IMG/VR virus record: IMGVR_UViG_3300044712_000810
Span: 124,001 to 188,000 of that record
Length of the DNA: 64,000 nucleotides
Reading direction: 5' to 3' (one strand)
Of this stretch, positions 1 to 64,000 are shown one piece after another (positions within the stretch are counted from its first letter, which is position 1; every line of letters begins with the position of its first letter). The position numbers were made by a program, and so were the translations under genes. The notes under the pieces are model-generated. The model was not told where the DNA came from. It saw only the letters and a program-made list of their open reading frames with translations, and searched no databases.

Positions 1-620
1 GCAAGATCATAATATTCAATAGCTTTATCCGGGTTATTTAAATGATAAAGTTCAATATCACCATATAAAATATTTCCAGTCGGTGAATTAGGTTTTTTAC
101 TGAGTATTTGTTCGACAATTAATTGAGCGACATCATATTTTCCAAATTCCATATTAGTTTTAGCTTTATCAATAAGTTCACTCAATTCACCGTGTGGTTC
201 TATAACATTCGATAATTTTTCAACAAGAACATCAACAGAAACTGGTTTAATTACAAAATTTTTAGCACCAAGTTCATGATAAAGTGCTAATATATTTTTA
301 TGAGTCTCTGTAGTAACTATAATGGTTTTAACATTTTTAAAATTTGATGAAATAGTTCCCAAAATTGAAGTTACAAAACTATTTGAAAAAATCATATCAA
401 ACACAAAAATGATATTATTACTATCACATCGTTTAAGTTTTGAATACAAGTCAAGATCATTTGATGCAAATATAATTCGATCTAAAGTTGCACCAATATA
501 CTTAGTTACTGTAATTTTTAATAATTTGAAAAAACTACTATTTTCACCAAGATAAAATATATATCCATTATTTGAATGAAGATAATCGAAAACTGCTTTG
601 TCGTATTTAGTGTTTTTCAT
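1..620 (-). CDS. Receiver-like domain + TPR protein (runs off the window edge; not in ORF track)
   Basis: Manual translation from ATG 620: MKNTKYDK...IFVFDMIF...IIVTTE...ELGAKNFVIKPVSVDVLVEKL (receiver C-terminal KP motif), then TPR-like helices ..KPNSPTGNILYGD..DKAIEYY; open to base 1. Confidence 0.75.
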   Translation of the reverse strand, partial: MKNTKYDKAVFDYLHSNNGYIFYLGENSSFFKLLKITVTKYIGATLDRIIFASNDLDLYSKLKRCDSNNIIFVFDMIFSNSFVTSILGTISSNFKNVKTIIVTTETHKNILALYHELGAKNFVIKPVSVDVLVEKLSNVIEPHGELSELIDKAKTNMEFGKYDVAQLIVEQILSKKPNSPTGNILYGDIELYHLNNPDKAIEYYDL

Positions 621-623
621 CGA

Positions 624-1088
624 TTATCCTCCATCAGTCATTCTACGTAACTCTGTAAGTATATCTCTTACTTTGTCCGCATCTCCATCGATATCTGTAC
701 GACGTCTTGACATTGTTTGATGAGGACTGTGAACATCACCAAGAAAAATACTTTTCTTCAACGTAGACACGTCAGCTTCTATTTCACTAACTTTGCTTAA
801 AATGGTTTGTTGATTTGTAATAATATTATCAACTTTACCTGTTAAAAGTTTCAAATCATCTGAAACTTCTTTGACTTCGCTTTGGTTGTTTTCAACTAAA
901 TGTTTAGTAACCTCAGTATCAACACTTATAGTTCTAACACTTGCTTCGGTTTTATCAAATGTCAATCTCCATCGAAATTTTAATTCGAATATAAGGGCAA
1001 CTAGCGGAGCCATGCAAGTAATCAGAACCCAAGAAATACCTTGCCAAAACGTCACTGAAAATATTTCTTCTTTTATTGGAAATTCCAT
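624..1088 (-). CDS. Membrane-anchored coiled-coil protein
   Basis: N-terminal TM (GISWVLITCMAPLVALIF), heptad-rich C-terminus; tightly packed in operon. Confidence 0.6.
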   Translation of the reverse strand: MEFPIKEEIFSVTFWQGISWVLITCMAPLVALIFELKFRWRLTFDKTEASVRTISVDTEVTKHLVENNQSEVKEVSDDLKLLTGKVDNIITNQQTILSKVSEIEADVSTLKKSIFLGDVHSPHQTMSRRRTDIDGDADKVRDILTELRRMTDGG

Positions 1089-1090
1089 AT

Positions 1091-1420
1091 TTAATTACCC
1101 GCATTACAATTTTTATCAATCTCTGTTAAAATCAATTTATATGCATTTGGCACATGGTCCGATTTTCTCACATAAGTTTGAATTGCCCTTGGCGAATTCA
1201 ATGGATCAGACTTTTTAACACCGGTTAATTTCTCAAATACAATCTCATCAATACATAAATATATTTGTTCAGATTGTGCGGCTCTACTTTTTATTTGATC
1301 GTTAATATTTTTTGTAACTTGTTTACCATGTATACTATAATATAGCACACATATAAATAAACTTAAAATAGTCAATATAGATCCTATGTAACGTGTCATA
1401 TACACTCCATTAGTAAACAA
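1091..1420 (-). CDS. Small membrane-anchored protein
   Basis: One TM segment; overlaps upstream stop. Confidence 0.55.
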   Translation of the reverse strand: MFTNGVYMTRYIGSILTILSLFICVLYYSIHGKQVTKNINDQIKSRAAQSEQIYLCIDEIVFEKLTGVKKSDPLNSPRAIQTYVRKSDHVPNAYKLILTEIDKNCNAGN

Positions 1421-2444
1421 CTATATCATCAGTGAGTATAAGTTTAGAATATCCTAAATAATGAATTCTATTTAAATTCATACTTATAACACTGGTTGTA
1501 TTAAAAACTTGTGGAGTAACCGGTTTTCCATTGACTAATTTAATTAAAATATCACCAGCTTCTTCACCCATTTTTGAAAAAAATGGACCCACACAAGTTG
1601 ATAATCCAATTTTTGCAAATAGTGGATTTATACTAACTTCAAGATGTCTATTATTATGTTTTAATAATTCTTTAATAATTTCTTCTTTGCTTAATGTTTT
1701 CCCAGTCTCAAAGTTAAGTAATCTTTGTGCGGTGAGCATTATTAAACCAGATGGTTTACTTTGTAATTCATTAAGTGCTTTTTTAAATTGATGTAAAGTT
1801 TCACATTTAATAATGACTGGAGTTTCATTCATACTTTTTAAAATATTTCTATATTCATTAGCTATATATGTACTAGTTTCAGAACCATCGTCCGTTATAA
1901 TATAATATTTATCAATAACAACATTATGTTTCTTTAACATTTTAAAATAAGCAGTCATATTTGGAACTTCACATACACCGTATAAATTTTTAAGATTTAA
2001 TTCCGGTCTTTCAGAAATATAATCATTAATTGGTTTATTAACACCTGAAAAAATGACACGATACTTTGAAGACATTGGAATACCAACATATGAAAATGCG
2101 TTATCATCAGTTACATAAATAAAATCAGGTTTATATTTATTTATTTCAGCAATTGCCGTTTGTGATATGGATTTCATAGATTGTGGTGTAGTATTTTTAA
2201 CATTAGTTTCCATATATATAGCTGAGTAATCGATATCAAAGTTTTCATTTAATGCTGCTTTTATAACTTTTTTAAATCCATCATTTTGCGGATCAGTACA
2301 CACATGACCTTCATCATATGAATTAACAATATAAATTTTTAATAGTCTTTTATTTTCAGGATGTACTTGGACTGGTCCAGTCAAAATAATAGCAACGAAA
2401 ATAATAAAACTAAATAATATTTTTGACCAAGACCGAATATTCAT
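1410..2444 (-). CDS. Periplasmic ABC-type substrate-binding-like sensor protein
   Basis: Signal anchor; motifs PDFIYVTDDNA, VIFSGVN, GVCE, KMGEEAG..L.KLVNGKP typical of ABC_sub_bind-like sensory domains. Confidence 0.65.
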   Translation of the reverse strand: MNIRSWSKILFSFIIFVAIILTGPVQVHPENKRLLKIYIVNSYDEGHVCTDPQNDGFKKVIKAALNENFDIDYSAIYMETNVKNTTPQSMKSISQTAIAEINKYKPDFIYVTDDNAFSYVGIPMSSKYRVIFSGVNKPINDYISERPELNLKNLYGVCEVPNMTAYFKMLKKHNVVIDKYYIITDDGSETSTYIANEYRNILKSMNETPVIIKCETLHQFKKALNELQSKPSGLIMLTAQRLLNFETGKTLSKEEIIKELLKHNNRHLEVSINPLFAKIGLSTCVGPFFSKMGEEAGDILIKLVNGKPVTPQVFNTTSVISMNLNRIHYLGYSKLILTDDIVVY

Positions 2445-3082
2445 TATATATCTCCTAAAATTTCCAATATTTTATTTTTTGTTGTTTCGTCAAGAGTTTC
2501 TGCTAACTCTTTAAATTTAGTAATATGAATACTACATCTATTAATTTCAGATAATTGTGTTTCAACATTATCTGCAATCAATACAGTTGCATATGCTATA
2601 CCATCAGCATCATACAATAAACTACATGTAAATTTATAATGAGCTTTTAATGTTTCACAATATAAAATTGATGAAGATCTTTCTTTTTCAATTATACATT
2701 TTTTACGAGGACACTCAGTTGATGATACTTGGCCGAAACCAAAAAAATCATCAACTGTTCTTCCAAGAAAATCTTTATATCTAATATTAAATAATTCTTT
2801 AACTGCTTGGTTTGCACGCATTATGCGCCCGTCTAAATCTGTAATTACGATTAAATATGGTATTGCATCAAACGTATGTTCCCATTCAAGTTTCGCATCA
2901 TAAATCAATTTATTAGTCAGTGATAACTCTTCAAGTGTTTCAGATAATTTATCAACAAGTTCACTAATTTTTGAATTCTTCATATCATTTTCTTCAATTT
3001 GTTTAATATACGTTTGACACGATTCTTCCATTTTAATCATTTCTTCTCTACGTTCATCTGGTGACATATTTATTTTCCTCAA
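2444..3082 (-). CDS. Coiled-coil + PAS domain protein
   Basis: EWEHTFDAIPYLIVITDLDGRIMRANQA...FLGRT..DFFG...CP is a classic PAS signature. Confidence 0.75.
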   Translation of the reverse strand: MRKINMSPDERREEMIKMEESCQTYIKQIEENDMKNSKISELVDKLSETLEELSLTNKLIYDAKLEWEHTFDAIPYLIVITDLDGRIMRANQAVKELFNIRYKDFLGRTVDDFFGFGQVSSTECPRKKCIIEKERSSSILYCETLKAHYKFTCSLLYDADGIAYATVLIADNVETQLSEINRCSIHITKFKELAETLDETTKNKILEILGDI

Positions 3083-3501
3083 CTACCAACAACGGTGTCA
3101 TCTTTTAATAAATTTCGACTTAATAATAATTTGGTTATACAAACTATTATTCTATATTTAATGAGTTCCATTTCATGATGTTTAAAGAAAAAATCATCAG
3201 CACCAAGTTTAATTGCTTTTGAAATATCTTTAAATGAAGTTGAAACTGAACTGACAATAATATAACAGTCTAAGTCACCATCATGACGCATTTTATTTAA
3301 TGCTGGAAGAATATGAAATCCGGTTGTTCCAGGCATAATAAGGTCTAATAAAATGATATCAGGTTTAATTTCATTACATAATTTTAAACATTCTTCGCCA
3401 TTTCTGGCCTCATAAACTTCAAAATCATATAATTCAAGAAGGCCTTTATAGGTTGTTCTTGTCAGCTCGTCATCGTCGACTACTAATATTTTAAATATCA
3501 T
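3079..3501 (-). CDS. Single-domain response regulator (receiver)
   Basis: KILVVDDD...PDIILLDLIMPG..G...GADDFFFK. Confidence 0.85.
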   Translation of the reverse strand: MIFKILVVDDDELTRTTYKGLLELYDFEVYEARNGEECLKLCNEIKPDIILLDLIMPGTTGFHILPALNKMRHDGDLDCYIIVSSVSTSFKDISKAIKLGADDFFFKHHEMELIKYRIIVCITKLLLSRNLLKDDTVVGS

Positions 3502-3513
3502 GACACCCTCAAG

Positions 3514-3696
3514 TTATTGAATATTACGATTATTTTCCTGATTTTGTTTTTGAGCTACTTTAGACATGCCAGACACTTTCTTTAATTCATCCGAATCCTG
3601 TTTACCGCCATCGTTTTTAGATAACTCAGTAACATTGTCATATGGATTCGAAACAATTTCATCATACTCAACTAATACTTTTATAACGGAAATCAT
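3514..3696 (-). CDS. Small protein with MISVIKVLVE leader
   Basis: ORF with RBS; shares N-terminal leader with other late genes. Confidence 0.5.
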   Translation of the reverse strand: MISVIKVLVEYDEIVSNPYDNVTELSKNDGGKQDSDELKKVSGMSKVAQKQNQENNRNIQ

Positions 3697-3706
3697 TATT
3701 ATCTCC

Positions 3707-3967
3707 TTATCTAAGAACTTGTCTTGCTTTTATTTTAGCTCTAGAACCAAGTTTCTTACGCATTCTATCTTTTACTATATTTAATTGTTGACGATAGAAT
3801 TGATATTTCTTATAATCCATTTGATCGGATTTCTTTGCCATGAATACTGTTTCACGACCAGCTAAACGTGAACGTTTTTGAATTGCACCAGATCTAATCA
3901 TACTTGTTTTTACTTCTGCTAATATCATACCAGAAGTAATAGCCTCAAATAAACTATCAAAATTCAT
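3707..3967 (-). CDS. Basic hypothetical protein
   Basis: GGAG RBS; K/R-rich. Confidence 0.6.
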   Translation of the reverse strand: MNFDSLFEAITSGMILAEVKTSMIRSGAIQKRSRLAGRETVFMAKKSDQMDYKKYQFYRQQLNIVKDRMRKKLGSRAKIKARQVLR

Positions 3968-4027
3968 AGTTCCTCCAATAAAATCTGCAATACAGATATG
4001 ACTAAAAATATCTGTATTGCAGACATA

Positions 4028-5863
4028 TTATGCAAAAATATTTTGTTCTAATTCCATATTATGAAGTCTACGACTTAATTCATCAAATGCAATATTTGAT
4101 GTTCCAACATTTACATTTAACCAATTTTTTGGATATGTTGGTGTATATGAAATATGTGCTGCTGATCTGAATAATAGTTTCGATCCATTAACAGATCCTC
4201 CATAAACACCATCAATTATTGTATATGAGTTATTACATTCAACGGATGTCCCACCATTAATAGTTACAGAAAACAAACCATTCGGATTTTGTAAAAGGGG
4301 ATTATTATTTAAATCAAGTGCAATCGGACCTTGGGCATTAATTATCGAACCAGAAAACAGGTTTACTATCCCACCAGTTGCTTCTATTACTGCACGTGTT
4401 GTTTGATTTCCATCAATTGCAAAACTGTGCATTGCGAAGTTTCCACCAGTTATACGAATATTAGGATAATCACCTGAGCAAAAACCTTTAACACCAACAA
4501 GATTAATTACACCATTTGATATGATTAATGGTGAATTTGTAGCAACTGCATTACTATTTAAAGTAATATTGTTTCCATAAAATCCACCACTATTAGTAAC
4601 GGTGCCTTCACACTTAAAATTAGAAACATATGCTTGTGCACTTAATAATGAAACATTACCATTAACAGTAATATCTTTAATTCCAACTTCCACATTAGAT
4701 GCTGTTAAATTGCCATGTATAATAGTAGATGTCTGTCCTAATCCCATAAGTACACAGTTATCATCAATATAAACATCTTCATTATATGTACCCGGCATAA
4801 CAAGTATACAATATGAACCAGACATATAATCAATACATGATGTAATACTTTTAAATGGTTTTGCAACAGTACCATCTGGAGAATATACATCAATACGATT
4901 ACAGTCAACATATCTTAAAGTAGTTGTTTTAATATCTAATGTCGATCTATTTAATTTATAAATAAGATTATCTAATGCATTATATATTGTTGTTGGGACA
5001 GTATTTCCCCATTCCGAAGATGTAGCCGGTGAATAATTAATAGATGCTTTATGTGTTAATTCATCAGCAAGAGTATCAACAGCCTGTGGAATAGTTGTCG
5101 GTAACGGTAATGTCCAATCATTAGGATCAGATGGTATATATTGTAACAAATCCTGTGTTGATGGATTTATAGCAACCCAACTCGATCCATCATTTGATAT
5201 TTCCCATCTGTTTTCAGTCTCATTATATTTAAGACCAACAGTTGGTTGATTTCCACGTTTGACATAAATACCAACATCCTCATATGGAGTTCCACTAATA
5301 AAATCTTTATTAAGAGTAAATGTTGGTGACGGAGTTCCATCAATATCGGCTGTTGTTGATTGTAAATCAATTATTGTTTGTGAATCAACTTTATTATCTA
5401 ATATCGACTGTAAACCAGTAATATTAGATATATTATGTGCATCTGGATTATTTCGACCAATACTATTTGTATGATCAGAAAATGGAGTTTTAAAAAATGG
5501 GCGAACATCAAAAATAGAAGTATCTGTAATTCTATCAGTATCTTGTTCAACAAATATTAATGCTAACGGAAAATCATTTGTTGGAATATCTGGAGGAATC
5601 GGATTTTTAGATTCTGGACCATATGATATTCTTATTTCGCCACCCATGGTTAATGATATAAGTGTCCATCTAGCATTTACAGCTGGTGGAGATATAGTAA
5701 ATGATTGTCCACCAACAAATTCAATATACTTCGTACCGTGATAAAAACCACCATCAGACACTCTAATCTTCATATTTGCTGGTGAATTAGCAGTAACTTT
5801 TAATGTAGCAAAATGAGCATTAGAGCGCCTTAACGTATCACCATATGGAGGTAGCGCTATCAT
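4028..5863 (-). CDS. Virion/tail-associated protein with pectin-lyase-like beta-helix
   Basis: DGTVAKPFKSI...ILVMPGTYNEDV motif followed by N/G/T-rich beta-helix pattern. Confidence 0.65.
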   Translation of the reverse strand: MIALPPYGDTLRRSNAHFATLKVTANSPANMKIRVSDGGFYHGTKYIEFVGGQSFTISPPAVNARWTLISLTMGGEIRISYGPESKNPIPPDIPTNDFPLALIFVEQDTDRITDTSIFDVRPFFKTPFSDHTNSIGRNNPDAHNISNITGLQSILDNKVDSQTIIDLQSTTADIDGTPSPTFTLNKDFISGTPYEDVGIYVKRGNQPTVGLKYNETENRWEISNDGSSWVAINPSTQDLLQYIPSDPNDWTLPLPTTIPQAVDTLADELTHKASINYSPATSSEWGNTVPTTIYNALDNLIYKLNRSTLDIKTTTLRYVDCNRIDVYSPDGTVAKPFKSITSCIDYMSGSYCILVMPGTYNEDVYIDDNCVLMGLGQTSTIIHGNLTASNVEVGIKDITVNGNVSLLSAQAYVSNFKCEGTVTNSGGFYGNNITLNSNAVATNSPLIISNGVINLVGVKGFCSGDYPNIRITGGNFAMHSFAIDGNQTTRAVIEATGGIVNLFSGSIINAQGPIALDLNNNPLLQNPNGLFSVTINGGTSVECNNSYTIIDGVYGGSVNGSKLLFRSAAHISYTPTYPKNWLNVNVGTSNIAFDELSRRLHNMELEQNIFA

Positions 5864-5873
5864 GAATCACCTC

Positions 5874-6350
5874 TTATCTGTAGTCGGCTGTACTTAATTG
5901 TTCTACAACTATTGTACTTGTTCCTTCTACACATTTTATAATAACTTTAGTACAACGACGGAACATAAGTAATATTTCATTAACAACACCACCAATAATA
6001 CTATGTGGATTTGTTGTTTCTGATTCTAAATAAATTTCAAATAAACTATTTGGCGATACGGCAACAAAACGTAACGCACTAGTATGTTCAATATTAATAT
6101 CAATTGTTTCTGTATCACCGGCTGTCATTCCAGTAAATTTATGTGTTGATAATACTGGATTATATAAATCGGTAGTTGGATCAAGCATAAGCATATGTGG
6201 ATAATGTGCTGGATCAATGAAATAATCAATACTTTTTACTTCAGATGATTTAAAAGTATGGTTCATGTATCCAAATACTTTATCAGAATCGTTTTGATAC
6301 TTTGGCATGTATAACACTCCTAGAAATTTAGTGGGGGCATCCCATGACAC
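5874..6350 (-). CDS. Hypothetical protein (start may be ATG 6308)
   Basis: 158-aa ORF in the late operon; GGAG lies 8 nt upstream of ATG 6308. Confidence 0.55.
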   Translation of the reverse strand: MSWDAPTKFLGVLYMPKYQNDSDKVFGYMNHTFKSSEVKSIDYFIDPAHYPHMLMLDPTTDLYNPVLSTHKFTGMTAGDTETIDINIEHTSALRFVAVSPNSLFEIYLESETTNPHSIIGGVVNEILLMFRRCTKVIIKCVEGTSTIVVEQLSTADYR

Positions 6351-6400
6351 CCCCTATTTAAAGAGACCTGTCGCTGGAGGGGTAGTAACCGGTCTCTTCG

Positions 6401-6973
6401 TTACGACAATTTTGAAAAATCATTTCTAACATTATTAACTCTGTTAGCCCATCCACGTAAAAACTCTTTAAGTTTTGGTTTCTTTTCAGCTAAATCATGA
6501 TAAAACTGTAAGCGTTCAAGTAAATATTCATCATCCATATATGATTTATCTTGAATTGCATTATATGCAGCAAGAGTTCCAGGACCAATACGTCCATCAA
6601 CCGCAATATTATTATTGTTATAACGATTAATAACTTTTTGAAGTAAACGTAATCCTGTACCTGGACCAGCATTAACAATCATATCAAACATCGCATATTG
6701 AAGATTGATATTTTCCTCATAACGATCCAAGTCATATTCATCCCAAAAATATTTCTTATATATTTTTATCGCATCTTCTTCTGATAAATTCTTAATATCA
6801 TTTGCATCAATATCGCCATCTTTATCAATATCACCAATTTCTGTATCATGGGTTCCGGCCAAAAATCTTAAACTAATGCCTCGATTAGTTGCTCCGCCGG
6901 GGTCATTAGGATTATTTACCCATCCACCTTCATGAACTAATACTAATGGAATTATTTTGTCAAAGTTTGACAT
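6401..6973 (-). CDS. Endolysin, glycoside hydrolase family 108 + peptidoglycan-binding domain
   Basis: HEGGWVNNPNDPGGATNRGIS catalytic motif; FDMIVNAG, VDGRIGPGTL, FLRGWANRV. Confidence 0.9.
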   Translation of the reverse strand: MSNFDKIIPLVLVHEGGWVNNPNDPGGATNRGISLRFLAGTHDTEIGDIDKDGDIDANDIKNLSEEDAIKIYKKYFWDEYDLDRYEENINLQYAMFDMIVNAGPGTGLRLLQKVINRYNNNNIAVDGRIGPGTLAAYNAIQDKSYMDDEYLLERLQFYHDLAEKKPKLKEFLRGWANRVNNVRNDFSKLS

Positions 6974-6983
6974 AACTTATCTC

Positions 6984-7526
6984 CTATTTAAATCCAAAAA
7001 ATGCAACAGTTGCTATATTAGTTAAAAATAACAATGTTGATAGACCTTTATTCATAAAATTATCAACTTTATGATCATGTCTTTCTTCTCTATATCTATT
7101 TTCACTATCAACCCAAAGATCTCTATATGCTAACGCTTTTAATCTTTCGAGTTCTAAAAATTCTTTATATGCATTAATAGTGTCGATATGTATATTAACT
7201 AATGCTTCTTGTTCCAATACTATGTGTTTATATGTTTTTGTTAATTCAAGTAAAGCTGCAATTTTTCTATATTCATTGAAATCAAACAAAACAACATTCG
7301 CTTGATTTGCATCTTCAGTAAATGAAATTTTATTACCATTAAGAATAGCAAGCTTTCTTTCTGGTCTATCTGGTTTAGGAATATCTTTTAATTTATCCTG
7401 CACATTATACTTTGCAGTTTTTTCAAATTTTAATTCTGGCGGCTTATAAGGTTCAAACTTTGTTGCAGCACAACCAGGTAATAATATAGATAATATTAAC
7501 AAAAACACAACACTTTTACGAATCAT
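6984..7526 (-). CDS. Lipoprotein, o-spanin-like
   Basis: Start reassigned to ATG 7526 (GGAG RBS); MIRKSVVFLLILSILLPGC lipobox; adjacent to endolysin. Confidence 0.55.
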   Translation of the reverse strand: MIRKSVVFLLILSILLPGCAATKFEPYKPPELKFEKTAKYNVQDKLKDIPKPDRPERKLAILNGNKISFTEDANQANVVLFDFNEYRKIAALLELTKTYKHIVLEQEALVNIHIDTINAYKEFLELERLKALAYRDLWVDSENRYREERHDHKVDNFMNKGLSTLLFLTNIATVAFFGFK

Positions 7527-7570
7527 ACTTTCTCCACAAATATATAGAAATAGTTTACTAAGGAGGACAT

Positions 7571-7714
7571 ATGTCCAAAGAACTAACAAAGTTAATAAAA
7601 GACTGGACATTCTATCGAAAGATGGGATATCCAAGAATGGCAGAAGTCATTGATAAAAAAATACGCGAATACTTCAAAAAACACAACATTGAAGTATTAC
7701 CAAGAAAAAGATAG
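7571..7714 (+). CDS. 47-aa basic early peptide inside the lysis cassette
   Basis: Motif TATATAGAAAT at 7541, AGGAGG at 7561, MSKELTKLIKDWTFYRKMGYP... Confidence 0.65.
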   Translation: MSKELTKLIKDWTFYRKMGYPRMAEVIDKKIREYFKKHNIEVLPRKR

Positions 7715-7725
7715 GACTACACATC

Positions 7726-7956
7726 CTACTTTTTCATACCTTCTTTTTTTGCTTGATTTTCCATCTTTTCAAGACGATCATAATAATCAGGTATTTCTGA
7801 TAAATGATCTTTAGCTATTGCTATTGCTACAGTTGGACTATTAGTGTGTTCCTTTTCTATTTTAACACCATGTTTTAATTCTTTATTATTGAAGGTTTTA
7901 TCAGGCACCCTGTCGTGCCTCCCAACATGTTGCAGAGTCTTTATAACACTTATCAT
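7726..7956 (-). CDS. DUF5661-like protein
   Basis: GVKIEKEHT...IAKDHLSEIPDYYDRLEKME matches a family recalled from large viruses. Confidence 0.7.
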   Translation of the reverse strand: MISVIKTLQHVGRHDRVPDKTFNNKELKHGVKIEKEHTNSPTVAIAIAKDHLSEIPDYYDRLEKMENQAKKEGMKK

Positions 7957-8320
7957 ATTTTGTTCCTAAATATTTTAAAATTATTTTACGAATATCACCA
8001 TATGAATATGGTTTAAAAATAATTTCATTAAATCCTGCTTGTTTCATTTCAAATATTGCTTCATCATCAGTAAATGCAGTTTGAGCTATAATCGGAGTTG
8101 AATAATTTGAATCTCTAATAAACTGTGCTATTTCAATTCCGTTTATATTAGGAAGTTGTATATCTAATAAAAATAAATCATATGTATTATTCATTATTTT
8201 ATTAATAGCTTCATAACCATCGTCGCATACATCATAATCCAAACCAAGTTTATCACAAATAGTCATTAAATACATTTCGTTGACTGCATTATCTTCTACT
8301 ATTAATATTCTAGGTCGCAT
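7901..8320 (-). CDS. Response regulator receiver (hybrid-kinase type)
   Basis: RILIVEDNAVN, DLFLLDIQLPNINGIE, PIIAQTA, IIFKPY. Confidence 0.9.
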   Translation of the reverse strand: MRPRILIVEDNAVNEMYLMTICDKLGLDYDVCDDGYEAINKIMNNTYDLFLLDIQLPNINGIEIAQFIRDSNYSTPIIAQTAFTDDEAIFEMKQAGFNEIIFKPYSYGDIRKIILKYLGTKYDKCYKDSATCWEARQGA

Positions 8321-8332
8321 GGACCACCTACT

Positions 8333-9871
8333 TTAGTCAATACGTTCAAATGGCAAAATAACTGAAAATACAGTTCCTTTACCAGGTTCACTACAAACGT
8401 GAATAGACCCTCCCATAAGTTCAATAAAACGAAGACAGATATTTAATCCTAGTCCAGTTCCAACGATAGTTTTAGTAAAACTAGTTTCAACTCTTGAAAA
8501 ACTATCAAAAATTTTATCTTGATATGGAGAAGGAATTCCAATACCGGAGTCTTCAACATTTAATCGAAGTTTATTATTTGATATTAATGATATGTGTAAA
8601 TTAACAAAACCTTTTTCTGTAAATTTAATAGCATTTCCTAATAAATTTATAAGAACTTGTTTAAATTTACTATCATCAATTTTAATAGATTGTGGTATAT
8701 CATCATCAATTTTAATATCAAATGTTAAACCTTTTTCTAATGTTTGTAATGTAACAATATTAGTCACAGATGAAACGCATCTTCTGAATACAGTTGATTT
8801 TGGTTCAAATTTATGAATACCATTTTCTATTTTAGATAAATCTAATATATCTTCAATTAATGCTAATAATGTTTTTGTTGCCTTTTTAGCATTACTTAAA
8901 TATATTTTTTGTTTTTCTAAATCTGTAGTATGAGAAAGTATTTCAATCATACCAAATACACCATTTAATGGTGTTCTAATTTCATGTGACATATTAGCTA
9001 AGAATGTACTTTTAGTTCTATTTGCATATTCAGCATGTTCTTTTGCTATTTGTAATTCTTTTACAGTATTTTGCAATTCATATACACGATCATCAATTAT
9101 TTGAAATAAATCCATTTCACGTTTTATAAGTCGATTTAAAAGATACATTGCTAAAATTAAAATAACAAACGTAAAGAATATAATTAAAATCGTTTTAAAT
9201 AACATATCAGAGAAATGAACTTCAAAATCGAAAATTTCAAAAATCTTACGTTCAGATAAACTTACACCAATAGTTAAATATATATCTGAATTATTTAATT
9301 TAAATGATCTCCAAGAAATATATTCTTTACCAAGATCATGTGACCATATATACCAATCATTACCATTAGTTGAATTTGAAATTCCAGAAAATAAATTATC
9401 AATATTCTTAGCACCACTCCAAATTTGATTTTTGAATACCGTTTTAATGTCATCTTGGTTTGGATGATTTCGATAATCTTTATCATATATAACCATTTCT
9501 GGAGTATACATAAATACATCATTACTATTAAATAGTTGAATATCATCAACAAAATATGGAACAATAAATTCATTTATAATCTTTAAATCAGGACAATCTG
9601 GTCTACTTTTCTTTTTTAATTCAAACTCTAATTGTATATTTTGTTCAATTATTTTTAAAAATTCATTTTCTAATAAATAAATACCATTAACGGCACTTCG
9701 AACTTCCCGATCATTATGTTCAAAATAATAATACACAAAAGTACAAGCTTGTACTATCCATATTACTGGCATTAGGATCTTTAAGATCTGATTTATCATA
9801 CGAATTTTATTTTTCATTTTATATCCTACTTTATAAATCGTCTTTATTCCATCCTTTATTAACGGCATCAT
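8333..9871 (-). CDS. Membrane sensor histidine kinase
   Basis: Two TMs flanking an extracytoplasmic domain; H-box [16 protein letters not shown]-box [15 protein letters not shown]1 [10 protein letters not shown]2 GTGLGL. Confidence 0.93.
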
Positions 9872-10193
9872 CTATTTTTTGATGGTCGGTTTCTTTCATA
9901 ATATTATCTATTTTTGCGGCAGCTTCATCAACAGTTTTACGAATAAGTACTTGTTTCTCAACAGATTGATTTTCTAATCCTTTTATATTCGCTTCTATCT
10001 TTGCTTGTTCCGCTTGAATAGATTCTATCTTTTTCATACCTTCATCTTGTTTTTGCGTATGTAAAATATCTTTTAAATCTGATAATTTTCCAGATTTAAA
10101 CCAATTTAAGATATAAAATCCACCACCAAATAATAATACAGAACCAAATCCATATTTAATTATATTTGTCCAGTCCAACATTTGACCGTCCAT
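9831..10193 (-). CDS. N-terminally anchored coiled-coil protein, i-spanin-like
   Basis: Single N-terminal TM then coiled coil; upstream of lipoprotein and endolysin. Confidence 0.45.
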
Positions 10194-10202
10194 AATAACT
10201 CC

Positions 10203-10406
10203 TTAAACTTTAGTCTCTTGTGGTTTAGTTTTTATAGGTTTGATTTGATTTTTTGTCATATCATGTTTATCTAATGAATCATTATTAACTTGTACATGTA
10301 ATTTATTTCCAGCGTACCCTGGATTATTTTTTAATTTATGATATGGTTTTTTGGTTTTATCATTATCATTTTTAAAAGGTACTAAATTTTCAATTATTGA
10401 AATCAT
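10203..10406 (-). CDS. Small basic protein with MISIIENL leader
   Basis: ORF coupled to upstream gene. Confidence 0.5.
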   Translation of the reverse strand: MISIIENLVPFKNDNDKTKKPYHKLKNNPGYAGNKLHVQVNNDSLDKHDMTKNQIKPIKTKPQETKV

Positions 10407-10783
10407 TATTCACTCTCTTCTTGATGGATGTGACAATGCCGTTCGTCATGTTTTTTATTTTTATATGAACTACAATCCGTCTTAACAAAAAACCAATTAC
10501 TATCCTTCCATTTATTCATTTCAACTCTATAAAAACCATCATCCGTTTCTATTAAAATACTAAACATTCCAATTTTAACAATTTTACCAATATATCCATC
10601 GACTTCAACATAATTTAAAGTTGAAATATTTGAATTAAATCTAAATTGAAAATAACTAACAAGAGTCTCAATTAATGTTTTAGCATATGTAACTAAAAAG
10701 AAAATAACGGCAGTCCATAATACCATTTCAAATAAATCGGCTCGAATGATTTTCATTATTTCAGCATAAATTTTATCTTCCAT
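10406..10783 (-). CDS. MscS-like membrane protein (TM + beta domain)
   Basis: TM then VEVDGYIGKIVKIGMFSILIETDDG resembling the MscS middle beta-domain. Confidence 0.55.
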   Translation of the reverse strand: MEDKIYAEIMKIIRADLFEMVLWTAVIFFLVTYAKTLIETLVSYFQFRFNSNISTLNYVEVDGYIGKIVKIGMFSILIETDDGFYRVEMNKWKDSNWFFVKTDCSSYKNKKHDERHCHIHQEESE

Positions 10784-10846
10784 ATTATTACTCCATTTTT
10801 AATATTATACTTTTTCATATAGAAATGATACTGGCGGAGGTTTTAT

Positions 10847-11578
10847 ATGACAGTGATTCATAAACCGAATCCAATATTAGATTATCAATGTCTAATAGTT
10901 GGTGATGTACACAATGAATTCGGAACATTAAATACACTAATAAATCAACACAAACCAGATTTTTTATTTCAAGTTGGTGATTTTGGTTTTTGGCCAAGAT
11001 TAGTTACACCGAAACAAAGATCATTTGCATGGGCATCTGGAATTAAACGTTATCGAACTATGGATGTAACAGAAATAAAAAATCACAATACTAAAATACA
11101 CTGGTGCGATGGAAATCACGAAGATCATTGGACTTTAAAAATGTTTAGAGAAGATAATCAAGTTGCACCAAATGTGTTTTATCAAAAACGTGGAAGTACA
11201 ATAACTCTTCCGGATGGAAGAAATGTATTATTTATGGGTGGCGCAGATTCTATAGATAAAGATTGTAGAATATTAGGCCGCGATTGGTTTCCAGAAGAAA
11301 TTATAACACAAGCCGATATAGAAAATTTACCAGATATTCAAATCGATATCGTTATATCTCATACATGTCCTGAATGTTTAGTTGCAGACATGTTACCTTA
11401 CAATAGTTTTAAATTTAATGATCCATCGACTCAAGCTCTACAATATGTTCTTGAGAAATATGATCCTCAATATTGGTTCTTTGGTCATTGGCATCACTTT
11501 AAAAGATTTAAACGCGGTTATACAACATTTACATGTTTAAATATGTTACCATGTTCTGGAAGTTGGTGCTACCTTTAA
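10847..11578 (+). CDS. Calcineurin-like metallophosphoesterase
   Basis: GDVH, QVGDFG, DGNHED, ISHTCP, FGHWH motifs. Confidence 0.9.
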   Translation: MTVIHKPNPILDYQCLIVGDVHNEFGTLNTLINQHKPDFLFQVGDFGFWPRLVTPKQRSFAWASGIKRYRTMDVTEIKNHNTKIHWCDGNHEDHWTLKMFREDNQVAPNVFYQKRGSTITLPDGRNVLFMGGADSIDKDCRILGRDWFPEEIITQADIENLPDIQIDIVISHTCPECLVADMLPYNSFKFNDPSTQALQYVLEKYDPQYWFFGHWHHFKRFKRGYTTFTCLNMLPCSGSWCYL

Positions 11579-11623
11579 TATTCATAAATTTCATATAGAA
11601 ATTTATATATTAGGAGGTATACC

Positions 11624-11737
11624 ATGAACACTCTAAATGACTTTCTGTATAAGTTTCCGGAAGTTATCATAATTCCGGCTGGTGTCGTCATCGATGCTAT
11701 CTTGATGTATGGCTTCGTACTGTACATCTGCAAATAA
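11624..11737 (+). CDS. 37-aa hydrophobic peptide
   Basis: Motif at 11592, AGGAGG RBS, MNTLNDFLYKFPEVIIIPAG... Confidence 0.55.
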   Translation: MNTLNDFLYKFPEVIIIPAGVVIDAILMYGFVLYICK

Positions 11738-11780
11738 CACGAACCTGGGGCTGAAATGCCCCAGCTTATTGGAGCTCTTT

Positions 11781-11969
11781 ATGAGTAAAAAGAAAAAGAA
11801 GCCTAATATAAAAGGTAACACCATTATCATCAGTGAAGATGATATTAAAATCCGAAAAAATTCTTGTCCACCAACAAAGAAACACGAGGATAAGAAAAAA
11901 TATAATCGCAAAGAGAAACACAAAGAGGAGGCGTATGGTATATCCATACGCCTCCGTTTTTTTAGTTAG
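11781..11969 (+). CDS. Lysine-rich small protein
   Basis: GGAG RBS; MSKKKKKPNIKG... Confidence 0.45.
   Translation: MSKKKKKPNIKGNTIIISEDDIKIRKNSCPPTKKHEDKKKYNRKEKHKEEAYGISIRLRFFS
11927..11963 (+). terminator. Rho-independent terminator
   Basis: GGAGGCGTATGG/CCATACGCCTCC 12-bp stem plus T-run. Confidence 0.75.
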
Positions 11970-12426
11970 GAATATTCTTAATGTCTTCAACGACATTAAT
12001 TCTTTTTATTTTTTCCACTTTAAATTGCTCACGAACAACAACAACTGTTCCAGTAAGACCTAAATTGAATGTACACCATGCATTAAATAAATTAATTAAT
12101 TCAGCTGATGTTTTACAATTTGGAACAATATGATAAGCTAATGCCGTTGATACAAAAAACGGAAATGCCCACATCCAAATTTTAACAGATGTAACAGATT
12201 CGATAACTTTAGTAAGAACCGAAAACCAATAATCTTTCATTGAAATTTCACTGGTTGATGATTCTAAATTATCTGTCGTGTTTTCAATAACAGCTGGAGT
12301 TGTATCTGATTCTTTAATTACAGTTGTAGTAACTGTATCTGTTTTATTATCTTGTTTAATATCAATCTTAATAGGAGATGGTTGTATTTTTTGAGAATCA
12401 TCATTATCAACTAAATTAGGATCCAT
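11962..12426 (-). CDS. Two-TM membrane protein, possible holin
   Basis: Acidic N-terminus, two hydrophobic segments, basic C-terminus. Confidence 0.45.
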   Translation of the reverse strand: MDPNLVDNDDSQKIQPSPIKIDIKQDNKTDTVTTTVIKESDTTPAVIENTTDNLESSTSEISMKDYWFSVLTKVIESVTSVKIWMWAFPFFVSTALAYHIVPNCKTSAELINLFNAWCTFNLGLTGTVVVVREQFKVEKIKRINVVEDIKNIPN

Positions 12427-12438
12427 AGTATATCTCCA

Positions 12439-13371
12439 TTACATAATAATTTCAATTAATTCAATTGATTCTGTTGTTATAGTTTGATTTGCTTTACCAA
12501 CAACCTTTCCACAGAAACAAGTTTTAATATTGACAATATCAACTGGCATAGCAATACCATCCATACCAGATACTAACATTGTACCTTTTTTGACAGGACC
12601 ATCAACTAAACATTTAACTTTACCAACTCTTGCAATTGCTGGTCCATCAATATCATTATTCATAAGATATGCTGGTGCCTCAGATACAACTCCGAGAACA
12701 CGTGTTGAACATATTTCATTTGACATTTCGCAATCAAATCGATCATCTTCAGAAACTAAAACAACAGTTCCAATAGGTAAGTCTTTTTGTTTGCAAGTAT
12801 ATCTTTCGGCTAAGTCGGCATAACGCGCTTTAGCTGAAATTGCATTGATTTCATTTGCTGAGAAATTACCATCAGCATCACGTCTAACAATTTTATTTGC
12901 GATATTATCTGGTGTAGCATCAACAAGAACATTCAAGTTTGAACTTTGTAAATCTGTAAATGTACATGTACCAGTAGCATCACCAGTCAATGTTAAAATT
13001 GGATCAGGTTTATTTAAAATCTTAGTCCAATCAACACTAGTAATATCAGCATTATCGTGAACGTGTGCATCAGGATCAATAGTTAAATTTAATGTAGCAT
13101 TACCTAAATCTGTAAATGTACATGTGCCGGTAGCACCGCCAACGACAGTTAATGTTGGATCTGGTTTATTTTCAATGTCTTCCCATGATCCAGATGTTTT
13201 ACGCCATTCGGCATGACTATCTGTATTATTATAACAGAAATAAAGTTTACGCCCAGTTTGGATAGATTGATCCACCCATAATTGTCCGACAATAAAACCT
13301 TTACTGCTATCGTCGGTAGCTAATGGCGGTCTATCTGCATAATGTATATGTGGAAAATAGAAATCAGCCAT
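12439..13371 (-). CDS. Tail fibre-like protein with C-terminal peptidase-G2-like chaperone domain
   Basis: W..I.NKPDP repeats; ARYADLAERY...GVVSEAPAYLMN...VGKVKC. Confidence 0.7.
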   Translation of the reverse strand: MADFYFPHIHYADRPPLATDDSSKGFIVGQLWVDQSIQTGRKLYFCYNNTDSHAEWRKTSGSWEDIENKPDPTLTVVGGATGTCTFTDLGNATLNLTIDPDAHVHDNADITSVDWTKILNKPDPILTLTGDATGTCTFTDLQSSNLNVLVDATPDNIANKIVRRDADGNFSANEINAISAKARYADLAERYTCKQKDLPIGTVVLVSEDDRFDCEMSNEICSTRVLGVVSEAPAYLMNNDIDGPAIARVGKVKCLVDGPVKKGTMLVSGMDGIAMPVDIVNIKTCFCGKVVGKANQTITTESIELIEIIM

Positions 13372-13382
13372 ATTTTGATCTC

Positions 13383-15305
13383 CTAAATAATTATTTCAAT
13401 CAGTTTAACTTCTTCATTATCTATACTATCATTCGCATATGCAAAGTGTTTAGTTGTAAGTCCATTTGATGATATTGCAAGTCCATTAAAATGACTTGTT
13501 AATGGTTCACCTTTTTTACATGGTCCATGAACTAAACATTTAACTTTACCAATTCTACCGACAGGAATACCATCAGGACAATTATCATTTAATATAATTC
13601 CAGGATTCTCAGAAACTACTCCAAGAATAGTTTCACAACCAATAGAATCTACCATTTCAATATCATAATTTGGATCACTTGTAACTTTAACAAGTTGACC
13701 TATTTTAACTTTATCTTTACAAGTATATTTTTCAGCTAAGTCTGCATATTGTGCAGTTATAGCAGTTCCTCTAAAATATGTTGAGTATATATTTGCAAAT
13801 TTATATGTCGCAGAGCCAATATCATATACATTACTGATTGTAGGATATGAACTTCCATCTGTTCTAAGAAAACTAGTTGCATGTAAACCATCAACCATAT
13901 CCGCATTTGTATTTGTTGAATTTATAGTGCATGATATCGACACGTTACCCATGTCAGTCATAGTTGCAGAACCAACAACACCACCAGTAAGACTTATAAC
14001 TGGATCAGGCTTATTTAAAATCTTCGACCAATCAATCGAATTTAAAGTGGTGTCATCATGAACATGTGAATTATCTGCAACTGTTGATACTATATTAACG
14101 TTTGAACTACCATCAAAATTAACAGAACCTGAAACATCACCAGATAGTGAAATAGTTCTAGGAACATGTAATTGATTTACAGAACATGTGATAGTAACAT
14201 TACCAACATCAGTCATTGTTCCAGTTCCTGAAACTTCACCTGATAATGTAATAACTGGATCAGGTTTATTTAAAATCTTTGACCAATCAATAGAATCTAA
14301 AGTTGTATTATCATGTCTATGTGAATTATCTGCAACTGTTGATACTATATCAACACTTGAACTACCATCAAAACTTACAAGACCAGAAACATCACCAGAT
14401 AGTGATATATTGACTGGAGTTTGTAACTTTGAAGCAGTTGATGTATTACCAACAAATGAACCAGTAATTGTTTTATTGATCAAAGTTTGTGGAGTGGATG
14501 CATCTATAATTTCTATTTCAGAACCAGCTAATCCACATTTCCAACGATCATTAGATTCATCCCAAATAATTGAAGCGTTTGCTAATGTTCCACGTTCAAC
14601 TTCAATTCCACCATTTTCAATTGGTGAAGAACCTGTATAATTATTATTTAATACAACAATGTTATCATTAATAGTAACAACTTCTGAGTTTACAGTAGTT
14701 GTTGTACCATTAACTATTAAGTTGTTTATTATAAGATCAGCATAATCACTATCAGCTGAATTTCTTAATTCAAGAATACCTGTTGAGTTTTTAAATATTG
14801 GACCACCAGAATCTGAATCGAGATGATATGTTGGACTTGTTGTTCCAGTTAAATTAGTATGATTATGTGAATCATCTATAACTGTACTTACAATATTAAC
14901 GTTTGAACTGCCATCAAAACTTACAATACCAGTTACATCACCAGATAGTGATATATTAACTGGAGTTGTAATCTTTTTAACTACAGTATTAATATTAATA
15001 CTTGTAACATCTGTCATTGTTGCAGAACCAGCAATATCACCACTAAGAGTAACTGTTGGGTCTGGTTTATTTAATACTTTAGACCAATCTATTGAATCTA
15101 AAGTAGTATCATCATGTCTATGTGAGTTATTCGCAATAACACCATGTTCCGGAAGACTATGATCATGAGGACCACCAGCCCAACGACCACCTGGAGTAGA
15201 ACCATCACCAATATACAGTTGACGTGTATCTGTTGTTAATATTGGTTGCCCTTGTTCTGGTATTCTTGTATTTCTTCTACTTGATGGGCCTCTTAAAAAT
15301 TTCAT
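13383..15305 (-). CDS. Tail fibre protein (Mtd-N-like start, repeats, peptidase-G2-like end)
   Basis: LRG...GQPILTTDTRQLYIGDGSTPGG; repeated ISLSGDVSG and DWSKILNKPDP; ADLAEKY. Confidence 0.75.
   Translation of the reverse strand: MKFLRGPSSRRNTRIPEQGQPILTTDTRQLYIGDGSTPGGRWAGGPHDHSLPEHGVIANNSHRHDDTTLDSIDWSKVLNKPDPTVTLSGDIAGSATMTDVTSININTVVKKITTPVNISLSGDVTGIVSFDGSSNVNIVSTVIDDSHNHTNLTGTTSPTYHLDSDSGGPIFKNSTGILELRNSADSDYADLIINNLIVNGTTTTVNSEVVTINDNIVVLNNNYTGSSPIENGGIEVERGTLANASIIWDESNDRWKCGLAGSEIEIIDASTPQTLINKTITGSFVGNTSTASKLQTPVNISLSGDVSGLVSFDGSSSVDIVSTVADNSHRHDNTTLDSIDWSKILNKPDPVITLSGEVSGTGTMTDVGNVTITCSVNQLHVPRTISLSGDVSGSVNFDGSSNVNIVSTVADNSHVHDDTTLNSIDWSKILNKPDPVISLTGGVVGSATMTDMGNVSISCTINSTNTNADMVDGLHATSFLRTDGSSYPTISNVYDIGSATYKFANIYSTYFRGTAITAQYADLAEKYTCKDKVKIGQLVKVTSDPNYDIEMVDSIGCETILGVVSENPGIILNDNCPDGIPVGRIGKVKCLVHGPCKKGEPLTSHFNGLAISSNGLTTKHFAYANDSIDNEEVKLIEIII
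13996..14405. repeat. 155-bp direct repeats within tail fibre gene (13996-14150 and 14251-14405)
   Basis: About 18 mismatches in 155 bp by manual alignment; offset 255 bp (85 codons). Confidence 0.85.
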
Positions 15306-15319
15306 ATATGATTACCTCT

Positions 15320-16795
15320 TTAAAATGTTCCATCATCAATAAGTAATTCAACAGATGCGGAATTTAAGTTATTTAAAGTAACAGCACCTGTGACGGCACC
15401 AATGTAAGTTATTGTTGGGGAAGGAACATTAATTAATTTTGAGAAATCTAATGATGGAATAGTTGCGGTTGTATGTGTATGTGAATCATCAACTACTTGT
15501 GCATTAATTGAAGCAATACCAGTGTTTTCAGCAAATGTACCAGAACCAACAACGTCACCAGTTAATTGAATTTGTAAATTAAGTTGTGGCGCAAGATCTG
15601 TCCATTGAATAGTTCCAAGAGAACAAGATATATTAACATCGGTGGAACCATCAAATAACGTAGATCCCGTAACCATTCCTGATAAATTTATAATTCGTGG
15701 TGTCTTAAATTTACTTGCTGTGGCGGCATTAATATTATGATCACCGGTAAGTAATCCACCATCTGTTGAGGTATGATTATGTTGACCGAGATTATGTGAG
15801 TGATCTGCACGTGCAGTATAATTTAAAACGCCAATTTTACCACTAGTGTTAGATGAAACGTCCCCAGGCATTATATCAAAAAATGCCGGGTTAATTGGTA
15901 ATTCTGAACCTACTATTCCAGATTTCCAAACTTTATCAGCTTCACTCCACATTAATCTTGCTTCTGTTTGACTTCCTCTACGTATATCAATACCAGCATC
16001 TTCACTTGGTGTACCAGATGTAACATTCGAATTCAAAGTAATAAAGTTATCATAAATTTCAACTAATTCAGATTGGACTACGGTCATACCACCTTTAACC
16101 ATTAAGTTCTTACAAACTAAATCACCATAACCGTTGTCGGAAGGATCACGAACTTCAAGAGTTCCACCGGCATTTCGAATAATTACTCCATCCGATGCCA
16201 AATGTAAAAGACCAGGTTTAATGACATTATAGTTATTATATAAATCTGTAAATCTATTGTCAACATATGATTTTACAGCACGTTGTGTTGACAAATAAGA
16301 ATCGCTATTTTCCATAAGATTCTGATTTCCAGAAATAGCATTAACACCAACAACACTTGTGCCTAAATATAATTTACCATCTTGTCCAATTTTAATATCA
16401 GCTGGATATGTTGATGCGCCAGCTTTTAATGTAAATTCACCATCTTGATCTAAACCAATTGATCCGAACACTATATCAAACTTAGAAAAATAAAGTCGAG
16501 AATTTGATATATTATTTGTGTTAATAATCAATTGTGTATCAGTGCTTGCATTGAATTTTAATGGTGATGTTAAATTCCATGTACCTCCAGAAGGAAGTTC
16601 AGTAAAACTAATAGGGGCATTCGCAACATTTATAATCTTGTTATCAAGATCTTCAAGAACACCATTTAAATAGTTTGATGCGAATTTACCATTTGGATCT
16701 ATAACTTTAATGTTTTCATCAAAAAGAATATTTTCCCAATCGGTGTTAGTTTCATTTCTTATTAGAAATTCAATAGGCACGGGAATACCTCCCAT
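15320..16795 (-). CDS. Tail fibre/virion structural protein
   Basis: Shares DNFITLNS..GTPSEDAGIDIRRG and INLSG.VTG motifs with neighbouring fibres. Confidence 0.7.
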   Translation of the reverse strand: MGGIPVPIEFLIRNETNTDWENILFDENIKVIDPNGKFASNYLNGVLEDLDNKIINVANAPISFTELPSGGTWNLTSPLKFNASTDTQLIINTNNISNSRLYFSKFDIVFGSIGLDQDGEFTLKAGASTYPADIKIGQDGKLYLGTSVVGVNAISGNQNLMENSDSYLSTQRAVKSYVDNRFTDLYNNYNVIKPGLLHLASDGVIIRNAGGTLEVRDPSDNGYGDLVCKNLMVKGGMTVVQSELVEIYDNFITLNSNVTSGTPSEDAGIDIRRGSQTEARLMWSEADKVWKSGIVGSELPINPAFFDIMPGDVSSNTSGKIGVLNYTARADHSHNLGQHNHTSTDGGLLTGDHNINAATASKFKTPRIINLSGMVTGSTLFDGSTDVNISCSLGTIQWTDLAPQLNLQIQLTGDVVGSGTFAENTGIASINAQVVDDSHTHTTATIPSLDFSKLINVPSPTITYIGAVTGAVTLNNLNSASVELLIDDGTF

Positions 16796-16800
16796 TCAGA

Positions 16801-17172
16801 CTAGATATTTAATTCAGGTATACTTTGTTTAATAAACGATTTAATTGCTTCACGGCACTTTTCATCAGTGGATACAAATGCTTCAACTTTATTTTTATCG
16901 TCTTTAAATGAAATTCTCACAAAGTTTTCATGATTAATATATACATAACGATTTGTAGCAAATGTAATAGTGGAAACATTTTTAAGTCCACACTTTTTAC
17001 TTTCAATTTTTAAGAAATTATCAAAAGACTTTTTATTTTCAGTAACTTTTACACTAAATTCTGATTTTACTTGAGGTTGAACTATAGTTTCTATTTTTTC
17101 TTCTTCAACATCTAATATCGGTTCTTCAGTCTTTATAAGTTCGACTTTTTCATCTTTCTTTTTTCTTGCCAT
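16801..17172 (-). CDS. Hypothetical protein
   Basis: GGAG RBS; in operon. Confidence 0.6.
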   Translation of the reverse strand: MARKKKDEKVELIKTEEPILDVEEEKIETIVQPQVKSEFSVKVTENKKSFDNFLKIESKKCGLKNVSTITFATNRYVYINHENFVRISFKDDKNKVEAFVSTDEKCREAIKSFIKQSIPELNI

Positions 17173-17189
17173 TATACTTACTCCTAATT

Positions 17190-17393
17190 TTATATTCCCA
17201 ACGAAGGTTTTTGTATAGTCGGGAGTGAAGTTATTGGATTACCAGCTATTGTTTTTCTAATATTACGTTTACCAATTCCTAACATGTTACGTTTTTGATT
17301 AGCCATTGTATTATGAATTGTTTGTTGTGGCGATTGTGGAACTAAATATAGTTCCATCAAACCGGCCATTATTGCACGTTTTAATGAATTCAT
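17190..17393 (-). CDS. Small hypothetical protein
   Basis: ATGA overlap with upstream gene. Confidence 0.5.
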   Translation of the reverse strand: MNSLKRAIMAGLMELYLVPQSPQQTIHNTMANQKRNMLGIGKRNIRKTIAGNPITSLPTIQKPSLGI

Positions 17394-18301
17394 GTTGTCA
17401 CCTGTAAATAAGATAAATTGCCTTCATAATCATAAACTGGTAAACCTATAATATTACCATTTTCATCACGTGTCATAGGAATAGATACTTGAACTCCATC
17501 ATAACGTTCAAATATTAATACATCACCAATGGCCAGAAGTAATGAAATTGGTGTACCATCTTTAAGATACACTAATAGTTTCTTTCCGCTAGGAACGAAT
17601 ACACCTTGATATGAAAATAGCATATTGCCATTAACAGCACGAACATTATATCTATTTTCAGAATACTCAGGTATATCTCCATCATCTTCAAGTAATACAC
17701 CCATATGATGCAAGAGTTCAAATAACGGAGATGATTTTCTATTTCTTACATTATAACTTTTACCGTATATAGTAAAATCTTTTTGTTGTGATAATGTTAA
17801 TGAAATAATATCATTATTAAGATCTTTTAAAAATGATATAACTCCAACAATGGTTCTATCTCTATTTTTATCCCATCCATAATTAATAAATTCTTCATCT
17901 ATTCCAGCATTAACATCTGGTTCACGATGATAACCAATTCTTAATTCAACAGGATTAAATTCAGGAGATTCAGACCATTGATATCTTAAATATATTACTA
18001 AATAACCTTGATCAGAACATTGGGCGACATCAAATGTTAACTCTGTTGTTTCCAATATTTCAACAAGTGTACTATCCTGAATAGCATATCCAGGAAGAAC
18101 TTTGACTGAAATTTCTGTTCCAGTTTTCTTAAGATCTTTAAGAGTCATACCAGATACTATAAAATCATTACCATATGCTTTACATAATGAATTAATTAAA
18201 CGTGATAAATATACGTTACTATCAACCGTATTCCAATCATATAAAGGTTGATTGAACGAATCGATATGTTTTACTTGTGTTGGTGTACTAATTTCAGCCA
18301 T
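17390..18301 (-). CDS. Virion/baseplate-associated protein, paralog 1
   Basis: QVKHIDSFNQ..YLSRLINS..AYGNDFIVSG shared with 18312 and 19621. Confidence 0.65.
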   Translation of the reverse strand: MAEISTPTQVKHIDSFNQPLYDWNTVDSNVYLSRLINSLCKAYGNDFIVSGMTLKDLKKTGTEISVKVLPGYAIQDSTLVEILETTELTFDVAQCSDQGYLVIYLRYQWSESPEFNPVELRIGYHREPDVNAGIDEEFINYGWDKNRDRTIVGVISFLKDLNNDIISLTLSQQKDFTIYGKSYNVRNRKSSPLFELLHHMGVLLEDDGDIPEYSENRYNVRAVNGNMLFSYQGVFVPSGKKLLVYLKDGTPISLLLAIGDVLIFERYDGVQVSIPMTRDENGNIIGLPVYDYEGNLSYLQVTT

Positions 18302-18311
18302 ATCTATTCTC

Positions 18312-19151
18312 CTATACTCTTCTTATCCAAATCGAATGCTGATCCTTAACTTCCGGTTCATCTTGTTGTACTCTAATATTAACATTCGACGTGACAGTAA
18401 TAGAATTATCATCATGACTTAATGAAATATTATCACCAGCTTTTAAGGTCTTTAAATATATAATACCGTCGTATAATTGTTTGATAATATTTTCACCATT
18501 TGGTGTAGTCGGTAAAATACCATGGATATCTGATGCGATGTCAGTAATAAACCGACGCATATATCGATCTAAACCAAATGATTTTTGAATATCATAACCA
18601 TTCTTATAATATTCTTTTTCATAAATATATAAACTTAGATTTGTTGAACTATAAGCCGATGATAATTTTCCATTTCCATCAACAGTAAATTCAATAATAT
18701 CAATAATTGTTCTATATCTACCTGTAAACCATGCATGTGCAGGTTCACCATATGTATTAGAAGTTTTTGATATAAAATCAATTCCAAATCTTAATTGGTT
18801 TCCACCTTGTACATATAAATAGTGCCAATCAGCATATACAACGAATTTACCTTCAGTCGCATGTAAATTTGCGCCTTCATATTCAACTTCAAAATCTTCA
18901 TCAATTAATAATAAAGTTCTATCTTGAATTAATCTTCCGGCTGTTAATTTAACAATAATATTTGTATCCGTATGTGTTACTGTTGTTTCAAGTCCTTGGA
19001 GAACAATATCATTACCAAATGCTTCAAGAATACTATTAAAACCATGTGTAAGATAATATGAAGGTTCTAAATTAAATTCTAAACTTGAAATACGTTGTTG
19101 TGATGGCTCTATTATTCTCTCTTGTTTTGGAGCGAATGTTCTAAAGCTCAT
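18312..19151 (-). CDS. Virion/baseplate-associated protein, paralog 2
   Basis: QERIIEPSQQ..YLTHGFNSILEAFGNDIVLQG. Confidence 0.65.
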   Translation of the reverse strand: MSFRTFAPKQERIIEPSQQRISSLEFNLEPSYYLTHGFNSILEAFGNDIVLQGLETTVTHTDTNIIVKLTAGRLIQDRTLLLIDEDFEVEYEGANLHATEGKFVVYADWHYLYVQGGNQLRFGIDFISKTSNTYGEPAHAWFTGRYRTIIDIIEFTVDGNGKLSSAYSSTNLSLYIYEKEYYKNGYDIQKSFGLDRYMRRFITDIASDIHGILPTTPNGENIIKQLYDGIIYLKTLKAGDNISLSHDDNSITVTSNVNIRVQQDEPEVKDQHSIWIRRV

Positions 19152-19153
19152 TA

Positions 19154-19606
19154 TTATACCTCATTAAATCCTATAAAATATTTATAAAGATTATTTGGTG
19201 TTACACGAGAAAAAAATTTAAAATGTTTAAGAATATCATTAAGTCCACCAAGATATAATGAATATCCAATGATTTCTGTACAAAACCATTTATTTTTATC
19301 TTGAAGATTTAATTTTAAACCAGCAGAAAAAAATACTCCAAGCAAATCATACGGTTTATCATTTTGTGATTCACAAAACTCACGCATTTTAATTTCATCA
19401 AATGGAAAATTTAATTCAATAATATCCCATTTATCATCATATATAATATTTTTAAATCTCGTTCCATCATCACGAATACTTGATGAAAAACTCATACCAT
19501 CACTAAATATTAATTCGACATGCGAATATGGACCCATTGTCCAAATAGATATTAATTTATCAATCCAGTCTCCACGCCAACCTTTATAAAAAGCAAGTTT
19601 AATCAT
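19154..19606 (-). CDS. Permuted papain-like (NlpC/P60-type) amidase
   Basis: GPYSHVELIF (His) ... PYDLLG ... KWFCTEII (Cys) permuted order. Confidence 0.7.
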   Translation of the reverse strand: MIKLAFYKGWRGDWIDKLISIWTMGPYSHVELIFSDGMSFSSSIRDDGTRFKNIIYDDKWDIIELNFPFDEIKMREFCESQNDKPYDLLGVFFSAGLKLNLQDKNKWFCTEIIGYSLYLGGLNDILKHFKFFSRVTPNNLYKYFIGFNEV

Positions 19607-19620
19607 GGTCGGATTGTCCT

Positions 19621-20328
19621 TTATGAATTATTAATATATTCATCCTGTGTTACAGTTTTAAGTACTAAATTACCATTAACTGCACGAATTTTATAAATAT
19701 TACCAAGATATGCAGGCGCTTGACCTTCATCAAATAAATAATAATTAAGACCAGCAATAACACCTTGTAATGGTGAATTTGCAGTATTCTTAATATAATA
19801 TTCTTTACCTTTAACTAAAATTGATTGTCCTGTATAAAATTGATATTTATAAATTTGGTTATTTTGATCTTTCCAAAATCTAATAGCACAAAGAATTGTT
19901 CTATCTCTTTCAAGATCCCAACCATTGTTATAAACAGTTTCACCATCTGCTGATACCCATGACATTCTAAGTTGTGCCATGTTTGGTTCTGGTGTATTAA
20001 TCCATTTCCAATGCATATGGACAATAGCAAAACCAGTATCAGAAAAAAGATTACAATTAATATTCAAAAAAGTATCTTGAGTAATTTCTAATAATGTATC
20101 ATCCTGAATCATAATACCAGGCAAAATAGCAACTGATACTACATTATCAGTACATGATAAGTTTGTACCGTTAAGACCACCAACAACAATATCATTACCA
20201 ATAACTTTTAATACGTTATTAATATTACGAGTAAGATATACACGATGGTCGGAAGAGTTAAAATCAAAAATTCTTTGATTATATGGATCAATATACTTCA
20301 TTTGAGATGGAGTTACTTTATCAATCAT
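19621..20328 (-). CDS. Virion/baseplate-associated protein, paralog 3
   Basis: QMKYIDPYNQ..YLTRNINNVLKVIGNDIVVGG. Confidence 0.65.
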   Translation of the reverse strand: MIDKVTPSQMKYIDPYNQRIFDFNSSDHRVYLTRNINNVLKVIGNDIVVGGLNGTNLSCTDNVVSVAILPGIMIQDDTLLEITQDTFLNINCNLFSDTGFAIVHMHWKWINTPEPNMAQLRMSWVSADGETVYNNGWDLERDRTILCAIRFWKDQNNQIYKYQFYTGQSILVKGKEYYIKNTANSPLQGVIAGLNYYLFDEGQAPAYLGNIYKIRAVNGNLVLKTVTQDEYINNS

Positions 20329-20341
20329 TTTACATCTCCTA

Positions 20342-20620
20342 TTATTGTGATGCTACGCTTGTAACTAAATTTTTACGAACATCAACTATTTGTTTACGCG
20401 TATCATTATATTTTCTATCTGCAATCTTTTTAAAAGTAGACATACCAGTACTATTTGCAAAATCAACCGATTTCTTCATATCTTGTATTTTTTCTCTATG
20501 CATCGGCGCAGATTTAATTAATGCCGCTTTAACAGCAGTTCGCAAAGGATGATCATTTGGAAGGACTTTTTCTTCTAAAACTTCAGTTTCCATAATTATA
20601 ACCCCGTAAATTTTTGACAT
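20342..20620 (-). CDS. Basic hypothetical protein
   Basis: ORF in operon. Confidence 0.55.
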   Translation of the reverse strand: MSKIYGVIIMETEVLEEKVLPNDHPLRTAVKAALIKSAPMHREKIQDMKKSVDFANSTGMSTFKKIADRKYNDTRKQIVDVRKNLVTSVASQ

Positions 20621-21168
20621 GCCGGAATGATTTTTAAAAACTGCTTATAATAAATCATTGATACATTAACTGAATTAAATATAATATAATTTTCTCTATT
20701 ATTCTTTTGAGCGTTTTCACTAAAATTAAAACTACCAGTTCCTATAATTTTTAAATCAGATATTATAAACTTATTATGATGGATTGCAACCTTATCATCA
20801 ACATAAATAATAACACCCATTGAATATAATTTACTAAGTAACTGTGGGACAGTGTATCTTACACTACCAATAAAAACTGATGATTTAGATGATAATAAAC
20901 CTTCATCAATAATCATTGATACTTTTACACCACGATTTAATGCTGCATAAATAGCATTACATATTTTATTATTTGTAAATTGATATGTTGAAATATAAAG
21001 AGAAGATTTCGTATTATTAATTAAATTAACAATCGATTGTTCTATTTCACCTTTAGGTGAGAAATTAATATCTGCAGAAATATTATTTTCTAATTGTGTT
21101 TTTTCTGCAAATATAATTGTTGGTGTTATGCATATTATCAATAAAACTAACCAAAACTTTTTAAACAT
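20596..21168 (-). CDS. PLD-family (Nuc-like) nuclease with signal peptide
   Basis: Single HKD motif HHNKFIISD...GTGSFNFSENA..NRENY; N-terminal signal peptide. Confidence 0.85.
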   Translation of the reverse strand: MFKKFWLVLLIICITPTIIFAEKTQLENNISADINFSPKGEIEQSIVNLINNTKSSLYISTYQFTNNKICNAIYAALNRGVKVSMIIDEGLLSSKSSVFIGSVRYTVPQLLSKLYSMGVIIYVDDKVAIHHNKFIISDLKIIGTGSFNFSENAQKNNRENYIIFNSVNVSMIYYKQFLKIIPACQKFTGL

Positions 21169-21178
21169 ACTTTCTCCA

Positions 21179-21718
21179 TTATGTGATTGATGGAACTGGA
21201 GGTGTTATCCAATTGATACTAATAACTTCTTCTTTTGTTTGAGCGTTATCAATTTGTTGTTGATAATGCCATTTAGCACCAAACAAAGCTTGATAATATA
21301 AACCTACTTGAATAGTCATTGCTTTAAAATAACCAACAGTAACATAATGTGTAATATTATCAAAATCACGAAGTGAAATATATTGGTCGTCAGTCATTTT
21401 TGCCGTATCAATAAGAACTAACATACTTGTCCAGTTACTAATATCCGATGGTTTACAGTCAACTTTAAAACCTAAGAAACAACCACAACCTTCTAATAAA
21501 CATTGTTCATATGATTGTTTAATTATTTCTTTTTGATTTGATTTTGTTAAATTCAATTCAGCATCAACTATTTGTTCCCATGTTGGTTTAACACGTGAAT
21601 CATTCCATATTAATAACTCATATTGAGTCTTAGTATTACTATTTGTTGACCCTGAATATTCAGCTGCTGGGGTTAAATAGTCAATACAAATTGCTAAGTC
21701 ATTAACACTATCAGTCAT
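21179..21718 (-). CDS. Tail fibre assembly-like protein (XkdW/DUF4376-like)
   Basis: LIWNDSRVKPTWEQI; C-terminal IDNAQTKEEVISINW. Confidence 0.6.
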   Translation of the reverse strand: MTDSVNDLAICIDYLTPAAEYSGSTNSNTKTQYELLIWNDSRVKPTWEQIVDAELNLTKSNQKEIIKQSYEQCLLEGCGCFLGFKVDCKPSDISNWTSMLVLIDTAKMTDDQYISLRDFDNITHYVTVGYFKAMTIQVGLYYQALFGAKWHYQQQIDNAQTKEEVISINWITPPVPSIT

Positions 21719-21729
21719 GACTATTTCTC

Positions 21730-23664
21730 CTAATACTTAGTAATATTAATTTGTGAATATATTTCAACATTACCAAAGTTACTTGGCGCTCCAAAACCAG
21801 TTGTATTATAAGTTGTTGCGCAACGATGTTGTAATTCTAATACAGTCGTTTGTGTTAATGTAATCGCAGTATCAATAAATGATCTAGATTGTTCGGCCGA
21901 AGATGTAGTTAATGTTGTTTCGGCTGTTCCATATTCAGATATTGAATCGCCACTAATTGATTGTAATCTACATGTATGTTTACCAACACGAAATGCAGGA
22001 GTAGAGGCTTTAATTAAATAATTGCCTGGTTGTAATGTAATCTGGTTTGTAGTAAGTGTCGCCCAAGTTTGTGAAAGTTTAGTAGTATTTAAAACTCTTG
22101 TTCTCCAAGCACCAGAAGTGAATGTTCCACCACTTGTATTGTTTGGTTGAGTTTCATTAATAATACAAACTTGAACCGCAGCAGTAGTTGCACTTAAAAC
22201 ACCATTACCATCAATAGATAAATTATTTCCAACTTTAATACCACCTAATGTATTTTGAGTTGCAGCAGGTAGTACATAATCGCCAGAATCAATTTGACCT
22301 TGAATAATTGCAATTTGATCATCAACATACTGTTTATTTGCAAACTGATTTAAACTTGTTGGAGCAGATGATGGTCCGAATGGTAAACTTGAGAATGTAT
22401 GAATATCAGTTAATGCTGTATAATAATATGCATTACCTGATGTATTCTTATAAACAACAAAGTCAATCGGTTTAAATTCTGGATTTATTTCAATACGAGA
22501 CATAACAGCAGCAGTACCGGTAGCAATAAAACGAAGACCTTTCGCGTAACCATTCTGATATTGTAATCCTAACCATGGACTCGTTTCATTATAAGTATAA
22601 CCGAAAACAAGACCATTTAAGTTAGTATTAGTTGTAGGATCAGAGTTACGATATACGAAAACATGTGCTTCACCAGTTGTTTGAGTAGTACCACAACCAA
22701 GATATGAATTGTATACAGATTGTGCCCAAAGTGCTTGAGTACTATTTGCTTGACTTGTTTCAAAAGAAACTGCATTAAATCCATTATAACCAAAAATATT
22801 ATTTCTAAATCTTAATTTAGTACCAGCACCATTATTAAAATTAATTAAATCTTGAGTTGTAGTAGTTCCAGTTCCTAATGATAACATTCCTAAAGAACCA
22901 TCATATATTGTGTTACTATTTGTGACGGCCCAAGATTTAGTTACATTATTCCAATAAGGTATTACACCATTGATTGTTGGAATAGGAAGTAAAGGTGAAT
23001 CATACTGATTTTTAAGAAATAATGGAAAATCAGTTTCAACTAATGATGCGCCGTCCAAATAAAAAGTTCCAGTAACACCATTCTTAATTTCAATGTTATA
23101 TCTAATTTGTTTTACAGAAGAACTTGTTACACTGAATTGTACAATTAAATCTTCATATGCATTCACAGTAGTATTATATGCACTTGTATAAACGCCATTA
23201 GTCCATGTTGATCCATTATAAGTATCAACACTTATACGCATTGCAGATGCTACTGATGAACGAACATAAGCTCTTGCACAATATTTACTATCGACCCATA
23301 CATTACAATCAGGATTTACATCTGCTGTTATTCTTATACCTGATGTTGTATACATTGTAGTTATATTTACTTTCAACGATGCAACGCCAGTTCTAACTAT
23401 GGTATTCTCTTGTCCATATGTATGAACACCTGCGGTTCCATCAGTTGTTATAATCCAATTTAAGGGAGTATTTGTACTATCCCATACAGTAAAACTATCA
23501 TTACGAATCACGTTAAAACAACGTGTTTTTTGAATTTGATTCATACGATCTTGAATCGTATAAAATATATCATCAAAAGTTTTATTTGTATAAATATGTT
23601 GTGCCATTACGCTATTTAGTGATAATGGATTTAAATCCATCCACTTTCTTCCAGTCTTTGCCAT
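21730..23664 (-). CDS. Tail fibre/receptor-binding protein with carbohydrate-binding-like domain
   Basis: Start reassigned to ATG 23664 (GGAG RBS); YVLPAAT..TLGGIKVGNNLSIDGNGVLS motif. Confidence 0.65.
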   Translation of the reverse strand: MAKTGRKWMDLNPLSLNSVMAQHIYTNKTFDDIFYTIQDRMNQIQKTRCFNVIRNDSFTVWDSTNTPLNWIITTDGTAGVHTYGQENTIVRTGVASLKVNITTMYTTSGIRITADVNPDCNVWVDSKYCARAYVRSSVASAMRISVDTYNGSTWTNGVYTSAYNTTVNAYEDLIVQFSVTSSSVKQIRYNIEIKNGVTGTFYLDGASLVETDFPLFLKNQYDSPLLPIPTINGVIPYWNNVTKSWAVTNSNTIYDGSLGMLSLGTGTTTTQDLINFNNGAGTKLRFRNNIFGYNGFNAVSFETSQANSTQALWAQSVYNSYLGCGTTQTTGEAHVFVYRNSDPTTNTNLNGLVFGYTYNETSPWLGLQYQNGYAKGLRFIATGTAAVMSRIEINPEFKPIDFVVYKNTSGNAYYYTALTDIHTFSSLPFGPSSAPTSLNQFANKQYVDDQIAIIQGQIDSGDYVLPAATQNTLGGIKVGNNLSIDGNGVLSATTAAVQVCIINETQPNNTSGGTFTSGAWRTRVLNTTKLSQTWATLTTNQITLQPGNYLIKASTPAFRVGKHTCRLQSISGDSISEYGTAETTLTTSSAEQSRSFIDTAITLTQTTVLELQHRCATTYNTTGFGAPSNFGNVEIYSQINITKY

Positions 23665-23841
23665 TTTAAAGCTCCTTGCTTTTTGCCGAAGATTTACTTC
23701 GGATATATCCCACAAGGGAATTTTTGTTTTCTCAATTTTTATATAGAAATATATTAACTATCGTAATGCGGACACCTGAGCAAGTAGGGGGCTGGCGAAT
23801 TGGTCGCCAGTCCTCGAACGCATTTTTTAATGGAGGTAAAA

Positions 23842-24015
23842 ATGCGAGAGTTAATAGCATTGTTTCTATATTTAACATCATCGATACAATTTGCTGCTAA
23901 TTACATAGCAGAAACGTCAAAAGTCAATTTAATTATATATGTATGTCTTGGTATTTATTCATCATGGTCATTAGCAAAACTTAATCAGTTGAAAGAACTT
24001 AACTCTGACGAATAA
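23842..24015 (+). CDS. 57-aa membrane peptide
   Basis: GGAGG RBS; two hydrophobic stretches; followed by terminator. Confidence 0.55.
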   Translation: MRELIALFLYLTSSIQFAANYIAETSKVNLIIYVCLGIYSSWSLAKLNQLKELNSDE

Positions 24016-24017
24016 TT

Positions 24018-24046
24018 GGAGGGGGATTTCTCCCCCTCCGTTTTTT
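24018..24046. terminator. Terminator between convergent genes
   Basis: GGAGGGGGA/TCCCCCTCC stem plus T-run. Confidence 0.75.
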
Positions 24047-24053
24047 ATTGATA

Positions 24054-25862
24054 TTATACAGCTACATTGTACATAACTGTGATATTATCACCGGCTTCGA
24101 TGATACCATCAATTCCCATTGATGCCCATGTAAGTCTATTAGGTGTTGAACCATCCATTTGATAGTCAATACCATAGAATTGGTTAGGAGCATTCTTAAT
24201 AAGAAGAACAACTTGTGATGCAGTTTTTGGTACATTTGCAAGTTGTACATATTTGTTTGTAATATTACTTGCACTAAGAGTAAATGTTTCAACAACATCA
24301 GAATTAGCAGTAGCATTAGTAATAGCAGTTTGCACCCAACTCATTGTTGTTGCACTGCTTGGAGTTGTTGGATCTGCTAAACCTGTAATCTCATAATGGG
24401 TTGCACCATTATATGTATTCCAATTAGATGTAAGCGGTCCAAGAACAACAGAATCGCCCACAAGTTGTGTACCATTACCAGTATTTACACTGAGTACACC
24501 ATCAGTAATTGAAAGACCATCACCTGCAACACCAGAACCAAGACCAATAGCACCAGCAGTAAATACTAAACCACCATTGGCATCAAGGTTGACAGAGATG
24601 TCATTAGATGCAACGACAAGACCTTTAGTTGTATCAACAATCTGTGATGCGTTAACAGATACAGCATCAGCGGTAACTGTAATACCATCGCCAGCACCAA
24701 CAGCCAATGGACCATTGCCGCCAATAAGACCAGCACCAGCAACGGATGGATCGATCTTAACATCGGTTACGGCTCCAGAAGCGATTTCAGTTGAAGTAAT
24801 ACCACCAGCAGATACTTTAAGACCAGCACCACTAAGTGATAATGTTCCACCATCAAGGTCGATTGTAACATTATCTGCTACAATTTCAAGACCGTTACCA
24901 GTATTTACTGATAATGCTGCGCCAGCACCACCACTAAGACCAGCACCAGCAACAGATGCACTAAGTTCAACGCCAGTAATACCAGCTGAAGAAACTTTAA
25001 CACCAGAACCTGTTACTGTAAGTGTTGATCCATCGGCAAGCACTGTAATACTATTTGGGTCAACTTGGATACCGTTACCAGCACCAATATCAATAATATT
25101 ACCATTTTTAGTTAAACCAGCACCAGCAATAATCTGACCAGCACCTGAGAATTGTTCAAATGCTAATTCTGTTGTGTCGATAGTAATAGGATCATCAGTA
25201 ATAAGAACCCAACCAGAGTCATGGTTAATATTACCTTCAGTTACGAATGTGAATGCACCAGCTGTAACTTCAGTTAATGGAGTTCCATCAAAATCAGCTG
25301 CACGAGTAAGAACAGCAGCAGTCGATCCATCACCAGCAACTGACACAACATAAATACCATTTTCAGTGGCATTTGTTTGATCTTTTACTAATACACGGTC
25401 ATTGACTTTAAGTGCAACAGAATCAATTACTAATGCACCATTAGCAGTCATTGTAATTGTTTTACCGGCCAATTCATATGTACCAGCAAGAGTACCAGTT
25501 GTTGTAACTCTAACTGCTGGATGTAAATTAAGACCTTGTGCAACTGTATCTACATATAATTTGTTAGCTGCATCAGTATCAGCAATTGGTGAACCAACAG
25601 ATGTTAATCTATTACCACCCATTGATTGATTACCAGTGTATGGTCTAGATCCATCAGTTTTAATGTAAGATGTTGCTAATTTACTGTCATCAATGTTGCC
25701 AGCAAGCATTGAGTTGGTAATACCACCTGATGTAACATCAAGACCATTATTAGTTCTAATAATGGCACCAGTAGGATTAACTTTAACTTGCAATTCTTTA
25801 CTAGCATTAACTTCTAATGACTGACTATCCTTTTTAATCCATTTACCTTCTACAAGGGCCAT
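24054..25862 (-). CDS. Gly/Ala-rich virion structural (head/tail fibre-like) protein
   Basis: RVLVKDQTNATENGIYVV...LTRAADFD motif; many AGAGL/AGDGI repeats. Confidence 0.75.
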   Translation of the reverse strand: MALVEGKWIKKDSQSLEVNASKELQVKVNPTGAIIRTNNGLDVTSGGITNSMLAGNIDDSKLATSYIKTDGSRPYTGNQSMGGNRLTSVGSPIADTDAANKLYVDTVAQGLNLHPAVRVTTTGTLAGTYELAGKTITMTANGALVIDSVALKVNDRVLVKDQTNATENGIYVVSVAGDGSTAAVLTRAADFDGTPLTEVTAGAFTFVTEGNINHDSGWVLITDDPITIDTTELAFEQFSGAGQIIAGAGLTKNGNIIDIGAGNGIQVDPNSITVLADGSTLTVTGSGVKVSSAGITGVELSASVAGAGLSGGAGAALSVNTGNGLEIVADNVTIDLDGGTLSLSGAGLKVSAGGITSTEIASGAVTDVKIDPSVAGAGLIGGNGPLAVGAGDGITVTADAVSVNASQIVDTTKGLVVASNDISVNLDANGGLVFTAGAIGLGSGVAGDGLSITDGVLSVNTGNGTQLVGDSVVLGPLTSNWNTYNGATHYEITGLADPTTPSSATTMSWVQTAITNATANSDVVETFTLSASNITNKYVQLANVPKTASQVVLLIKNAPNQFYGIDYQMDGSTPNRLTWASMGIDGIIEAGDNITVMYNVAV

Positions 25863-26023
25863 AATATTCTCCTTATGATGTTTTAAATTAAATACATGAC
25901 ATAAATTACCTAAAAATATAAACTATTAAGCATTCGTCAACACCTGTTAGCAAACTAACATTGACTTAACTTTAATAATCAAAAAAGATACATAGAAATT
26001 GTAGTTAAACAAAGGAGGTGAAA

Positions 26024-26272
26024 ATGATCATTTGTCCAGTGTGCCATTCCAGACCAGTCACAAATTCCGATTATAACATGTGTGATGCATGTTACGCCGA
26101 AAGACATCGTGATAACTACGATGACGATGATAAATCCATTTGGGAATCCATTTGCGATTTTTTCAGCTCGATCGGTGATTTCTTTAGTGATCTATTTAGC
26201 GGAATCGGTGATGGATTCGGTGGAGGCGATGGAGGCTGTGACGGTGGCGGAGGTGACGGTGGTGGAGATTAA
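26024..26272 (+). CDS. Cys-rich, Gly/Asp-tailed peptide
   Basis: AGGAGG RBS; CPVC..CDAC; GDGFGGGDGGCDGGGGDGGGD tail. Confidence 0.65.
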   Translation: MIICPVCHSRPVTNSDYNMCDACYAERHRDNYDDDDKSIWESICDFFSSIGDFFSDLFSGIGDGFGGGDGGCDGGGGDGGGD

Positions 26273-26274
26273 CC

Positions 26275-26433
26275 ATGTTCGATAAATTTATCGAATTTAG
26301 TTTTTCACCAGTAGATCCAAAGATTGCCGCATTCATTCTTGGTATAGGTATTGGATTTATACTGGGAATGTATGTAACCGGTAAACTTCTTACTATACTT
26401 GAAAGGAAATCCGATGGCAAGAAAAATGTGTGA
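26275..26433 (+). CDS. 52-aa membrane peptide
   Basis: Manual translation MFDKFIEFSFSPVDPKIAAFILGIGIGFILGMYV... Confidence 0.6.
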   Translation: MFDKFIEFSFSPVDPKIAAFILGIGIGFILGMYVTGKLLTILERKSDGKKNV

Positions 26434-26605
26434 ACACTGTGGAAAGAATCCCGCCGGTGCATATGGTGGACCATGTGCACAATGCGCAAGCAAAAGACCT
26501 GAAAGCCGCGCAGTAATGCCTGGCGTTCCAAGCAACAGGTCCAGATCAACTCCAATTGTCACCGAGTGTGACATTGACGGATGTGATTGTGGAGGTGACG
26601 ACTAA
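26414..26605 (+). CDS. Cys-rich peptide
   Basis: CEHC..CAQC..ECDIDGCDCGGDD. Confidence 0.6.
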   Translation: MARKMCEHCGKNPAGAYGGPCAQCASKRPESRAVMPGVPSNRSRSTPIVTECDIDGCDCGGDD

Positions 26606-26772
26606 TGTCCAACGAAGAACAGAAACGTGACTCTGCCGGTGATGTCGTTGAAGATGTTTTCGATATCGCGGGTGAAGTTCTTGGCGGTATCGGTGAAGTT
26701 GCAAGTGGAGCCGCAGAAGTTGCTGGAGACGTCATCGGTGGCATCGTCGGTGGAATTGCCGACATCTTCTAA
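26605..26772 (+). CDS. 55-aa acidic Gly/Ala/Val-rich amphipathic peptide
   Basis: TAATG overlap, GGAGG RBS; MSNEEQKRDSAGDVVEDVFDIAGEVLGGIGEVASG... Confidence 0.65.
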   Translation: MSNEEQKRDSAGDVVEDVFDIAGEVLGGIGEVASGAAEVAGDVIGGIVGGIADIF

Positions 26773-26783
26773 TGGAGGACAAC

Positions 26784-26846
26784 ATGGATGACTCGATGTG
26801 GTTCCTCTTTATAATATTTATTATACTGTTCATGGCAAACAGTTAA
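26784..26846 (+). CDS. 20-aa hydrophobic peptide
   Basis: GGAGG RBS; MDDSMWFLFIIFIILFMANS; followed by terminator. Confidence 0.45.
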   Translation: MDDSMWFLFIIFIILFMANS

Positions 26847-26850
26847 CAAC

Positions 26851-26868
26851 AAGGCCCTTCGGGGCCTT
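26851..26868. terminator. cUUCGg terminator (identical copies at 51258-51275 and 56188-56205)
   Basis: AAGGCCCTTCGGGGCCTT. Confidence 0.8.
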
Positions 26869-26870
26869 TC

Positions 26871-27491
26871 TTATTGTTTAGAATATAATACATAAATAAC
26901 ATCACCAGTTTGTAAAACTTGTTCTAAGTTATATCCATCCCAACGTAATTTACGATTGTCATCAAGATCAATTGTATAATCAACATCAAGAAGTTGTGTA
27001 GTTCCTCCTGGTATTGCCACTAAAAATTTCATCCGACTAAATGGCACATAATCTAAGTATATCATTTTACTGGTAACCATTTCATTGGTAAGAGTATAAA
27101 TTCTTACTTCAATATTATCACCAGTGTTTCCACCAGTTGGATGATTAGCTAAGTGATCCTGAAACTGTGTATAAAATGTATTTAAGTCTTCAGCACGAAT
27201 AGGTGAACCCTTACCGTAATAAGTAATAGTGACAGGAGTGTTAGATGCTGATGCATGAAAAAATACTTCACAATTTTTATAATTAACGTAAAACTGACCT
27301 TGTTGTGGAGGATAGTTATTTACTCTTGACATATTATTGACAATAGGTGCAGGCGATACTGAACCATCATCTGGTCTTTCTTTTAAATCGATTTTAAATG
27401 GTGAAGAACTCGATACTGTTAATGTTTCCGATATTTGAATAGGATCCCAAGTACCATCTGGTTTGATTCTTAATGGTTGTACAGGTAACAT
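26871..27491 (-). CDS. Virion structural protein
   Basis: C-terminal YTLTNEMVTSKMIYL..LDVDYTI..LRWDGY resembles the C-terminus of 24054-25862. Confidence 0.65.
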   Translation of the reverse strand: MLPVQPLRIKPDGTWDPIQISETLTVSSSSPFKIDLKERPDDGSVSPAPIVNNMSRVNNYPPQQGQFYVNYKNCEVFFHASASNTPVTITYYGKGSPIRAEDLNTFYTQFQDHLANHPTGGNTGDNIEVRIYTLTNEMVTSKMIYLDYVPFSRMKFLVAIPGGTTQLLDVDYTIDLDDNRKLRWDGYNLEQVLQTGDVIYVLYSKQ

Positions 27492-27640
27492 GTCATATTG
27501 CTCCTAATTGATTTGATACTGATTGAATATTGTTTTGATTTTTCTTTGTTTTTCTTCCTTTTGTTGCTTTGAAAGACATGATCTTTTGTGGCCACATTTA
27601 GATCTATATTTTTTAAACGAAGTGCCGCCACAACCTTACA

Positions 27641-27966
27641 AATCATAAGGGAAGGTATGATGTAAATAGTTACATCACATACAGAATTTTAGGAATAATT
27701 CAATCAGTTATTTTTTCTATTTATAATTACTATGTATTTCTCATGTGTTTCAAAAGTATTCCTATGTGAATTGTAAAATGTCTAATTGTAGTAGTTAATC
27801 GCAAAAGGATATCTGTAAGCAATCTAATTTTTCTGGTAGTAACTCTTTAAGAATTACTACTGTTACAAGCTTACACTTATCTTATTTTTTACGAAACATT
27901 CTACTACCTTTCAAAGTATTCGTAAAAACAAGTAAATACACAAGTTTTTACTTTTCCCTTATGATT
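27641..27966 (-). ncRNA. Candidate structured RNA or DNA secondary-structure element
   Basis: 13-bp perfect closing inverted repeat enclosing several hairpins; no ORF. Confidence 0.4.
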
Positions 27967-28170
27967 ACTTTAAGTATTCATTTTTTCATTAAGCATCTAA
28001 TATTTACCATTTTTGCATCTAGTCATCTTGCATTTGCTTCTGACTATTAATAATATACAAATAGTTACGGTTTTACGATCAATCATATACGGCATAAGGG
28101 GTTATATTTTTCCAAAGTGTATTATTTTCGATTATACTGATTGAAATTTTATTTAAGAGAGTTTAATCTA

Positions 28171-28350
28171 TCACTTCTTGAAATTATTTTTTTTGATACT
28201 ATGTAAACTGTCAACTATGGCATTTGTCATTTCATTTCCAGAACAAATACTACATTCCCATTTTGAAGTTTCTAATGTTATATCAGGTTTGTATTTCTGC
28301 CATGTTTGTCTACCACACTTAGAACATTGTTGAAAATTCCAAATAGGCAT
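28171..28350 (-). CDS. 59-aa zinc-ribbon protein
   Basis: Manual translation MPIWNFQQCSKCGR...WECSICSG. Confidence 0.6.
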   Translation of the reverse strand: MPIWNFQQCSKCGRQTWQKYKPDITLETSKWECSICSGNEMTNAIVDSLHSIKKNNFKK

Positions 28351-28406
28351 CTATAATCCTTTTATATTTATTAATATCATATAGAAATAGTAAATCAGGA
28401 GGCACT

Positions 28407-28544
28407 ATGAATAAACCTGAACAACGGCGATTATGGGCTCTTGAGCTTAAACGTACTGGATGGTCAGTTCGTAATATTGCAAAAATGTTACGATACTGTT
28501 ATCTTTTAGACATAAAAGATCAAACCTATTTCGGTTGGTATTAA
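28407..28544 (+). CDS. 45-aa early peptide
   Basis: Motif at 28378, AGGAGG RBS. Confidence 0.6.
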   Translation: MNKPEQRRLWALELKRTGWSVRNIAKMLRYCYLLDIKDQTYFGWY

Positions 28545-28555
28545 GGAGAACTCAT

Positions 28556-28840
28556 ATGCTAATTGAAGAACCGGGTTTTGATATAAAAGTTTTAACCCAA
28601 CAAGAAATTCTGGAATATACTGATAAAGAGTATGAATCAGAATACTACGTTAAATACGATTGTTGTGATCATATGGCAATCAAATATGAACGTGGTCCTG
28701 ATGGGAATTATAAACAATACATTTTGGACGAGAAGAGTGACAAAAAAATCTTCATGTCAGATATACATCATGATGCATTAATCATGAAACTCTGGCGTCA
28801 TGCAAAATACGAAACGTGTAAAGTTTTAATAACAATATAA
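28556..28840 (+). CDS. Hypothetical protein
   Basis: AGGAG RBS. Confidence 0.6.
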   Translation: MLIEEPGFDIKVLTQQEILEYTDKEYESEYYVKYDCCDHMAIKYERGPDGNYKQYILDEKSDKKIFMSDIHHDALIMKLWRHAKYETCKVLITI

Positions 28841-28853
28841 CTGGAGGCACAAC

Positions 28854-29009
28854 ATGCATTTGTTGAGTAAACTTTCACAGTTTGAACTTGTCCTGGTTTC
28901 ACAAAGCATCGCCCTTCTTCTGGGCGTCATTCTCAGCAAGGCATTCAAGCCCAGCTATCAGACGCATGAAGAGTGGCGTCGGGAATACTACGCCAGGAAG
29001 AAAGCTTAA
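28854..29009 (+). CDS. 51-aa membrane peptide
   Basis: GGAGG RBS; terminator 29011-29032 follows. Confidence 0.55.
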   Translation: MHLLSKLSQFELVLVSQSIALLLGVILSKAFKPSYQTHEEWRREYYARKKA

Positions 29010-29010
29010 A

Positions 29011-29040
29011 AAGTGGGGCTTCGGCCCCGCTTAATTTTTT
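29011..29040 (+). terminator. cUUCGg terminator (near-identical at 37881 and 57828)
   Basis: AAGTGGGGCTTCGGCCCCGCTT plus T-run. Confidence 0.8.
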
Positions 29041-29103
29041 TTAATTTTCTCGATTTTGACATAGAAATATTTCATTAGGTGGTGGTATGTATGGAGGCAT
29101 ACC

Positions 29104-29238
29104 ATGTTCTGGATAATTTCATCCCTTCTCCTTATTGGCAGTCTTTCATCTGGCAATAAGGACTGGATCATCTTCGCTTTGATAGTCACATTCGGTTGTG
29201 GCATGATCAGATCGAAGAGAGGTCCACTGAAACTATAA
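29104..29238 (+). CDS. 44-aa membrane peptide
   Basis: GGAGG RBS; hydrophobic. Confidence 0.5.
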   Translation: MFWIISSLLLIGSLSSGNKDWIIFALIVTFGCGMIRSKRGPLKL

Positions 29239-29367
29239 CCCCCGCTTGACTGTGGTAGTCAGGCTTGTTCCAATATCTAACCAGGGCGTAGTGACGTTTA
29301 CTCGTCGGCTCATGTAAATGAGTAACCCGGAAAGTTTTGGAAGGTAAGTGAGAACGCACTTATCTTC
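29239..29367 (+). ncRNA. Candidate small structured RNA
   Basis: GC-elevated intergenic stretch with a three-way-junction-like set of stems and a terminal hairpin. Confidence 0.35.
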
Positions 29368-29419
29368 TTGAATATTTGTTTTTTTTATATAGAAATATAT
29401 AATAAACAAGGAGGCAAAC

Positions 29420-29602
29420 ATGAAAGTTTTCGAAGAGATTTTTAAAGTGGCTGAAGAACAGTTCATGAAAGTCAATAAACCTGTTGAAAAAGGGGATTCG
29501 TTGGAAATTGAAATCCCCAATGTTGAGGATGAAGCTGGTCTTAGGCTGGTCTTTCTCGAGAACGGTTTTGACTACATTGAAGGAATGATGGTGAAGTTAT
29601 GA
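29420..29602 (+). CDS. Hypothetical protein
   Basis: Promoter motif + AGGAGG RBS. Confidence 0.65.
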   Translation: MKVFEEIFKVAEEQFMKVNKPVEKGDSLEIEIPNVEDEAGLRLVFLENGFDYIEGMMVKL

Positions 29603-29931
29603 GACTAAAAGAACCTGAATTCGTCAAGAAGCTCGAAATGTTCGAAAAGGACCTTGCCGAGCTTTGTAAAGTTTACGGAGTCATCTCAGTGGCAGGAATC
29701 CTGTCCATTAAGTTGACAGAAGGTGACATTAACACATTAAAAGAAGCACGTCCTGAAATAGCGGACAAACTCTCGGATCAGGACATGATCGCTTCAGTCC
29801 AACGATTCGAGTACGAAGAAAATCCAGGAAATCTGGATCACATGAAGGCTGAGTCTGTAAGGGCAACATTTACGGAATTGATACAAACGGCGAAAGCACA
29901 AGTTGAAGCCACAAAAGCAACAACGCAATAA
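29599..29931 (+). CDS. Hypothetical protein
   Basis: ATGA coupling. Confidence 0.65.
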   Translation: MRLKEPEFVKKLEMFEKDLAELCKVYGVISVAGILSIKLTEGDINTLKEARPEIADKLSDQDMIASVQRFEYEENPGNLDHMKAESVRATFTELIQTAKAQVEATKATTQ

Positions 29932-29941
29932 GGACGGACAG

Positions 29942-30022
29942 ATGGAATTCATAATGACCTGTCTAGTCTTTGGAGCTGCAGGGTATTTCCTGCGCCTTCT
30001 GGTAGAGAAGGTAAAACGATAA
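29942..30022 (+). CDS. 26-aa membrane peptide
   Basis: MEFIMTCLVFGAAGYFLRLLVEKVKR; GCAA-loop terminator 30025-30044 follows. Confidence 0.45.
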   Translation: MEFIMTCLVFGAAGYFLRLLVEKVKR

Positions 30023-30045
30023 CGGGTGGGCCGCAAGGCCCGCCT

Positions 30046-30474
30046 TTAATGTTTATTTGTTTTAAGTAATAACCATTGTGTTTCATTATTATCTTTACCA
30101 GGATATTTAATAAACGCAAATGTTCCTTTTATTTTTTGACCATTAAAGTTTACTAAAATTTTAGAATCATCCCATGATAATATAGTACAATATCCATAAT
30201 CATATTTAGATACTTTACCTGCACCATAATTTGGTTCACTTATTTCACCTTCAAAATCACCCCATGAAAGATCATGATCCGGTTGCATGAATACTGCAAT
30301 TTTTTGACTTGTATTAAAAATTAAGTTAGTGAGTTTTTTGGTGGCCCAAGATTTATAAACTCCATCTTTTTCAATACGTATATCGTAATGTGTACCCGAT
30401 TTAATAGCATCATGCTTCTGAATTACAAATTGGGGTCCGCCTTTACTTTCTAAAAGAGTAAGAATACTTAACAT
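30046..30474 (-). CDS. Stand-alone LigD 3'-phosphoesterase (PE) domain
   Basis: FVIQKHDA..THYDIRIEKDGVYKSWA; DHDLSWGDFEGEISEPNYGAGKVSKYDYG; start reassigned to MLSILTLLE. Confidence 0.85.
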   Translation of the reverse strand: MLSILTLLESKGGPQFVIQKHDAIKSGTHYDIRIEKDGVYKSWATKKLTNLIFNTSQKIAVFMQPDHDLSWGDFEGEISEPNYGAGKVSKYDYGYCTILSWDDSKILVNFNGQKIKGTFAFIKYPGKDNNETQWLLLKTNKH

Positions 30475-30475
30475 G

Positions 30476-30901
30476 TTATACTCCAAAATTATCTTTAATA
30501 ATTTTTATTTTGTCTTGATCTTTTGGTCTATTTAGTTTTTCATAAAATTTAAGTAATAACTGTGGAGACATAAACATCCAACCACTAATCTTTACTGTAT
30601 GATTTTTAAGTTCATCAAATGACATATTAAACATTTCTATTTTATTAGAAAACTCAAACATATTATCTTGTGTTTTATATATGCTATTTTCCGATTTACT
30701 TACATCGTTGCGTTTTATTAATTCGTTATATATTTTATTTGAAACACATACATCAAGATCTCTATTTGATGGTATTAAGTTTTTAACAACCAATAATGCA
30801 CTTCCACAAAAAACTATATCTGTTTTTGGTATATTAAATTGTTTAACTTTTTCAATATGATTAAGATTAAGTTCGGTTAAAAGAGTAAGAATACTTAACA
30901 T
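30476..30901 (-). CDS. Nucleotidyltransferase-fold protein
   Basis: CGSALLV...RDLDVCV (GS..DxD); C-terminal RPKDQDKI; start reassigned to MLSILTLLTE. Confidence 0.65.
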   Translation of the reverse strand: MLSILTLLTELNLNHIEKVKQFNIPKTDIVFCGSALLVVKNLIPSNRDLDVCVSNKIYNELIKRNDVSKSENSIYKTQDNMFEFSNKIEMFNMSFDELKNHTVKISGWMFMSPQLLLKFYEKLNRPKDQDKIKIIKDNFGV

Positions 30902-31003
30902 GTGATTACTCCAAAAATATTTTATTTTTGTATGTTTTATATAGAAATATTGAATTGACAAGAGATGTAGTATCTCTTATTTATTTTAAAAAGGAGGATA
31001 CGA

Positions 31004-31435
31004 ATGGCAGTTAAATTTGGTGACAGAAGCCTTATTTGTTCAACTGGCAAATCTGTCAGATTCGATGACAACACGGTTTGTGTTGTTGATGCGTTGATGG
31101 CTATTTTGCCACAAATGACTTCGTCAAATGGAGTACGTGTAAGATTGCAACACGCAATGACAAGTGACAAAAGTCTTATTGTCACTACCAGAAAATTTGC
31201 ACCTGGATATAATGGTGCGCCATTTTACACGTGTGATCGACAAAATTTCATGAGGATCGTTGAGTATTGTGTTGCCGAACAACAACAGAAAAACAACGAC
31301 TCTTCAAAACGTGGAAGAGATTTGTATCATGTTGATTGGGAAATCGTATCACAAGTCGAACAGGCATTCGACAAGTGGAATGGAAAAACTTGGTTTCCAC
31401 CAAGACCCATTGACACCGTGATGCGTAAACTCTAG
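31004..31435 (+). CDS. Hypothetical protein (weakly BRO-N-like)
   Basis: AGGAGG RBS; VRF...VCVVDALMAI. Confidence 0.6.
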   Translation: MAVKFGDRSLICSTGKSVRFDDNTVCVVDALMAILPQMTSSNGVRVRLQHAMTSDKSLIVTTRKFAPGYNGAPFYTCDRQNFMRIVEYCVAEQQQKNNDSSKRGRDLYHVDWEIVSQVEQAFDKWNGKTWFPPRPIDTVMRKL

Positions 31436-31520
31436 TCAGAATGGGGGAGTTATGTCTCCCCCATTTTTTTTATTTTTATGTTTTTTATATAGAAATTGTG
31501 ATGTAACAAAAGGAGCATTT

Positions 31521-31739
31521 ATGATTCAGATGGCCACTGTTGATCCATGGCATCAGATTCGACTTGATCTAGAGCTTGTCATTGCGGCCGAAAAAAATTG
31601 GGCTATTCAACATGCTAAAGCAAGAAAACTACCAAGACTCACTGGTAAAAATTCAAGTTCATGTGGTAGGAAGATTCGTAATCTTCCTCATAACCAATTT
31701 CTCGAAGAAGATTTTTACGGCGTTTGTGTCCTTAATTAA
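31521..31739 (+). CDS. Hypothetical protein
   Basis: Promoter motif, AGGAG RBS. Confidence 0.5.
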   Translation: MIQMATVDPWHQIRLDLELVIAAEKNWAIQHAKARKLPRLTGKNSSSCGRKIRNLPHNQFLEEDFYGVCVLN

Positions 31740-31867
31740 TAATAAAGGGCCAAATAGGCCTTTTATTAAATTAAATATTTGTTGTTTTTATATAGAAATA
31801 GTTGTGTGATGTCGAATTATGTTTGGAGAATTTTATTCTTCTAATCAACCTTTAAAAGGAGATGACT

Positions 31868-32545
31868 ATGTCCATCAACAACCTGACGCAGTTCTTCCGA
31901 CCGAACAACAAGATCGTTCCCGTGATCAACGAGGAAACCGGCGAGCCTGTCATCAACGAGAAGACCGGCAAACCTTCCATGACAGTGAAACACGGCGAAC
32001 CCAAGGGCGCTTTCTACGGCTTCACCAAGGACGGCAAGATCAACATCGGTTGGTCTCTGTGCAACAACCACGACCGTTTCTGCAGGAACACGGCGATTCA
32101 GATCGCCAAAACCCGCGCCGAAGCCTTCGCCAAGATGAACGTCCTGGAAGTGCCTCACAGCATGGCCGATCAGTTCACCAGGTTCCTCGACCGCTGCAAA
32201 CGCTGCTTCGACACCAGTGAGCTGAACCTGCCCAGGGTCATCTTCAAAAAGTCGATGATTACCACCGGCAGCAAGTTCCTCGACAACGTTCTGAAGAAGG
32301 CAATCAAGATGTTCGCCAAGGGTGATATCGAAGGTTCCTTCAACGTCATGTTCGAGGACGATCTCATCATGTCCATGTTCCACAACATCCAGGAAAACAA
32401 CATGGACGGATATCGCATGTACATGCAGTATATCCTGGCCCAGTACAGCATTGTTCCCGAAGAGTTCGATGCCAAGATTCGTGAGTACCAGATGAGCAAA
32501 TATAATCTGGGCCATATGCTCAAGCAGCCCGAAGTCGAAGCTTAA
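31868..32545 (+). CDS. Hypothetical protein with C-ending (host-like) codon usage
   Basis: Promoter, RBS, terminator; strong NNC bias. Confidence 0.75.
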   Translation: MSINNLTQFFRPNNKIVPVINEETGEPVINEKTGKPSMTVKHGEPKGAFYGFTKDGKINIGWSLCNNHDRFCRNTAIQIAKTRAEAFAKMNVLEVPHSMADQFTRFLDRCKRCFDTSELNLPRVIFKKSMITTGSKFLDNVLKKAIKMFAKGDIEGSFNVMFEDDLIMSMFHNIQENNMDGYRMYMQYILAQYSIVPEEFDAKIREYQMSKYNLGHMLKQPEVEA

Positions 32546-32630
32546 TCTTTAAATGGGGGTGTTATGCACCCCCAATACTTTTATTTTTGTTGTTTTAATA
32601 TAGAAATTGTAATGTAACAAGGAGGCACAT

Positions 32631-33131
32631 ATGTGCATACAAATAAAAGAATATGAAGTTGATACAAACATCGGCTTTAAAATTCTTGGAAGAACTGATG
32701 GAATTTTACACAGTCCATTCAAGAATGCAGGATGTTGGGATCGTGACCATCCATTTGTAATAGGTGAATTTATGAAACCTGAGGAATTTTCATATCAGGA
32801 ATTCATTGGAGACCAACAACCTGGATGGCATATATATCTTGAAAACCCTTTAACCGATGACCATTCAACTTTCAAAGATGCTGGTCTTTCTAGCTATATT
32901 AGTGGGAAGACAATCATAGCGAATGAAGCTATTGAAATACGAATGGTTGAATTTCGCGGAGTTCGTCAAACAGGATTTTTCGGAATATGTCGAGAACGGT
33001 TAAGATGTGTGGTCGCATCCGAGATGAAAATCCTTCATAAGATCCACGAATTTAAAGTCAGCGAATTTAGATTCGTACATGGTGATATGATGGATCGGCT
33101 TCATGAATGGCAACGCAACAAGGCCGCATAA
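32631..33131 (+). CDS. Hypothetical protein
   Basis: Promoter, AGGAGG, terminator. Confidence 0.7.
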   Translation: MCIQIKEYEVDTNIGFKILGRTDGILHSPFKNAGCWDRDHPFVIGEFMKPEEFSYQEFIGDQQPGWHIYLENPLTDDHSTFKDAGLSSYISGKTIIANEAIEIRMVEFRGVRQTGFFGICRERLRCVVASEMKILHKIHEFKVSEFRFVHGDMMDRLHEWQRNKAA

Positions 33132-33160
33132 CACTCCACGTAGGAACCACTGCGTGGTTC

Positions 33161-33619
33161 TTACTTGTGTGCCAACTCAAGTGCTTTTATTACTGATTTA
33201 TTATGTGCGTCGATAGATTTTTCATGTGACTTAATTAAATGTTTTGTTATTTCAGGTGGATTTGCTGGATTACGTATGGCTTGTTGTATTTGACTAAGAC
33301 GTTCTTTATGTGATTGTGCAATAGCCATATGATGTTGTGATAATGCTTGATTATTTTCTTTTTGTAATTGTTCTTTTTGTAATCTTTCTTGTTCTTTTGC
33401 TTGTTTTTCAGCTTCTCTTTGTTGTTCTTTTTGTTTACGTTCTTGTTCTTTTAATTTACGTTCAGCTTCACGTTCTTTCTTTTCTTTATCACGTAATGCT
33501 TTTTCTTTAGCTCTTTCTTTTTCTTTTTGTTTCTTTTCACGCTCACGCATTTTTTGTTCACGTTTTGATTTTTTACTGTTTGTTTCACTTTCTTCGAGGA
33601 TTGTATAAATACTAATCAT
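33161..33619 (-). CDS. E/K/R/Q-rich coiled-coil protein with MISIYTILEE leader
   Basis: GGAG RBS; low-complexity charged helix. Confidence 0.65.
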   Translation of the reverse strand: MISIYTILEESETNSKKSKREQKMREREKKQKEKERAKEKALRDKEKKEREAERKLKEQERKQKEQQREAEKQAKEQERLQKEQLQKENNQALSQHHMAIAQSHKERLSQIQQAIRNPANPPEITKHLIKSHEKSIDAHNKSVIKALELAHK

Positions 33620-33687
33620 TATATTCTCCAAATTAATTTGGTTTTTATACTTTTTATATAGAAATATTAAATAAACAAGGAGGAAAC

Positions 33688-33972
33688 ATGTATCCGACTC
33701 TTGAAGACTGGCACATCACTAAACGTGATGGTTTTAGATTTCCCTGTTTAAGAGGAAAAGTTTTTAATCATCCAACATCTCATTTGAATGGTAAAGTAAT
33801 CGATACTTCACCAATATTACAAATAACACCAAACAAAGATATAGCTAGAACTGAATCTAGACTATATAAACTTGGGCGGTATGATGCTGTTACCCAATTA
33901 AAAACATTGGTTGAATTTCCAGATCTTGAGGAGGAAATTCTCACATTACCATATGTTAAAATTGATGACTAA
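33688..33972 (+). CDS. Hypothetical phage protein
   Basis: LEDWHI..LRGKVFNHP..GKVIDTSPI..ARTESRLYKLG is a recurring phage small-protein pattern. Confidence 0.7.
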   Translation: MYPTLEDWHITKRDGFRFPCLRGKVFNHPTSHLNGKVIDTSPILQITPNKDIARTESRLYKLGRYDAVTQLKTLVEFPDLEEEILTLPYVKIDD

Positions 33973-33974
33973 AC

Positions 33975-33996
33975 AAGGGGAGGATACCCTCCCCTT
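33975..33996. terminator. Bidirectional terminator
   Basis: AAGGGGAGG-ATAC-CCTCCCCTT between convergent genes. Confidence 0.75.
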
Positions 33997-34001
33997 TCTT
34001 A

Positions 34002-35198
34002 TTATAATATACTATTACGAACCATATCAGCTATTGGGCCTCTTGAGTTCTTACCTTTAAGTACTATATGTCCGTATGTTGGTTGACCTTTAAATGCGCG
34101 AACAGTCCAGTTAAGACCGTTATTACTTTCATTAAGTATTGGCGCATCTATTTGTTCAACGTCACCGAGACATACTACACGAACATTTTCACCCATACGT
34201 GATAATATAACTTTCATTTCTTGTCTAGAGAAGTTCTGACATTCGTCAACAATTACAAATGCATTGTCAATGTTCATACCACGAATATAGTTTAATGGTA
34301 AGAACTCAAAAAACTTTTTATTGAATTCTAAATCAGGTGCTTTTGGATCATGAAATAGTTTATTTGCAGGACGAAGATCATGCAGTTTAAGAACTAAATC
34401 ATGAATTGCACGTGCATATGGTTCAACTTTTTCATCAACATTACCAGGTAAGAAACCAAGTTTTTCACTACCAACATCAATGTGATGTTTTAATATAAAT
34501 ATTTTTTTGAATTTTTTCTTTTCGAGAACCCAATATAATGCGGTTGCTAATGCAATAAAAGTTTTACCATAACCTGCACTTGATTGAATACTTACTAAAT
34601 CAAGTTTTTCATTTAATAACAATTCCATTGCTGCGTTCTGATATGGTGTTTTTGGTTTTACAGTCCATATTGCATTTTCATAATCTATTGCTTTTTCTTT
34701 ACTACTATCCCAGTACTTTAATTTACCATCCACCCAATAGAAACAATTATTAATATATGTTTCTGTATTTATATCAATGAATCCAGTATATAACTGTGAT
34801 TCCGATTTATATGGATGACTATCCTTAAAGTCTTGTGTTTCAATACCAAGTTTAATGGCCTTAAACTTTAAAATGCGATCATTGGTTACGAATATGAATG
34901 GTTCGCCAAGATCTTTATTCTCTTGTAAAAATGAGACCATATCATTCAGTATTTTATTATCTTTCTTACTTGTTGACTTATAGTCTATGACTATGATTTC
35001 GTTTTGAAACTTAATTAGTTCGTCTGTAACCTCTTTAATTATATGAGAAATGCGTGGGTTTTTCTTTAATCCATCGAGTTCTTCGATTGTTTCAGCAGAC
35101 AAATAAATGTCATTCTCTGAACCGTTTCTAAGAATTTCAATAGATTTAGGATTATCAATAAGTACGCTTGTGTCAACACAGTAACTTTTTTTAGACAT
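34002..35198 (-). CDS. phoH: PIN-domain + PhoH ATPase
   Basis: YCVDTSVLID (PIN); Walker A SSAGYGKT; YIRGMNIDNAFVIVDECQN; GDVEQID. Confidence 0.92.
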   Translation of the reverse strand: MSKKSYCVDTSVLIDNPKSIEILRNGSENDIYLSAETIEELDGLKKNPRISHIIKEVTDELIKFQNEIIVIDYKSTSKKDNKILNDMVSFLQENKDLGEPFIFVTNDRILKFKAIKLGIETQDFKDSHPYKSESQLYTGFIDINTETYINNCFYWVDGKLKYWDSSKEKAIDYENAIWTVKPKTPYQNAAMELLLNEKLDLVSIQSSAGYGKTFIALATALYWVLEKKKFKKIFILKHHIDVGSEKLGFLPGNVDEKVEPYARAIHDLVLKLHDLRPANKLFHDPKAPDLEFNKKFFEFLPLNYIRGMNIDNAFVIVDECQNFSRQEMKVILSRMGENVRVVCLGDVEQIDAPILNESNNGLNWTVRAFKGQPTYGHIVLKGKNSRGPIADMVRNSIL

Positions 35199-35344
35199 AT
35201 AAAGGCCTTTTGTTAAATTTTTATCACAATCCCAGTACGCCTAATCCTGATCATGATATTTTTTTGGGTTATAAAATCTCCAATCTTTTTCACCAATTTT
35301 TTTTAATTCTTCAATTTTATTTTTAATATATTGTTTATGTTCTT

Positions 35345-36136
35345 CTAAATCTTCATCACAACTGGAACCGAGAATTCTTTCAGATCCATTAGAATTGGAG
35401 TCCATGTATAACGTCCTTTTTCATCAATGTCAAAAACAGTCATACCAAAATCAACAAGACCAGAACATTTACGAACTCCGTATTTACTCCCTGGTCCTTG
35501 AAGAGCTGGTAATGTTATTGCCAACCAATCTGCGCCACCACAGAATGTATGATAATGGACGTGTGATCTTAATATAATGTCTGCCTTAGGTGCACCATCA
35601 TGATATGACCAAAGCATATTCCACAAACGATCTTTTGCTATTGCTGTATGTCTAGCTTGTGGACTACTACTAGATCCTATATGATGTTTTACATCGAAAA
35701 TTTTTCCATTGCAATCCATCCATTCATGTCCACCTATGGTGGCATTTAATGATCTTGCAATACTTTCTTCTGCATCTTCTCCATCTGGACTTACATGATA
35801 TGGTGTTCCAAAAGTCATTGCAATTCTTTTGGCTTTTGCAACTTCAATTGATTGTACCGCCATATCACACTGAGTTTGTATAGATGAAGATACAAGTTCA
35901 GTACCACCTGATCTTTCACCTTTACCTTCTATACTATCTCCATTAACAATTAACAAATCAATTGGTCCAAGATCCGTTATTTTATTAACATACCAGTTCC
36001 ACATATGTTTTTGAATCTTTGCAATCCTATCACGCTTCGGATATTTGCCATCACTGTCTGTCCACTGAAAACTCGGTGGTGTAAGACCAACATAATGGCC
36101 ACTATGTAGATCTCCTATTGCAACTATTCTTTTCAC
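35345..36136 (-). CDS. Calcineurin-like phosphoesterase
   Basis: IGDLHSGH, VNGDSIEG, GTPYH, VKHH, RSHVHY. Confidence 0.8.
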   Translation of the reverse strand: MKRIVAIGDLHSGHYVGLTPPSFQWTDSDGKYPKRDRIAKIQKHMWNWYVNKITDLGPIDLLIVNGDSIEGKGERSGGTELVSSSIQTQCDMAVQSIEVAKAKRIAMTFGTPYHVSPDGEDAEESIARSLNATIGGHEWMDCNGKIFDVKHHIGSSSSPQARHTAIAKDRLWNMLWSYHDGAPKADIILRSHVHYHTFCGGADWLAITLPALQGPGSKYGVRKCSGLVDFGMTVFDIDEKGRYTWTPILMDLKEFSVPVVMKI

Positions 36137-36284
36137 AAAGAAACTCCTGTTTTTGTTATTTTACAGTACTACACACGCCTTCAAAAGAATTTTAATATTC
36201 AATTTACTCATATAGAAATATAATATATAGTATACAGTAGTATACAAAAAATTACTATGCCCCAAAAGGGCAAAGGGGTTCAAA

Positions 36285-36911
36285 ATGAACGTCATTCGCA
36301 CTGCCCTTCTGGGCATGGCTATGGTACTGGTCTTTATGACCGGAAGCGCTTTCGCGCAATTTGAGGACTTGTTCCTCAAGCAAACTGAAACCATCCCTCA
36401 GGAAGGTGCCTTTGCCAAGAGTGGGTGGGGCGGCAGCATCAACACCGGTTCTTCCGGAGTTGCATACTCCGGAGACTTCAACGCCGTAAAGGCTGCGATT
36501 AAGACTCCTCAACAGGCGTCTGCCTACATGGCTGAAAATTTCACCTATGGGTGGGATACTCGCTATGGTGGCTTCAAGTCCACTCCTCCGGCAGAGGTGA
36601 ACTCCACGAAGTGGGGTTCATGCAAGGAATTCACATCGTTCTTCGATGCGGTTTTGGCTGATGACGGAATCCAGGTCCAACCAGTGATGGTGAGATATGG
36701 CTCTGGAGACTCGTCGTATCATATCATGTCGGTTGCGACTTACAACGGAGGTGCATACCTTCAGAGTAACCAGGACATCTGGTCTGTTGGCAGCAACCAG
36801 CAGATCATTGATCTGGCAAGTGGCAACCTGCCCGGCGGCGTCATTCCCTTCAAGGGAGGTGGCGAGATGATCAGGTATTACCCGCAGGGTACTACCAACT
36901 TCACACCGTAA
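36285..36911 (+). CDS. Secreted transglutaminase/cysteine-protease-like protein
   Basis: Signal peptide ending SAFA; WGSCKEFTSFF (Cys), YHIMSV (His); GC-richer codons. Confidence 0.55.
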   Translation: MNVIRTALLGMAMVLVFMTGSAFAQFEDLFLKQTETIPQEGAFAKSGWGGSINTGSSGVAYSGDFNAVKAAIKTPQQASAYMAENFTYGWDTRYGGFKSTPPAEVNSTKWGSCKEFTSFFDAVLADDGIQVQPVMVRYGSGDSSYHIMSVATYNGGAYLQSNQDIWSVGSNQQIIDLASGNLPGGVIPFKGGGEMIRYYPQGTTNFTP

Positions 36912-37001
36912 CCTTAATAAGGGGCGCGCTCGTAAGGGCGCCTCTTCTTTTTAGTTATTTGAAGATTTCATATAGAAATATTAAAATAACAAGGAGGCAT
37001 C

Positions 37002-37229
37002 ATGCAACCCATTTTAGTGAAGAAAGTGCAATTCAAGAAGACACATTTAGGTGTCGTCGTTTCTGCAACTTCCAAAAGCGATCTTCAAGTTGAAGGAACT
37101 GTTCGTGAAATTGACTACGCGTATAGACGCATAACTCTCTTAGGTGGCACAGTTCTCACAGCAACAAACGATGTTAAGGAATACACATTCCTTGATCTGT
37201 TGATGGTTCCGTTGTTCCTTAATGGTTAA
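37002..37229 (+). CDS. Hypothetical protein
   Basis: Promoter + AGGAGG. Confidence 0.65.
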   Translation: MQPILVKKVQFKKTHLGVVVSATSKSDLQVEGTVREIDYAYRRITLLGGTVLTATNDVKEYTFLDLLMVPLFLNG

Positions 37230-37272
37230 CACATATTCCCGAAGTCCTTCGGGACTTTGGTTAGGAGGTTAA

Positions 37273-37878
37273 ATGAACGTCGAATTTGATTTGGGTTGGA
37301 TTATCGGCAGCATCATTGTAATATATTTCGTTAAGGATTTTCTACTTGAATTGCTTGAAGATATTGTTAATATTTTCAGAAGGAAGCCTGAACCAGTTCC
37401 AACATATATACCACGTTTAAAAGTTCCAACATTTCCACAATGGCCAGATCTTCCAAGAGATATGTCGCCCGGTGTATGGACATCTACAACAACTACAACC
37501 GAACGTGAGTTCGAAGCTGGAGAAAAATATATGGCATTGCACATTGTTCATCAAGACTACAGTGGACAAGATTTTGAAGGAACAGTATTTGATGGATGCA
37601 TTTTCGAATATGTCACGTTTCGTGAATGTGACTGTCGAAATGTAAACTTCATCAACTGTCAATTCAACAATGTGTATTTTCCTGAATCTGACTTGGAAGG
37701 TGCACAGTTTATCAACTGTAATGGACCAGTTGATTATTCCGAAGCAACTGATACAAGAAATATGGTTATTAAAACCATAGAAACTTCCAATTTGGAACCC
37801 ACAAAGAAAGTAACGAGGCCCAGGCTTGTCAGGCCCAGACCTCCTAAGAAAAAGATAAGACTCAGTTTCGAGAAGTAA
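37273..37878 (+). CDS. Membrane-anchored pentapeptide-repeat protein
   Basis: N-terminal TM; DYSGQDFEGTVFDGCIFEYVTFRECDCRNVNFINCQFNNVYF..SDLEGAQF. Confidence 0.8.
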   Translation: MNVEFDLGWIIGSIIVIYFVKDFLLELLEDIVNIFRRKPEPVPTYIPRLKVPTFPQWPDLPRDMSPGVWTSTTTTTEREFEAGEKYMALHIVHQDYSGQDFEGTVFDGCIFEYVTFRECDCRNVNFINCQFNNVYFPESDLEGAQFINCNGPVDYSEATDTRNMVIKTIETSNLEPTKKVTRPRLVRPRPPKKKIRLSFEK

Positions 37879-37904
37879 TAAGTGGGGCTTCGGCCCCATT
37901 TTTA

Positions 37905-38051
37905 TTATAACTTTTTAACTTTATCAACTGCTTGATCGATTGCACTTTCAGCTTTTTGTTCAGCAACTTGTACTATTTTTTTATTACTATATTTCTTATA
38001 AATAACTAAACCAATAAGAACACCAGCTGTGATAATGATTAATTCCCACAT
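37905..38051 (-). CDS. 48-aa membrane peptide
   Basis: Manual translation MWELIIITAGVLIGLVIYKKY...; GGAG RBS. Confidence 0.55.
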   Translation of the reverse strand: MWELIIITAGVLIGLVIYKKYSNKKIVQVAEQKAESAIDQAVDKVKKL

Positions 38052-38061
38052 ATTAATCTCC

Positions 38062-38886
38062 TTAATAATCTTTAAGATGTTTTGATGAAAAACTTAATGC
38101 TAATTCCGCTTCTTTTAATTCAGGCTTCAATTCAAGAACACGTCGCATACATCTTCTTGAATCTTCCCAATGACCTAATTCAATATGAATACGTCCTAGA
38201 TTAAACCATAGTGCATAATTGTTTGGTTCTATTTCAATTGCTTGATTATATAATTCAATAGCACGATCATGCTTTTTTGTTTTTCTTAACACTTGACCTA
38301 ACCTAGAATAATTATGAACAGCAGTAGGATTTAATTCAATACAACGTTCTAAAAATGTTATTGATTCTATATGTCCACTTTTAAATAATACATCCGCCAT
38401 TTCATTAATAGTATCATAATCATCAGGATATTCATTTAGTAGTTTTGTAAACTGTGATAATGCCCCATCAAATTTACGTGTTTCATATAATCTTTTTGCT
38501 TTAGTCAATCGATTCATCTTTTCCATACATTCAAAAATCATTTCTTCATCTTGTTGTTTATTATATAATTCATTAAGTTTAGGGGGCAAAGATCTTAAAA
38601 CGTTAAACATTTCATGTTCTTTACCGTATTTATAATCAAAAATTATATTTAATTGTTTAATATATTTATTAAGTGATATTAAATGTATTGCTCTTTCAAA
38701 TAGTTCTTGAAATTCTTTTCGTTCTTGTATAAACATTTCTTTATTTAATTTAGAAAATACATATAAACTAAATATGACTTGTTTTATTATGACTTCTATA
38801 TTTTTTTCACGTACAGTAGCAGTAATATTTAATAAATATCCTTTTGCCGTTTTAATTAAGTTTCGTGGGTTTTTATCATTGTCCAT
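38062..38886 (-). CDS. TPR protein
   Basis: HNYSRLGQVLRKTKKHDRAIELYNQAIEIEPNNYALWFNLGRIHIELG. Confidence 0.85.
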   Translation of the reverse strand: MDNDKNPRNLIKTAKGYLLNITATVREKNIEVIIKQVIFSLYVFSKLNKEMFIQERKEFQELFERAIHLISLNKYIKQLNIIFDYKYGKEHEMFNVLRSLPPKLNELYNKQQDEEMIFECMEKMNRLTKAKRLYETRKFDGALSQFTKLLNEYPDDYDTINEMADVLFKSGHIESITFLERCIELNPTAVHNYSRLGQVLRKTKKHDRAIELYNQAIEIEPNNYALWFNLGRIHIELGHWEDSRRCMRRVLELKPELKEAELALSFSSKHLKDY

Positions 38887-38913
38887 GTTTACCCTTTTAA
38901 TATTCTAAATTTT

Positions 38914-38924
38914 CATATAGAAAT
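38914..38924 (+). promoter_or_regulatory. Phage promoter motif driving the gene + RNA unit
   Basis: TTTTAATATT-N9-CATATAGAAAT. Confidence 0.7.
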
Positions 38925-39002
38925 AGTATTAGTGTACGACGAAGGTCGTAGCAAACTCATTTGTTTGTTTATTTTATTGTAAAACTCAAGGAGAACAATA
39001 CC

Positions 39003-39755
39003 GTGGCAAAACTACACGAACTACTGGCAGCTGAAAAAGACGTTAAGACCAAATCACAAAAACTCGTGATCGAAGCAAAAGACACATTCGGCAAGAAGCA
39101 TGATCACTTCACCGGCTTTACAAAGACGTATAAGCCGAAGAATGATGAAGACGCTTATGAAGCTGAAGCACTCAGCGAATCAAAAGAAATGGTTACGACC
39201 GTTGGTCGTAAACTGAATTATCTTCTTGCAAACATGGTTGATGCCATTGATATTGCATATCAGAAAGATTTGACGAACAGAGTGGCAAAAGCAGATATTA
39301 CCGTTGATGGCATTGTCATCGCATCGGACGTACCTGCAACCACACTGTTGCATCTTGAAGATCAGCTTCGCGAACTTCGTGATGTCTGTGACAAGATCCC
39401 GACACTGAAGCCTGGTATCAAGTGGGTGCTCGATGCATCTCTTGGTGAAGGCGTCTATGTCACTGAAAAGCCTGAGGTGAAAATCCGTACAAAGAAGCAA
39501 ACTGTTTACAAGACTGTCGCCCAGGCCACCGACAAACACGCCGCACAAGTTGTGGCTGAAATGCAAGATGTGAACATCGGTAAGTATGAAGAAATTCATA
39601 CTTCCGGTATGATCACTCCTGCAGATAAATCAAAACAAATGGATAAGATCGAGAAACTCATCGCAGCCGTCAAAAGGGCTCGTGCTCGTGCAAACGAACA
39701 GGAAGTCGCTTCTGGCGAGATTGCAAAGAAGCTTTTCGATTATATTACGCAGTAA
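39003..39755 (+). CDS. Uncharacterised 250-aa helical protein upstream of the tRNA-mimic RNA
   Basis: GTG start with AAGGAG RBS; MAKLHELLAAE...QKDLTNRVAKADITVDG...VPATTLLHLEDQL...AVKRARARANEQEV. Confidence 0.8.
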   Translation: MAKLHELLAAEKDVKTKSQKLVIEAKDTFGKKHDHFTGFTKTYKPKNDEDAYEAEALSESKEMVTTVGRKLNYLLANMVDAIDIAYQKDLTNRVAKADITVDGIVIASDVPATTLLHLEDQLRELRDVCDKIPTLKPGIKWVLDASLGEGVYVTEKPEVKIRTKKQTVYKTVAQATDKHAAQVVAEMQDVNIGKYEEIHTSGMITPADKSKQMDKIEKLIAAVKRARARANEQEVASGEIAKKLFDYITQ

Positions 39756-39813
39756 TCGCTTAACAGCGTTACAAATATGGCCAAACTCATTGTGACTGCC
39801 AAGTAATACTCAG

Positions 39814-39890
39814 AGAGGAGACTGCGGTTCGAATCCGCACCGGATGCCCAAAAAACATCATCCGGTCGTCTAGCGGCTTAGGATGCCTCT
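39814..39890 (+). ncRNA. Permuted tRNA-like module 1
   Basis: AGAGG-AGAC-TGCGG TTCGAAT CCGCA-CCGGATG-C-CCA-(8 nt)-CATCCGG-TC-GTCT AGCGGCTTA GGAT-G-CCTCT. Confidence 0.85.
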
Positions 39891-39990
39891 TAACCTAACT
39901 TGGTTCAATCTCAAATTCAAATTCAAATTATTGGCCAACAAGCTGAAAGGCTTAAAAGAAACTATTTCAAAATTGGTTCGACCGACCATC

Positions 39991-40087
39991 GCTCAGGCGC
40001 GGGTTCAAATCCCGTGGGGACCTCCAAAATGCTGGGAGTTTATATTCCTAGTATTCTGGGTCCCCTAGTTCAGTGGTAGAACGGAGT
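39991..40087 (+). ncRNA. Permuted tRNA-like module 2
   Basis: GCTC-AGGC-GCGGG TTCAAAT CCCGT-GGGGACC-T-CCA-(32 nt hairpin)-GGTCCCC-TA-GTTC AGTGGTA GAAC-G-GAGT. Confidence 0.85.
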
Positions 40088-40160
40088 CATTAAACTTACT
40101 TCGGAAGAACGCAATACTGAAATGTTTTGCCAAATATCTCAAAGATATTACCCAACAATA

Positions 40161-40198
40161 GGGGGTCGCGCAGGGTAGCGCGGCCTCCACCATTTTTT
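40161..40198 (+). terminator. Terminator hairpin that doubles as a tRNA-Ala-like minihelix
   Basis: GGGGGTCGCGC-AGGGTA-GCGCGGCCTCC-ACCA-TTTTTT. Confidence 0.75.
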
Positions 40199-40242
40199 AT
40201 TTATCCAAGTTTCATATAGAAATATAACCTGTAGGAGGGACT

Positions 40243-40455
40243 ATGGACACATCAAAATTTAAGATTTCGTACATGATCAACGGCCTTCCGGTTTACGATG
40301 TTAGATCTGGTGAAACACATGAGTTGTGGAAAACTGGTCGTAACTGTAAGAATATTGGGCTTACTGAAAGTGAAGCCCACAACGTATTAGATCAACAATT
40401 TAAAGGAATTTCATCCGAACAATTCGACGAGTTCTGGGAAGGTTACCACAACTAG
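40243..40455 (+). CDS. Hypothetical protein
   Basis: Promoter + AGGAGG. Confidence 0.65.
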   Translation: MDTSKFKISYMINGLPVYDVRSGETHELWKTGRNCKNIGLTESEAHNVLDQQFKGISSEQFDEFWEGYHN

Positions 40456-40464
40456 GAGACGTTC

Positions 40465-40749
40465 ATGCGCTGGGAAAAAACAGGACACATGTCTGAACAA
40501 CTTCGAATTACACCAACAATGGTGGTTGAAGTTTTTCAAGGTACTGTTCAATGCAGTTCCGCAACATGGGTTGGAGTAAAATTCTGCGATAAATTAATTA
40601 AAGATGGCGGAACATTCGAAGAAGCCAAAAGATTCGCAGAAGCGTGGATTAAACATGAAATTGCCAGAGCTGTAGAATCCGTTAAAATAATGGAAGCCCC
40701 TGGAGAACATATACCTGTTGTAAATGTTCTCTATCGGCCAGAAGATTAA
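40465..40749 (+). CDS. Hypothetical protein
   Basis: GGAG RBS; terminator follows. Confidence 0.65.
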   Translation: MRWEKTGHMSEQLRITPTMVVEVFQGTVQCSSATWVGVKFCDKLIKDGGTFEEAKRFAEAWIKHEIARAVESVKIMEAPGEHIPVVNVLYRPED

Positions 40750-40771
40750 CAGTGGGGGCGAGAGCCCCCAT

Positions 40772-41692
40772 TTACTTTATTTTTGCTTCATTTCTATTAA
40801 AACTTTGTAATTCAGTTCTTGATACTTCCATTGCTTTAAGACCTAATACTGATAAACTCTTAACCGGTATAAATCCGCCTGATATTTTATTTGGTGCCAA
40901 GTCAATATTGACTCGACCTGGAACACGTTTATGTGCTATTGAATACTTCTTAAGCATATCAGGAGTATTAATCATATACATTAATTTGTCTTTAATTTCA
41001 TTTATTCTCATTTGTTTCTTAAACAGAATTTGAATATGAAATCCAGTTTTACCAGTGAATACAATACGTGCAGATTCAACATCCGAATACTTTATTACAT
41101 AATCATAAATATCTTCGGCTGCTTTCTTATTATTTTCAAAGTTATCACTATCAATGTCCAAAAGTCCAAACCATTCACGTTCACCCATTTCACAATGAAT
41201 ACTTAGGGTTCGGCCGGAGATCTTATTTTCGTAGTTTGAACTGTTAAGTTTTATATATCCTGATGGTGATTCAGAATCTTTTCGTTTAACAATTGTTGAA
41301 TTCAATTCAGGAACTATAAAAAATATTAAGTTTCTATTATTGGTTTCATCAATTATTTCTTTTTTGTGTTTCATATAATAATCATGAACATCTTTTTGAG
41401 TCAAACCAGATGGATAAAATTCATTTTTAACTATTACAGTATCTGGATTTTCTAATTGTTTTGTTTGTGGTAATATTTCTTGTATTCTTCCTACTTGCCC
41501 ATCTTCTAATCTTACTTTAATACCACGTGTATGTTGTGATTTGCTTGTGAGAATATCTTTAACTATGCCGGTTGTTAATTTACCTGTAGGTTGATCTTTC
41601 TTTAATACTATATTTACTTTAATACCAGGCTTAATATTCGCTCTATAAAAATTATCGCTTTCGAACATGTTTGTCATACATAGTGAAAACAT
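40772..41692 (-). CDS. YwbE-like domain fused to LigD-type primase-polymerase (AEP) domain
   Basis: N-term IKPGIKVNIVLKKDQPTGKLTTGIVKDILT..HTRGIKVRLEDGQVGRIQEI; C-term LTQKDVHDYY, LLDIDSD, FTGKTGFHIQI. Confidence 0.8.
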   Translation of the reverse strand: MFSLCMTNMFESDNFYRANIKPGIKVNIVLKKDQPTGKLTTGIVKDILTSKSQHTRGIKVRLEDGQVGRIQEILPQTKQLENPDTVIVKNEFYPSGLTQKDVHDYYMKHKKEIIDETNNRNLIFFIVPELNSTIVKRKDSESPSGYIKLNSSNYENKISGRTLSIHCEMGEREWFGLLDIDSDNFENNKKAAEDIYDYVIKYSDVESARIVFTGKTGFHIQILFKKQMRINEIKDKLMYMINTPDMLKKYSIAHKRVPGRVNIDLAPNKISGGFIPVKSLSVLGLKAMEVSRTELQSFNRNEAKIK

Positions 41693-41943
41693 TGAATATT
41701 CTCCATTTTGATATAGAAATTTTATTTATGAAGGAGGTAAAATTGTGCAACAAAAACTAGGGGTGGTGCCCTATGTTAGTTGAACGTTTTTACGCGGGAG
41801 AGAAATCAGTGAGTAAATGTTGGATTCTAATATTTGTCATTTTGGCACTGATCTCATTTCAAGATGCATGGTTATTGAAACTTATATTCCATTAACGCCA
41901 TATTAAAAATATATTACGGAGATGCATGGGCGTCTCCGTTTAT

Positions 41944-42171
41944 TTATATGTTTCCACACATTCTTTTAAATGTGTCACATTCGGCTTTACTTAAGAAACA
42001 ACACGGTGTTGACATGAACCATTTTCGACCAGGACAATAAAATTTATTTAAATATGGGAAATTACAACATTCTGTTATTAACTTTATTTTTTTATTTCCA
42101 AAGATAATATGTTCATTCGTCTCTTGTATTTCCCACAACATATGAATTCGTCCTAAGTATTTTATACACAC
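41944..42171 (-). CDS. Small Cys-rich protein
   Basis: ORF with several Cys; coupled to upstream gene. Confidence 0.45.
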   Translation of the reverse strand: MCIKYLGRIHMLWEIQETNEHIIFGNKKIKLITECCNFPYLNKFYCPGRKWFMSTPCCFLSKAECDTFKRMCGNI

Positions 42172-42313
42172 GTTTAGTTCTTAATAAAGCGGCTCTCTCA
42201 ATTTTTTCTTCATCCCAATCTGGATGTTCTTCTGAAACTTTTTTATGTATTTTATTAAATAAAGTTTCAAAGATTTCTTTTTCGGTTATTTTATCTTCCA
42301 TAATAACCTCCAT
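42113..42313 (-). CDS. Hypothetical protein
   Basis: GGAGG RBS. Confidence 0.55.
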   Translation of the reverse strand: MEVIMEDKITEKEIFETLFNKIHKKVSEEHPDWDEEKIERAALLRTKRVYKILRTNSYVVGNTRDE

Positions 42314-42387
42314 ATATAATGTTATATTTTAATAATTTGGTTATTTATATAGAAATAGTCAATTAAAACAGTCCAAGGAGGACGTTA

Positions 42388-42567
42388 TGATTCATACGTT
42401 AATTGATAATATTGAAAAGGCATTCGCATCAATTCCAACCGCAGCAGCCGATAAAGATTTATTGGATGACTATGAACTTTTACTTGATATGCAAATTGGT
42501 ATCGTTGAAAAAGACGATATTGTTATTTATGCAATAAAGGAAAAGTTCCATGCCAATTACAATTAAT
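42388..42567 (+). CDS. 59-aa protein
   Basis: Promoter at 42346, AGGAGG RBS, MIHTLIDNIEKAF... Confidence 0.55.
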
Positions 42568-42942
42568 GCCAAATTTAAACCTGGTCAAAAAGTAAGAATT
42601 AATCTTGGTGAAGATGGATCTTTTGTTGCAACCATTGATGGTGTAGCAATAAACAAAGATCGTATATTCTATTGCGTATCTGCCGGTGGCATACGATTAT
42701 ATACAATTGAAGAAAAAGTCATTGAAGATCTTTATTTTGGTGACAATAATAAAATGATAAGTCAGATCTTCGAGCACATTGCATTTGATTGGACATTTGA
42801 CGATGTTCCCCGTATAATGGGTAAAGAAAATATTGATATTGCCCAACGCTTATATGAATTTCAAGATATTATGACAGTTCGTGAGTTAACAGAAGAAGAA
42901 CAACATGAACTTAATAGATTATATTTGGAATACGCTTGTTAA
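42550..42942 (+). CDS. Hypothetical protein
   Basis: SH3-like N-terminus KFKPGQKVRI; helical C-terminus. Confidence 0.65.
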   Translation: MPITINAKFKPGQKVRINLGEDGSFVATIDGVAINKDRIFYCVSAGGIRLYTIEEKVIEDLYFGDNNKMISQIFEHIAFDWTFDDVPRIMGKENIDIAQRLYEFQDIMTVRELTEEEQHELNRLYLEYAC

Positions 42943-43270
42943 TGATTGGTCATTTTTTGTAATATATTTTATAGTAAGTATAATTGCAAGAATTATAGGA
43001 TCATTTGTATTTGAATTTAACACATCATTATATAATTTGCGTAAATTTTTAATGAATATTAAATGTATCATCAATCCACAATTTAAAGAAATGGTTGATT
43101 TAGTTGAAACTATTCTTAAATTTATACGTAATTATGAATATCATGATGATAATGATAAAAGGTCAATACATTATAAAGTCCGACAAATACGATATGATTT
43201 ACTAGCATATCGAGAATATACTGAAGAAGATAAATTATTTCTTCAGAAACTACTACTGGAGTTGCTATGA
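42905..43270 (+). CDS. Membrane protein ending LQKLLLELL
   Basis: TM segment + shared C-terminal motif. Confidence 0.6.
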   Translation: MNLIDYIWNTLVNDWSFFVIYFIVSIIARIIGSFVFEFNTSLYNLRKFLMNIKCIINPQFKEMVDLVETILKFIRNYEYHDDNDKRSIHYKVRQIRYDLLAYREYTEEDKLFLQKLLLELL

Positions 43271-43473
43271 AAAAAATCAAAAGACTTAATAGTAATGCAA
43301 ATAGAAAAGAATTATCTTCAATTTTAGATTTATTTAATATCTCTATTGTTAGATATATGACGATCGATGATCTTCGTGAATTACGTAGACTTGATCATGT
43401 TGTAAATAAATTTAAATTTGTATCGTATATAAATGTAATAGCAGGACAAAAACTTCTTACGAGATGTTTATGA
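43267..43473 (+). CDS. Small protein, QKL-tail family
   Basis: ATGA coupling; ends GQKLLTRCL. Confidence 0.6.
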   Translation: MKKIKRLNSNANRKELSSILDLFNISIVRYMTIDDLRELRRLDHVVNKFKFVSYINVIAGQKLLTRCL

Positions 43474-43667
43474 CAATATTCTTTAATCCTGAAGATGATA
43501 AAGAAATATATTCACAAGTTGTTGGATTGTTATATCCAATGTTATATTATCGTGATCATATGACGGATGAAGATTCTCAAATGTGTTATGATTTAGCTGC
43601 TCATCGTTGGTTACAAACTGAAGAAGATTTGTTAACCGCCCAAAAGTTGGTTATAAAGTATATATGA
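43464..43667 (+). CDS. Small protein, QKL-tail family
   Basis: Ends AQKLVIKYI. Confidence 0.6.
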   Translation: MFMTIFFNPEDDKEIYSQVVGLLYPMLYYRDHMTDEDSQMCYDLAAHRWLQTEEDLLTAQKLVIKYI

Positions 43668-43834
43668 CTAGACGAGAACAATTTCGGGCACTTATATTTG
43701 AAATAGAGAAAATAAAATCAACATTGTCTACTGAAGATCAAATTTGGTTTAATCGATTTCGGTGGACAAGACGCCATCGACTTCTCAATTCACATTTAGT
43801 TAAACTCCAAAAATTACTTATAAAGTATATATGA
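43664..43834 (+). CDS. 56-aa protein, QKL-tail family (not in ORF track)
   Basis: MTRREQFRAL...LQKLLIKYI; ATGA overlaps at both ends. Confidence 0.65.
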   Translation: MTRREQFRALIFEIEKIKSTLSTEDQIWFNRFRWTRRHRLLNSHLVKLQKLLIKYI

Positions 43835-44025
43835 CAAACCGAGAACAGCTTCGAGTATTAAGAGATGAATTATATAAGATATATAAACAAATGGATGATA
43901 AAGATAAAAATACTTTTGATGATCTTGATCGGTTATTTCCATATATATGGTTAACTGGTCAACTTCCTAAAGTTAGAAAAGAACATATAATCAAAGCTCA
44001 AAAAATACTTATAAAGCATATTTAG
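43831..44025 (+). CDS. Small protein, QKL-tail family
   Basis: MTNREQLRVL...AQKILIKHI. Confidence 0.65.
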   Translation: MTNREQLRVLRDELYKIYKQMDDKDKNTFDDLDRLFPYIWLTGQLPKVRKEHIIKAQKILIKHI

Positions 44026-44380
44026 TTAGTATTTCATCAACTTTGTTAATATCTTTAATATTAATTTCAAGAAGCGCAATGTTGTTATTAAGACAATAAG
44101 CGCGCTTAATTTCATCACGCATTTTAGTAGTTTCATGAACTCGTTTAGCCTTTGCATATTTGTTAACAGGTTTAAAATGGTGTTGTCCTTGAAATTCGAT
44201 AAGTAGATTCTTTTCTGGAATATAGAAATCGAATCTTAATGGATTACCATTTTCACTTAATAAATCTGGAAATGTTTTCTCTTTAGTATATTCAATATTA
44301 TTCAATTCAAGAAAACATCCGACTGCAAATTCGCCTTTACTAGCACGTTTACCGTTTAAGAAATATCGTTTCTTACGCAT
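44009..44380 (-). CDS. PD-(D/E)XK (DUF559/Vsr-like) nuclease
   Basis: LRFDFYIPEKNLLIEFQGQHHF...D..K...C..NNIALLEI. Confidence 0.8.
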   Translation of the reverse strand: MRKKRYFLNGKRASKGEFAVGCFLELNNIEYTKEKTFPDLLSENGNPLRFDFYIPEKNLLIEFQGQHHFKPVNKYAKAKRVHETTKMRDEIKRAYCLNNNIALLEINIKDINKVDEILTKYAL

Positions 44381-44399
44381 TGTTACTCCTGGAGGATTA

Positions 44400-44648
44400 A
44401 TGACACAATATGATATATTGGTTGGTCATTGTCAAGACATATATAAACTATATATAATTCATTGTAAACATTTACAAAAGTTAAGTAAGAATCCAGATAA
44501 TTTCATTCCACCCGATTATATACTTAAATATTTATTACGGGCATTATTACTCGTAAGTAATAAAACATTATCAGATTATACCCAAAGAATTAATTTCGCA
44601 ATTAAAACTAAGATAGAACTTCAAAAAATAGTGATACCAGAGTTATGA
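44400..44648 (+). CDS. Small protein ending ELQKIVIPEL
   Basis: GGAGG RBS. Confidence 0.6.
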   Translation: MTQYDILVGHCQDIYKLYIIHCKHLQKLSKNPDNFIPPDYILKYLLRALLLVSNKTLSDYTQRINFAIKTKIELQKIVIPEL

Positions 44649-44902
44649 ATATAAGCGATCACATGATAAATGCATTCAGATTAACATTTGCTACATATTT
44701 ACAACTATGGTCATCATGTGAAGAAATCGTTTATAAAGATATTAATGATCATTGTGAATTGATATTAGATTATCAATCACCAGATGAATTCAAACGCCAA
44801 TATTTAGTTCAATGTAAAAATGATGTTGATGTTCAATTATTAATAAATGATATACAACATGAATTGCAAAAAATACAAAAATTTGCAATAATAAAACTAT
44901 GA
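44645..44902 (+). CDS. Small protein ending LQKIQKFAIIKL
   Basis: ATGA coupling. Confidence 0.6.
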   Translation: MNISDHMINAFRLTFATYLQLWSSCEEIVYKDINDHCELILDYQSPDEFKRQYLVQCKNDVDVQLLINDIQHELQKIQKFAIIKL

Positions 44903-44933
44903 GTTGGGGAGGATATACCTCCCCAATTTTTTA

Positions 44934-45218
44934 TTATAAACCTAATCTTCTTTTAACTAATTCATTTGTCATTTCACGTGCTGTGCCTGATTTAACTGGT
45001 GGAATTTCACGGACATTACGCGGTGTTCCATCTTCATGTGTTGTGACTGCCTTTTCAGAACCTCCGGGCATTCCAACTAATTTACTTAAATCGCCCGATA
45101 CTCTTTCTGTACCATCAAACTTGTCTTTAGCAGCTTTTGCCGCATTTTTAAGTACTCCACCAACAGTACCCATAGTGTCATCATCAATTTGTTCGATGAT
45201 TTTGATAATACTTAACAT
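44934..45218 (-). CDS. Small protein with MLSIIKIIEQ leader
   Basis: Isolated minus-strand gene between terminator and promoter motif. Confidence 0.65.
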   Translation of the reverse strand: MLSIIKIIEQIDDDTMGTVGGVLKNAAKAAKDKFDGTERVSGDLSKLVGMPGGSEKAVTTHEDGTPRNVREIPPVKSGTAREMTNELVKRRLGL

Positions 45219-45302
45219 GACATCCCCATTTTAATATTTAAAGGTTTAATATAGAAATATACAAACACAGCAGTTGTTAAACTTATAAAGAAAGGAGACA
45301 AA

Positions 45303-45497
45303 ATGACACTCGACGAAGCAATCGAGAAAGTGTCAAACAGAATCGAATTTAACAAGGCAAGAGGATACGATTGTGTACTCATATGGCATCCAGAAATTCC
45401 ATATGAACATAAAGCGAATATTATTAACCATTTTACAACTATGGGTATCACTTGTCTTGGTGGACCCAATAGCGTTAAGTTCATTTGGGAGGTCTAA
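45303..45497 (+). CDS. Hypothetical protein
   Basis: Promoter + AGGAG. Confidence 0.6.
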   Translation: MTLDEAIEKVSNRIEFNKARGYDCVLIWHPEIPYEHKANIINHFTTMGITCLGGPNSVKFIWEV

Positions 45498-45791
45498 ATG
45501 CCACTTATGGTAGTCCCACAAACAATGGGAACAATTTCATCTGACAATGTCAATTTGTTGCATCATAATATTATATTGATTGGAAGATCAACCAGAGCAA
45601 AGTATGTTTTGGCCGGAGATCTTGACAATTCTATAATCAATATGATTCGACTCAGTGACATGTATTGTTTTAAAAAAATAAACAAAAAAGATTTGAATGT
45701 CGAATTGTGTGAAATGAATATTGATTATGAAATCTATGTTACTCGCAAGTTCAATGATGATCTTGTTGAATTTATTATGGAAAACTACTGA
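45498..45791 (+). CDS. Hypothetical protein
   Basis: GGAGG RBS. Confidence 0.6.
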   Translation: MPLMVVPQTMGTISSDNVNLLHHNIILIGRSTRAKYVLAGDLDNSIINMIRLSDMYCFKKINKKDLNVELCEMNIDYEIYVTRKFNDDLVEFIMENY

Positions 45792-45840
45792 TCAAACAAT
45801 GTCGACTTGTTTGATTTAAACTAATCTCCGGAAATTAGTA

Positions 45841-45867
45841 AGTGGGGGAAGATATACTTCCCCCACT
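45841..45867. terminator. Bidirectional terminator
   Basis: AGTGGGGGAAG-ATATA-CTTCCCCCACT. Confidence 0.75.
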
Positions 45868-45878
45868 CATTTTTATTG

Positions 45879-46550
45879 TTACAATATTTGATTTAATAAA
45901 TCTGCCCAGATTTTATATCCATCAGGATTCAAGTGAACACCTTCAAGTGATAATTCGGGTTTAAGTTCCCAACCATTTGTTAATATATTAATATACTGAA
46001 TCAATTTAATTCTATCACCATGAATAGTACTTAAATTGTTTTGAATAGTGGCTAAACCATTATTAATAATAGCTAACCATTCAGGAGTACGTCCACCAAT
46101 CATTGTTGGCACTAATGAATTACAAACTGGTAAGATTTGATTTAGTATTACACGACAATTTGGAATATTTAAGAATACGTTTGTAATATTTGTTATTTCA
46201 GGAAGTATTGCATTAATACTTGCTCTTGAATTCCATCCTAAGTTATTAGAACCAATACTCATAATTACTGTACTTGGTTGTAAAGCAACGAAGTATGGCA
46301 TAAGATCTACTACGCCATTTGTTAAGTCGCCTCCAATACCACGATTAATGGTAGGAACTTTTAGAAACTTTGCATTATCAGTTGGTCCTCCCCAAAGTTC
46401 TGCATGTGAATCACCAATTATAATAACACCATTCTGTGGAACGGATTCATTTGCAAATTGCACTTTGAGTTGATTATGGTGATCTGAAAGAGGAGGCATA
46501 CCAACATTTTTACCTTTACCGATATTTAAAGTAACTGATGAAAGATCCAT
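45879..46550 (-). CDS. SGNH/GDSL hydrolase
   Basis: IIIGDSHAE, INRGIGGD, SIGSNN, EGVHLNPDGY; start reassigned to ATG 46550. Confidence 0.85.
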   Translation of the reverse strand: MDLSSVTLNIGKGKNVGMPPLSDHHNQLKVQFANESVPQNGVIIIGDSHAELWGGPTDNAKFLKVPTINRGIGGDLTNGVVDLMPYFVALQPSTVIMSIGSNNLGWNSRASINAILPEITNITNVFLNIPNCRVILNQILPVCNSLVPTMIGGRTPEWLAIINNGLATIQNNLSTIHGDRIKLIQYINILTNGWELKPELSLEGVHLNPDGYKIWADLLNQIL

Positions 46551-46619
46551 AAATAACTCCTTTAAAATTTTTACTTTTAAACATTTAATATAGAAATATA
46601 AACATAACAAGGAGGCAAC

Positions 46620-46934
46620 ATGTGGACACAAAACGTTACAGTTGATTTTATAAGTAATAGACTTGTAAAAACAACTATTGAAACAGTTGAGGCACAACCT
46701 ACTGAAGTTAACTTTTCAGCAGCGTTGACTAACATGACAGATGTGTGTATTGAAACTACATCTGATCAAAAGTTTATAAAAGCTATCGACAATGGCAAAT
46801 ACGTCATTGTCGATTCACACGGCATCGTGTTGGACAGTGGTGATCATAAATCCACGTTGGAATATCTTGAAACAGCACGTAAAGATCCAACAACGACGAC
46901 GATTACCTTTTGTACAAGATTGCCAAATCACTAA
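46620..46934 (+). CDS. Hypothetical protein
   Basis: Promoter + AGGAGG. Confidence 0.65.
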   Translation: MWTQNVTVDFISNRLVKTTIETVEAQPTEVNFSAALTNMTDVCIETTSDQKFIKAIDNGKYVIVDSHGIVLDSGDHKSTLEYLETARKDPTTTTITFCTRLPNH

Positions 46935-47021
46935 AAACCATTCTACTATCGTAGTATAAGGTTTTTAAAAGTGACCGAAAGTCCCAAAGGGGATTAACAA
47001 AAATACGAATGGAGGACGAAA

Positions 47022-47354
47022 GTGAACAAGACTTTTCGTATGGTTTTGATCGCAATTGGCATAGTTATCGCACAGTTAACTGTGATCGTCGGGTCATATC
47101 AAATGGGTTCCGCAATGCGGCATCAGTTGATATATAATGAGGCCGTCGATTACGATGATTGGCGTACACAACATGCTGTGTCTTTCATCAATATCGCACT
47201 TAAAGATTTTCCTCAGCTTGCTTGTGTATTTAAAGATAAACAAGCAATAACATACCCATCGATTATTGAGTTTTATAAGGCTCTTGAAAAAGAACGTTTG
47301 TTGATGGTTGATAAAAAGATTAAAGACCTTAACTGTAATCAAGGAGGCAACTGA
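47022..47354 (+). CDS. Membrane-anchored protein, paralog of next gene
   Basis: TM; FPQLACVF...ITYPSIIEFYKAL. Confidence 0.65.
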   Translation: MNKTFRMVLIAIGIVIAQLTVIVGSYQMGSAMRHQLIYNEAVDYDDWRTQHAVSFINIALKDFPQLACVFKDKQAITYPSIIEFYKALEKERLLMVDKKIKDLNCNQGGN

Positions 47355-47776
47355 TGGGAGATGATGGACCGATCGAATTGAAAAAGGAAGACAATAAAAG
47401 TAAGTTTGGAATAGCAACCAAACTTGCGATTGCTGTCCTGATTTTCGGCATCTTGTATGCTATTGTCTATGTGTCTAAGGCACGTGGATATAATATCGGA
47501 TACGCCGAAGGTTATGCAGCAATTAAGAAAGAAGCAATTAAACCCGATGTTAGACAATACACATCGGAGAATGATAAAGAGATTTCTGGAGTAGAGTATT
47601 CACTGCTCCAGTATAAACTGGATCGATATCCAGAGTTTAAGTGTATTCTCGTCAATAACGAAAATCCTGGCATCATCACGAAAAAGATGTACCGGCAATA
47701 CGAAGATGCAATCCGTGATAAAGAAGCGGATGTATTAAGACAAAAACTTGAAAGAATCAAAACTGACTGCCCTTAG
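47354..47776 (+). CDS. Membrane-anchored protein
   Basis: TM; YPEFKCIL...PGIITKKMYRQYEDAI. Confidence 0.65.
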   Translation: MGDDGPIELKKEDNKSKFGIATKLAIAVLIFGILYAIVYVSKARGYNIGYAEGYAAIKKEAIKPDVRQYTSENDKEISGVEYSLLQYKLDRYPEFKCILVNNENPGIITKKMYRQYEDAIRDKEADVLRQKLERIKTDCP

Positions 47777-47886
47777 TCAGATTACATATTGGGTCATTAG
47801 TCGAAAGACTGGTGGCCCATTCTTTTTATTTTCTCATTTTTCACATACAAATAATATAGTATACTAGACGATATGGAGGCAATACC

Positions 47887-48123
47887 ATGAGTACATTAAC
47901 ATTACCAAAATTGGGTGAGTTGGCTGAAGATCCACGTTGTGCATCGATTATAAGACTTATACACACTGCACAATGTGAAAAACATTACATTAATGGATTA
48001 TATGGTGGGCATAAACGACAGTCCGCCGATCATTATAAAATGTATAAAAGTCGCAAAAGAAGATTTGTTGAGTTGTGTACTAAAATTAATGACTTTCTGA
48101 CTCAAAATAATATTAAGATTTAA
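47887..48123 (+). CDS. Hypothetical protein
   Basis: GGAGG RBS. Confidence 0.6.
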   Translation: MSTLTLPKLGELAEDPRCASIIRLIHTAQCEKHYINGLYGGHKRQSADHYKMYKSRKRRFVELCTKINDFLTQNNIKI

Positions 48124-48227
48124 ATATTAGTATTTCACAGGCTGAGAAATCGGCCTGTTTCTTTTTTTTTATATTCGGATTATATATATAGAAATATTAC
48201 AGTGTATTTAACAATTAACAGGAGCTT

Positions 48228-49721
48228 ATGCATGTGAATGTGTTCGGTGAAACTCTTTTTGATATCTACAAACTCAAAAGTCCGAGCAGATATTATGCAC
48301 CATCAGATTTTAAATGCGCATTAAGAGAAAAATTAGCTGATCATGTTCCAGTCTTTGATGATTGTAATGATTTGAATTGGATGAAAAGAACTGGATATGA
48401 ATCATTTAATAGAAGAGCAGATCTTATATATGATCAGTATGATAACTTTATCACGTATGATCCTGCAAAACCATTAACTGTATTTGCATTTGAATTTTAT
48501 AATAATGGTGATTTTAATATATTTAGTGAGATTACAGATATCCTTGATTTTGATATAGATCTTAATGATATTAATGATGATGATTTCGAATTTGATAAAT
48601 TTAAACCATTCATATTCAGCGCAGTTATTGGTTGGGTATATGATGGTTTCATGAAACGTAATGTGTCATTCAATATTTCTGAATTGTCAAAATATATGCC
48701 AGTGTATGATCCTATTGCTATGTTATTCGATATGCATGAAATATGGAAAGATTATAATCAAACTGAAATTTGTAGTTATTTAGAGATTGATGAAGATAAT
48801 AAAAAATATCATGAAATTTGGAAAGAATATACGGAAATCAAAGAATGTAGATCAAAATCATACAAGGAACGCGGCGTTTGTAGCGCTTGTCATTTATATA
48901 ACTGTGATGAACATCCTTATTACTATATGGAAAGATGTGAAAATAAAAACACAGACGAGTGCATCGACTGTGATGATATTGATAACTGTATATATCGCAA
49001 AGATAAATTTCTTGATGATTTTTATAATAAATATGCTAAGAATAATGAGGATGATATGTCCGAATCAAAATCCAAAAATGGTCTTTGTGAAATATGTGGA
49101 AGTGAATTGAGTAGTAAAGTTTCTACATTCACAGACATCAATAATAATACACATGCAACATGCATAACATTTTGTGAACCATGTTCGTCGGCTTCCACAA
49201 AAGCCAAAGAAACAATAAACATTAAATGCAACAAATGTGGCGGAGATAGAGTTGCGACAAGGGACAACAAAGGTCGTCGATCACTATACTGTCACAATTG
49301 CGATAATGACGAATACTTCAACAAACACAACAACACTAACACTCAGGAGGAAGTCACCATGGCCGGTAAGATCAAAGAAGCAGCTACCAAGAACGTTGCC
49401 GATCTGAAGGACGCTGCAATCGACGTGGCCCAGATCACCGCTGCAAAGCAGGTCAACAAGCTGATCACTGTCGCTCTCAAGAAGAAGGCTCCAATCTTCC
49501 TCAAGTCCTACATGGACGAACCCATGATCCAGGCTGCTCTCGGCGTCGTCGTGACCGCCATGATCGAGCAGTACAAGCCCAACGAGATGACCGCGCGTCT
49601 GGCTTACGCCAGCAAGCAAGCCATGTTTCTGGAACTTGGCGAAACCCTCAACATCGACGGCATCATCAACGAAGCTCTTGCCGCCTTCACCGGCGAAAAG
49701 ATCAACATCGAAAAGAGCTAA
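48228..49721 (+). CDS. Composite Cys-rich ORF with internal in-frame starts (49056, 49359)
   Basis: Multiple CxxC pairs; RBS+ATG at 49056 and 49359; abrupt codon-usage shift at 49359. Confidence 0.65.
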   Translation: MHVNVFGETLFDIYKLKSPSRYYAPSDFKCALREKLADHVPVFDDCNDLNWMKRTGYESFNRRADLIYDQYDNFITYDPAKPLTVFAFEFYNNGDFNIFSEITDILDFDIDLNDINDDDFEFDKFKPFIFSAVIGWVYDGFMKRNVSFNISELSKYMPVYDPIAMLFDMHEIWKDYNQTEICSYLEIDEDNKKYHEIWKEYTEIKECRSKSYKERGVCSACHLYNCDEHPYYYMERCENKNTDECIDCDDIDNCIYRKDKFLDDFYNKYAKNNEDDMSESKSKNGLCEICGSELSSKVSTFTDINNNTHATCITFCEPCSSASTKAKETINIKCNKCGGDRVATRDNKGRRSLYCHNCDNDEYFNKHNNTNTQEEVTMAGKIKEAATKNVADLKDAAIDVAQITAAKQVNKLITVALKKKAPIFLKSYMDEPMIQAALGVVVTAMIEQYKPNEMTARLAYASKQAMFLELGETLNIDGIINEALAAFTGEKINIEKS

Positions 49722-49724
49722 GCT

Positions 49725-50186
49725 GTGGCAGGCTTTCCTGAAAAGTATAGCACTTCCAATAGTCGTCTTAATCTTAAGAAGACGGATGCGGAAGCTCATC
49801 CAATCAAACGTGTTACTTATATAGACACAGAGTCAGGATATCAACTTTCCCTGTGGAGTAGCTCATCCGTATACGTACGGTGTGAACCTCCATTTCCTTC
49901 GGGATATGAAAATAAGGACTATGATACTCATCGTCCTAATAGCAAAGAAAGAAAATCAGCAATTATCGCTGAACTTCTGACACTCAAAGGTGTCACAGAA
50001 ATTACATCGTATGAAGGAATTCGTACTTTGGATTTCAATCTTACACGATATGCAGATGCAGATAAACTCATCGGTGAAATTATCGAGATATTCTCGAAAC
50101 ACTACAAACCAATGAGTTTCTATAAAAAAGAAGAACCATGCGAATGTTGCGGACAAACCTGGAAAGGTGGCAAAAGACGCTGGTAA
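49725..50186 (+). CDS. Hypothetical protein with C-terminal CECCG
   Basis: ORF; GAAA-loop terminator at ~50197 follows. Confidence 0.6.
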   Translation: MAGFPEKYSTSNSRLNLKKTDAEAHPIKRVTYIDTESGYQLSLWSSSSVYVRCEPPFPSGYENKDYDTHRPNSKERKSAIIAELLTLKGVTEITSYEGIRTLDFNLTRYADADKLIGEIIEIFSKHYKPMSFYKKEEPCECCGQTWKGGKRRW

Positions 50187-50272
50187 TATAAATTTTAGGG
50201 GGTCGAAAGACCCCCGCTATTTTTTTTATTTTCTTTAATTACATATAGAAATTGACGTATTAAAACTAACAC

Positions 50273-50983
50273 ATGGAGGTTATGTTCAACATGCCAGTTA
50301 TGACATCTGACACTACTGTAATTAAACATGAGATTTTTAATTACACAGTAAACAACTTACTGGATAAAACATATAAATACTACGTTGATTTGAATTCTGG
50401 ACCTGGATATGACAGATGGAAAAGAGCATTGTCTCCAATCATGACATTGGAAGCAGCCATTCGCAATGGCATTAAGTCGCTTAGATGTTTTCTTTGTGAA
50501 ATTGACGAAGATGCACAAAAAAAACTTCATCAACATACACAAGCATATCCTTACCACATTCGGATTCTTCCTGATCAGAAAGAAATCGTCGAGTATAACA
50601 TACCCAAAGTTCGGGGTCTGGTATATTCAGATGATAACGGCATCGCTGATTTTAATTTGTTGCATGAAATGTCGAAAAATCCTAAACTGGATATTTTGAT
50701 TCATTTGCAACACGTTTCAATTGCGCGAATTGCCGGAAGAAAAACCATACGAAACAAACATGAAAAGAAAGAGGCATTAGTTTACCTCGACATGTTGAAT
50801 CGTAAACATTGGTACATTCGCTATTTTGGCCCACGGGTCATGGTGTTTGGAACCAATGTTAAAACGAACAACTTGAGTAAGTATTATCACTTCCAAAGTG
50901 AAGTTGGACAAATACTGTTTAAGAAATTGAACAGCAAGAATGCTACGGCCGAAGATTATAAACTCCTCGATCAAGTGGCATAG
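50273..50983 (+). CDS. TcmP-like SAM-dependent methyltransferase fold protein
   Basis: TVIKHEIF, YYVDLNSGPG, SPIMTLEAA, FLCEID motifs. Confidence 0.55.
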   Translation: MEVMFNMPVMTSDTTVIKHEIFNYTVNNLLDKTYKYYVDLNSGPGYDRWKRALSPIMTLEAAIRNGIKSLRCFLCEIDEDAQKKLHQHTQAYPYHIRILPDQKEIVEYNIPKVRGLVYSDDNGIADFNLLHEMSKNPKLDILIHLQHVSIARIAGRKTIRNKHEKKEALVYLDMLNRKHWYIRYFGPRVMVFGTNVKTNNLSKYYHFQSEVGQILFKKLNSKNATAEDYKLLDQVA

Positions 50984-50988
50984 GAGGC

Positions 50989-51246
50989 ATGATGAGAGAG
51001 TTGAAGAGTGATGAAGAGTTGTATGAACTTGCATCTTTAAAAGGTGTAATCGGCGTTCCAACACAACCAACATGGGAACCATTTGCAGTTTCTTTCGATC
51101 AAAAGAAGCAATGGATCACCATCTACATGCCAAAAAAAGGACCACATTTCATTGGTCTTGAGAAACTTGATCTTGATCGGATGAAAGACATTTTGTCCGA
51201 TAAACGTGATAACTGGCCTTACTACAGGCTCTTTTACATGGAGTAA
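50989..51246 (+). CDS. Hypothetical protein
   Basis: AGGAGG RBS. Confidence 0.6.
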   Translation: MMRELKSDEELYELASLKGVIGVPTQPTWEPFAVSFDQKKQWITIYMPKKGPHFIGLEKLDLDRMKDILSDKRDNWPYYRLFYME

Positions 51247-51322
51247 TCAAGATAGTAAAGGCCCTTCGGGGCCTTACTTTTTATTTTTATATTCTTAAAT
51301 TTTATATAGAAATATACTTTAC

Positions 51323-51430
51323 AGGAGGTAGGAAACTATCCTCCTACTGGAGCCGCAACAGGATAATTGCGGTAGGTCGAGGAGAAATTCTCGGTCGGAG
51401 GGCGGGCATGGTCCCGCCCTCTCTTTTTAA
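51323..51430 (+). ncRNA. Four-hairpin structured leader or sRNA ending in a terminator
   Basis: Two GAAA-loop hairpins, a 6-bp hairpin and a 9-bp GC hairpin with T-run directly after promoter 51303. Confidence 0.55.
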
Positions 51431-51447
51431 TTTTAAAGGAGAATACC

Positions 51448-51882
51448 ATGGCTAATCAGAACATGCTTGAGAATGCAATTCGTATTGCAGTAACAGCACA
51501 TGCTGGACAATTTGACAAGGGTGGGAATCCTTATATTCTTCATCCTCTTCATGTTATGGAACAGATGGATACCGAAGAAGAGAAAGTCGTTGCAGTTCTT
51601 CATGATGTTATTGAAGATACAAATATGGATGAAGATACACTTAGAGCGGCTGGCATTTCGGATGTATGTCTGGATGCAATTAAGTTGCTTACAAAAAAGC
51701 CTGATACTGAATATCAGAAGTATATAATTAATATTAAACGTAATGAAATTGCACGGAAAGTTAAGCTTGCAGACATGCGGCATAACTCTGATCTTACTCG
51801 CATTCATGTCATCGAAGAAAAACATCTCAAGATGATTAAGAAGTATCACTGGGCAACACTCGTTTTACGTGGGGAGGCATGA
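51448..51882 (+). CDS. Small alarmone hydrolase-like HD protein (Mesh1/SpoT HD family)
   Basis: AHAGQFDKGGNPYILHPLHV, AVLHDVIEDT, VKLADMRHN. Confidence 0.85.
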   Translation: MANQNMLENAIRIAVTAHAGQFDKGGNPYILHPLHVMEQMDTEEEKVVAVLHDVIEDTNMDEDTLRAAGISDVCLDAIKLLTKKPDTEYQKYIINIKRNEIARKVKLADMRHNSDLTRIHVIEEKHLKMIKKYHWATLVLRGEA

Positions 51883-52099
51883 TATGCGTTATTTGTTAGT
51901 ATTACTTGTATTGTTTTCACTTTCTGGTTGTAATGAAGATGCAACCAGACGTGATTGCATTAAACGAATGACAGAAGCAATGTCAATTGAAAGTAATACC
52001 AAGACACTTATTGGTAGTGATATTAAATACAGACCACTTACAGATGAAGATCGTAAGTGGATCATGCAATCTTGTGAAGGAAAGAAGGATGGCAAATAA
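51869..52099 (+). CDS. Small lipoprotein
   Basis: MRYLLVLLVLFSLSGC lipobox. Confidence 0.6.
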   Translation: MGRHDMRYLLVLLVLFSLSGCNEDATRRDCIKRMTEAMSIESNTKTLIGSDIKYRPLTDEDRKWIMQSCEGKKDGK

Positions 52100-52260
52100 T
52101 TGTCAGAAGTTAATTATAACTAAATTTTTATGTATGAATCCATATGATGATAAATGTGATGGATATTTTAGTACAAATGAAGATGGTAAATGTTCAAGTT
52201 GTTATATTGAACTTGAACTGTCCAAATGCTGTAATAAAAAGATGATGGAGGAGGCAACTA

Positions 52261-52827
52261 TTGCTGGCAGCAAAAGTGTGTAATCATTGTTTTGATTACG
52301 CAACACGTCATAATATTGACGTTAGTGATATTTATGAAGTATATGATCTTATGAAATCATATATGAAAAAGAAAACTATGATGCTCAAGAAGTTTAAGAT
52401 CTTCGAGCAAATAAACTATGGAAATGATTCCGATATTAAGTTAGTTAAGATACATCAAGAGAATTACTTTGATAAAACACGTTTAAAGATACTTCGTAAA
52501 CTTCGTAAGTTATACCCAATAACGGTGTTATACTTACTTCGTGATGGTGAAATATATAATAACATATGTTTTGCATTATTTGCAAGACTTGGTGGAAATG
52601 ATTATATCGATGGATTGAAAAATATGTATGTTAAGTATGTTAAATTAGATATACACACCACATATAAACTTAAGAAAATTTCCATTATACGTGAACATAA
52701 TATTAAAAAGATGAAAATATTAACACCAGAAAGATACATAGAACTTGCAACAGCAATGAACTTTAAGTTAATTAAGTTTCGTGAGCATATTGAGAACTGT
52801 TTACACGGAGACTGCTATGACATATGA
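52261..52827 (+). CDS. Hypothetical protein
   Basis: GGAGG RBS; 188-aa ORF. Confidence 0.55.
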   Translation: MLAAKVCNHCFDYATRHNIDVSDIYEVYDLMKSYMKKKTMMLKKFKIFEQINYGNDSDIKLVKIHQENYFDKTRLKILRKLRKLYPITVLYLLRDGEIYNNICFALFARLGGNDYIDGLKNMYVKYVKLDIHTTYKLKKISIIREHNIKKMKILTPERYIELATAMNFKLIKFREHIENCLHGDCYDI

Positions 52828-53128
52828 TATTCCTGATATTATACATAGAAAATGGCAAACACAAGTCGAATTCCATTGTGATAAATGTGAATTATTGACT
52901 ATATATCATATGAATAATAATGATGATTTAATAACAGTAGAATGTGAACATTGTAAAAATAAATATTCATTTTGTATTCCACCATATAATAAATGGATGT
53001 ATAATAGATGTGAAAATTATACACATACAAAGTTCTGCCGTGATAATAACTTATTTACGGCCGAAGGTTATGAATCATTTCATAATGTTCAACTATCAGA
53101 AGAAATTAAAAGGAGGTTCTTTAAGTGA
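52781..53128 (+). CDS. Zinc-ribbon protein (start likely MTYDIPD)
   Basis: CDKC..CEHC pairs. Confidence 0.55.
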   Translation: MSILRTVYTETAMTYDIPDIIHRKWQTQVEFHCDKCELLTIYHMNNNDDLITVECEHCKNKYSFCIPPYNKWMYNRCENYTHTKFCRDNNLFTAEGYESFHNVQLSEEIKRRFFK

Positions 53129-53523
53129 CATATAAGAAAGCACACAGATGGTATCGTATTTTAACAGATACACTATCAAAGGATTTCCCATTCAGAGAGT
53201 ATCTATTGATATCCTTGCAAAATGATTTAGCAAAATGGCATGAACGAGGTAATAAACTCAATCGGCCTAATAAAAAAACATCAGCAATATTACAGTATAT
53301 TGATAATGTTAAAATGAATATAGAACAATATAAAATTATTGAAGTGTATGATAATATTTTGAGAAAAACATCGGGATTAGATTCGATAAAAAAATGTGAG
53401 GAATGGTCAGTAGTTCAAGCTAAGTTTGGTATTAATGAATATGTCGAAATGTTTGGACTGAATGGTCCTATATTAAAGCAGTATTCTGCTGAATTACAGA
53501 AACTCGCAATAGTGTATATATGA
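53125..53523 (+). CDS. Hypothetical protein ending LQKLAIVYI
   Basis: GGAGG RBS, GTGA overlap. Confidence 0.6.
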   Translation: MTYKKAHRWYRILTDTLSKDFPFREYLLISLQNDLAKWHERGNKLNRPNKKTSAILQYIDNVKMNIEQYKIIEVYDNILRKTSGLDSIKKCEEWSVVQAKFGINEYVEMFGLNGPILKQYSAELQKLAIVYI

Positions 53524-53882
53524 AAAAGAAGAAGAAAACATTTAAGATATCATTAAGGATACTTAAACGTAATAATAAAATTTATATAATGATTCCTGAT
53601 AGTTTATGCAAATGTGGGTTCTATATAATTAAAGATGATATATCACAATATGATACTTGGCTTAATATAATATCAACAAAAGAATCAAAAGATAATCAAA
53701 TATGTTCACTGATGAGAAATATTGCATCACAAATATCAAAATTAGGAGTTGAAAATTGCGAAGGGATTCTTAATGATCTTATGTATGATCTAAATAGATT
53801 TGAAATAACATTAGATGAACGTATTGCCAAACTTATGGCAATACAAAATCAACTTAATAACAAAGAAAGACCCGGAGGTTAA
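53520..53882 (+). CDS. Hypothetical protein with ERIAKLMAIQN motif
   Basis: ATGA coupling. Confidence 0.6.
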   Translation: MKKKKKTFKISLRILKRNNKIYIMIPDSLCKCGFYIIKDDISQYDTWLNIISTKESKDNQICSLMRNIASQISKLGVENCEGILNDLMYDLNRFEITLDERIAKLMAIQNQLNNKERPGG

Positions 53883-54059
53883 GTCATGTCACTCACACTG
53901 GCACTCGAAGTTAATGAAGACAATGAACCTATTGTCAAGATTGTGGATGGTCGTGAGTGGGATACTCTCGAGTATCTCATTCGCACTCAAGATGAAGTTA
54001 ATGAAGAAATGGAAATGCCATTAGAAGAACGTATTGCCAAACTTATGGCAATACAAAAT
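53817..54059. repeat. 33-bp identical direct repeat (53817-53849, 54027-54059) containing a 9-bp inverted repeat
   Basis: GAAC-GTATTGCCA-AACTTA-TGGCAATAC-AAAAT twice, 210 bp apart. Confidence 0.9.
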
Positions 54060-54128
54060 ACTCTTAATGTCATGTCCGATGAACTTCAAGAAAAGATAAG
54101 AGATCTTCGTGATCAATCCACTTCCTAG
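53886..54128 (+). CDS. Acidic protein with ERIAKLMAIQN motif
   Basis: GGAGG RBS. Confidence 0.65.
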   Translation: MSLTLALEVNEDNEPIVKIVDGREWDTLEYLIRTQDEVNEEMEMPLEERIAKLMAIQNTLNVMSDELQEKIRDLRDQSTS

Positions 54129-54411
54129 AAAAGATCGTAAAGTTGATGCATTTAGAGAATGGACTTATATATCAATTAAGTTCAATCAATATGTTACTGT
54201 AACTGCAACGATATATAAAAATCATAGAAGAAAAGATACTCTACAAGTAGCTTGTAGAAATACAAAAAAGAAACATAAAGAAAATATGCCTTATACACCA
54301 TATAAAGAAATTAAAAAACCATTGAAGTTTTTTATGACAGTAGTATTTAGAAACTTAACATCAAGACAACAGAAGTTAGTGACTAAAGCACTATTGGAGT
54401 ATGTCATATGA
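54109..54411 (+). CDS. Hypothetical protein
   Basis: Coupled ORF. Confidence 0.55.
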   Translation: MINPLPRKDRKVDAFREWTYISIKFNQYVTVTATIYKNHRRKDTLQVACRNTKKKHKENMPYTPYKEIKKPLKFFMTVVFRNLTSRQQKLVTKALLEYVI

Positions 54412-54701
54412 TTGTAGGAACTTTTCCTGGTAAAATGCCTATTAATTACATTGAAGTAATTGCAGAAGATGGAACTATATATGCAATCAATAAAGATAAT
54501 GGCGCAATATACATTAAGAAATATGTAATTGATGTTGATAATGATAGTAATCGTATGCGTGGGCGTCCCGCAGTGGATGGACCAGGAAGATTTGAATACA
54601 AACAAGTATTACCAAATAAATTTTTGAATACTGTATTGCCGAATATTAAGGATGAAGATCTTAAACTTGAAGTTACTAAGATAATCGTGAGGAATATATA
54701 G
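54408..54701 (+). CDS. Small protein ending DEDLKLEVTKIIVRNI
   Basis: C-terminus matches the 58-63.6 kb array motif. Confidence 0.6.
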   Translation: MIVGTFPGKMPINYIEVIAEDGTIYAINKDNGAIYIKKYVIDVDNDSNRMRGRPAVDGPGRFEYKQVLPNKFLNTVLPNIKDEDLKLEVTKIIVRNI

Positions 54702-54708
54702 GTGCATT

Positions 54709-54900
54709 ATGGCATCAAAACGTCATCAAAGAAGAAGACAATGTGGTAATAAACGTAAATATGATACGCCAGATCAAGCATTTTATATGATGAATCACAT
54801 CTTCGGTGGTAATAGTGGTATATACAAATGTCCATTTTGTAATAAATGGCATATTGGACGTACACCGAGAAAGAGATTACAATGGAAAGATGCAATATAA
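54709..54900 (+). CDS. Small zinc-finger-like protein
   Basis: QC..KRKY...YKCPFCNKWHIG. Confidence 0.65.
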   Translation: MASKRHQRRRQCGNKRKYDTPDQAFYMMNHIFGGNSGIYKCPFCNKWHIGRTPRKRLQWKDAI

Positions 54901-55276
54901 CATCATTTCAAGTTATAGTTGATAAAATAACTTGTTACATTCAAATCAATAATGAAGATTATCAAATTATACTTAATAAAGTATATAAATTTTTACCTAG
55001 TAATAAACTTAAATGGGAAATTATAGATTTTGATAAGTTTATAGATATGATTGATATGTGCGATTCATCTAAAGAAAAAACAGAATTGTTAAGATATCTA
55101 ATTGAAAACATTTAGGAGGTACACGTGAGAGTAACAGTTGGCGCAAGCAAATCAGTGAAGATCAAAGAGTTTTCACTGAATGGAATTGCTGATGCACTAA
55201 TCAAGTTATTTACAAACGGTTTAAGACTTCGTGTTCATGTAGGACAGACTGTCTTAAACACAACAAAGAAAAAGAA

Positions 55277-55477
55277 ATGCCGTCTTACGAAGTAAGAATT
55301 CCATTTAAAGAAACAGGTGACATGGTCACTTATGTTGATGCGGATGATGAACAAGATGCAATCAACAAAGGATATGAAAAGATCAAACGTGGTTGTCCAC
55401 ATGCAAAGAAAGATGCTATAGTCGAGAAAGCCAAAACAAAGGAGGTTCCACCTTGGCCAGAGAAAAAGTCAAAATAA
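55277..55477 (+). CDS. Hypothetical protein
   Basis: ORF in + operon. Confidence 0.5.
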   Translation: MPSYEVRIPFKETGDMVTYVDADDEQDAINKGYEKIKRGCPHAKKDAIVEKAKTKEVPPWPEKKSK

Positions 55478-55609
55478 CTGATTTCCTGTCAAAAGATGAA
55501 ATTGAAAATCTTATGCAAATTGCAAGAAAGAAAGATAAAAATAACAATCCTCATTGTGAACATTGTGAAGATCTTCGTGATATCATTGATATCCAAACAA
55601 AGATAATTC

Positions 55610-56005
55610 ATGGTCTTTTGGAGATCGTCAATGCTGATAATACATGATAACTGGTTGAAGTTTCTTGAATGGGGTGAAGACAATGGCATCAAAGTCTTTA
55701 TTGACTTTGATGAAGAATCAACACTCAGATTGTGTTTTGAAGATCCCATATTTGGTGGTCATGTAATTAGTACCATGACACTTGATGAATTTGTTGATTG
55801 TGAATCTGAGGATTGGACACAACTCATTGAACATCTTCCAGGTATGCATCCTGATATACAAAAGGCAAGATATGCATATTTGGACAATGAGGAAATAAAG
55901 AAAATCCTTCTGAAGTTATCATCATTATCTTCAGATGCACTTCAAACAATCAAACAAAAAATAAAGGAAATGGAAGATGGCAAAAGCCAGAGTTCTAAAG
56001 ATTGA
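55610..56005 (+). CDS. Hypothetical protein
   Basis: ORF in + operon. Confidence 0.55.
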   Translation: MVFWRSSMLIIHDNWLKFLEWGEDNGIKVFIDFDEESTLRLCFEDPIFGGHVISTMTLDEFVDCESEDWTQLIEHLPGMHPDIQKARYAYLDNEEIKKILLKLSSLSSDALQTIKQKIKEMEDGKSQSSKD

Positions 56006-56183
56006 TGATTTTGAATACATTGTAGTCATTGGACGCAGTTATACAAAAATCATTAATACAACAACAAAAAGAACTAAAATAGTTCACCATGATGAAATGA
56101 CCGGTGGACCAATAAACGATAAAGATCACTATTGTGTAAAACCAAGTGATATTCGCAAATACATCGAAGAACATCGATTGTAA
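55977..56183 (+). CDS. Hypothetical phage protein
   Basis: Ends VKPSDIRKYIEEHRL; terminator follows. Confidence 0.6.
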   Translation: MAKARVLKIDDFEYIVVIGRSYTKIINTTTKRTKIVHHDEMTGGPINDKDHYCVKPSDIRKYIEEHRL

Positions 56184-56266
56184 TACAAAGGCCCTTCGGG
56201 GCCTTATTTTTTATTGTATTATCTCGTATTTGACATAGAAATACTTATTATAAGGAGGATAAAACC

Positions 56267-56533
56267 ATGGGTAAAAGTCTGATTAATGCTATCGTAGAAA
56301 TGATGACTTGCATACCAGTTGGGTCTGATGGATATTCCATCAGGCAAACACTGAGTGGGTATCTTCATAAACTACAATGTTCGCGTTATGATGACGAAAC
56401 CATTAACGACCTGTATTGGGATGTGGCTGGAGATTTGTTAGATCAACTTCCTGAAGACATGGCAACCTATAACAGGTGGCAACGTGACGTATGTACTAAA
56501 TGGGCATGTGTAATGTCCACTGTAAGTCATTAA
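56267..56533 (+). CDS. Hypothetical protein
   Basis: Promoter + AGGAGG. Confidence 0.65.
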   Translation: MGKSLINAIVEMMTCIPVGSDGYSIRQTLSGYLHKLQCSRYDDETINDLYWDVAGDLLDQLPEDMATYNRWQRDVCTKWACVMSTVSH

Positions 56534-56540
56534 GGAGGTA

Positions 56541-56828
56541 TTGATGAACATTGATGTATTAAAACAACAACTGTCTGATATAATGGTTAACATTCCACCA
56601 GAAGCTGAACAAGGTGAAACATTAAAGAATTCACTATCGTGTGTCATTAAGGCATTTGAGGAAAACGTTGTTAAGTTAACTCCAAATGAATTATACGAAA
56701 TTATAACTACCATCATCATTGATGGTACAGCTACATGTGATCACGAAGCATGGAGACGAAATATCGTCTATGCATGGTCGATGATTTACCCAATTATAAA
56801 CATTGAAAAGATTGAAAGGATTCATTAA
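56541..56828 (+). CDS. Hypothetical protein
   Basis: AGGAGG RBS. Confidence 0.6.
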   Translation: MMNIDVLKQQLSDIMVNIPPEAEQGETLKNSLSCVIKAFEENVVKLTPNELYEIITTIIIDGTATCDHEAWRRNIVYAWSMIYPIINIEKIERIH

Positions 56829-56939
56829 TGTCTAACTGCATTTAAACAACAAAGAGGATTAACAACCCTCTTTGCAATGCACTTTTTTTGCAATATTTAA
56901 CTATATCATATAGAAATATTTACTAATAAAGGAGGCAGT

Positions 56940-57317
56940 ATGAACCCGCTTCAAACTTTAGTTGATATGTTTAGTGATGATATATGCATCACTGAATTGG
57001 AAAGAGTATTGTCTGAAAACTATATGACTAAAACTTTAGTCATCGTTGAAGACGAACAACAACTCGATGATATTTACAAAACGTTTAGTGAAACATCTAA
57101 ACAAGATTTTAAAGAATATGTTAAATTTGTTACACAACACAATTCAACATGGGACGTTAATGATCATATAACATTGGTCATTGCTTATCTCCCAACAATT
57201 TTAACAGGTCCTGTCAGTATTGTTGGGCTACGTAATTATTTGCGTGGCTATCTTGGACATTGCGCTTTTGAATTGATCGTTGCAACTCCGGCACCTGTAA
57301 TTGACTATCAAATTTAG
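56940..57317 (+). CDS. Hypothetical protein
   Basis: Promoter + AGGAGG. Confidence 0.65.
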   Translation: MNPLQTLVDMFSDDICITELERVLSENYMTKTLVIVEDEQQLDDIYKTFSETSKQDFKEYVKFVTQHNSTWDVNDHITLVIAYLPTILTGPVSIVGLRNYLRGYLGHCAFELIVATPAPVIDYQI

Positions 57318-57543
57318 GAAGGTGTATATGTCTCATGGACCTTTCCAACTTTTCATCGATGGTGTTGCACAATATCCATGGCATCTTGGCCTTGGTTATA
57401 CACAACATGTTGTGGATGATCTAAAGAAAGAACATAAAGACAAAGGAATTGAGCTTCCTTACTATGTTCTGGATCATGCCACCGGCAATAAACTCTTTCA
57501 ACATCCTTCGCCATTTGCGAAGATGGAGGTGAAACATGAGTAA
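57301..57543 (+). CDS. Hypothetical protein
   Basis: ORF in + operon. Confidence 0.55.
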   Translation: MTIKFRKVYMSHGPFQLFIDGVAQYPWHLGLGYTQHVVDDLKKEHKDKGIELPYYVLDHATGNKLFQHPSPFAKMEVKHE

Positions 57544-57823
57544 TAATCGAATAACTACTATGCTCACATTGGTACTTGTATTGATTCTCATGTTCGTTAT
57601 TCCATGCCTTAATAACGTTCGATTCGAACAAAAGGTATATGCTTTATGCATACTTATCTTCTGTGGACTTATAACACTTGGTCTTTCAATTCTCGATGAG
57701 ATAAAAATTCTTCGCGATGAATTCACAAAAGATCAAAAGGAACGTAAACGGCGATACGAACGATCGGTTAAGATGTCTTTTAGGCCGATGCGTGATCCTG
57801 ATGATCCGCTTCCGAGCAAATAA
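57536..57823 (+). CDS. Two-TM membrane protein
   Basis: GGAGG RBS; terminator follows. Confidence 0.6.
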   Translation: MSNNRITTMLTLVLVLILMFVIPCLNNVRFEQKVYALCILIFCGLITLGLSILDEIKILRDEFTKDQKERKRRYERSVKMSFRPMRDPDDPLPSK

Positions 57824-57890
57824 AGTAAGGGGCTTCGGCCCCTGCTTTTCTTTTTTACACAATAAGAAAAGGCCTTTCGGCCTTTCCGAC

Positions 57891-58085
57891 CTACTCGTCA
57901 ATATCACCTGCCAGTTCATCAAGAGTCGGCAGTTTCCTGGCACGAATACCGGGTGTATGCTCAGTTGTGCCTGTTACACGGTTAAAACTTCTTACCGTAT
58001 AGTGCTCTTTAGTTTCCACATCACTTAGTGGCAAGTTAGTATCATCAACTAACTTGTTTTTAGGTTCATAAACTTCTTTTGACAT
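57891..58085 (-). CDS. Hypothetical protein
   Basis: Minus-strand promoter motif at 58114-58124 + AGGAGG. Confidence 0.65.
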   Translation of the reverse strand: MSKEVYEPKNKLVDDTNLPLSDVETKEHYTVRSFNRVTGTTEHTPGIRARKLPTLDELAGDIDE

Positions 58086-58166
58086 AATGCCTCCTTAAAG
58101 TTACTAATAATATATTTCTATATGATATATTTAAATATACAATAAAAAATGGCCTTTCGGCCATTA

Positions 58167-58547
58167 CTAAACTTTTTCAATAACCAATTTCATTATTTTA
58201 TGTTTTAGCTCTTCGCACCACACCGACTTTATAATAGTATAATAAGTAGCATATAATCCACCAGGTAAATCTTTTAAGAAATATGTAACTAATTTTTTAT
58301 TCATATAGTTAATAACAACGATTGCATGATCATCGTCATTATCCAAATCTTTCATTGGATCATACATTTCATAATTTTCAACAGCAATACCTAATTTATG
58401 TAATATATGAGATTTATAAAACATATCATTAATATCATGTTCTTTATTATATTCTCGTAAATCTGTATAATTTAAATCAGGATCATCTTCACGATATACT
58501 TTTAAATATGTCATAACAAGTTTATAATCATCTTTTGTTGGTTTCAC
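58167..58547 (-). CDS. Array-family protein (..ELKHKIMKLVIEKV)
   Basis: Shared C-terminal motif. Confidence 0.65.
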   Translation of the reverse strand: MKPTKDDYKLVMTYLKVYREDDPDLNYTDLREYNKEHDINDMFYKSHILHKLGIAVENYEMYDPMKDLDNDDDHAIVVINYMNKKLVTYFLKDLPGGLYATYYTIIKSVWCEELKHKIMKLVIEKV

Positions 58548-58837
58548 AAGTTCTCCAGTACAAGTTTCTGCATTTTACATTTCATATCATCATCAAAGAA
58601 AGCCATAATAACATGTGTGAAATTTTGATGTAAATCACTTGTTTTATATAATGGGAATAAACCATTCTTATATTTAAATATGATATAATTTCCATCCTTA
58701 CTTGTTGAATAAATGTTTATATTTAATGCGTTATATACCGGTATGCAATGAATTGCCGAAGTATCTAAAAACAATTTAATAAGATCATACATGTCTTTGT
58801 CTTGTTTCATAATAATCCCTAAAAATAACGGCCCCAT
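58544..58837 (-). CDS. Array-family protein (..FDDDMKCKMQKLVLENL)
   Basis: Shared C-terminal motif. Confidence 0.65.
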   Translation of the reverse strand: MGPLFLGIIMKQDKDMYDLIKLFLDTSAIHCIPVYNALNINIYSTSKDGNYIIFKYKNGLFPLYKTSDLHQNFTHVIMAFFDDDMKCKMQKLVLENL

Positions 58838-58852
58838 ATAGGGGCCGAAGAT

Positions 58853-59434
58853 TTAGTTAAGGAGTGCACCCTCAGGTGCATCCAAAATTTCTTTTTTCCA
58901 TTCAGCAATCGCTGCGAGTTCTTCCGCTTTGTCTTCTTCGGAAACGCCTTCTTCGAAGACAGGATCGAGAACAGCAAGAACCATTTTGCGAATGCTTTTT
59001 GGCAGTTGTTTCAGGTATTCAGCCTGAACATCCAGATTGGGAATACTGTTCAAACGAGAAACAATCTCGGTAAGAAGCTCTTCCACTTCGGGATCACGTT
59101 CTTGACCAGGATGATCACAGGCATAAATATTTTCACCAAGATCATCAAGTTTTTCATAGGTGACAGATTTGCAGTTCTCGATATCTTTTTCCGTAACGGT
59201 ACGAATAAGAATGTTATCGAGATAAATCTCATCACCAACTTCAAGAGGATCCATCATCATCATAGGGAACATCGCCATCTCAATCATCATGTCTTGTTCG
59301 GACAGACCACGACCGATGAAATCATTCCTGATATCATCCTGAATCACATCAGGAGTAAAGATGATCTTGTTGCCGACCTGTTCACCATTGCGCTTAAAAA
59401 CAATTTCCTGAGTGTTCTCGAGAATATCGTCCAT
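58853..59434 (-). CDS. Acidic hypothetical protein with host-like codon usage
   Basis: 193-aa ORF; GAGG RBS. Confidence 0.7.
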   Translation of the reverse strand: MDDILENTQEIVFKRNGEQVGNKIIFTPDVIQDDIRNDFIGRGLSEQDMMIEMAMFPMMMMDPLEVGDEIYLDNILIRTVTEKDIENCKSVTYEKLDDLGENIYACDHPGQERDPEVEELLTEIVSRLNSIPNLDVQAEYLKQLPKSIRKMVLAVLDPVFEEGVSEEDKAEELAAIAEWKKEILDAPEGALLN

Positions 59435-59473
59435 AATTCCCTCAAAGAAGAGATAATCCCTTCTGGTTAGAGA

Positions 59474-59695
59474 TTAATCGCGAACCATGGCTTGAATTGC
59501 CATGTATTGAATTGTATGTGTGTGATGAATTGACTCAATCGTGTCTGCCATTAGCCGATGCTTAATGAACTGTGGTCCACCTTGTGGAAGATATCCATGT
59601 TCAAGAAGCTCATCAACTTTCTTTTGAAGTTGATCTGTTAAATCAGCAATATTTGCTGAAGGACCAACTCGAACAACTTTGTATTCGTACATCAT
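59474..59695 (-). CDS. DUF1737-like small protein
   Basis: YKVV...LQKKVDELLEHGYLPQGGP...QAMVR. Confidence 0.65.
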   Translation of the reverse strand: MMYEYKVVRVGPSANIADLTDQLQKKVDELLEHGYLPQGGPQFIKHRLMADTIESIHHTHTIQYMAIQAMVRD

Positions 59696-59859
59696 TCCTC
59701 CATTATTGTTTGTAGAATGAAATCATATCTACAAGTATAAATATTGTAATTATGATTAAACTTCCCCATGCACTCAACAGTAACACTGCAAATCCATCAA
59801 GATGTTTGACCATAATCATTCCTCCATTTTCAATATTTCTATATGAAATGTTTAATAAT

Positions 59860-59881
59860 AAAAAAAAGTCCCATGTGGGAC
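59860..59881 (-). terminator. Terminator closing the 14-gene array operon
   Basis: GTCCC-ATGT-GGGAC with A-run on the + strand. Confidence 0.65.
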
Positions 59882-59882
59882 C

Positions 59883-60152
59883 TTAAAGGTGTTTAATTAA
59901 TATTTTTTGTATTTCTTCTCTCATGCCATAGTCCATAAATTCAAAAATTACATCTTTTAATGTAACACATTCTGTTACATTTTTACGTCTGAACCATATT
60001 TCATAGTCTTTAAATTTAATTGATATAATATGCGTTTTATCACCACGCCATACACATTCTGTTTGTATATAATTTATAAGTTCATCAATTAATACATTTT
60101 TATGATTATTCGATTGCATCAATTCATATAGTTCTAGATCTCCGGGTTTCAT
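59883..60152 (-). CDS. Array-family protein
   Basis: Ends FMDYGMREEIQKILIKHL. Confidence 0.7.
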   Translation of the reverse strand: MKPGDLELYELMQSNNHKNVLIDELINYIQTECVWRGDKTHIISIKFKDYEIWFRRKNVTECVTLKDVIFEFMDYGMREEIQKILIKHL

Positions 60153-60406
60153 AAGTGTTCAATTAATGCTTTAAGCATTTTAAGTTTCATATCCTCATCA
60201 AAGAAAGGATCTATTATTGAATGAAAGTTTGTAGTTGGTACAACTTCATGATCTTTATATCTATAAATCATTCGTTCATTCATTGCATCCCATTCCCATT
60301 TTATATTCAATAAATTATGCCAATCAGGATATTTACTTGATCTTAATCCAAATGCATAATAGAATTGATCTATTATCTTATAATCTTCATCACTAATACG
60401 TGTCAT
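60149..60406 (-). CDS. Array-family protein
   Basis: Ends FFDEDMKLKMLKALIEHL. Confidence 0.7.
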   Translation of the reverse strand: MTRISDEDYKIIDQFYYAFGLRSSKYPDWHNLLNIKWEWDAMNERMIYRYKDHEVVPTTNFHSIIDPFFDEDMKLKMLKALIEHL

Positions 60407-60660
60407 ATATTCTCCACTATAAATTTCTTTAAGTTAAGTTCCATATCATCGTCAAGCATTTCTTTTACTATATTTTTACCATCAAAGTCATCATAATAAA
60501 CTTTAGATCTTAAACCTTTATATTCATATCCAATATATCTTTCCTCAGTGTCTTTATCCATCATTTGATATATATTAATTCCTAAATAATTTAATAACAA
60601 TCTTCTACCATTAGATAATCTAAATGCTATATCAAGTAATTCTTTTTGTTCATCTGTCAT
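60403..60660 (-). CDS. Array-family protein
   Basis: Ends MLDDDMELNLKKFIVENI. Confidence 0.7.
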   Translation of the reverse strand: MTDEQKELLDIAFRLSNGRRLLLNYLGINIYQMMDKDTEERYIGYEYKGLRSKVYYDDFDGKNIVKEMLDDDMELNLKKFIVENI

Positions 60661-60929
60661 AGTTGTTCCAACAAATACTTTTGCATGTTCACCCGAAGAT
60701 CTTCATCCCAGAAATGTCGGAATGCATTGCGTAATCCTTTTTTATATGGAATTCCATTTTCATGTTTATGTAATTGACCTTTATATTCATATAAGTTACC
60801 TTGAATGACTCCCTGGTGAATTATAAAGAAGTATTTAATGCCAATTTTTTTACATACATCTTCAGTCGATTCTAATTTGTCAGAAACTGAAATGTATGTT
60901 CTCATTAGTTGAAAGTCTGAACGAGTCAT
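60657..60929 (-). CDS. Array-family protein
   Basis: Ends FWDEDLRVNMQKYLLEQL. Confidence 0.7.
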   Translation of the reverse strand: MTRSDFQLMRTYISVSDKLESTEDVCKKIGIKYFFIIHQGVIQGNLYEYKGQLHKHENGIPYKKGLRNAFRHFWDEDLRVNMQKYLLEQL

Positions 60930-60937
60930 ATCTCTCC

Positions 60938-61225
60938 TTATATGTTTTGTATTATGTACTTCTGTATTAGAAGTGCCAACTCATCATCAACAAGTTTACA
61001 AATACATGACGCAATATAACTTATATAAAACTCATCATTAAGTCCATTTCTATATTCACGAAGTGTATCAACAAATTTAAATTTATAAGTTTTATTCTTA
61101 TATGTTAATGACCAATAATCTTCTAAATGATCATAATCCAAATCAAATAATGAATTCACGAAAAACTCATCACTGTTTTTATGAACTAAATTGCAATAAG
61201 TATAGACTAGATCATAATGTTTCAT
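60938..61225 (-). CDS. Array-family protein
   Basis: Ends LVDDELALLIQKYIIQNI. Confidence 0.7.
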   Translation of the reverse strand: MKHYDLVYTYCNLVHKNSDEFFVNSLFDLDYDHLEDYWSLTYKNKTYKFKFVDTLREYRNGLNDEFYISYIASCICKLVDDELALLIQKYIIQNI

Positions 61226-61479
61226 ATTAGGTCAAGTACTTCACGTTGGATTTTTATCTTTATGTCATCATCCCAAAAGTATTTAATGACTGCACGTTTA
61301 ATAGTCATAGATCTTTTGACCGATCCTTTCTTGATTTCATCTCTGTGTATGCCGTGTCGTTTATAGTAAAATGTCTTATTCGCAGTATTATATTCAATAC
61401 CAAGATCTTCTAATAATCTGGTATTGTTTCGTTTATATAAGAACGTATTAAGCATTTGACATTCAACAACAGTTAACAC
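61222..61479 (-). CDS. Array-family protein
   Basis: Ends FWDDDIKIKIQREVLDLI. Confidence 0.7.
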   Translation of the reverse strand: MLTVVECQMLNTFLYKRNNTRLLEDLGIEYNTANKTFYYKRHGIHRDEIKKGSVKRSMTIKRAVIKYFWDDDIKIKIQREVLDLI

Positions 61480-61748
61480 TACAACTCCTCCAAAATGATT
61501 CTTTGTATTTTAAGTTCTAAATCAAAATCCATAAGTGTTTCCATATTTTTAAGAAATGCTTTTTGTGAATATGAGAATACTGATTCAATTTCATAATCTT
61601 TATAATTTAATCTATCAGTATATCCTCTAATATCAAGACTATATTCAGCTCTTTCACATTCAATTCCAAGTTTTTCATACAACTCGCCTGTTTGAGTTTT
61701 ACCATGATATAGTATTAATAAATTCTTTTGCATTTCATTTAAACTCAT
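61479..61748 (-). CDS. Array-family protein
   Basis: Ends LMDFDLELKIQRIILEEL. Confidence 0.7.
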   Translation of the reverse strand: MSLNEMQKNLLILYHGKTQTGELYEKLGIECERAEYSLDIRGYTDRLNYKDYEIESVFSYSQKAFLKNMETLMDFDLELKIQRIILEEL

Positions 61749-62038
61749 AAAACCTCCACTAATATTTTTTGTATTGCTATCCGCATATCATCATCCAGTG
61801 CTTGTAATATTAAATCACCCATAAAAAGTATATCTCTTTCTCTAGTAATATTATACAATACATAATGCATATATACATTATCTTTATATTTTACATAAAA
61901 TACTTTTGATTCGTCATTATTATTCCAATCTGTATCATAATCACAATCAAATCCTATATTTGAAAAGAATCCATCCAATTCATTATCTGAATGATATTCA
62001 GCATACATAGTTACAAGTGCAATATCGGCTTCGATCAT
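61745..62038 (-). CDS. Array-family protein
   Basis: Ends ALDDDMRIAIQKILVEVL. Confidence 0.7.
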   Translation of the reverse strand: MIEADIALVTMYAEYHSDNELDGFFSNIGFDCDYDTDWNNNDESKVFYVKYKDNVYMHYVLYNITRERDILFMGDLILQALDDDMRIAIQKILVEVL

Positions 62039-62328
62039 ACTAACTCAATAATATACTTTTGCATTTCAAGTCGCATGTCTTCATCAAACAAAACCTCCAA
62101 AGCAGGATACATGTCACGGTGAAAATCAAAGAATGCTCGTGCATGTGGAATATAAACTCGATGTTTATATTTAATTTGATCACCAATACACACATATTCT
62201 TTATTAAATCTATATTTGTATTTGATTTTAAATCGTTCAAATAATTCACGTCTTGATATTAATCTGTTGTCATATATTAACTCAACAAATATATTTATTA
62301 ATTTACGATCATCTGCATTATCTGTCAT
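62035..62328 (-). CDS. Array-family protein
   Basis: Ends LFDEDMRLEMQKYIIELV. Confidence 0.7.
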   Translation of the reverse strand: MTDNADDRKLINIFVELIYDNRLISRRELFERFKIKYKYRFNKEYVCIGDQIKYKHRVYIPHARAFFDFHRDMYPALEVLFDEDMRLEMQKYIIELV

Positions 62329-62606
62329 ACTCGTTCAACCACATATTTCATCATATTAAGATACATATCATCATCCATAAGTGTTAATATTATATTAGAT
62401 AAAGTTGGTGGATTTTGCATTTCAGTTCCACGTTCAATAACTTTATCATTATACTTGTATACTGTGACTTCACCAAGATCTTCTTCATCATAAACACTTC
62501 GTTTAATTCCTAATGGAATAAATAGCTTTATATTAAAATACCCTGGTCTTTCTTTACTTCTAAAGAAATTCATATATGTAGTTAATAGTTGTTCTCTGTT
62601 TGTCAT
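62325..62606 (-). CDS. Array-family protein
   Basis: Ends LMDDDMYLNMMKYVVERV. Confidence 0.7.
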   Translation of the reverse strand: MTNREQLLTTYMNFFRSKERPGYFNIKLFIPLGIKRSVYDEEDLGEVTVYKYNDKVIERGTEMQNPPTLSNIILTLMDDDMYLNMMKYVVERV

Positions 62607-62842
62607 ATTAACTCCAGTAACAGTTTTTGATACTGAACTAACAAATCAGGATCTTTAAATGCCTTAACAATAGCAGATACATCTTCAATGGTTAGATGTT
62701 TATTAACCATGCGATATTCATAATTGGAATCACGTTTATAAAATCTAACTTTACCAACTTTATATTTATACATATCCATTCTAATATTTAACGCATTAAT
62801 AATCCAATACGACCAACCATCTAAATTTGTTTCAGGAGCCAT
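62603..62842 (-). CDS. Array-family protein
   Basis: Ends FKDPDLLVQYQKLLLELI. Confidence 0.65.
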   Translation of the reverse strand: MAPETNLDGWSYWIINALNIRMDMYKYKVGKVRFYKRDSNYEYRMVNKHLTIEDVSAIVKAFKDPDLLVQYQKLLLELI

Positions 62843-63111
62843 TTGTTGTACCTTATAGTTAGTTGTTCATCATCAAACTTACGTATTAGTATCCATAAGT
62901 TATATAAGTCATTAGGAAATTGTCGTTTAATAACAATCTTACCATAGTGTTTAGTCCATGCATTATCGGATGGGCCGGAATATTTAAATTGATATTTAGT
63001 TACGACTTTTCTATGTAAGTCATACGTATCTACTGATTTGAATTCACTATATGTTATATTTAATTCAAACAAAATTTGTGACATTCGATGAAATGTAATA
63101 TGTTTATTCAT
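62821..63111 (-). CDS. Array-family protein
   Basis: Ends FDDEQLTIRYNKWLLKQI. Confidence 0.65.
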   Translation of the reverse strand: MNKHITFHRMSQILFELNITYSEFKSVDTYDLHRKVVTKYQFKYSGPSDNAWTKHYGKIVIKRQFPNDLYNLWILIRKFDDEQLTIRYNKWLLKQI

Positions 63112-63359
63112 ACAAGTAACAACAATATTTTTTGATATTGAATTTTTAGATCAATATTATCAAATTCATTCACAATAGATTCAATATCTTCTAAACATGT
63201 TACATATTCTTTACGAATTACTTCTTTATTTTTAAATGAAAATTTATATCCATCATCAAAGTTATGATACATATGAGTTTTTATCTTTAACCCATCAAGT
63301 ATCATACGAAACCGTTTGGTTGAATAAAGAATCATTACCGATTTGCCAAGAAGGTTCAT
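63108..63359 (-). CDS. Array-family protein
   Basis: Ends FDNIDLKIQYQKILLLLV. Confidence 0.7.
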   Translation of the reverse strand: MNLLGKSVMILYSTKRFRMILDGLKIKTHMYHNFDDGYKFSFKNKEVIRKEYVTCLEDIESIVNEFDNIDLKIQYQKILLLLV

Positions 63360-63589
63360 ATAAGCTCCAGTAGAAGTCGTTGATATGCGATTGTTAGTTC
63401 TTCATCGTTGATAAATTCAACGATATCGGCAAGTCCATCAATAGTTACTGGGGCAGTACCCATGATACCAATGCGTTTACCTTTATAAAATATAGCAGAA
63501 GTCGGTGTGACTTTATCATTTTCATAAATTGTAGACATTTTGATATTATTATCACGAGTAAATTTAATAAGACAATCAAAAGGATTCAT
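63356..63589 (-). CDS. First gene of the array operon
   Basis: Start reassigned to ATG 63589 (GGAGG RBS, promoter 63615-63625); ends INDEELTIAYQRLLLELI. Confidence 0.7.
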   Translation of the reverse strand: MNPFDCLIKFTRDNNIKMSTIYENDKVTPTSAIFYKGKRIGIMGTAPVTIDGLADIVEFINDEELTIAYQRLLLELI

Positions 63590-63647
63590 TTTATCCTCCT
63601 TAATACACCAAACTATTTCTATATGAAAAGTTATAAAACTAAAAAAT

Positions 63648-63678
63648 GGGCTATACGAGATCTTAGCCCGTATAGCCC
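63648..63678 (-). terminator. Terminator upstream of the array promoter
   Basis: GGGCTATACG/CGTATAGCCC 10-bp stem with A-run. Confidence 0.7.
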
Positions 63679-63689
63679 AATAAAAAAAC

Positions 63690-64000
63690 TTATTTTGGAT
63701 ATGTACTCTTAACAAAATCTACTTTTGCAATTAAGTCTTCCATATCTTTACCAATATTGATATTCTGTGATTTAAGTACTTTAAATCCTTTTATGATTGC
63801 ATCCAATTGTTCACCAAAGTATTCATATGAAATATTACGTAACTCTTGATAATTAGTTTTAATAAAATCTGGATCGGCAATAACTGGGACTGGATCCCCA
63901 ATCATAATATGATAACGTTCAGTTGTAATTGGTGGTATTGGTAAACCATGTTGTTTATCTATAACATCAACTATTGGCGTATCATATTTAAAGTTATCTG
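63690..64000 (-). CDS. Hypothetical protein (probably starts beyond the window edge)
   Basis: ORF track 63690-63905; the frame appears to continue toward the window end. Confidence 0.45.
   Translation of the reverse strand, partial: DNFKYDTPIVDVIDKQHGLPIPPITTERYHIMIGDPVPVIADPDFIKTNYQELRNISYEYFGEQLDAIIKGFKVLKSQNINIGKDMEDLIAKVDFVKSTYPK

What the first reader, a model, noticed from the sequence alone, without database searches (positions are those of the whole stretch)
1..3501. Second signalling cluster built from split modules: receiver, PAS, periplasmic binding-type sensor, two membrane proteins, receiver-TPR
Seen: six translationally coupled genes, each supplying one part normally fused in a single multidomain sensor (REC; coiled-coil+PAS; ABC_sub_bind-like periplasmic domain; TM proteins; REC-like+TPR). 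No kinase core or output domain is present in the cluster. Inference: a dismembered or modular sensory complex that may plug into the HK at 8333-9871 or rewire host signalling, co-expressed with virion genes.
Basis: partly seen in the sequence, partly recalled or inferred. Interest (0 to 1): 0.62.

Follow-up and report, generated by a model that had tools for sequence, protein, structure and literature searches.

The report
Split signalling operon in jumbo phage
A 315-kb phage carries, among its tail genes, a conserved six-gene operon of separate sensor parts built around a membrane ligand-binding cassette that recurs in other large phages, so some phages probably sense their surroundings with their own multi-protein receptor.

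Summary
Window 1-3501 (minus strand) carries six tightly packed genes:
- g1: a canonical receiver.
- g2: a coiled-coil plus PAS protein.
- g3: a membrane-anchored binding protein with the PF04392 (ABC_sub_bind) fold.
- g4 and g5: two single-pass membrane proteins.
- g6: a divergent receiver plus TPR protein. It runs off the window edge and is 440 aa in full.

The window lies in a complete 314,837-bp phage genome from a rhizosphere metagenome.

The genes are not decaying fragments. A diverged relative (31-62% amino-acid identity) keeps all six as separate intact genes in the same order, and every gene has pN below pS.

The core is a three-gene cassette: binding protein, a ~100-aa membrane protein, and a ~120-165-aa membrane plus coiled-coil protein. 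It recurs in at least six other phage contexts, including the cultured Erwinia phage pEa_SNUABM_5, usually without receiver or PAS genes.

Fused versions (binding domain with PAS-GGDEF-EAL or with a kinase) occur only in distant bacterial relatives, and their domain order differs from the phage gene order.

The phage also has one histidine kinase plus receiver 4.4 kb upstream and one PAS-HD-GYP enzyme 6.5 kb downstream.

The function is inferred: a multi-protein transmembrane sensor. Binding, phosphotransfer and expression are untested.

The parts
3079..3501 (-). g1: stand-alone canonical response-regulator receiver, 140 aa
   Evidence: Pfam Response_reg E 1.1e-21, 77.5 bits. Alignments to solved receivers and to the phage's other receivers keep D9/D10, D53 and K107. 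62% identical to the orthologue in L016.
2444..3067 (-). g2: N-terminal coiled coil plus PAS domain, 207 aa from the ATG at 3067
   Evidence: PAS_4 E 1.4e-9, PAS_9 E 9.5e-8. Homologues in L016 (45%) and L003 (39%) sit directly upstream of a g3 homologue. The motif CPRxxC (C119, C124) is invariant in all three.
1410..2444 (-). g3: binding protein of periplasmic-binding-protein type (PF04392-like fold), 344 aa, with an N-terminal hydrophobic helix that is a signal anchor or signal peptide
   Evidence: 561 homologues at E<=1e-3, most of them 320-400 aa and stand-alone. AF2 model pLDDT 94. Foldseek top hits are 6hnj, 3lkv and 3lft, then LuxP. Hydrophobic helix at residues about 9-29. Single copy in the genome.
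1091..1399 (-). g4: small single-pass membrane protein, 102 aa from the ATG at 1399
   Evidence: N-terminal hydrophobic helix. 37-39% identical to the orthologue in L016/L017. Proteins of the same size and build follow g3 homologues in L005, L006, L014, L018, L020 and the P0010 contig. No fold or family was assigned.
624..1088 (-). g5: single-pass membrane protein with a long C-terminal coiled coil, 154 aa
   Evidence: Hydrophobic helix at residues about 14-40. Weak DUF948 match, E 0.005. 31% identical to the L016 orthologue. The same build sits at the same position in L004, L005, L006, L014 and L020. Charge distribution around the helix suggests N-out, C-in; this is my inference.
1..620 (-). 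g6: divergent receiver plus TPR protein. This is the first 206 codons; the full 440 aa continue to G000:C1:123298, outside the window
   Evidence: TPR_2 80.4 bits; Response_reg only 17.6 bits. CheY E 4.5e-5 in the PDB. Atlas structural neighbours are receiver-TPR clusters (TM 0.89-0.92) and canonical receivers (about 0.73). D75, T103/104 and K125-P126 are kept, but only one of the two N-terminal acidic residues. 59% identical to the L016 orthologue.
3514..3967 (-). Two small upstream genes (86 aa at 3707-3967, 60 aa at 3514-3696) that belong to the same tightly packed block
   Evidence: 10-12 nt spacers. 63-64% identical orthologues at the same place in L016. The 86-aa protein weakly matches a PHROG 'virion structural protein' family, E 0.0011.
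3983..4024 (-). Perfect 17-bp hairpin between the 611-aa baseplate-like gene and the block; a possible terminator or RNA-processing site
   Evidence: Terminator-like scan and the sequence itself. A hairpin sits at the equivalent place in L016, and a GC-rich hairpin follows the 682-aa structural gene in both phages.
7901..9871 (-). Neighbouring kinase pair: histidine kinase (8333-9871) and its own separate receiver (7901-8320). This is the only kinase in the phage genome that could feed g1 and g6
   Evidence: HisKA 69 bits, HATPase_c 92 bits, Response_reg 86 bits. The catalytic core is closest to the hybrid kinases TorS, BarA and LuxQ. Genome-wide there are 3 receivers, 1 true kinase and no Hpt.

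Best explanation
The six genes are a conserved, selected phage operon that encodes a signal-transduction assembly made of separate proteins.

Its core is a phage-borne membrane cassette of three proteins:
- g3, a ligand-binding protein tethered outside the cytoplasmic membrane.
- g4 and g5, two single-pass partners. g5 carries a coiled coil that probably lies in the cytoplasm.

This phage lineage has added three cytoplasmic proteins:
- g1, a phosphorylatable receiver.
- g2, a coiled-coil plus PAS protein with a conserved cysteine pair.
- g6, a divergent receiver fused to a TPR protein-binding platform.

Proposed working, all inferred:
1. A small ligand binds g3.
2. The change passes through the membrane helices of g3, g4 and g5 to the g5 coiled coil, and on to g2.
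3. Phosphoryl groups from the phage's own kinase at 8333-9871, or from host kinases, set the state of g1 and g6.
4. The output is by protein-protein contact through the TPR domain, and possibly through the PAS-HD-GYP phosphodiesterase encoded 6.5 kb downstream.

Shown here: gene structure, domain folds, conservation, selection and recurrence of the cassette.
Inferred: topology, all contacts, phosphotransfer, ligand, output and timing.
For: - Tight packing with ribosome-binding motifs before each gene.
- Domain and fold assignments.
- Full synteny of all six genes plus flanks in a diverged relative, L016/L017, at 31-62% identity with gene lengths within about 10%.
- pN below pS in all six genes, with synonymous sites near saturation.
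- The PAS and binding-protein pair is also adjacent in a third contig, L003.
- The cassette of binding protein, ~100-aa membrane protein and membrane plus coiled-coil protein recurs in L004, L005/L006, L014, the P0010 contig, L018 (partial) and Erwinia phage pEa_SNUABM_5.
- Distant bacterial homologues carry the binding domain fused to signalling modules: PAS-GGDEF, GGDEF-EAL, PAS-PAS-GGDEF-EAL and a HisKA_2 kinase.
- The phage genome has no ABC ATPase above the family cut-off, so g3 does not serve a phage-encoded importer.
- A kinase plus receiver and a PAS-HD-GYP lie on the same strand nearby.
Against: - No direct evidence for any contact. Co-folding of g3, g5 and g4 gave no verdict.
- In most other phages the cassette has no REC, PAS or TPR neighbours. 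It must therefore be able to work without them, and its function need not be classical signalling.
- Structural and lysis genes separate the kinase from the cluster. Kinase conservation in the relative could not be checked, because the contig ends.
- There is no Hpt in the genome, although the kinase core is of the hybrid type.
- The Erwinia homologue of g3 lacks the N-terminal third and the hydrophobic helix.
- There are no expression data.
Confidence: 0.5

Rival explanations
1. The three-gene membrane cassette (g3-g5) is a late-infection envelope device. It could be a lysis-timing or antiholin-like sensor, or a superinfection-exclusion module. Under this reading the receiver, PAS and TPR genes only tune it in this lineage and it is not a general signalling pathway.
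For: - The cassette sits among tail, baseplate or lysis genes in the window, L005/L006, L004 (directly before a GH108 endolysin), L018 and the Erwinia phage.
- It occurs without REC or PAS in most contexts.
- All three proteins are membrane proteins.
Against: - There is no similarity to known holins, antiholins, spanins or exclusion proteins in Pfam, PHROGs or NCBIfam.
- In two contexts the cassette lies beside replication-type genes: a DNA ligase, and PhoH plus a sigma factor.
- Charge distribution suggests the g5 coiled coil is cytoplasmic, the opposite of an i-spanin. This is my inference.
Confidence: 0.22
2. g3 is a LuxP/TorT-type co-sensor. It docks on the periplasmic domain of the phage kinase at 8333-9871 and gates its activity. 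The rest of the cluster then receives phosphoryl groups from that kinase.
For: - The kinase core is closest to TorS and LuxQ-type kinases.
- LuxP is among the best structural matches of g3.
- This is the only kinase in the genome, there are three receivers, and all lie within 10 kb on one strand.
Against: - g3 and the kinase are not adjacent. The g3 cassette occurs in other phages with no kinase in the flanks that were available.
- The kinase sensor domain has no detectable relatives, and its fold could not be modelled (pLDDT 50).
- g3's best fold matches are PF04392 amino-acid binders rather than LuxP.
Confidence: 0.15
3. The six genes are merely neighbours. They would be independently acquired accessory genes packed together by phage genome economy, with no shared function.
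For: - The cassette and the REC, PAS and TPR genes have different distributions.
- Jumbo phages accumulate many unrelated accessory genes (PMC7824862).
Against: - Order and adjacency of all six are conserved at 31-62% identity.
- The PAS and binding-protein adjacency appears in a third contig.
- All six proteins carry domains typical of one functional class.
Confidence: 0.1
4. The genes are decaying fragments of a captured multidomain host sensor.
For: Fused bacterial homologues exist.
Against: - All six are intact in two diverged phages, with pN below pS.
- Each gene has its own ribosome-binding motif.
- The gene order is not colinear with the fused domain order.
- The closest g3 relatives are stand-alone proteins.
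Confidence: 0.03

Closest known systems
PF04392 (ABC_sub_bind) solute-binding proteins, e.g. Clostridioides difficile CD0873 (6HNJ), S. pneumoniae 3LFT, V. cholerae 3LKV
   Same: Same two-lobed type I binding fold. These are the best structural matches of the g3 model (Foldseek probability 1.0, TM by target 0.66-0.73). A set of polar residues is conserved across the g3 family, but whether they line the binding cleft was not checked.
   Different: Sequence identity is only 13-16%, and the Pfam score is below the cut-off. There is no ABC permease or ATPase in the phage. g3 is paired with two small membrane proteins instead of a transporter.
Bacterial sensors with an N-terminal PF04392-type domain fused to PAS-GGDEF-EAL or to a histidine kinase (e.g. 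loci L011 Thiodiazotropha, L010 Desulfobacterales; P0107, P0121)
   Same: The same binding domain is used as an extracytoplasmic input to PAS, c-di-GMP or kinase modules. In L011 the neighbours are a hybrid kinase (36% identical to the phage kinase) and a REC-HD-GYP (47% identical to the phage HD-GYP).
   Different: Those are single polypeptides, and they are only 24-29% identical to g3. In the phage the parts are separate genes in a different order, with two extra membrane proteins and a receiver-TPR protein.
LuxP-LuxQ and TorT-TorS (a periplasmic binding protein gating a hybrid histidine kinase)
   Same: A separate binding protein and a TorS/LuxQ-like kinase core occur in the same genome.
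   Different: The two genes are not adjacent. No contact has been shown. g3 is membrane-tethered and comes with its own membrane partners.
Receiver-TPR proteins of Thermodesulfobacteriota (ESM Atlas clusters of about 340-455 aa)
   Same: Same two-domain architecture as g6. The N-terminal domain superposes at TM 0.89-0.92.
   Different: No detectable sequence relatives of the g6 receiver part were found by word search, apart from g6 itself. The function of those bacterial proteins is also unknown.
Phage-encoded small-molecule sensing (from my own knowledge: the VqmA homologue of Vibrio phage VP882; arbitrium AimR)
   Same: The concept of a phage carrying its own receptor to read chemical cues.
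   Different: Those are single cytoplasmic receptor-regulators in temperate phages. Here it is a multi-protein membrane assembly in the late-gene region of a jumbo phage, with no DNA-binding output in sight.

Membership tests
Response regulator receiver (PF00072) - g1 | Profile score above the curated cut-off | tested here: met
   77.5 bits against 30.2.
Response regulator receiver (PF00072) - g1 | Acidic pair, phospho-acceptor Asp and conserved Lys | tested here: met
   D9/D10, D53 and K107 align with the conserved columns. The Ser/Thr position is probably S84/S85.
Response regulator receiver (PF00072) - g6 N-terminal domain | Profile score above the curated cut-off | tested here: not met
   17.6-18.8 bits against 30.2, and only the C-terminal half aligns.
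Response regulator receiver (PF00072) - g6 N-terminal domain | Receiver fold and phosphorylation-site residues | tested here: inconclusive
   Fold: TM 0.72-0.74 to canonical receivers and CheY E 4.5e-5. D75, T103/104 and K125-P126 are kept and conserved in the relative. The acidic pair is reduced to one residue (E26; D in the relative). The HMMER and MAFFT alignments differ by two positions at the acceptor Asp.
PAS domain - g2 | Profile score above the curated cut-off | tested here: met
   PAS_4 38.6 against 23.1; PAS_9 32.7 against 27.
PF04392 ABC_sub_bind - g3 | Profile score above the curated cut-off | tested here: not met
   12.6 bits against 25.9. More distant homologues of g3 do pass the cut-off.
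PF04392 ABC_sub_bind - g3 | Type I periplasmic-binding-protein fold closest to solved PF04392 members | tested here: met
   Model pLDDT 94. Top hits are 6hnj, 6hni, 3lkv and 3lft.
PF04392 ABC_sub_bind - g3 | Works with an ABC permease and ATPase | tested here: not met
   No ABC_tran match above the cut-off in the complete phage genome. Use of a host transporter cannot be excluded.
TPR proteins - g6 C-terminal part | Profile score above the curated cut-off | tested here: met
   TPR_2 80.4 against 27; TPR_12 69 against 30.1.
Two-component phosphotransfer system (kinase 8333-9871 with g1 or g6) | Kinase with HisKA and HATPase_c, plus receivers, in the same genome | tested here: met
Two-component phosphotransfer system (kinase 8333-9871 with g1 or g6) | Phosphotransfer from this kinase to these receivers | not testable with these tools
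   Needs in vitro phosphotransfer profiling.
LuxP-LuxQ / TorT-TorS type sensor pair | Binding-protein gene adjacent to the kinase gene, and binding to the kinase periplasmic domain | tested here: not met
   The genes are 4.4 kb apart with lysis and structural genes between them. Binding was not tested. The kinase sensor model was unusable.
Spanin (i-spanin) - g5 | N-in/C-out topology with a periplasmic coiled coil, and a partner outer-membrane lipoprotein gene | tested here: inconclusive
   The build (one helix plus coiled coil, 154 aa) resembles an i-spanin. Positive charges follow the helix in all six homologues, which suggests the coiled coil is cytoplasmic (my inference). No lipobox gene was seen. 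No PHROG lysis-family match.

The most novel reading that the evidence does not exclude
Many large phages carry their own three-protein transmembrane receptor: a tethered ligand-binding protein plus two single-pass partners. It would read an extracellular or periplasmic chemical cue late in infection. In this lineage it has been wired into a phage-encoded phosphorelay and cyclic-nucleotide circuit (kinase, three receivers, PAS, TPR, HD-GYP). The phage could then adjust lysis timing, host behaviour or defence signalling to its surroundings.
Probability: 0.25. Interest if true: 0.8.

Novelty: new variant of a known kind. Interest (0 to 1): 0.58.

Why it matters
Chemical sensing by phages is known mainly from single cytoplasmic receptors in temperate phages. 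Here a lytic-looking jumbo phage keeps a multi-protein membrane sensor under selection, next to its own kinase, receivers and a cyclic-nucleotide phosphodiesterase.

The three-gene core cassette is uncharacterised (PHROG 'unknown function'). It is spread over several phage lineages and is present in the cultured Erwinia amylovora phage pEa_SNUABM_5, so it can be tested at the bench.

It also gives a natural example of a sensor built from separate polypeptides, where bacteria use one fused protein. That is useful for understanding how signals cross the membrane between separate chains.

Tried and rejected
- Co-folding of g3, g5 and g4: score 0.00, no verdict. This is not evidence either way.
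- AF2 of the kinase sensor domain from a single sequence: pLDDT 50, unusable. I could not ask whether it resembles the LuxQ or TorS sensor domains.
- Single-protein scans of IMG/VR with g3 and with the kinase, and megablast of 10 kb against GenBank phages: nothing.
- Word-index searches with the g6 receiver part and with the kinase sensor part: only the query itself came back.
- Metagenome scan with the kinase: only generic kinases at 27% identity, so kinase conservation in the relative remains unknown.
- Sequencing-run search: one DNA run (rhizosphere metagenome, probably the source sample) and no RNA. Co-expression could not be tested and read laying was not used.
- Sigma-70 promoter scan: not above the shuffled controls.
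- g3 against the kinase N-terminus by BLASTP: no similarity.
- g4 in the ESM Atlas: no usable fold match.
- Alternative stop-codon reading of the window: the standard code already gives dense coding, so no recoding is proposed.
- Literature term searches: no description of this cassette in the library that was searched. That does not prove absence.


Full report
SETTING

The window is bases 124,001-188,000 of a 314,837-bp virus record with direct terminal repeats. It is rated complete, has about 30% G+C, and was found in one rhizosphere metagenome run.

The left 26 kb of the window is a minus-strand block of virion and lysis genes: tail-fibre-like proteins, a baseplate-like 611-aa protein and a GH108 endolysin. 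So this is a jumbo phage, and the finding lies inside its late-gene region.

THE OBSERVATION

Six minus-strand genes fill bases 1-3501. Reading the DNA, I placed the starts of g2 and g4 at ATGs (3067 and 1399) that follow GAGG and GGAG motifs, rather than at the listed TTGs. The spacers between genes are then 11, -1, 10, 2 and 3 nt. The sixth gene runs off the window. Its full length is 440 aa (G000:C1:123298-124620).

DOMAINS

- g1 is a canonical receiver (77.5 bits). It has the acidic pair, the acceptor Asp and the Lys.
- g2 has an N-terminal coiled coil and a PAS domain (PAS_4 E 1.4e-9). A CPRxxC motif is invariant in its three known homologues.
- g3 barely touches Pfam ABC_sub_bind (E 0.078), so I checked it further.
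  - An exhaustive HMMER search gave 561 relatives, most of them stand-alone proteins of similar length.
  - A model built from 49 of them has pLDDT 94.
  - Its best PDB matches are the PF04392 amino-acid binders CD0873, 3LKV and 3LFT, followed by LuxP.
  - g3 has one N-terminal hydrophobic helix.
- g4 (102 aa) and g5 (154 aa) each have one N-terminal hydrophobic helix. g5 continues as a coiled coil.
- g6 has strong TPR repeats and an N-terminal receiver-like domain.
  - The receiver part is below the Pfam cut-off.
  - It matches CheY structures (E 4.5e-5).
  - It superposes on receiver-TPR and canonical receiver clusters in the ESM Atlas.
  - It keeps the acceptor Asp, the Thr and the Lys-Pro, but only one of the two N-terminal acidic residues.

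NOT DECAY

The only close homologue of g2 (45% identity) lies on a 9.8-kb metagenome contig. The same contig was recovered twice, as L016 and L017, at 100% nucleotide identity. It carries the whole neighbourhood in the same order. Identities to the window are given in brackets.

- 613-aa baseplate-like gene (52%)
- two small genes (63-64%)
- one extra 71-aa gene
- REC (62%)
- PAS (45%)
- binding protein (45%)
- small membrane protein (37-39%)
- membrane plus coiled-coil protein (31%)
- receiver-TPR (59%)
- a 127-aa gene (65%)
- a 635-aa virion or tail-fibre-like gene (74%; PHROG hits)
- two small genes
- a PAS-HD-GYP gene (52%)

All six genes are intact and of similar length. Every one has pN well below pS, with synonymous sites near saturation. 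The split layout is therefore ancestral to both phages and is maintained by selection. A third contig (L003) again has a PAS gene (39%) directly before a g3 homologue (41%).

A CASSETTE INSIDE THE CLUSTER

Contexts of other g3 relatives show a recurring trio. A binding protein with an N-terminal helix is followed by a ~95-118-aa protein with an N-terminal helix, and then by a ~100-165-aa protein with an N-terminal helix and a coiled coil.

- L005/L006 (IMG/VR): between the tail sheath and a T4-type baseplate gene.
- L014: after a DNA ligase.
- L004: directly before a GH108 endolysin. Here the middle 66-aa protein shows no hydrophobic helix.
- The P0010 contig: beside PhoH and a sigma-factor-like gene.
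- L018: near the terminase and T4 gp13; the contig ends within the middle gene, so only the first two members are seen.
- Erwinia phage pEa_SNUABM_5 (cultured, 267 kb): among tail-fibre genes. Its g3 homologue is shorter, at 253 aa, and has no N-terminal helix. It matches the g3 family profile with hhalign probability 97%, E 3.5e-11.

None of these has REC, PAS or TPR neighbours. The sequence similarity of the two small proteins across these phages is weak, but the alignments are consistent.

In all homologues of g5 the positive charges follow the helix, which suggests a cytoplasmic coiled coil. The g4 homologues usually carry two cysteines in the C-terminal part, which would fit a periplasmic location. 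Both points are my inference.

RELATION TO FUSED SENSORS

The distant bacterial relatives of g3 (24-29% identity) include several fusions:
- binding domain with PAS and GGDEF;
- binding domain with GGDEF and EAL;
- binding domain with PAS-PAS-GGDEF-EAL (Thiodiazotropha, L011);
- binding domain with a HisKA_2 kinase (Desulfobacterales, L010).

In L011 the neighbours are a hybrid kinase 36% identical to the phage kinase and a REC-HD-GYP 47% identical to the phage HD-GYP. The phage therefore uses the same domain vocabulary as bacterial c-di-GMP and two-component networks.

The phage gene order (REC, PAS, binding protein, membrane, membrane, REC-TPR) is not the fused order (binding domain, membrane helix, PAS, output). 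The closest g3 relatives are also stand-alone. This argues for assembly from modules and against fission of one gene.

THE REST OF THE PHAGE'S SIGNALLING SET

Genome-wide there are three receiver matches: g1, g6 and the one at 7901-8320. There is one true histidine kinase, at 8333-9871.
- Its core is of the TorS/BarA/LuxQ hybrid type.
- Its own receiver is a separate gene 12 nt downstream, with its own ribosome-binding motif.

There is one HD-GYP, fused to PAS, at G000:C1:116681-117757. There is no GGDEF, no Hpt and no ABC ATPase above the cut-off. HD-GYP enzymes have been noted in jumbo phages before and were proposed to be counter-defence enzymes (PMC7824862).

TRANSCRIPTION UNIT

A perfect 17-bp hairpin follows the 611-aa gene (3983-4024). 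A GC-rich hairpin follows the 682-aa structural gene downstream of g6. Hairpins sit at the equivalent places in the relative.

These would bracket a ten-gene unit: two small genes, g1-g6, a 124-aa gene and the tail-fibre-like gene. This is a layout observation only. Promoter scans were not above chance, and no RNA data exist.

INTERPRETATION

The best-supported reading is a multi-protein transmembrane sensor: a phage cassette (g3-g5) coupled in this lineage to cytoplasmic signalling proteins (g1, g2, g6). Phosphoryl input would come from the phage kinase or from host kinases. Output would go through the TPR platform and perhaps the HD-GYP.

The main rival is that the cassette is a late envelope device for lysis timing or superinfection control. 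That would fit its usual place among tail and lysis genes and its occurrence without REC or PAS.

A LuxP/LuxQ-like pairing of g3 with the phage kinase is possible, but I could not test it. The kinase sensor domain has no detectable relatives and could not be modelled. Co-folding of g3, g5 and g4 returned no verdict. Decay of a fused gene is contradicted by the conservation data.

VERDICT

The finding is a new arrangement of known signalling domains around an uncharacterised, recurrent phage membrane cassette. It is of moderate to high interest, and the Erwinia phage makes it testable.

Noticed in passing
window 59883-63715 (-): Tandem array of at least 14 small genes (79-119 aa), mostly overlapping by 4 nt. 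They are paralogous (blastp E 1e-3 to 1e-8) and share an acidic, leucine-rich C-terminal motif.
   Followed up: partly
window 7901-9871 (-): The kinase has a hybrid-type (TorS/BarA/LuxQ-like) core, but its receiver is a separate gene 12 nt downstream with its own ribosome-binding motif. No Hpt domain exists anywhere in the phage genome. The kinase sensor domain has no detectable relatives.
   Followed up: partly
L002:8681-9757 (-) = G000:C1:116681-117757, 6.5 kb left of the window: PAS plus HD-GYP (HD_5, E 1.7e-38) phosphodiesterase. It is the only such gene in the genome, is 52% identical to its counterpart in the relative, and is 47% identical over the HD domain to a Thiodiazotropha REC-HD-GYP.
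   Followed up: partly
L002:10021-12234 (-) = G000:C1:118021-120234: A 737-aa tail-fibre gene with a C-terminal Peptidase_S74 chaperone domain lies between the structural gene and the HD-GYP gene. It is absent from the same place in the relative L017. This looks like a host-range cassette gained or lost.
   Followed up: no
L002:14907-15281 (-) and L002:12800-14848 (-): The 124-aa protein just downstream of g6 shares its last ~66 residues (37-39% identity) with the C-terminus of the following 682-aa tail-fibre-like protein, in both phages.
   Followed up: no
window 3983-4024 (-) and L002:12765-12784: A perfect 17-bp hairpin and a GC-rich 8-bp hairpin flank a ten-gene block that contains the cluster. 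Hairpins occur at the equivalent positions in the relative.
   Followed up: partly
L020 (Erwinia phage pEa_SNUABM_5, MW366843.1 59417-61018): A cultured jumbo phage carries a shortened homologue of g3 followed by two small membrane proteins of the same build as g4 and g5. All three are annotated 'hypothetical protein' and lie between tail-fibre genes.
   Followed up: partly
window 2696-2713 (-), g2 residues 119-124: An invariant CPRxxC motif lies inside the PAS domain of all three known homologues. It might be a redox or metal site.
   Followed up: no
window 40001-44000: Coding density by long open frames is lower here: 0.59 of bases lie in frames of 80 codons or more, against 0.77 or more (mostly above 0.9) elsewhere. 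This holds under the standard code, and alternative stop readings do not clearly rescue it.
   Followed up: no

What the first reader, a model, noticed from the sequence alone, without database searches (positions are those of the whole stretch)
3514..45218. Shared N-terminal M(I/L)S(I/V)xx(I/L)xE leader on scattered late genes: candidate capsid-targeting propeptide
Seen: MLSILTLLES (LigD-PE, 30474), MLSILTLLTE (NTase, 30901), MISIYTILEE (33619), MISVIKVLVE (3696), MLSIIKIIEQ (45218), MISIIENL (10406), MISVIKTLQ (7956), and more loosely MFSLCMTNMFES (YwbE-AEP, 41692). These are unrelated proteins, all on the late strand. The two MLSILTLL genes share about 24 identical bp. Established: T4 internal proteins carry a ~10-aa capsid-targeting sequence cleaved after Glu by the prohead protease. 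Inference: these enzymes may be packaged and injected with the DNA.
Basis: partly seen in the sequence, partly recalled or inferred. Interest (0 to 1): 0.62.

Follow-up and report, generated by a model that had tools for sequence, protein, structure and literature searches.

The report
Shared capsid-address tag on phage proteins
A family of uncultivated giant phages puts the same 9-residue N-terminal tag (about MISxxYLFE) on a dozen to thirty unrelated small proteins and DNA-repair enzymes, most likely to load them into the capsid and clip the tag off, as phage T4 does with its internal proteins but on a far larger scale.

Summary
All eight N-termini are in the sequence. The 314.8-kb phage genome has 13 genes starting M-[I/L]-S-[I/V/L] plus one looser copy, against about 0.7 expected. 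All lie on the structural-gene strand.

The serine uses both codon boxes at genome-wide frequencies, so selection acts on the protein. The carriers share nothing detectable beyond the tag.

Relatives carry it too. A 285.6-kb relative has 32 such genes, 30 of them in its 124-gene structural block and 2 among the other 317 genes. I collected 144 distinct tagged proteins; their consensus is M-I-S-(I/V)-x-x-L-F-E.

The tag ends in hydrophobic-x-Glu, the cleavage motif of T4 prohead protease gp21, and this phage encodes a gp21-family (S77) protease. A similar hydrophobic-hydrophobic-Glu (LFE-type) motif sits near the N-termini of its capsid protein, its protease and a head-core protein.

Homology to cellular enzymes (LigD phosphoesterase, a putative nucleotidyltransferase, DUF2196) starts just after the tag. 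The same N-terminus clustering recovers IPI, IPII and IPIII in T4 and nothing comparable in an AR9-like jumbo phage.

Most likely this is a capsid-targeting propeptide. Packaging and cleavage are inferred, not shown. I rate it a new variant of a known kind.

The parts
30046..30474 (-). Tagged cargo gene: tag MLSILTLLE followed by a LigD-type 3'-phosphoesterase domain (142 aa)
   Evidence: Pfam LigD_N at 6.5e-20 covers residues 19-123. PDB phosphoesterase domains align from residue 9-14. Tagged orthologues occur in two relatives.
30476..30901 (-). Tagged cargo gene: tag MLSILTLLTE followed by a putative minimal nucleotidyltransferase (141 aa)
   Evidence: Only phrog_12854, function unknown. Atlas neighbours include 'putative nucleotidyltransferase' and DUF6036 clusters, and structure alignments start at residue 9-13. 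Shares 24 identical coding nt with the 30474 start.
33161..33619 (-). Tagged cargo gene: tag MISIYTILEE followed by a very basic K/E/R-rich low-complexity protein (152 aa, pI 9.8)
   Evidence: No family hit.
40772..41692 (-). Tagged cargo gene: degenerate tag MFSLCMTNMFE, then a DUF2196 (YwbE-like) insert, then a LigD-polymerase-like AEP domain (306 aa)
   Evidence: DUF2196 at 2.1e-28. Orthologues in L110 and G003 carry MISLIKFLFE or MSVMYLFE directly on the AEP part. The best fold matches are LigD polymerase domains and CAPP Prim-Pol at E about 2e-3, from a low-confidence model.
44934..45218 (-). Tagged cargo gene: tag MLSIIKIIE followed by a small protein of unknown function (94 aa)
   Evidence: No family hit.
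3514..3696 (-). Tagged cargo gene: tag MISVIKVLVE followed by a 50-residue polar tail (60 aa), inside the structural block
10203..10406 (-). Tagged cargo gene: tag MISIIE followed by a small basic protein (67 aa, pI 9.7)
7726..7956 (-). Probable tagged gene: MISVIKTLQ (Gln where Glu is expected) followed by a DUF5661 domain (76 aa). The start overlaps the upstream receiver gene by 56 nt.
   Evidence: DUF5661 at 3.9e-13. Family members in relatives carry MISVNYLFE or MLSIYKLFE. My gene caller preferred the start at 7908.
3707..3967 (-). Possible variant leader: MNFDSLFE then AITSGM. It belongs to a second N-terminal pattern (xxL-F/Y-E-A-I-x-S-G-L-I) seen on about five structural-block proteins.
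   Evidence: In relatives, homologues of two such proteins carry the MIS tag instead.

Best explanation
The tag is a capsid-targeting propeptide of the T4 CTS type. In this account it docks otherwise unrelated proteins to the assembling prohead core. The phage's gp21-family (S77) prohead protease then removes it by cutting after the Glu, usually residue 9, sometimes 6, 7 or 10. The mature cargo stays inside the head and leaves with the DNA at infection.

The cargo set is large and turns over quickly. Most members are small, often basic or low-complexity proteins. A conserved subset is enzymatic: a LigD-type 3'-phosphoesterase, a LigD-polymerase-like primase-polymerase, a putative nucleotidyltransferase, DUF2196 and DUF5661.

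Shown here:
- the motif, its enrichment, and selection at the amino-acid level;
- its modular N-terminal position on unrelated proteins;
- its restriction to the structural-gene block and to this phage lineage;
- the presence of an S77 protease, and the fit of the tag's end to that family's cleavage motif.

Inferred: binding to the prohead core, cleavage, presence in virions, and injection.
For: 1. Enrichment. 12-14 genes carry the tag against 0.7 expected. In the relative G003, 32 of 441 genes carry it. I collected 144 unique tagged proteins, with consensus M1, I/L2, S3 (fixed by the search pattern), I/V/L4, L7, F8, E9. The first Glu is at position 9 in 60, at 6 in 27, at 10 in 18, and absent from the first 20 residues in 11.

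2. Protein-level selection. Ser3 codons are TCA 56, AGT 39, TCT 28 and TCC 14, matching genome-wide Ser usage across two codon boxes.

3. Location. G003 has 30 of 124 structural-block genes tagged against 2 of 317 others. This genome has 8 of 97 against 5 of 387. In 21-kb loci of relatives, up to 14 of 37 genes are tagged, all co-oriented with the structural genes.

4. Modularity. The tagged proteins are not detectable paralogues. Cellular homologues align only from residue 9-16 onward. In one family, homology starts at the residue after the Glu (GERLD...) although the leaders differ in length. In the AEP family the tag stays at the extreme N-terminus even after a DUF2196 domain was inserted behind it.

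5. Protease. Pfam Peptidase_S77 scores above its cut-off, with PHROG head-maturation-protease hits. It is 26-32% identical to gp21 of T4-type phages. It aligns to T4 gp21 structure 5JBL, placing its own His (EIDHP) and Ser (GFSLR) in conserved blocks; that these are the catalytic columns is my reading of the alignment. T4 gp21 cuts after L/I-x-Glu, and in the T4 CTS the N-terminal part targets while residues 8-10 direct processing (PMC9026906). This matches the two conserved halves here, M-I-S-I and L-F-E.

6. The same hydrophobic-hydrophobic-Glu motif is conserved near the N-termini of the major capsid protein, the protease itself and the small gene between portal and protease, in this genome and in G003.

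7. The set of tagged genes differs between syntenic relatives. T4 reviews describe the same for the T-even internal proteins, which are diverse apart from a conserved CTS (PMC3012670).

8. More distant relatives (L037, L038) lack MIS tags. They show another short leader, M(S)DINQLVLE, on at least two small proteins including a DUF2196 homologue, plus a looser third copy.

9. Method controls. The same clustering gives IPI, IPII and IPIII as the top cluster in T4. It gives nothing comparable in the AR9-like jumbo phage Goe21.
Against: - There are no virion proteomics and no expression data. The only sequencing run holding this DNA is its probable source metagenome, and no RNA run holds it.
- About 8% of tagged proteins have no Glu in the first 20 residues. 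This includes a whole acidic-protein family (MISIIRVGSS...) and the 7956 gene.
- Five of this genome's tagged genes lie outside the contiguous structural block, in a mixed-strand accessory region.
- Within orthologous families the tag (41% identity) is not better conserved than the mature part (54%). It is a degenerate motif rather than a fixed peptide.
- No scaffold protein was identified, so the docking partner is unknown.
- The tag shows no sequence similarity to the T4 CTS.
Confidence: 0.62

Rival explanations
1. The tag addresses proteins to the virion or its assembly machinery but not as a cleaved head-interior propeptide. It could be a docking peptide for tail, baseplate or decoration sites, or an uncleaved anchor to the inner capsid wall, comparable to encapsulin cargo-loading peptides.
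For: In the window the tagged genes sit among tail-fibre, baseplate-like and lysin genes. Some tagged proteins lack a Glu. No cleavage evidence exists.
Against: The tag's conserved 3' half is exactly the S77 cleavage motif. The same motif is found on the capsid protein, the protease and a head-core gene. Homology in one family begins right after the Glu. Small basic or disordered cargo resembles known head internal proteins more than tail parts.
Confidence: 0.13
2. The tag is an intracellular sorting signal used during infection, for example import into a phage nucleus-like compartment or targeting to the membrane. It would be unrelated to the particle.
For: The phage encodes multisubunit RNA polymerase pieces like the phiKZ/AR9 supergroup, some of whose members build a nucleus. 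Several cargos are DNA enzymes.
Against: No tubulin (PhuZ-like) gene was found, and no chimallin-like hit among the large unknown proteins tried. None of the core DNA or RNA enzymes checked (PolB, gyrase B, RNA polymerase subunits, a DEAD-box helicase; N-termini) carries the tag. Most tagged proteins are tiny low-complexity polypeptides encoded inside the structural block.
Confidence: 0.07
3. The similarity is a nucleic-acid feature: a shared translation-initiation region or a short homology patch that lets gene cassettes recombine into the genome. The encoded peptide would have no function of its own.
For: The two adjacent genes at 30474 and 30901 share 24-26 identical nucleotides. The genome is full of modular promoter-terminator cassettes. 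Cargo content is highly variable between relatives.
Against: Across 144 tags the invariant Ser is encoded by TCN and AGY in genome-wide proportions. Ile, Leu and Glu codons also vary. Conservation therefore tracks amino acids, including a hydrophobic pattern and a terminal Glu that a DNA signal would not need. Upstream DNA shows only an ordinary ribosome-binding site.
Confidence: 0.05
4. The tag is a degradation or timing signal (N-degron) recognised by a host or phage protease, unrelated to head assembly.
For: It is a short conserved hydrophobic N-terminus on many small proteins.
Against: This does not explain confinement to the structural block, the match to the prohead-protease motif, or the same motif on the capsid protein and the protease. 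There is no similarity to known ClpXP N-motifs (from memory, not tested).
Confidence: 0.04

Closest known systems
Capsid targeting sequence (CTS) of phage T4 internal proteins IPI, IPII, IPIII and Alt (Mullaney and Black 1996; reviewed in PMC9026906, PMC3012670)
   Same: Both are roughly 10-residue N-terminal add-ons on otherwise unrelated, often small and basic proteins, with an enzyme among them. Both end in hydrophobic-x-Glu, the gp21-family cleavage motif, with a targeting half and a processing half. In both, the cargo genes vary between related phages and only the tag is conserved. Both phages have an S77 protease and a capsid-protein paralogue. The same clustering method finds both sets.
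   Different: The sequence is different (M-I-S-I-x-x-L-F-E against M-K-T-Y-Q-E-F-I-A-E). The number of carriers is 13-14 here and about 30 in relatives, against 3-5 in T4. The host phage is a 285-315-kb jumbo phage with its own multisubunit RNA polymerase genes, not a T4-like phage. The cargo includes LigD-type end-processing enzymes. Nothing is experimentally shown here.
Propeptides of head, inner-body and ejection proteins of phiKZ-like giant phages (phiKZ, 201phi2-1, SPN3US; PMC5694885, PMC10052503)
   Same: These are also giant phages with virion-packaged proteins and multisubunit RNA polymerases. Many of their head proteins are trimmed after Glu by a gp21-related protease, and the propeptides are thought to target proteins into the prohead.
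   Different: Those propeptides are mostly over 100 residues, are not a shared sequence, and are cut at S/A/G-x-Glu. Here the leader is 6-11 residues, shared by all carriers, and has a hydrophobic residue two positions before the Glu, as in T4.
Encapsulin cargo-loading peptides
   Same: A short conserved terminal peptide that addresses diverse cargo to the interior of an HK97-fold shell.
   Different: Those peptides are usually C-terminal and are not removed. They act in bacterial nanocompartments, and no protease is involved. This is an analogy only; I did not test it.

Membership tests
T4-type capsid targeting sequence (functional class) | Short (about 10-20 aa) N-terminal extension shared by otherwise unrelated proteins | tested here: met
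   No similarity beyond the tag. Consensus built from 144 proteins. Cellular homologues align from residue 9-16 onward.
T4-type capsid targeting sequence (functional class) | The extension ends in the prohead protease cleavage motif L/I-x-Glu | tested here: met
   [IL]xE ends by residue 12 in 11 of 12 tagged proteins against 68 of 472 others. L7-F8-E9 is the consensus in relatives. About 8% have no Glu.
T4-type capsid targeting sequence (functional class) | The phage encodes a gp21-family (S77) prohead protease | tested here: met
   PF03420 scores 31.4 bits against a cut-off of 27. phrog_207 and phrog_3014 hits. tblastn matches to gp21 genes. Alignment to 5JBL places its His and Ser in conserved blocks.
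T4-type capsid targeting sequence (functional class) | Carriers are virion (head) proteins, encoded with the morphogenesis genes | tested here: inconclusive
   Gene position supports it: 30 of 124 against 2 of 317 in G003, and 8 of 97 against 5 of 387 here. Presence in particles cannot be seen from sequence.
T4-type capsid targeting sequence (functional class) | The tag is cleaved off by the protease during head maturation | not testable with these tools
   The complex prediction of protease with a tagged peptide gave no verdict. This needs mass spectrometry or an in vitro assay.
T4-type capsid targeting sequence (functional class) | The tag is sufficient to package a foreign protein | not testable with these tools
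   This needs a cultured relative or a reconstituted prohead.
T4 CTS (sequence family) | Sequence similarity to MKTYQEFIAE-type leaders | tested here: not met
   The consensus differs at every position except Met1, a hydrophobic residue before x-Glu, and the Glu itself. It is an analogue, not a sequence homologue.
phiKZ-like giant-phage head propeptides | Long propeptides cut at S/A/G-x-Glu | tested here: not met
   The leader is 6-11 residues, and the residue two before the Glu is mostly Leu or Ile. The motif is as given in PMC9026906 and PMC5694885.
LigD 3'-phosphoesterase (cargo at 30046-30474) | Pfam LigD_N domain and alignment to solved phosphoesterase domains | tested here: met
   PF13298 at 6.5e-20. 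3p43 and 3p4h at E 6e-23 and 1e-17.
Archaeo-eukaryotic primase / LigD polymerase fold (cargo at 40772-41692, C-terminal part) | AEP fold with DxD and sxH motifs | tested here: inconclusive
   Conserved D-I-D and F-H-I columns. Pfam DNA_primase_S at E 0.012, below its cut-off. The model has pLDDT 55. The top Foldseek hits are all LigD-Pol or Prim-Pol, but at E about 2e-3.

The most novel reading that the evidence does not exclude
A lineage of RNA-polymerase-encoding jumbo phages has turned the capsid-targeting principle into a general delivery system. One 9-residue N-terminal address with a built-in protease site would load about 15 to 30 or more rapidly exchanged cargo proteins per genome (up to 7% of all genes). 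These include a split LigD-type end-repair kit (polymerase, 3'-phosphoesterase, nucleotidyltransferase) injected with the DNA to protect or mend the incoming genome. More distant relatives would use a different address peptide, co-evolved with their own prohead.
Probability: 0.45. Interest if true: 0.8.

Novelty: new variant of a known kind. Interest (0 to 1): 0.64.

Why it matters
How giant phages choose which proteins go into the capsid is poorly understood. In phiKZ-like phages the propeptides are long and dissimilar, so cargo cannot be predicted from sequence.

Here a short, recognisable tag would let the whole packaged and injected proteome be read directly from a genome, in phages nobody has cultured. 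That gives a ready list of candidate anti-defence and take-over proteins.

The conserved tagged cargo (a LigD-like polymerase and phosphoesterase, and in this genome a putative nucleotidyltransferase) suggests that these phages bring their own DNA-end repair or priming enzymes into the cell with the genome.

A 9-residue tag with a built-in release site is also the kind of part used to load foreign proteins into T4 heads, so a second, unrelated tag is of practical interest.

If the tag turns out not to be a packaging signal, a strictly N-terminal motif on 7% of a phage's genes would still need an explanation.

Tried and rejected
- Nearest known phages. Megablast of 8 kb of the window and tblastn of the capsid protein against 50,697 phage records found nothing. 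Only the sheath and the protease find distant cultured relatives, AR9/PBS1-like and T4-type.
- Protease-tag complex. The prediction scored 0.00 and gave no verdict. It is not evidence either way.
- Expression. The only run holding this DNA is the probable source metagenome and no RNA run holds it, so I did not use read laying.
- AEP-like cargo. A sequence profile of it finds no solved structure. Its AlphaFold model is poor (pLDDT 55), so the LigD-polymerase fold match is only a lead.
- Promoter idea. I first read the intergenic motif TTTCTATAT upstream of four tagged genes as their shared, possibly late, promoter. The orientation census rejected this. The motif mostly faces the other way: 33 reverse-only against 7 forward-only contexts here, and 34 against 1 in G003. 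It belongs to the divergent non-structural neighbours.
- Late promoter. No common late-promoter motif was evident by eye upstream of structural and tagged genes.
- Tag conservation. I expected the tag to be better conserved than the mature parts within orthologous families. It is not: 41% against 54% identity.
- Paralogy of the tagged proteins was rejected.
- Phage-nucleus markers. No tubulin was found. Two large orphan proteins give no chimallin-like hit.
- Pfam S77 in G003. The loose first-pass search missed its protease, although a clear homologue is there (N-terminus listed).
- Strict consensus DNA pattern. It gave 15 hits in 2.9 million viral contigs, 10 of them in five known relatives. 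The other five stretches showed no comparable tagged genes when inspected.

Full report
**What the window is**

The window is bases 124001-188000 of a single 314,837-bp virus record with direct terminal repeats, rated complete, at 33% G+C. It has no close relative among 50,697 deposited phage genomes.

It encodes:
- split multisubunit RNA polymerase beta and beta-prime homologues, a family-B DNA polymerase, gyrase B and a ribonucleotide reductase;
- a contractile sheath most like those of AR9/PBS1-type and other jumbo phages;
- a head module, on the minus strand at 58.9-71.7 kb, with a portal, a small gene, a prohead protease, a major capsid protein and a capsid-protein paralogue.

With a simple gene caller of my own I obtained 484 genes. 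One long minus-strand block, 55.7-147.7 kb, holds the structural genes. The first 24 kb of the window belong to that block: tail-fibre-like proteins, a GH108 lysin, and a histidine kinase with two receiver proteins. From 26 to 47 kb the window is a mixed-strand accessory region.

All eight N-termini are there, each starting at an ATG; seven have a GGAG-type ribosome-binding site and the 10406 start only a weaker one. Across the genome, 12 called genes begin M-[I/L]-S-[I/V]. Shuffling positions 2 to 4 among genes gives 0.69 on average and never more than 5. Only 2 of 2147 internal methionines are followed by the same tripeptide.

Adding the alternative start at 7956 and the loose MFSL copy gives 14. 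All are on the minus strand. Eight are inside the structural block, five in the mixed region and one at 205.6 kb.

A hydrophobic-x-Glu triplet follows within the first 12 residues in 11 of 12, against 14% of other genes. An unbiased clustering of all N-terminal 10-mers places this set second. The first is a tandem array of true paralogues. BLASTP finds nothing in common between the tagged proteins beyond the tag.

The two neighbouring genes at 30474 and 30901 do share 24 identical coding bases.

The 7956 start is the least certain. It overlaps the preceding gene by 56 nt and has Gln in place of Glu. Its DUF5661 homologues in relatives are tagged.

**The tag is a hallmark of a phage lineage**

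Using conserved structural proteins as probes, I found two partial relatives and one nearly complete one in IMG/VR, plus about 25 further metagenome loci. They are syntenic with the structural block at 30-60% protein identity.

Around one conserved gene, 116 of 775 called genes start M-[I/L]-S-[I/V/L]. All are co-oriented with the structural genes, with up to 14 of 37 in a single 21-kb locus.

The 285.6-kb relative G003 has 32 such genes among 441. Of these, 30 lie in its 124-gene structural block and 2 among the remaining 317 genes (p = 5e-16). In the present genome the split is 8 of 97 against 5 of 387 (p = 0.001).

From 144 distinct tagged proteins the consensus is M, I/L, S, I/V/L, x, x, L, F, E. 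The first Glu is at position 9 in 60, at 6 in 27, at 10 in 18 and at 7 in 10. It is absent from the first 20 residues in 11. Positions after the Glu are unconserved and rich in Glu, Asp, Ser, Gly and Asn. Related families also show M-I-A, M-I-T, M-V-S and similar starts, so the regular expression undercounts.

A strict DNA pattern for the consensus finds 15 places in 2.9 million viral contigs. Ten of them are in five of these relatives. The other five stretches showed no comparable tagged genes when inspected.

**Selection acts on the peptide, not the DNA**

The invariant serine is encoded by TCA (56), AGT (39), TCT (28), TCC (14), TCG (4) and AGC (3). These are the genome-wide serine proportions, spread over two codon boxes that are at least two substitutions apart. 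The other positions also vary synonymously, and upstream DNA shows only an ordinary ribosome-binding site.

**The tag is a module placed in front of unrelated proteins**

- Pfam and PDB alignments of the LigD phosphoesterase begin at residue 9-19.
- Bacterial look-alikes of the putative nucleotidyltransferase align structurally from residue 9-13.
- DUF2196 starts at residue 16.
- In the family of the 306-aa protein, two relatives carry MISLIKFLFE or MSVMYLFE directly on the polymerase-like domain. Here a DUF2196 domain has been inserted between tag and domain, and the degenerate tag stays at the extreme N-terminus.
- In another family the leaders differ in length, but homology (GERLD...) begins at the residue after the Glu.

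The phosphoesterase and the polymerase-like protein are tagged in all three genomes where I found them. The polymerase-like domain has conserved D-x-D and x-H-x columns. Its best fold matches are LigD polymerase domains and a CRISPR-associated Prim-Pol, from a low-confidence model.

Most other cargos are 40-200-residue proteins that are often basic or low in complexity and have no known family.

The set of tagged genes differs between syntenic relatives. None of this genome's tagged proteins has a detectable homologue in the 68.7-kb relative, which has four tagged genes of its own at other positions.

**The link to the prohead protease**

The protease scores above the Pfam S77 cut-off, hits the PHROG head-maturation-protease families, and is 26-32% identical to gp21 of T4-type phages. 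It aligns to the T4 gp21 structure with its own His and Ser in conserved blocks.

According to the T4 literature, gp21 cuts after L/I-x-Glu. The first 10 residues of IPIII suffice for packaging. Targeting depends on the N-terminal part of the CTS and processing on residues 8 and 10. gp21 itself has such a site near its N-terminus. The internal proteins of T-even phages are diverse apart from the CTS (PMC9026906, PMC3012670).

The tag here has the same two-part build, M-I-S-I then L-F-E. The same motif is conserved near the N-termini of three head proteins, in this genome and in G003:
- the capsid protein (LFE at residues 4-6 and IRE at 12-14);
- the protease (IFE ending at residue 12 here and at residue 14 in G003);
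- the small gene between portal and protease.

Hydrophobic-hydrophobic-Glu within the first 14 residues is enriched in structural-block genes even after removing the MIS genes: 25% against 13% here, and 19% against 9% in G003. In this genome several homologues of MIS-tagged proteins carry diverged leaders that still end this way.

More distant relatives (about 41% identity in the probe protein) have no MIS tags. At least two of their small proteins, one of them a DUF2196 homologue, begin M(S)DINQLVLE, and a third begins similarly. This suggests lineage-specific address peptides.

**Controls**

The same clustering was applied to three other genomes:
- T4: the top cluster holds IPII, IPIII and IPI, plus one small ORF and one false positive.
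- The AR9-like Bacillus jumbo phage Goe21 (27.6% G+C): no comparable cluster.
- G003: a cluster of 28.

The method therefore finds known capsid-targeting sequences, does not invent them in AT-rich jumbo phages, and shows a set several times larger than T4's.

**Timing**

A roughly 30-nt intergenic unit with core TTTCTATAT occurs about 70 times. I first took it for the promoter of four tagged genes. In most cases it faces the opposite way and precedes non-structural genes, directly after a terminator hairpin. In gene direction it reads TTTCATATAGAAATA. The same holds in G003.

Tagged genes never have it in sense orientation, whereas their plus-strand neighbours in the mixed region do. This fits a different temporal class but does not prove late expression. 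I found no RNA data.

**Rivals**

- A nucleic-acid signal is contradicted by the codon data.
- A phage-nucleus import signal is unlikely. There is no tubulin or recognisable shell protein, none of the core DNA and RNA enzymes I checked (PolB, gyrase B, RNA polymerase subunits, a DEAD-box helicase) is tagged, and the carriers sit in the structural block.
- An uncleaved docking peptide, or targeting to another virion part, cannot be excluded and is the main alternative.
- A degron explains none of the context.

**Verdict**

This works like the T4 capsid targeting sequence but is not a sequence relative of it. It differs from the long, dissimilar propeptides of phiKZ-like phages, which are cut at S/A/G-x-Glu (PMC5694885). 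I file it as a new variant of a known kind.

Packaging, cleavage and injection remain to be shown.

Noticed in passing
window minus strand at about 7550, 10825, 11601, 23749, 28387, 29395, 30947, 31495, 31798, 32606, 33664, 36218, 36978, 38923, 40222, 41719, 42355, 45257, 46596, 48194, 50251, 51312, 56916; plus strand at 58115, 59836, 63616: A roughly 30-nt intergenic unit, TATTTCTATAT(G/A)AAA, six variable bases, then AATATTAAAA, occurs about 70 times in the genome and 64 times in relative G003. It usually lies between a GC-rich terminator hairpin and the next gene, reading TTTCATATAGAAATA in gene direction. It is probably the promoter of the phage's own RNA polymerase for non-structural genes, arranged in terminator-promoter cassettes like the PeSL elements of T4-type phages.
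   Followed up: partly
window 3079-3501, 7901-8320 and 8333-9817 (minus strand): A phage-encoded two-component set lies inside the structural gene block: a histidine kinase (HisKA plus HATPase_c) and two stand-alone receiver-domain proteins. Two tagged genes lie directly downstream of the receivers.
   Followed up: partly
window 3707-3967 and 17190-17393; genome 86490-86972, 103143-103349, 103361-103936, 114426-114566: A second recurring N-terminal pattern, roughly x-x-L-(F/Y)-E-A-I-x-S-G-L-I then hydrophobic-x-Glu, occurs on about six structural-block proteins. Homologues of two of them in relatives carry the MIS tag instead, so it may be a longer, diverged leader.
   Followed up: partly
window 24000-40000: G+C rises to 0.33-0.42 against 0.26-0.30 in the flanks. 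The region holds accessory genes: a pentapeptide-repeat protein, a PIN-PhoH ATPase, a TPR protein, DUF7873 and a metallophosphatase. It looks like acquired material.
   Followed up: no
window 58167-63905 (minus strand): A run of about 18 consecutive ORFs of 70-126 aa (mostly 70-100) with overlapping stops and starts. Some share N-terminal words. It may be a tandem family like the nine MNxLE(Q/R) genes at genome 205.7-208.3 kb.
   Followed up: no
genome 58985-60619 (outside the window): A 544-aa paralogue of the major capsid protein (about 32% identity), comparable to the T4 gp23/gp24 pair. In relative G001 the capsid gene's open frame lacks the first roughly 95 residues, which could be a frameshift, an intron or an assembly error.
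   Followed up: no
genome 98652-99986 (outside the window): A well-conserved RecA/KaiC-like ATPase (444 aa) sits in the middle of the structural gene block. It proved the best probe for finding relatives.
   Followed up: no
genome 192883-197325 (outside the window): Three tandem paralogues of 480-495 aa with nearly identical N-termini (MKLSTQENLDIS).
   Followed up: no
L037 and L038 (IMG/VR contigs of 257 and 181 kb): More distant relatives lack MIS tags. At least two small proteins, one of them a DUF2196 homologue, start with M(S)DINQLVLE, and a third starts similarly. This may be a lineage-specific alternative address peptide.
   Followed up: partly
window 6401-6973 (minus strand): A GH108 lysozyme with a peptidoglycan-binding domain lies among tail and baseplate-like genes. 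It could be an endolysin or a virion-associated lysin.
   Followed up: no

What the first reader, a model, noticed from the sequence alone, without database searches (positions are those of the whole stretch)
6401..10783. Sensor histidine kinase and receiver inserted inside a phage lysis cassette
Seen on the minus strand, in order: MscS-like membrane protein, small protein, i-spanin-like protein, full sensor HK (intact H, N, G1, G2 boxes), stand-alone receiver (13 bp downstream, hybrid-kinase-type sequence), DUF5661-like protein, o-spanin-like lipoprotein, GH108 endolysin. Established: complete two-component systems are rare in lytic phage genomes. Inference: the phage may sense a periplasmic cue and relay it to lysis timing or to host phosphorelays. 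The receiver has no output domain, so it would act by protein contact or as a phosphate sink.
Basis: partly seen in the sequence, partly recalled or inferred. Interest (0 to 1): 0.7.

Follow-up and report, generated by a model that had tools for sequence, protein, structure and literature searches.

The report
Phage sensor kinase splitting a spanin-like pair
A 315-kb uncultured phage carries an intact membrane sensor kinase and its receiver, inserted exactly between two envelope (lysis-type) genes that are adjacent in related phages, so the virus may sense its surroundings during infection, although what the signal controls is unknown.

Summary
On the minus strand of 6401-10783 lie a mini-MscS-like membrane protein, a small protein, a single-pass coiled-coil protein (g120), a 512-aa HisKA/HATPase_c sensor kinase, a 139-aa stand-alone receiver 12 nt downstream, a DUF5661 protein, a lipoprotein and a GH108 endolysin. 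The record is a complete 314,837-bp phage genome with terminal repeats and no integrase match.

The kinase and receiver are the two halves of a hybrid-type (TorS/BarA/ArcB/LuxQ-class) kinase, written as two genes. All catalytic residues are intact. The periplasmic domain is modelled with high confidence as a single PDC/Cache-like fold that Pfam does not detect.

One relative with proteins 37-80% identical keeps the same gene order. In eight more distant relatives the g120 gene directly abuts the lipoprotein gene, usually 1-4 nt apart, and no kinase, receiver or DUF5661 was detected. The signalling block therefore sits inside a conserved spanin-like gene pair.

The lipoprotein also has a C-terminal membrane helix, which is u-spanin topology.

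The phage has no Hpt and no output-bearing regulator. It does have a second kinase-less signalling operon and a PAS-HD-GYP protein. A role in lysis timing rests on gene position only and is untested.

The parts
11962..12426 (-). 154-aa protein whose C-terminal hydrophobic half is homologous to 85-130-aa membrane proteins of relatives (holin-like; function unproven). Its homologue is the first gene of the membrane block in relatives. A strong hairpin terminator follows at 11927-11955.
   Evidence: blastp gives 34-37% identity to the 125-130-aa proteins that precede the g120 homologue in L164 and L168 and to those of L079 and L080. Terminator. No Pfam match.
10847..11578 (+). Metallophosphoesterase gene on the opposite strand, divergent from the kinase operon.
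   Evidence: Pfam Metallophos E 5.8e-15; phrog_1649 E 6.8e-30.
10786..10831 (-). One copy of a genome-wide 46-nt motif with an ATTTC-TATAT-GAAA core and an A-rich tail, ending 3 nt before the g125 ATG. Candidate promoter or operator of the kinase operon.
   Evidence: PWM score 33.3 bits. It is one of 75 sites of at least 18 bits in the genome. Sequence.
10406..10783 (-). g125: one membrane helix plus an MscS beta-domain-like fold ('mini-MscS'). First gene of the six-gene operon.
   Evidence: Pfam MS_channel_2nd E 0.01, below cut-off. Atlas matches to viral MS_channel_2nd families score 0.95 with TM 0.70-0.78. Membrane helix. 39% identical to the homologue in L019. Homologues occur in the relatives' membrane block.
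10203..10406 (-). g67: small hydrophilic protein that starts with MISII. Its start overlaps the g125 stop by 1 nt.
   Evidence: ORF list. No family match. The relative L019 has four small MIS-initial genes at this position.
9831..10193 (-). g120: i-spanin-like protein with a glycine-rich N-terminal membrane helix and a coiled-coil region. The kinase ORF overlaps its 3' end by 41 nt.
   Evidence: 59% identical to the L019 homologue, with a near-invariant membrane helix. In eight relatives its homologue lies directly upstream of the lipoprotein gene. No o-spanin ORF is embedded in it.
8333..9871 (-). Sensor histidine kinase of 512 aa (alternative start at 9817). Order: TM1, periplasmic PDC/Cache-like domain of about 170 aa, TM2, DHp domain (His296), catalytic domain. 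It ends where hybrid kinases continue into a receiver.
   Evidence: Pfam. NCBIfam best matches are TorS, BarA, ArcB and LuxQ cores. Membrane helices. AlphaFold2 model with pLDDT 94.3. Foldseek matches TlpA, Tlp1 and WalK sensor domains. Catalytic motifs.
7901..8320 (-). RR1: stand-alone receiver of 139 aa, of the hybrid-kinase D1 type, 12 nt after the kinase stop. Its tail overlaps the DUF5661 start by 56 nt.
   Evidence: Pfam E 2e-24. Best NCBIfam matches are the receiver segments of LuxQ, ArcB, TorS and BarA. 39% identical to the receiver of hybrid kinase P0009. Conserved residues. Comparison with RR2.
7726..7956 (-). DUF5661 protein of 76 aa, the last gene of the operon and the most conserved one (80% identity to the relative).
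   Evidence: Pfam E 3.9e-13. The family is phage-dominated and is fused elsewhere to HD, nucleotidyltransferase, CBS and OsmC domains.
7571..7714 (+). 47-aa basic ORF on the opposite strand with a perfect AAGGAGG ribosome-binding site. It separates the kinase genes from the lipoprotein and endolysin genes.
   Evidence: Sequence. The relative L019 has three unrelated opposite-strand small genes at the same place. No family match.
6984..7526 (-). 180-aa lipoprotein: signal peptide, LPGC lipobox, Pro-rich linker, small beta-sheet, then one long helix that ends in a C-terminal membrane segment. Spanin-like with u-spanin topology.
   Evidence: RBS and start. Hydropathy. AlphaFold2 model with pLDDT 81.5 and a helix spanning residues 83-179. 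Homologues, with canonical lipoboxes and conserved C-terminal membrane helices in relatives.
6401..6973 (-). GH108 endolysin with a PG_binding_3 domain, 10 nt downstream of the lipoprotein gene. No signal or SAR sequence.
   Evidence: Pfam. phrog_315 endolysin E 9.8e-46. 49% identical to the L019 endolysin. Hydropathy.
1..3967 (-). Second, kinase-less signalling operon. Order: g86, g60 (starts MISVIK), receiver RR2 (3079-3501), coiled-coil plus PAS protein (2444-3082), ABC_sub_bind-like periplasmic binding protein (1410-2444), two single-pass membrane proteins, then a receiver-like plus TPR protein that runs off the window start.
   Evidence: ORFs. Pfam. Atlas match for the binding protein with TM 0.85. 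The genes are separated by 12 nt or less or overlap.

Best explanation
This is a phage-borne two-component phosphotransfer pair of cellular origin. It is a hybrid-type sensor kinase written as two genes (kinase, then receiver), and a DUF5661 gene follows it. The three-gene block sits exactly in the junction of a tightly coupled spanin-like gene pair (g120, then the lipoprotein) in the membrane/lysis cassette of a jumbo-phage lineage. It has stayed intact in two phages whose proteins have diverged to about 40-50% identity.

Proposed mechanism:
1. In the infected cell the kinase inserts into the inner membrane. Its periplasmic single PDC/Cache-like domain binds an unknown extracytoplasmic cue.
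2. The kinase autophosphorylates on His296 and passes the phosphoryl group to Asp53 of the adjacent receiver RR1.
3. RR1 has no output domain and the phage has no Hpt. RR1-P must therefore act by protein contact, or hand the phosphoryl group to a host Hpt.

My preferred target is the membrane machinery co-expressed with it (mini-MscS-like g125, g120, and the spanin-like lipoprotein and endolysin next door). That would couple an envelope or periplasmic signal to the timing or execution of lysis.

Shown here: gene content, intact catalytic residues, the sensor fold, conservation in a relative, and the position inside the gene pair. Inferred: phosphotransfer, the cue, and every step after RR1.
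For: Domains and motifs:
- Pfam domains and intact H, N, G1, F and G2 boxes in the kinase, and D/D/T/K in the receiver.
- The kinase core and RR1 each match best the corresponding segment of hybrid kinases TorS, BarA, ArcB and LuxQ.
- RR1 is 39% identical to the receiver of a hybrid kinase whose core is 50% identical to this kinase.
- RR1 scores higher than the phage's other receiver against the receivers of 94 hybrid kinases (median 57 bits against 40).

Sensor domain:
- The sensor region has about 100 homologues. Nine cellular ones checked by Pfam carry hybrid kinase, GGDEF-HD-GYP, PAS or HWE outputs.
- The AlphaFold2 model has pLDDT 94.3 and a PDC topology.
- Foldseek matches TlpA and Tlp1 Cache domains and the WalK extracellular domain.

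Operon structure:
- The six genes overlap or lie no more than 12 nt apart.

Conservation:
- The relative L019 keeps the order g125 homologue, small MIS genes, g120 homologue, kinase, receiver, DUF5661, opposite-strand genes, lipoprotein, endolysin, at 37-80% identity.
- In eight further relatives the g120 homologue abuts the lipoprotein gene (1-4 nt in seven), and none has a kinase, receiver or DUF5661.

Genome context:
- The genome is a complete phage record with terminal repeats, a large terminase, a tail sheath and no integrase match.
- There is no Hpt and no GGDEF in the genome.
Against: - No experiment or transcript data exist. The run that holds the sequence gave no usable pieces.
- An opposite-strand ORF lies between the kinase operon and the lipoprotein and endolysin genes. 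The two sets of genes may therefore be transcribed separately and at different times.
- No holin was identified. The spanin assignment is by topology and gene order only.
- The phage has another signalling operon and a PAS-HD-GYP protein several kb away. The kinase may serve those rather than lysis.
- Only one independent relative carries the kinase; L019 and L020 are the same sequence.
- Gain in this lineage and loss elsewhere could not be told apart, because the comparison has no root.
- dN/dS between the two phages is saturated and uninformative.
- The complex prediction of the kinase dimer, RR1 and DUF5661 gave no answer.
Confidence: 0.5

Rival explanations
1. Entry point into a host phosphorelay. 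RR1 is a D1-type receiver, and the normal partner of such a receiver is an Hpt. The phage encodes no Hpt, so RR1-P would feed, or RR1 would drain, a host Hpt and its terminal regulators. This would reprogramme host behaviour such as motility, biofilm formation or stress responses during infection.
For: RR1 matches best the receiver segments of LuxQ, ArcB, TorS and BarA, all of which pass phosphate to Hpt domains. No Hpt is detectable in the phage genome even at E <= 1. Two of the cellular homologues checked that share the sensor domain are kinase-receiver-Hpt proteins.
Against: The host is unknown, so no host Hpt can be named. The split pair and its conserved operon partners (g125, g120, DUF5661) are not explained by this reading. 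Nothing was tested.
Confidence: 0.2
2. Hub of a phage-internal signalling network unrelated to lysis. The single kinase would phosphorylate RR1, RR2 and perhaps the receiver-like TPR protein. The PAS protein, the periplasmic binding protein and the PAS-HD-GYP phosphodiesterase would be further inputs and outputs, for example lowering host c-di-GMP or degrading cyclic-nucleotide defence signals. The position in the lysis cassette would then be an accident of insertion.
For: There is only one kinase but two good receivers plus a degenerate one in the genome. RR2 sits in an eight-gene operon with a PAS protein and an ABC_sub_bind-like binding protein, which are modules that cellular kinases carry fused. 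A PAS-HD-GYP protein lies at genome 116681-117757. HD-GYP enzymes in jumbo phages have been proposed as counter-defence (PMC7824862).
Against: RR2 is only 24% identical to RR1 over 62 residues and resembles NarL and RssB receivers rather than the hybrid type. The other genes are 4-15 kb away. Their presence in the relative is unknown, because that contig is only 7.4 kb.
Confidence: 0.2
3. Passenger gene block (moron) with no role in the phage cycle, or one on its way to decay.
For: The block is absent from eight relatives that share the flanking genes. The kinase and receiver are the least conserved genes of the cluster between the two carriers, at 42% and 37% identity.
Against: Both ORFs are intact in two phages that have diverged beyond synonymous saturation, and every catalytic residue is kept. 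G+C has fallen to phage level, 26%. The kinase start overlaps g120 in both phages.
Confidence: 0.07
4. Host-derived chimera or assembly artefact.
For: The nearest kinase cores are all cellular. Many 'phage' records with kinase matches are bacterial genome contigs filed as phage, and the one opened was bacterial DNA.
Against: Both flanks hold tail-fibre-like ORFs; the PHROGs-supported phage genes are the GH108 endolysin here and the terminase and tail sheath elsewhere in the genome, and composition is uniform. The genome is complete with terminal repeats. The same arrangement was assembled from a different sample. A genome-wide phage motif sits at the operon start.
Confidence: 0.02

Closest known systems
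Hybrid sensor kinases of the TorS / BarA / ArcB / LuxQ class (HisKA kinase, D1 receiver, Hpt phosphorelay)
   Same: The kinase core is 45-50% identical to cellular hybrid kinases. The best NCBIfam matches for both the core and the receiver are to this class. It is membrane-anchored with a periplasmic sensor domain.
   Different: Kinase and receiver are separate polypeptides, with a stop codon and a 12-nt spacer. The split is conserved in the relative, where the spacer is 5 nt. There is no Hpt domain or protein anywhere in the phage. It is encoded by a virus.
Hybrid kinases in other huge phages and giant viruses (for example the 735-kb phage LR756501, a 329-kb IMG/VR phage with terminal repeats, and many GVMAG contigs)
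   Same: They are virus-encoded kinases with a HisKA core that carries the same FLANMSH / EIRTPLNG H-box motif. 169 IMG/VR loci were found. LR756501 has a 737-aa kinase-receiver fusion plus a separate 125-aa receiver.
   Different: In 77 of the 80 best IMG/VR loci the kinase and one or two receivers are fused in one ORF; in the other three the kinase ORF is cut by the contig end or the receiver lies on another ORF. None has GH108, DUF5661, g120, g125 or the lipoprotein within 4 kb. None shares this sensor domain. The 329-kb phage shows no large-terminase similarity.
Phage spanins: two-component Rz/Rz1 or T4 PseT.3/PseT.2, and the unimolecular T1 gp11 (Kongari et al. 2018, PMC6139136)
   Same: g120 has an N-terminal membrane helix plus a coiled coil, like an i-spanin. 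The lipoprotein has a lipoylation signal, like an o-spanin, and additionally a C-terminal membrane helix, like the u-spanin gp11. The two genes abut in relatives, as in the 'separated' spanin architecture. The lipoprotein gene lies next to the endolysin gene here.
   Different: An i-spanin-like gene paired with a lipoprotein that already has u-spanin topology is not one of the architectures described. The periplasmic part of the lipoprotein is one long helix, whereas that of gp11 is beta-rich (PMC6139136). No functional test has been done.
T4 lysis inhibition (holin T, antiholin RI)
   Same: Conceptually it is a phage system that reads a periplasmic signal and changes lysis timing. This comparison rests on my own knowledge.
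   Different: There is no sequence or domain relationship. T4 uses direct protein binding, not phosphotransfer. A link between this kinase and lysis is only a hypothesis.
Phage-encoded kinases reported as auxiliary genes (phoR in soil phages, PMC10987575; kinases beside curli genes in pelagiphages, PMC9599517)
   Same: They are histidine kinase genes on phage genomes, flanked by viral genes and with conserved active-site residues.
   Different: As far as I read them, those papers count phoR and phoB as separate single auxiliary genes, or report kinases beside curli genes, and describe no adjacent kinase-receiver pair; they interpret the kinases as acting on host regulators or on adjacent cargo genes. 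Here the kinase comes with its own receiver, inside a spanin-like gene pair.

Membership tests
Two-component system (HisKA-class kinase plus receiver) | DHp (HisKA) domain with the phospho-accepting His in an H box | tested here: met
   Pfam HisKA E 2.8e-19. His296 within [12 protein letters not shown] is invariant against four other kinases.
Two-component system (HisKA-class kinase plus receiver) | Catalytic ATP-binding domain with N, G1, F and G2 boxes | tested here: met
   Pfam HATPase_c E 3.1e-26. N409/N413, D441-G443-G445, F455/F458 and G471-G475 are all invariant.
Two-component system (HisKA-class kinase plus receiver) | Receiver with an acidic pair, a phospho-accepting Asp, a conserved Thr/Ser and a conserved Lys | tested here: met
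   E9-D10, D53, T81 and K103 are present. D53 and K103 are invariant in a seven-sequence alignment.
Two-component system (HisKA-class kinase plus receiver) | Phosphotransfer from the kinase to this receiver | not testable with these tools
   Only adjacency (12 nt) and family match support it. The complex prediction scored the DUF5661 chain only and gave no answer.
Hybrid histidine kinase phosphorelay (TorS/BarA/ArcB/LuxQ type) | Kinase core and D1 receiver on one polypeptide | tested here: not met
   A stop codon at 8333-8335 is followed by a 12-nt spacer and a new ATG at 8320. The same split occurs in L019. The cellular hybrid kinases aligned and the viral relatives are fused.
Hybrid histidine kinase phosphorelay (TorS/BarA/ArcB/LuxQ type) | Hpt domain or protein that receives the phosphoryl group from D1 | tested here: not met
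   PF01627 has no match in the 314,837-bp genome at E <= 1, while the control genomes do match.
Hybrid histidine kinase phosphorelay (TorS/BarA/ArcB/LuxQ type) | Sequence affinity of both the core and the receiver to this class | tested here: met
   NCBIfam top matches for both proteins are TorS, BarA, ArcB and LuxQ, all below the equivalog cut-offs because the matches are partial.
Cache / PDC extracytoplasmic sensor domains | Match to a Cache family profile | tested here: not met
   No Pfam match in residues 1-285. No PDB sequence match to the family profile.
Cache / PDC extracytoplasmic sensor domains | Long N-terminal helix followed by a five-stranded PAS-like alpha/beta fold, between two membrane helices | tested here: met
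   AlphaFold2 model with pLDDT 94.3 and matching secondary-structure order. Foldseek top hits are TlpA and Tlp1 dCache domains and the WalK/YycG extracellular domain (E 8e-5 to 1e-3, TM by target up to 0.62).
Unimolecular spanin (T1 gp11 type) | N-terminal lipoprotein signal with a lipobox Cys | tested here: met
   A signal helix is followed by LPGC. Relatives have canonical L[AI][SA]C lipoboxes. PMC6139136 reports non-consensus lipoboxes in spanins.
Unimolecular spanin (T1 gp11 type) | C-terminal transmembrane domain | tested here: met
   The hydrophobic C-terminal 19 residues are conserved in all homologues. They form the end of a helix spanning residues 83-179 in the model.
Unimolecular spanin (T1 gp11 type) | Outer-membrane disruption (complements an Rz/Rz1 defect) | not testable with these tools
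   Needs a lambda Rz/Rz1 complementation assay.
Two-component spanin (i-spanin plus o-spanin) | i-spanin: N-terminal membrane helix with a periplasmic coiled coil | tested here: inconclusive
   g120 has a glycine-rich hydrophobic N-terminus below my hydropathy threshold and a heptad-rich C-terminal part. Its topology was not determined. The near-invariant membrane helix is unusual for a mere anchor.
Two-component spanin (i-spanin plus o-spanin) | The two genes are embedded, overlapped or adjacent | tested here: not met
   In this window 2.3 kb and four genes separate them, and no o-spanin ORF is embedded in g120. In eight relatives the two genes do abut.
GH108 endolysin | Glyco_hydro_108 domain above the Pfam cut-off, with a peptidoglycan-binding domain | tested here: met
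   77.5 bits against a cut-off of 21.2, plus PG_binding_3 at 55.4 bits. phrog_315 endolysin.
MscS mechanosensitive channel | MS_channel_2nd beta domain above cut-off, together with the pore-lining and C-terminal domains | tested here: not met
   16.4 bits against a cut-off of 20.2. The protein is only 125 aa with one membrane helix. It belongs instead to viral 'mini' families with this domain.

The most novel reading that the evidence does not exclude
The phage times or gates host lysis with its own periplasm-sensing phosphotransfer pair. The Cache-like kinase would read an envelope cue such as superinfection, cell-wall fragments or a rhizosphere metabolite. The phosphorylated stand-alone receiver would then act directly on the co-transcribed membrane proteins (mini-MscS-like g125, g120) or on the spanin-like lipoprotein. 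This would be a two-component analogue of T4 lysis inhibition. It may be one arm of a larger, disassembled phage sensory network comprising the binding protein, PAS protein, second receiver, receiver-TPR protein and HD-GYP protein.
Probability: 0.2. Interest if true: 0.85.

Novelty: new variant of a known kind. Interest (0 to 1): 0.65.

Why it matters
Phages are usually thought to read the state of the host through host regulators or small dedicated proteins. Here an intact transmembrane sensor kinase comes with its own receiver. It has been retained across deep divergence and is wedged into the envelope-disruption genes of a virulent jumbo phage. That makes a concrete question testable: can a virus sense the world outside the cytoplasm of its host and adjust the end of infection, or the host's behaviour, accordingly?

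The locus also offers three further things:
- a natural example of a hybrid kinase split into two genes;
- an uncharacterised Cache-like sensor family shared with Spirochaetota, Desulfobacterota, Chloroflexota and methanogens;
- a spanin-like pair of unusual architecture, an i-spanin-like protein with a helical lipoprotein that has its own inner-membrane anchor.

Tried and rejected
1. Nucleotide search of the region against GenBank phages found no match.
2. Single-protein scans of IMG/VR with the kinase, the endolysin and the large terminase found no relatives. The best large-terminase hit in GenBank phages is only 25% identical.
3. The DUF5661 alignment found nothing in IMG/VR or in the first metagenome scan. 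The sensor-domain alignment found nothing in IMG/VR.
4. tblastn of g125 and g120 against GenBank phages found no match.
5. The complex prediction of the kinase dimer, RR1 and DUF5661 returned 'no answer' and is evidence neither way.
6. Laying the contigs of the one run that holds the sequence gave only spurious matches of 18-29 nt, so it provides no independent assembly check.
7. dN/dS between the two carriers has dS of 0.6-1.1, which is saturated, so the ratios of 0.13-0.75 are not interpretable.
8. PADLOC gave only weak generic receiver matches, so nothing suggests a known defence system. Rfam found nothing in 1-16000. No boundary repeats flank the inserted block.
9. MW462191, the best 'phage' kinase hit in GenBank, turned out to be bacterial chromosomal DNA and was rejected as a precedent.
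10. I first read the genome-wide ATTTCTATATGAAA motif as a simple promoter. Only 15 of 75 copies have a same-strand ORF start within 100 nt, and 62 are on one strand. I therefore cite it only as a phage-specific motif at the operon start.
11. The idea that the 216-aa TTG-initiated form of the lipoprotein ORF is real was rejected. Met37 follows a GGAG site, and the homologues start there.

Full report
**What the window is.** The window is bases 124,001-188,000 of a single 314,837-bp IMG/VR virus record with direct terminal repeats, rated complete.
- G+C is 26-33% across the first 24 kb of the window. The kinase region is the lowest, at 25.8% for 8001-10000.
- The genome encodes a large terminase, a tail sheath, a DNA polymerase and a UvsX-like recombinase.
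- It has no match to the tyrosine-integrase family (PF00589).
- The only run found to hold the sequence is a rhizosphere metagenome.
- The best large-terminase match in 50,697 GenBank phage records is 25% identical, to an uncultured 484-kb phage. This is a deep, unsampled jumbo-phage lineage.

**Check of the observation.**
- Pfam confirms HisKA plus HATPase_c in the 512-aa ORF (8333-9871), Response_reg in the 139-aa ORF (7901-8320), DUF5661 in the 76-aa ORF (7726-7956), and Glyco_hydro_108 plus PG_binding_3 in the 190-aa ORF (6401-6973). All are far above the curated cut-offs.
- The H box (His296), N, G1, F and G2 boxes are invariant in an alignment with cellular hybrid kinases.
- The receiver has the acidic pair, Asp53, Thr81 and Lys103.
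- The 'MscS-like' protein (10406-10783) is below the Pfam cut-off. The ESM Atlas places it among viral families of about 110-130 aa that carry one membrane helix and the MscS beta domain.
  - The kinase-receiver gap is 12 nt.
  - The lipoprotein starts at Met37 (window 7526), behind a GGAG site.
  - A 47-aa ORF on the opposite strand, with a perfect AAGGAGG site (7571-7714), lies between the DUF5661 and lipoprotein genes.

**Anatomy of the kinase pair.**
- The kinase has two membrane helices that flank about 170 extracytoplasmic residues. The second helix runs straight into the DHp domain, with no HAMP domain.
- Its catalytic half is 45-50% identical to cellular kinases, nearly all of which are hybrids with a fused receiver.
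- NCBIfam ranks TorS, BarA, ArcB, LuxQ and RcsC first for the kinase core. It ranks the receiver segments of LuxQ, ArcB, TorS and BarA first for RR1.
- RR1 is 39% identical to the C-terminal receiver of hybrid kinase P0009.
- RR1 scores better than the phage's other receiver against the receivers of 94 hybrid kinases.
- The phage protein ends exactly where the hybrids continue into their receiver. The pair is therefore a hybrid kinase written as two genes.
- The genome has no Hpt, no GGDEF and no second kinase.

**The sensor domain.**
- Pfam sees nothing in the N-terminal half.
- An exhaustive HMMER search with residues 1-257 found about 100 proteins. The best by far is a 514-aa kinase (P0121, E 3e-35).
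- Nine cellular proteins checked by Pfam carry the same N-terminal domain in front of hybrid kinase-receiver-Hpt, GGDEF-HD-GYP, PAS or HWE-kinase outputs.
- In reference genomes the domain occurs in Spirochaetota, Desulfobacterota, Chloroflexota, Myxococcota and Methanomicrobia.
- AlphaFold2 on a 63-sequence alignment gave pLDDT 94.3. The topology is a long helix, a five-stranded alpha/beta PAS-like domain, then a helix.
- Foldseek matched the Cache domains of TlpA and Tlp1 and the extracellular domain of WalK/YycG.
- It is a single PDC/Cache-like sensor of an undescribed sequence family. The ligand is unknown.

**Operon structure.**
- From g125 to DUF5661 the six genes overlap or lie no more than 12 nt apart: 1-nt overlap, 9-nt gap, 41-nt overlap, 12-nt gap, 56-nt overlap.
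- Upstream, a 63-nt divergent spacer separates g125 from a plus-strand metallophosphoesterase gene.
- A 46-nt motif that recurs 75 times in the genome ends 3 nt before the g125 ATG.
- Downstream, the opposite-strand ORF intervenes. The lipoprotein and endolysin genes follow, 10 nt apart, and then tail-related genes run to a strong hairpin at 3983-4024.
- The kinase genes and the lipoprotein and endolysin genes may therefore be transcribed separately.

**Relatives that carry the block.**
- P0121 lies on a 7.4-kb metagenome contig, recovered twice as the identical sequence (L019 and L020).
- Its gene order is: g125 homologue, four small genes, g120 homologue, kinase, receiver, DUF5661, three opposite-strand small genes, lipoprotein, a Gly-rich 111-aa protein, GH108 endolysin, a Gly-rich 113-aa protein, then the homologue of window ORF 5874-6350.
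- Identities to the window proteins are 39, 59, 42, 37, 80, 53, 49 and 42%.
- Kinase and receiver are split there too, and the kinase start again overlaps the g120 homologue.
- Synonymous sites are saturated. Intact ORFs and invariant catalytic residues are thus the evidence for selection.

**Relatives that lack the block. This is the decisive comparison.**
- A scan of JGI metagenomes with the three-sequence lipoprotein alignment found nine further loci, with the lipoprotein 36-41% identical over its length in eight and a short end fragment in the ninth.
- In all eight loci that hold upstream sequence, the g120 homologue lies directly upstream of the lipoprotein gene.
- The lipoprotein ATG falls 1-4 nt after, or overlaps, the g120 stop in seven of them. 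The gap is 72 nt in the eighth.
- The fuller loci show one co-oriented block. Its order is:
  - a 125-130-aa membrane protein, homologue of window 11962-12426;
  - the g120 homologue;
  - the lipoprotein;
  - a Pro-rich membrane protein;
  - the mini-MscS homologue.
- None of the nine loci has a kinase, receiver, DUF5661 or GH108 match.
- The kinase, receiver and DUF5661 genes, with the opposite-strand ORF(s), therefore occupy exactly the junction of a gene pair that is otherwise translationally coupled.
- The direction (gain here, or loss elsewhere) is not rooted. I favour gain, because the kinase is of cellular type and the tight coupling looks ancestral.

**Are the flanks lysis genes?**
- The endolysin assignment is secure.
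- The lipoprotein has a signal peptide and a lipobox: LPGC here, and canonical L[AI][SA]C in relatives. It also has a conserved C-terminal membrane segment.
- The AlphaFold2 model (pLDDT 81.5) shows a Pro-rich linker, a small sheet and one helix spanning residues 83-179 that ends in that segment.
- This is the topology that defines unimolecular spanins, namely an N-terminal lipoylation signal plus a C-terminal membrane domain (PMC6139136). The periplasmic part is helical rather than beta-rich as in T1 gp11.
- g120 looks like an i-spanin and pairs with the lipoprotein gene in relatives. Its membrane helix is almost invariant, and no o-spanin ORF is embedded in it.
- An i-spanin-like protein paired with a lipoprotein that has its own inner-membrane anchor is not a described spanin architecture.
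- No holin was identified. The candidates are the protein at 11962-12426, g125 and g120.
- The cassette label is thus reasonable but rests on topology and gene order.

**Wider signalling repertoire.** A second tight operon lies immediately downstream in the direction of transcription, past the 3983-4024 hairpin. It has no kinase. Its genes are:
- a stand-alone receiver, RR2 (3079-3501);
- a coiled-coil plus PAS protein;
- an ABC_sub_bind-like periplasmic binding protein with an N-terminal anchor (Atlas TM 0.85);
- two single-pass membrane proteins;
- a receiver-like plus TPR protein.

A PAS-HD-GYP protein lies at genome 116681-117757. HD-GYP enzymes have been noted in jumbo phages and proposed as counter-defence (PMC7824862). 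The kinase may therefore feed more than one receiver.

**How rare is this?**
- Kinase-like matches occur in 177 of 50,697 GenBank 'phage' records. Many of the best rows are bacterial genome contigs or very short records filed as phage, and the one such record opened was bacterial DNA.
- One listed precedent that is plausibly phage is the 735-kb phage LR756501, which has a fused 737-aa hybrid kinase and a separate receiver.
- A scan of IMG/VR found 169 loci with the same H-box motif. Many are giant-virus bins, and several are phage contigs of 277-505 kb.
- In 77 of the best 80 the kinase and receiver(s) are fused in one ORF, and the other three are cut or ambiguous. None has the neighbours seen here.
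- None shares this sensor domain.
- Single kinase genes have been reported in soil phages and pelagiphages (PMC10987575, PMC9599517).
- The main text of the huge-phage survey PMC7162821 does not mention kinases.
- Virus-borne hybrid kinases are thus a known, though barely studied, kind. The split form, the sensor family and the position inside a spanin-like pair are new.

**Mechanism and verdict.**
- Shown: an intact, conserved, phage-resident sensor kinase and cognate-type receiver, with a periplasmic Cache-like input, sitting inside a membrane/lysis gene block.
- Inferred: phosphotransfer from His296 to Asp53, and output by protein contact or through a host Hpt.
- My preferred reading is that the output acts on the co-expressed envelope machinery and so on lysis. 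It is favoured only by operon membership and conserved position, and I give that last step about 0.2-0.25.
- The host-phosphorelay reading and the phage-network reading are about as likely.
- Chimera and decaying passenger are unlikely.
- The finding is real, more interesting than a stray host gene, and testable with synthetic genes.

Noticed in passing
window 1-3967 (minus strand), continuing to genome 123298: A second, kinase-less signalling operon. It holds stand-alone receiver RR2, a coiled-coil plus PAS protein, an ABC_sub_bind-like periplasmic binding protein with an N-terminal anchor, two single-pass membrane proteins and a receiver-like plus TPR protein. These are modules that cellular sensor kinases carry fused; here they are separate genes.
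   Followed up: partly
genome 116681-117757 (locus L007:4681-5757, minus strand): A 358-aa PAS plus HD-GYP (HD_5, E 1.7e-38) protein lies among tail-fibre-like genes. It is the only HD-GYP in the genome, and there is no GGDEF.
   Followed up: partly
whole genome; copies at window about 10786-10831 and about 11562-11607 (minus strand): A 46-nt motif with an imperfectly palindromic core, ATTTC-TATAT-GAAA(T), and an A-rich tail. There are 75 sites of at least 18 bits. 62 are on the minus strand regardless of local gene strand, 49 are intergenic, and only 15 have a same-strand ORF start within 100 nt. In plus-strand gene blocks it follows GC hairpins at gene ends. It could be a promoter, an operator or some strand-specific signal; this is unresolved.
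   Followed up: partly
window 3696, 7956 and 10406 (ORF starts, minus strand); genome 110809; L019 418-1296 and 3586: Small proteins that begin with MIS[VIL][ILV], often MISVIK. There are four in this genome, three of them inside the two signalling operons, including DUF5661. The relative L019 has five (four consecutive small genes and the DUF5661 gene). This may be a shared N-terminal tag or a paralogous family. Function is unknown.
   Followed up: no
window 7571-7714 (plus strand): A 47-aa basic ORF with a perfect AAGGAGG site, antisense to the surrounding genes. The relative has three unrelated opposite-strand small genes in the same slot, so the slot is conserved but its content is not.
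   Followed up: partly
window 6984-7526 and 9831-10193; loci L163-L171: A spanin-like pair of unusual architecture. It combines an i-spanin-like protein with a near-invariant glycine-rich membrane helix and a lipoprotein that has one roughly 95-residue helix ending in its own C-terminal membrane anchor. Its close homologues are few: three proteins in the first 5.8-billion-protein search, and nine more metagenome loci after a profile scan.
   Followed up: yes
L019 5598-5933 and 6549-6890: The relative has two glycine-zipper-like small membrane proteins (111 and 113 aa) flanking its endolysin gene. They have no counterpart in this genome and may be its holin or antiholin.
   Followed up: no
L168 542-6346: A 1,934-aa protein in a distant relative, just upstream of the membrane block. 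Its central roughly 1,000 residues are almost pure serine with periodic arginines.
   Followed up: no
L079 3262-3837 and L080 614-1009: In a third, more distant group the g120 homologue is followed by a SIS (GmhA-like sugar isomerase) gene rather than by the lipoprotein gene. The downstream partner of g120 is therefore not fixed across the family.
   Followed up: no
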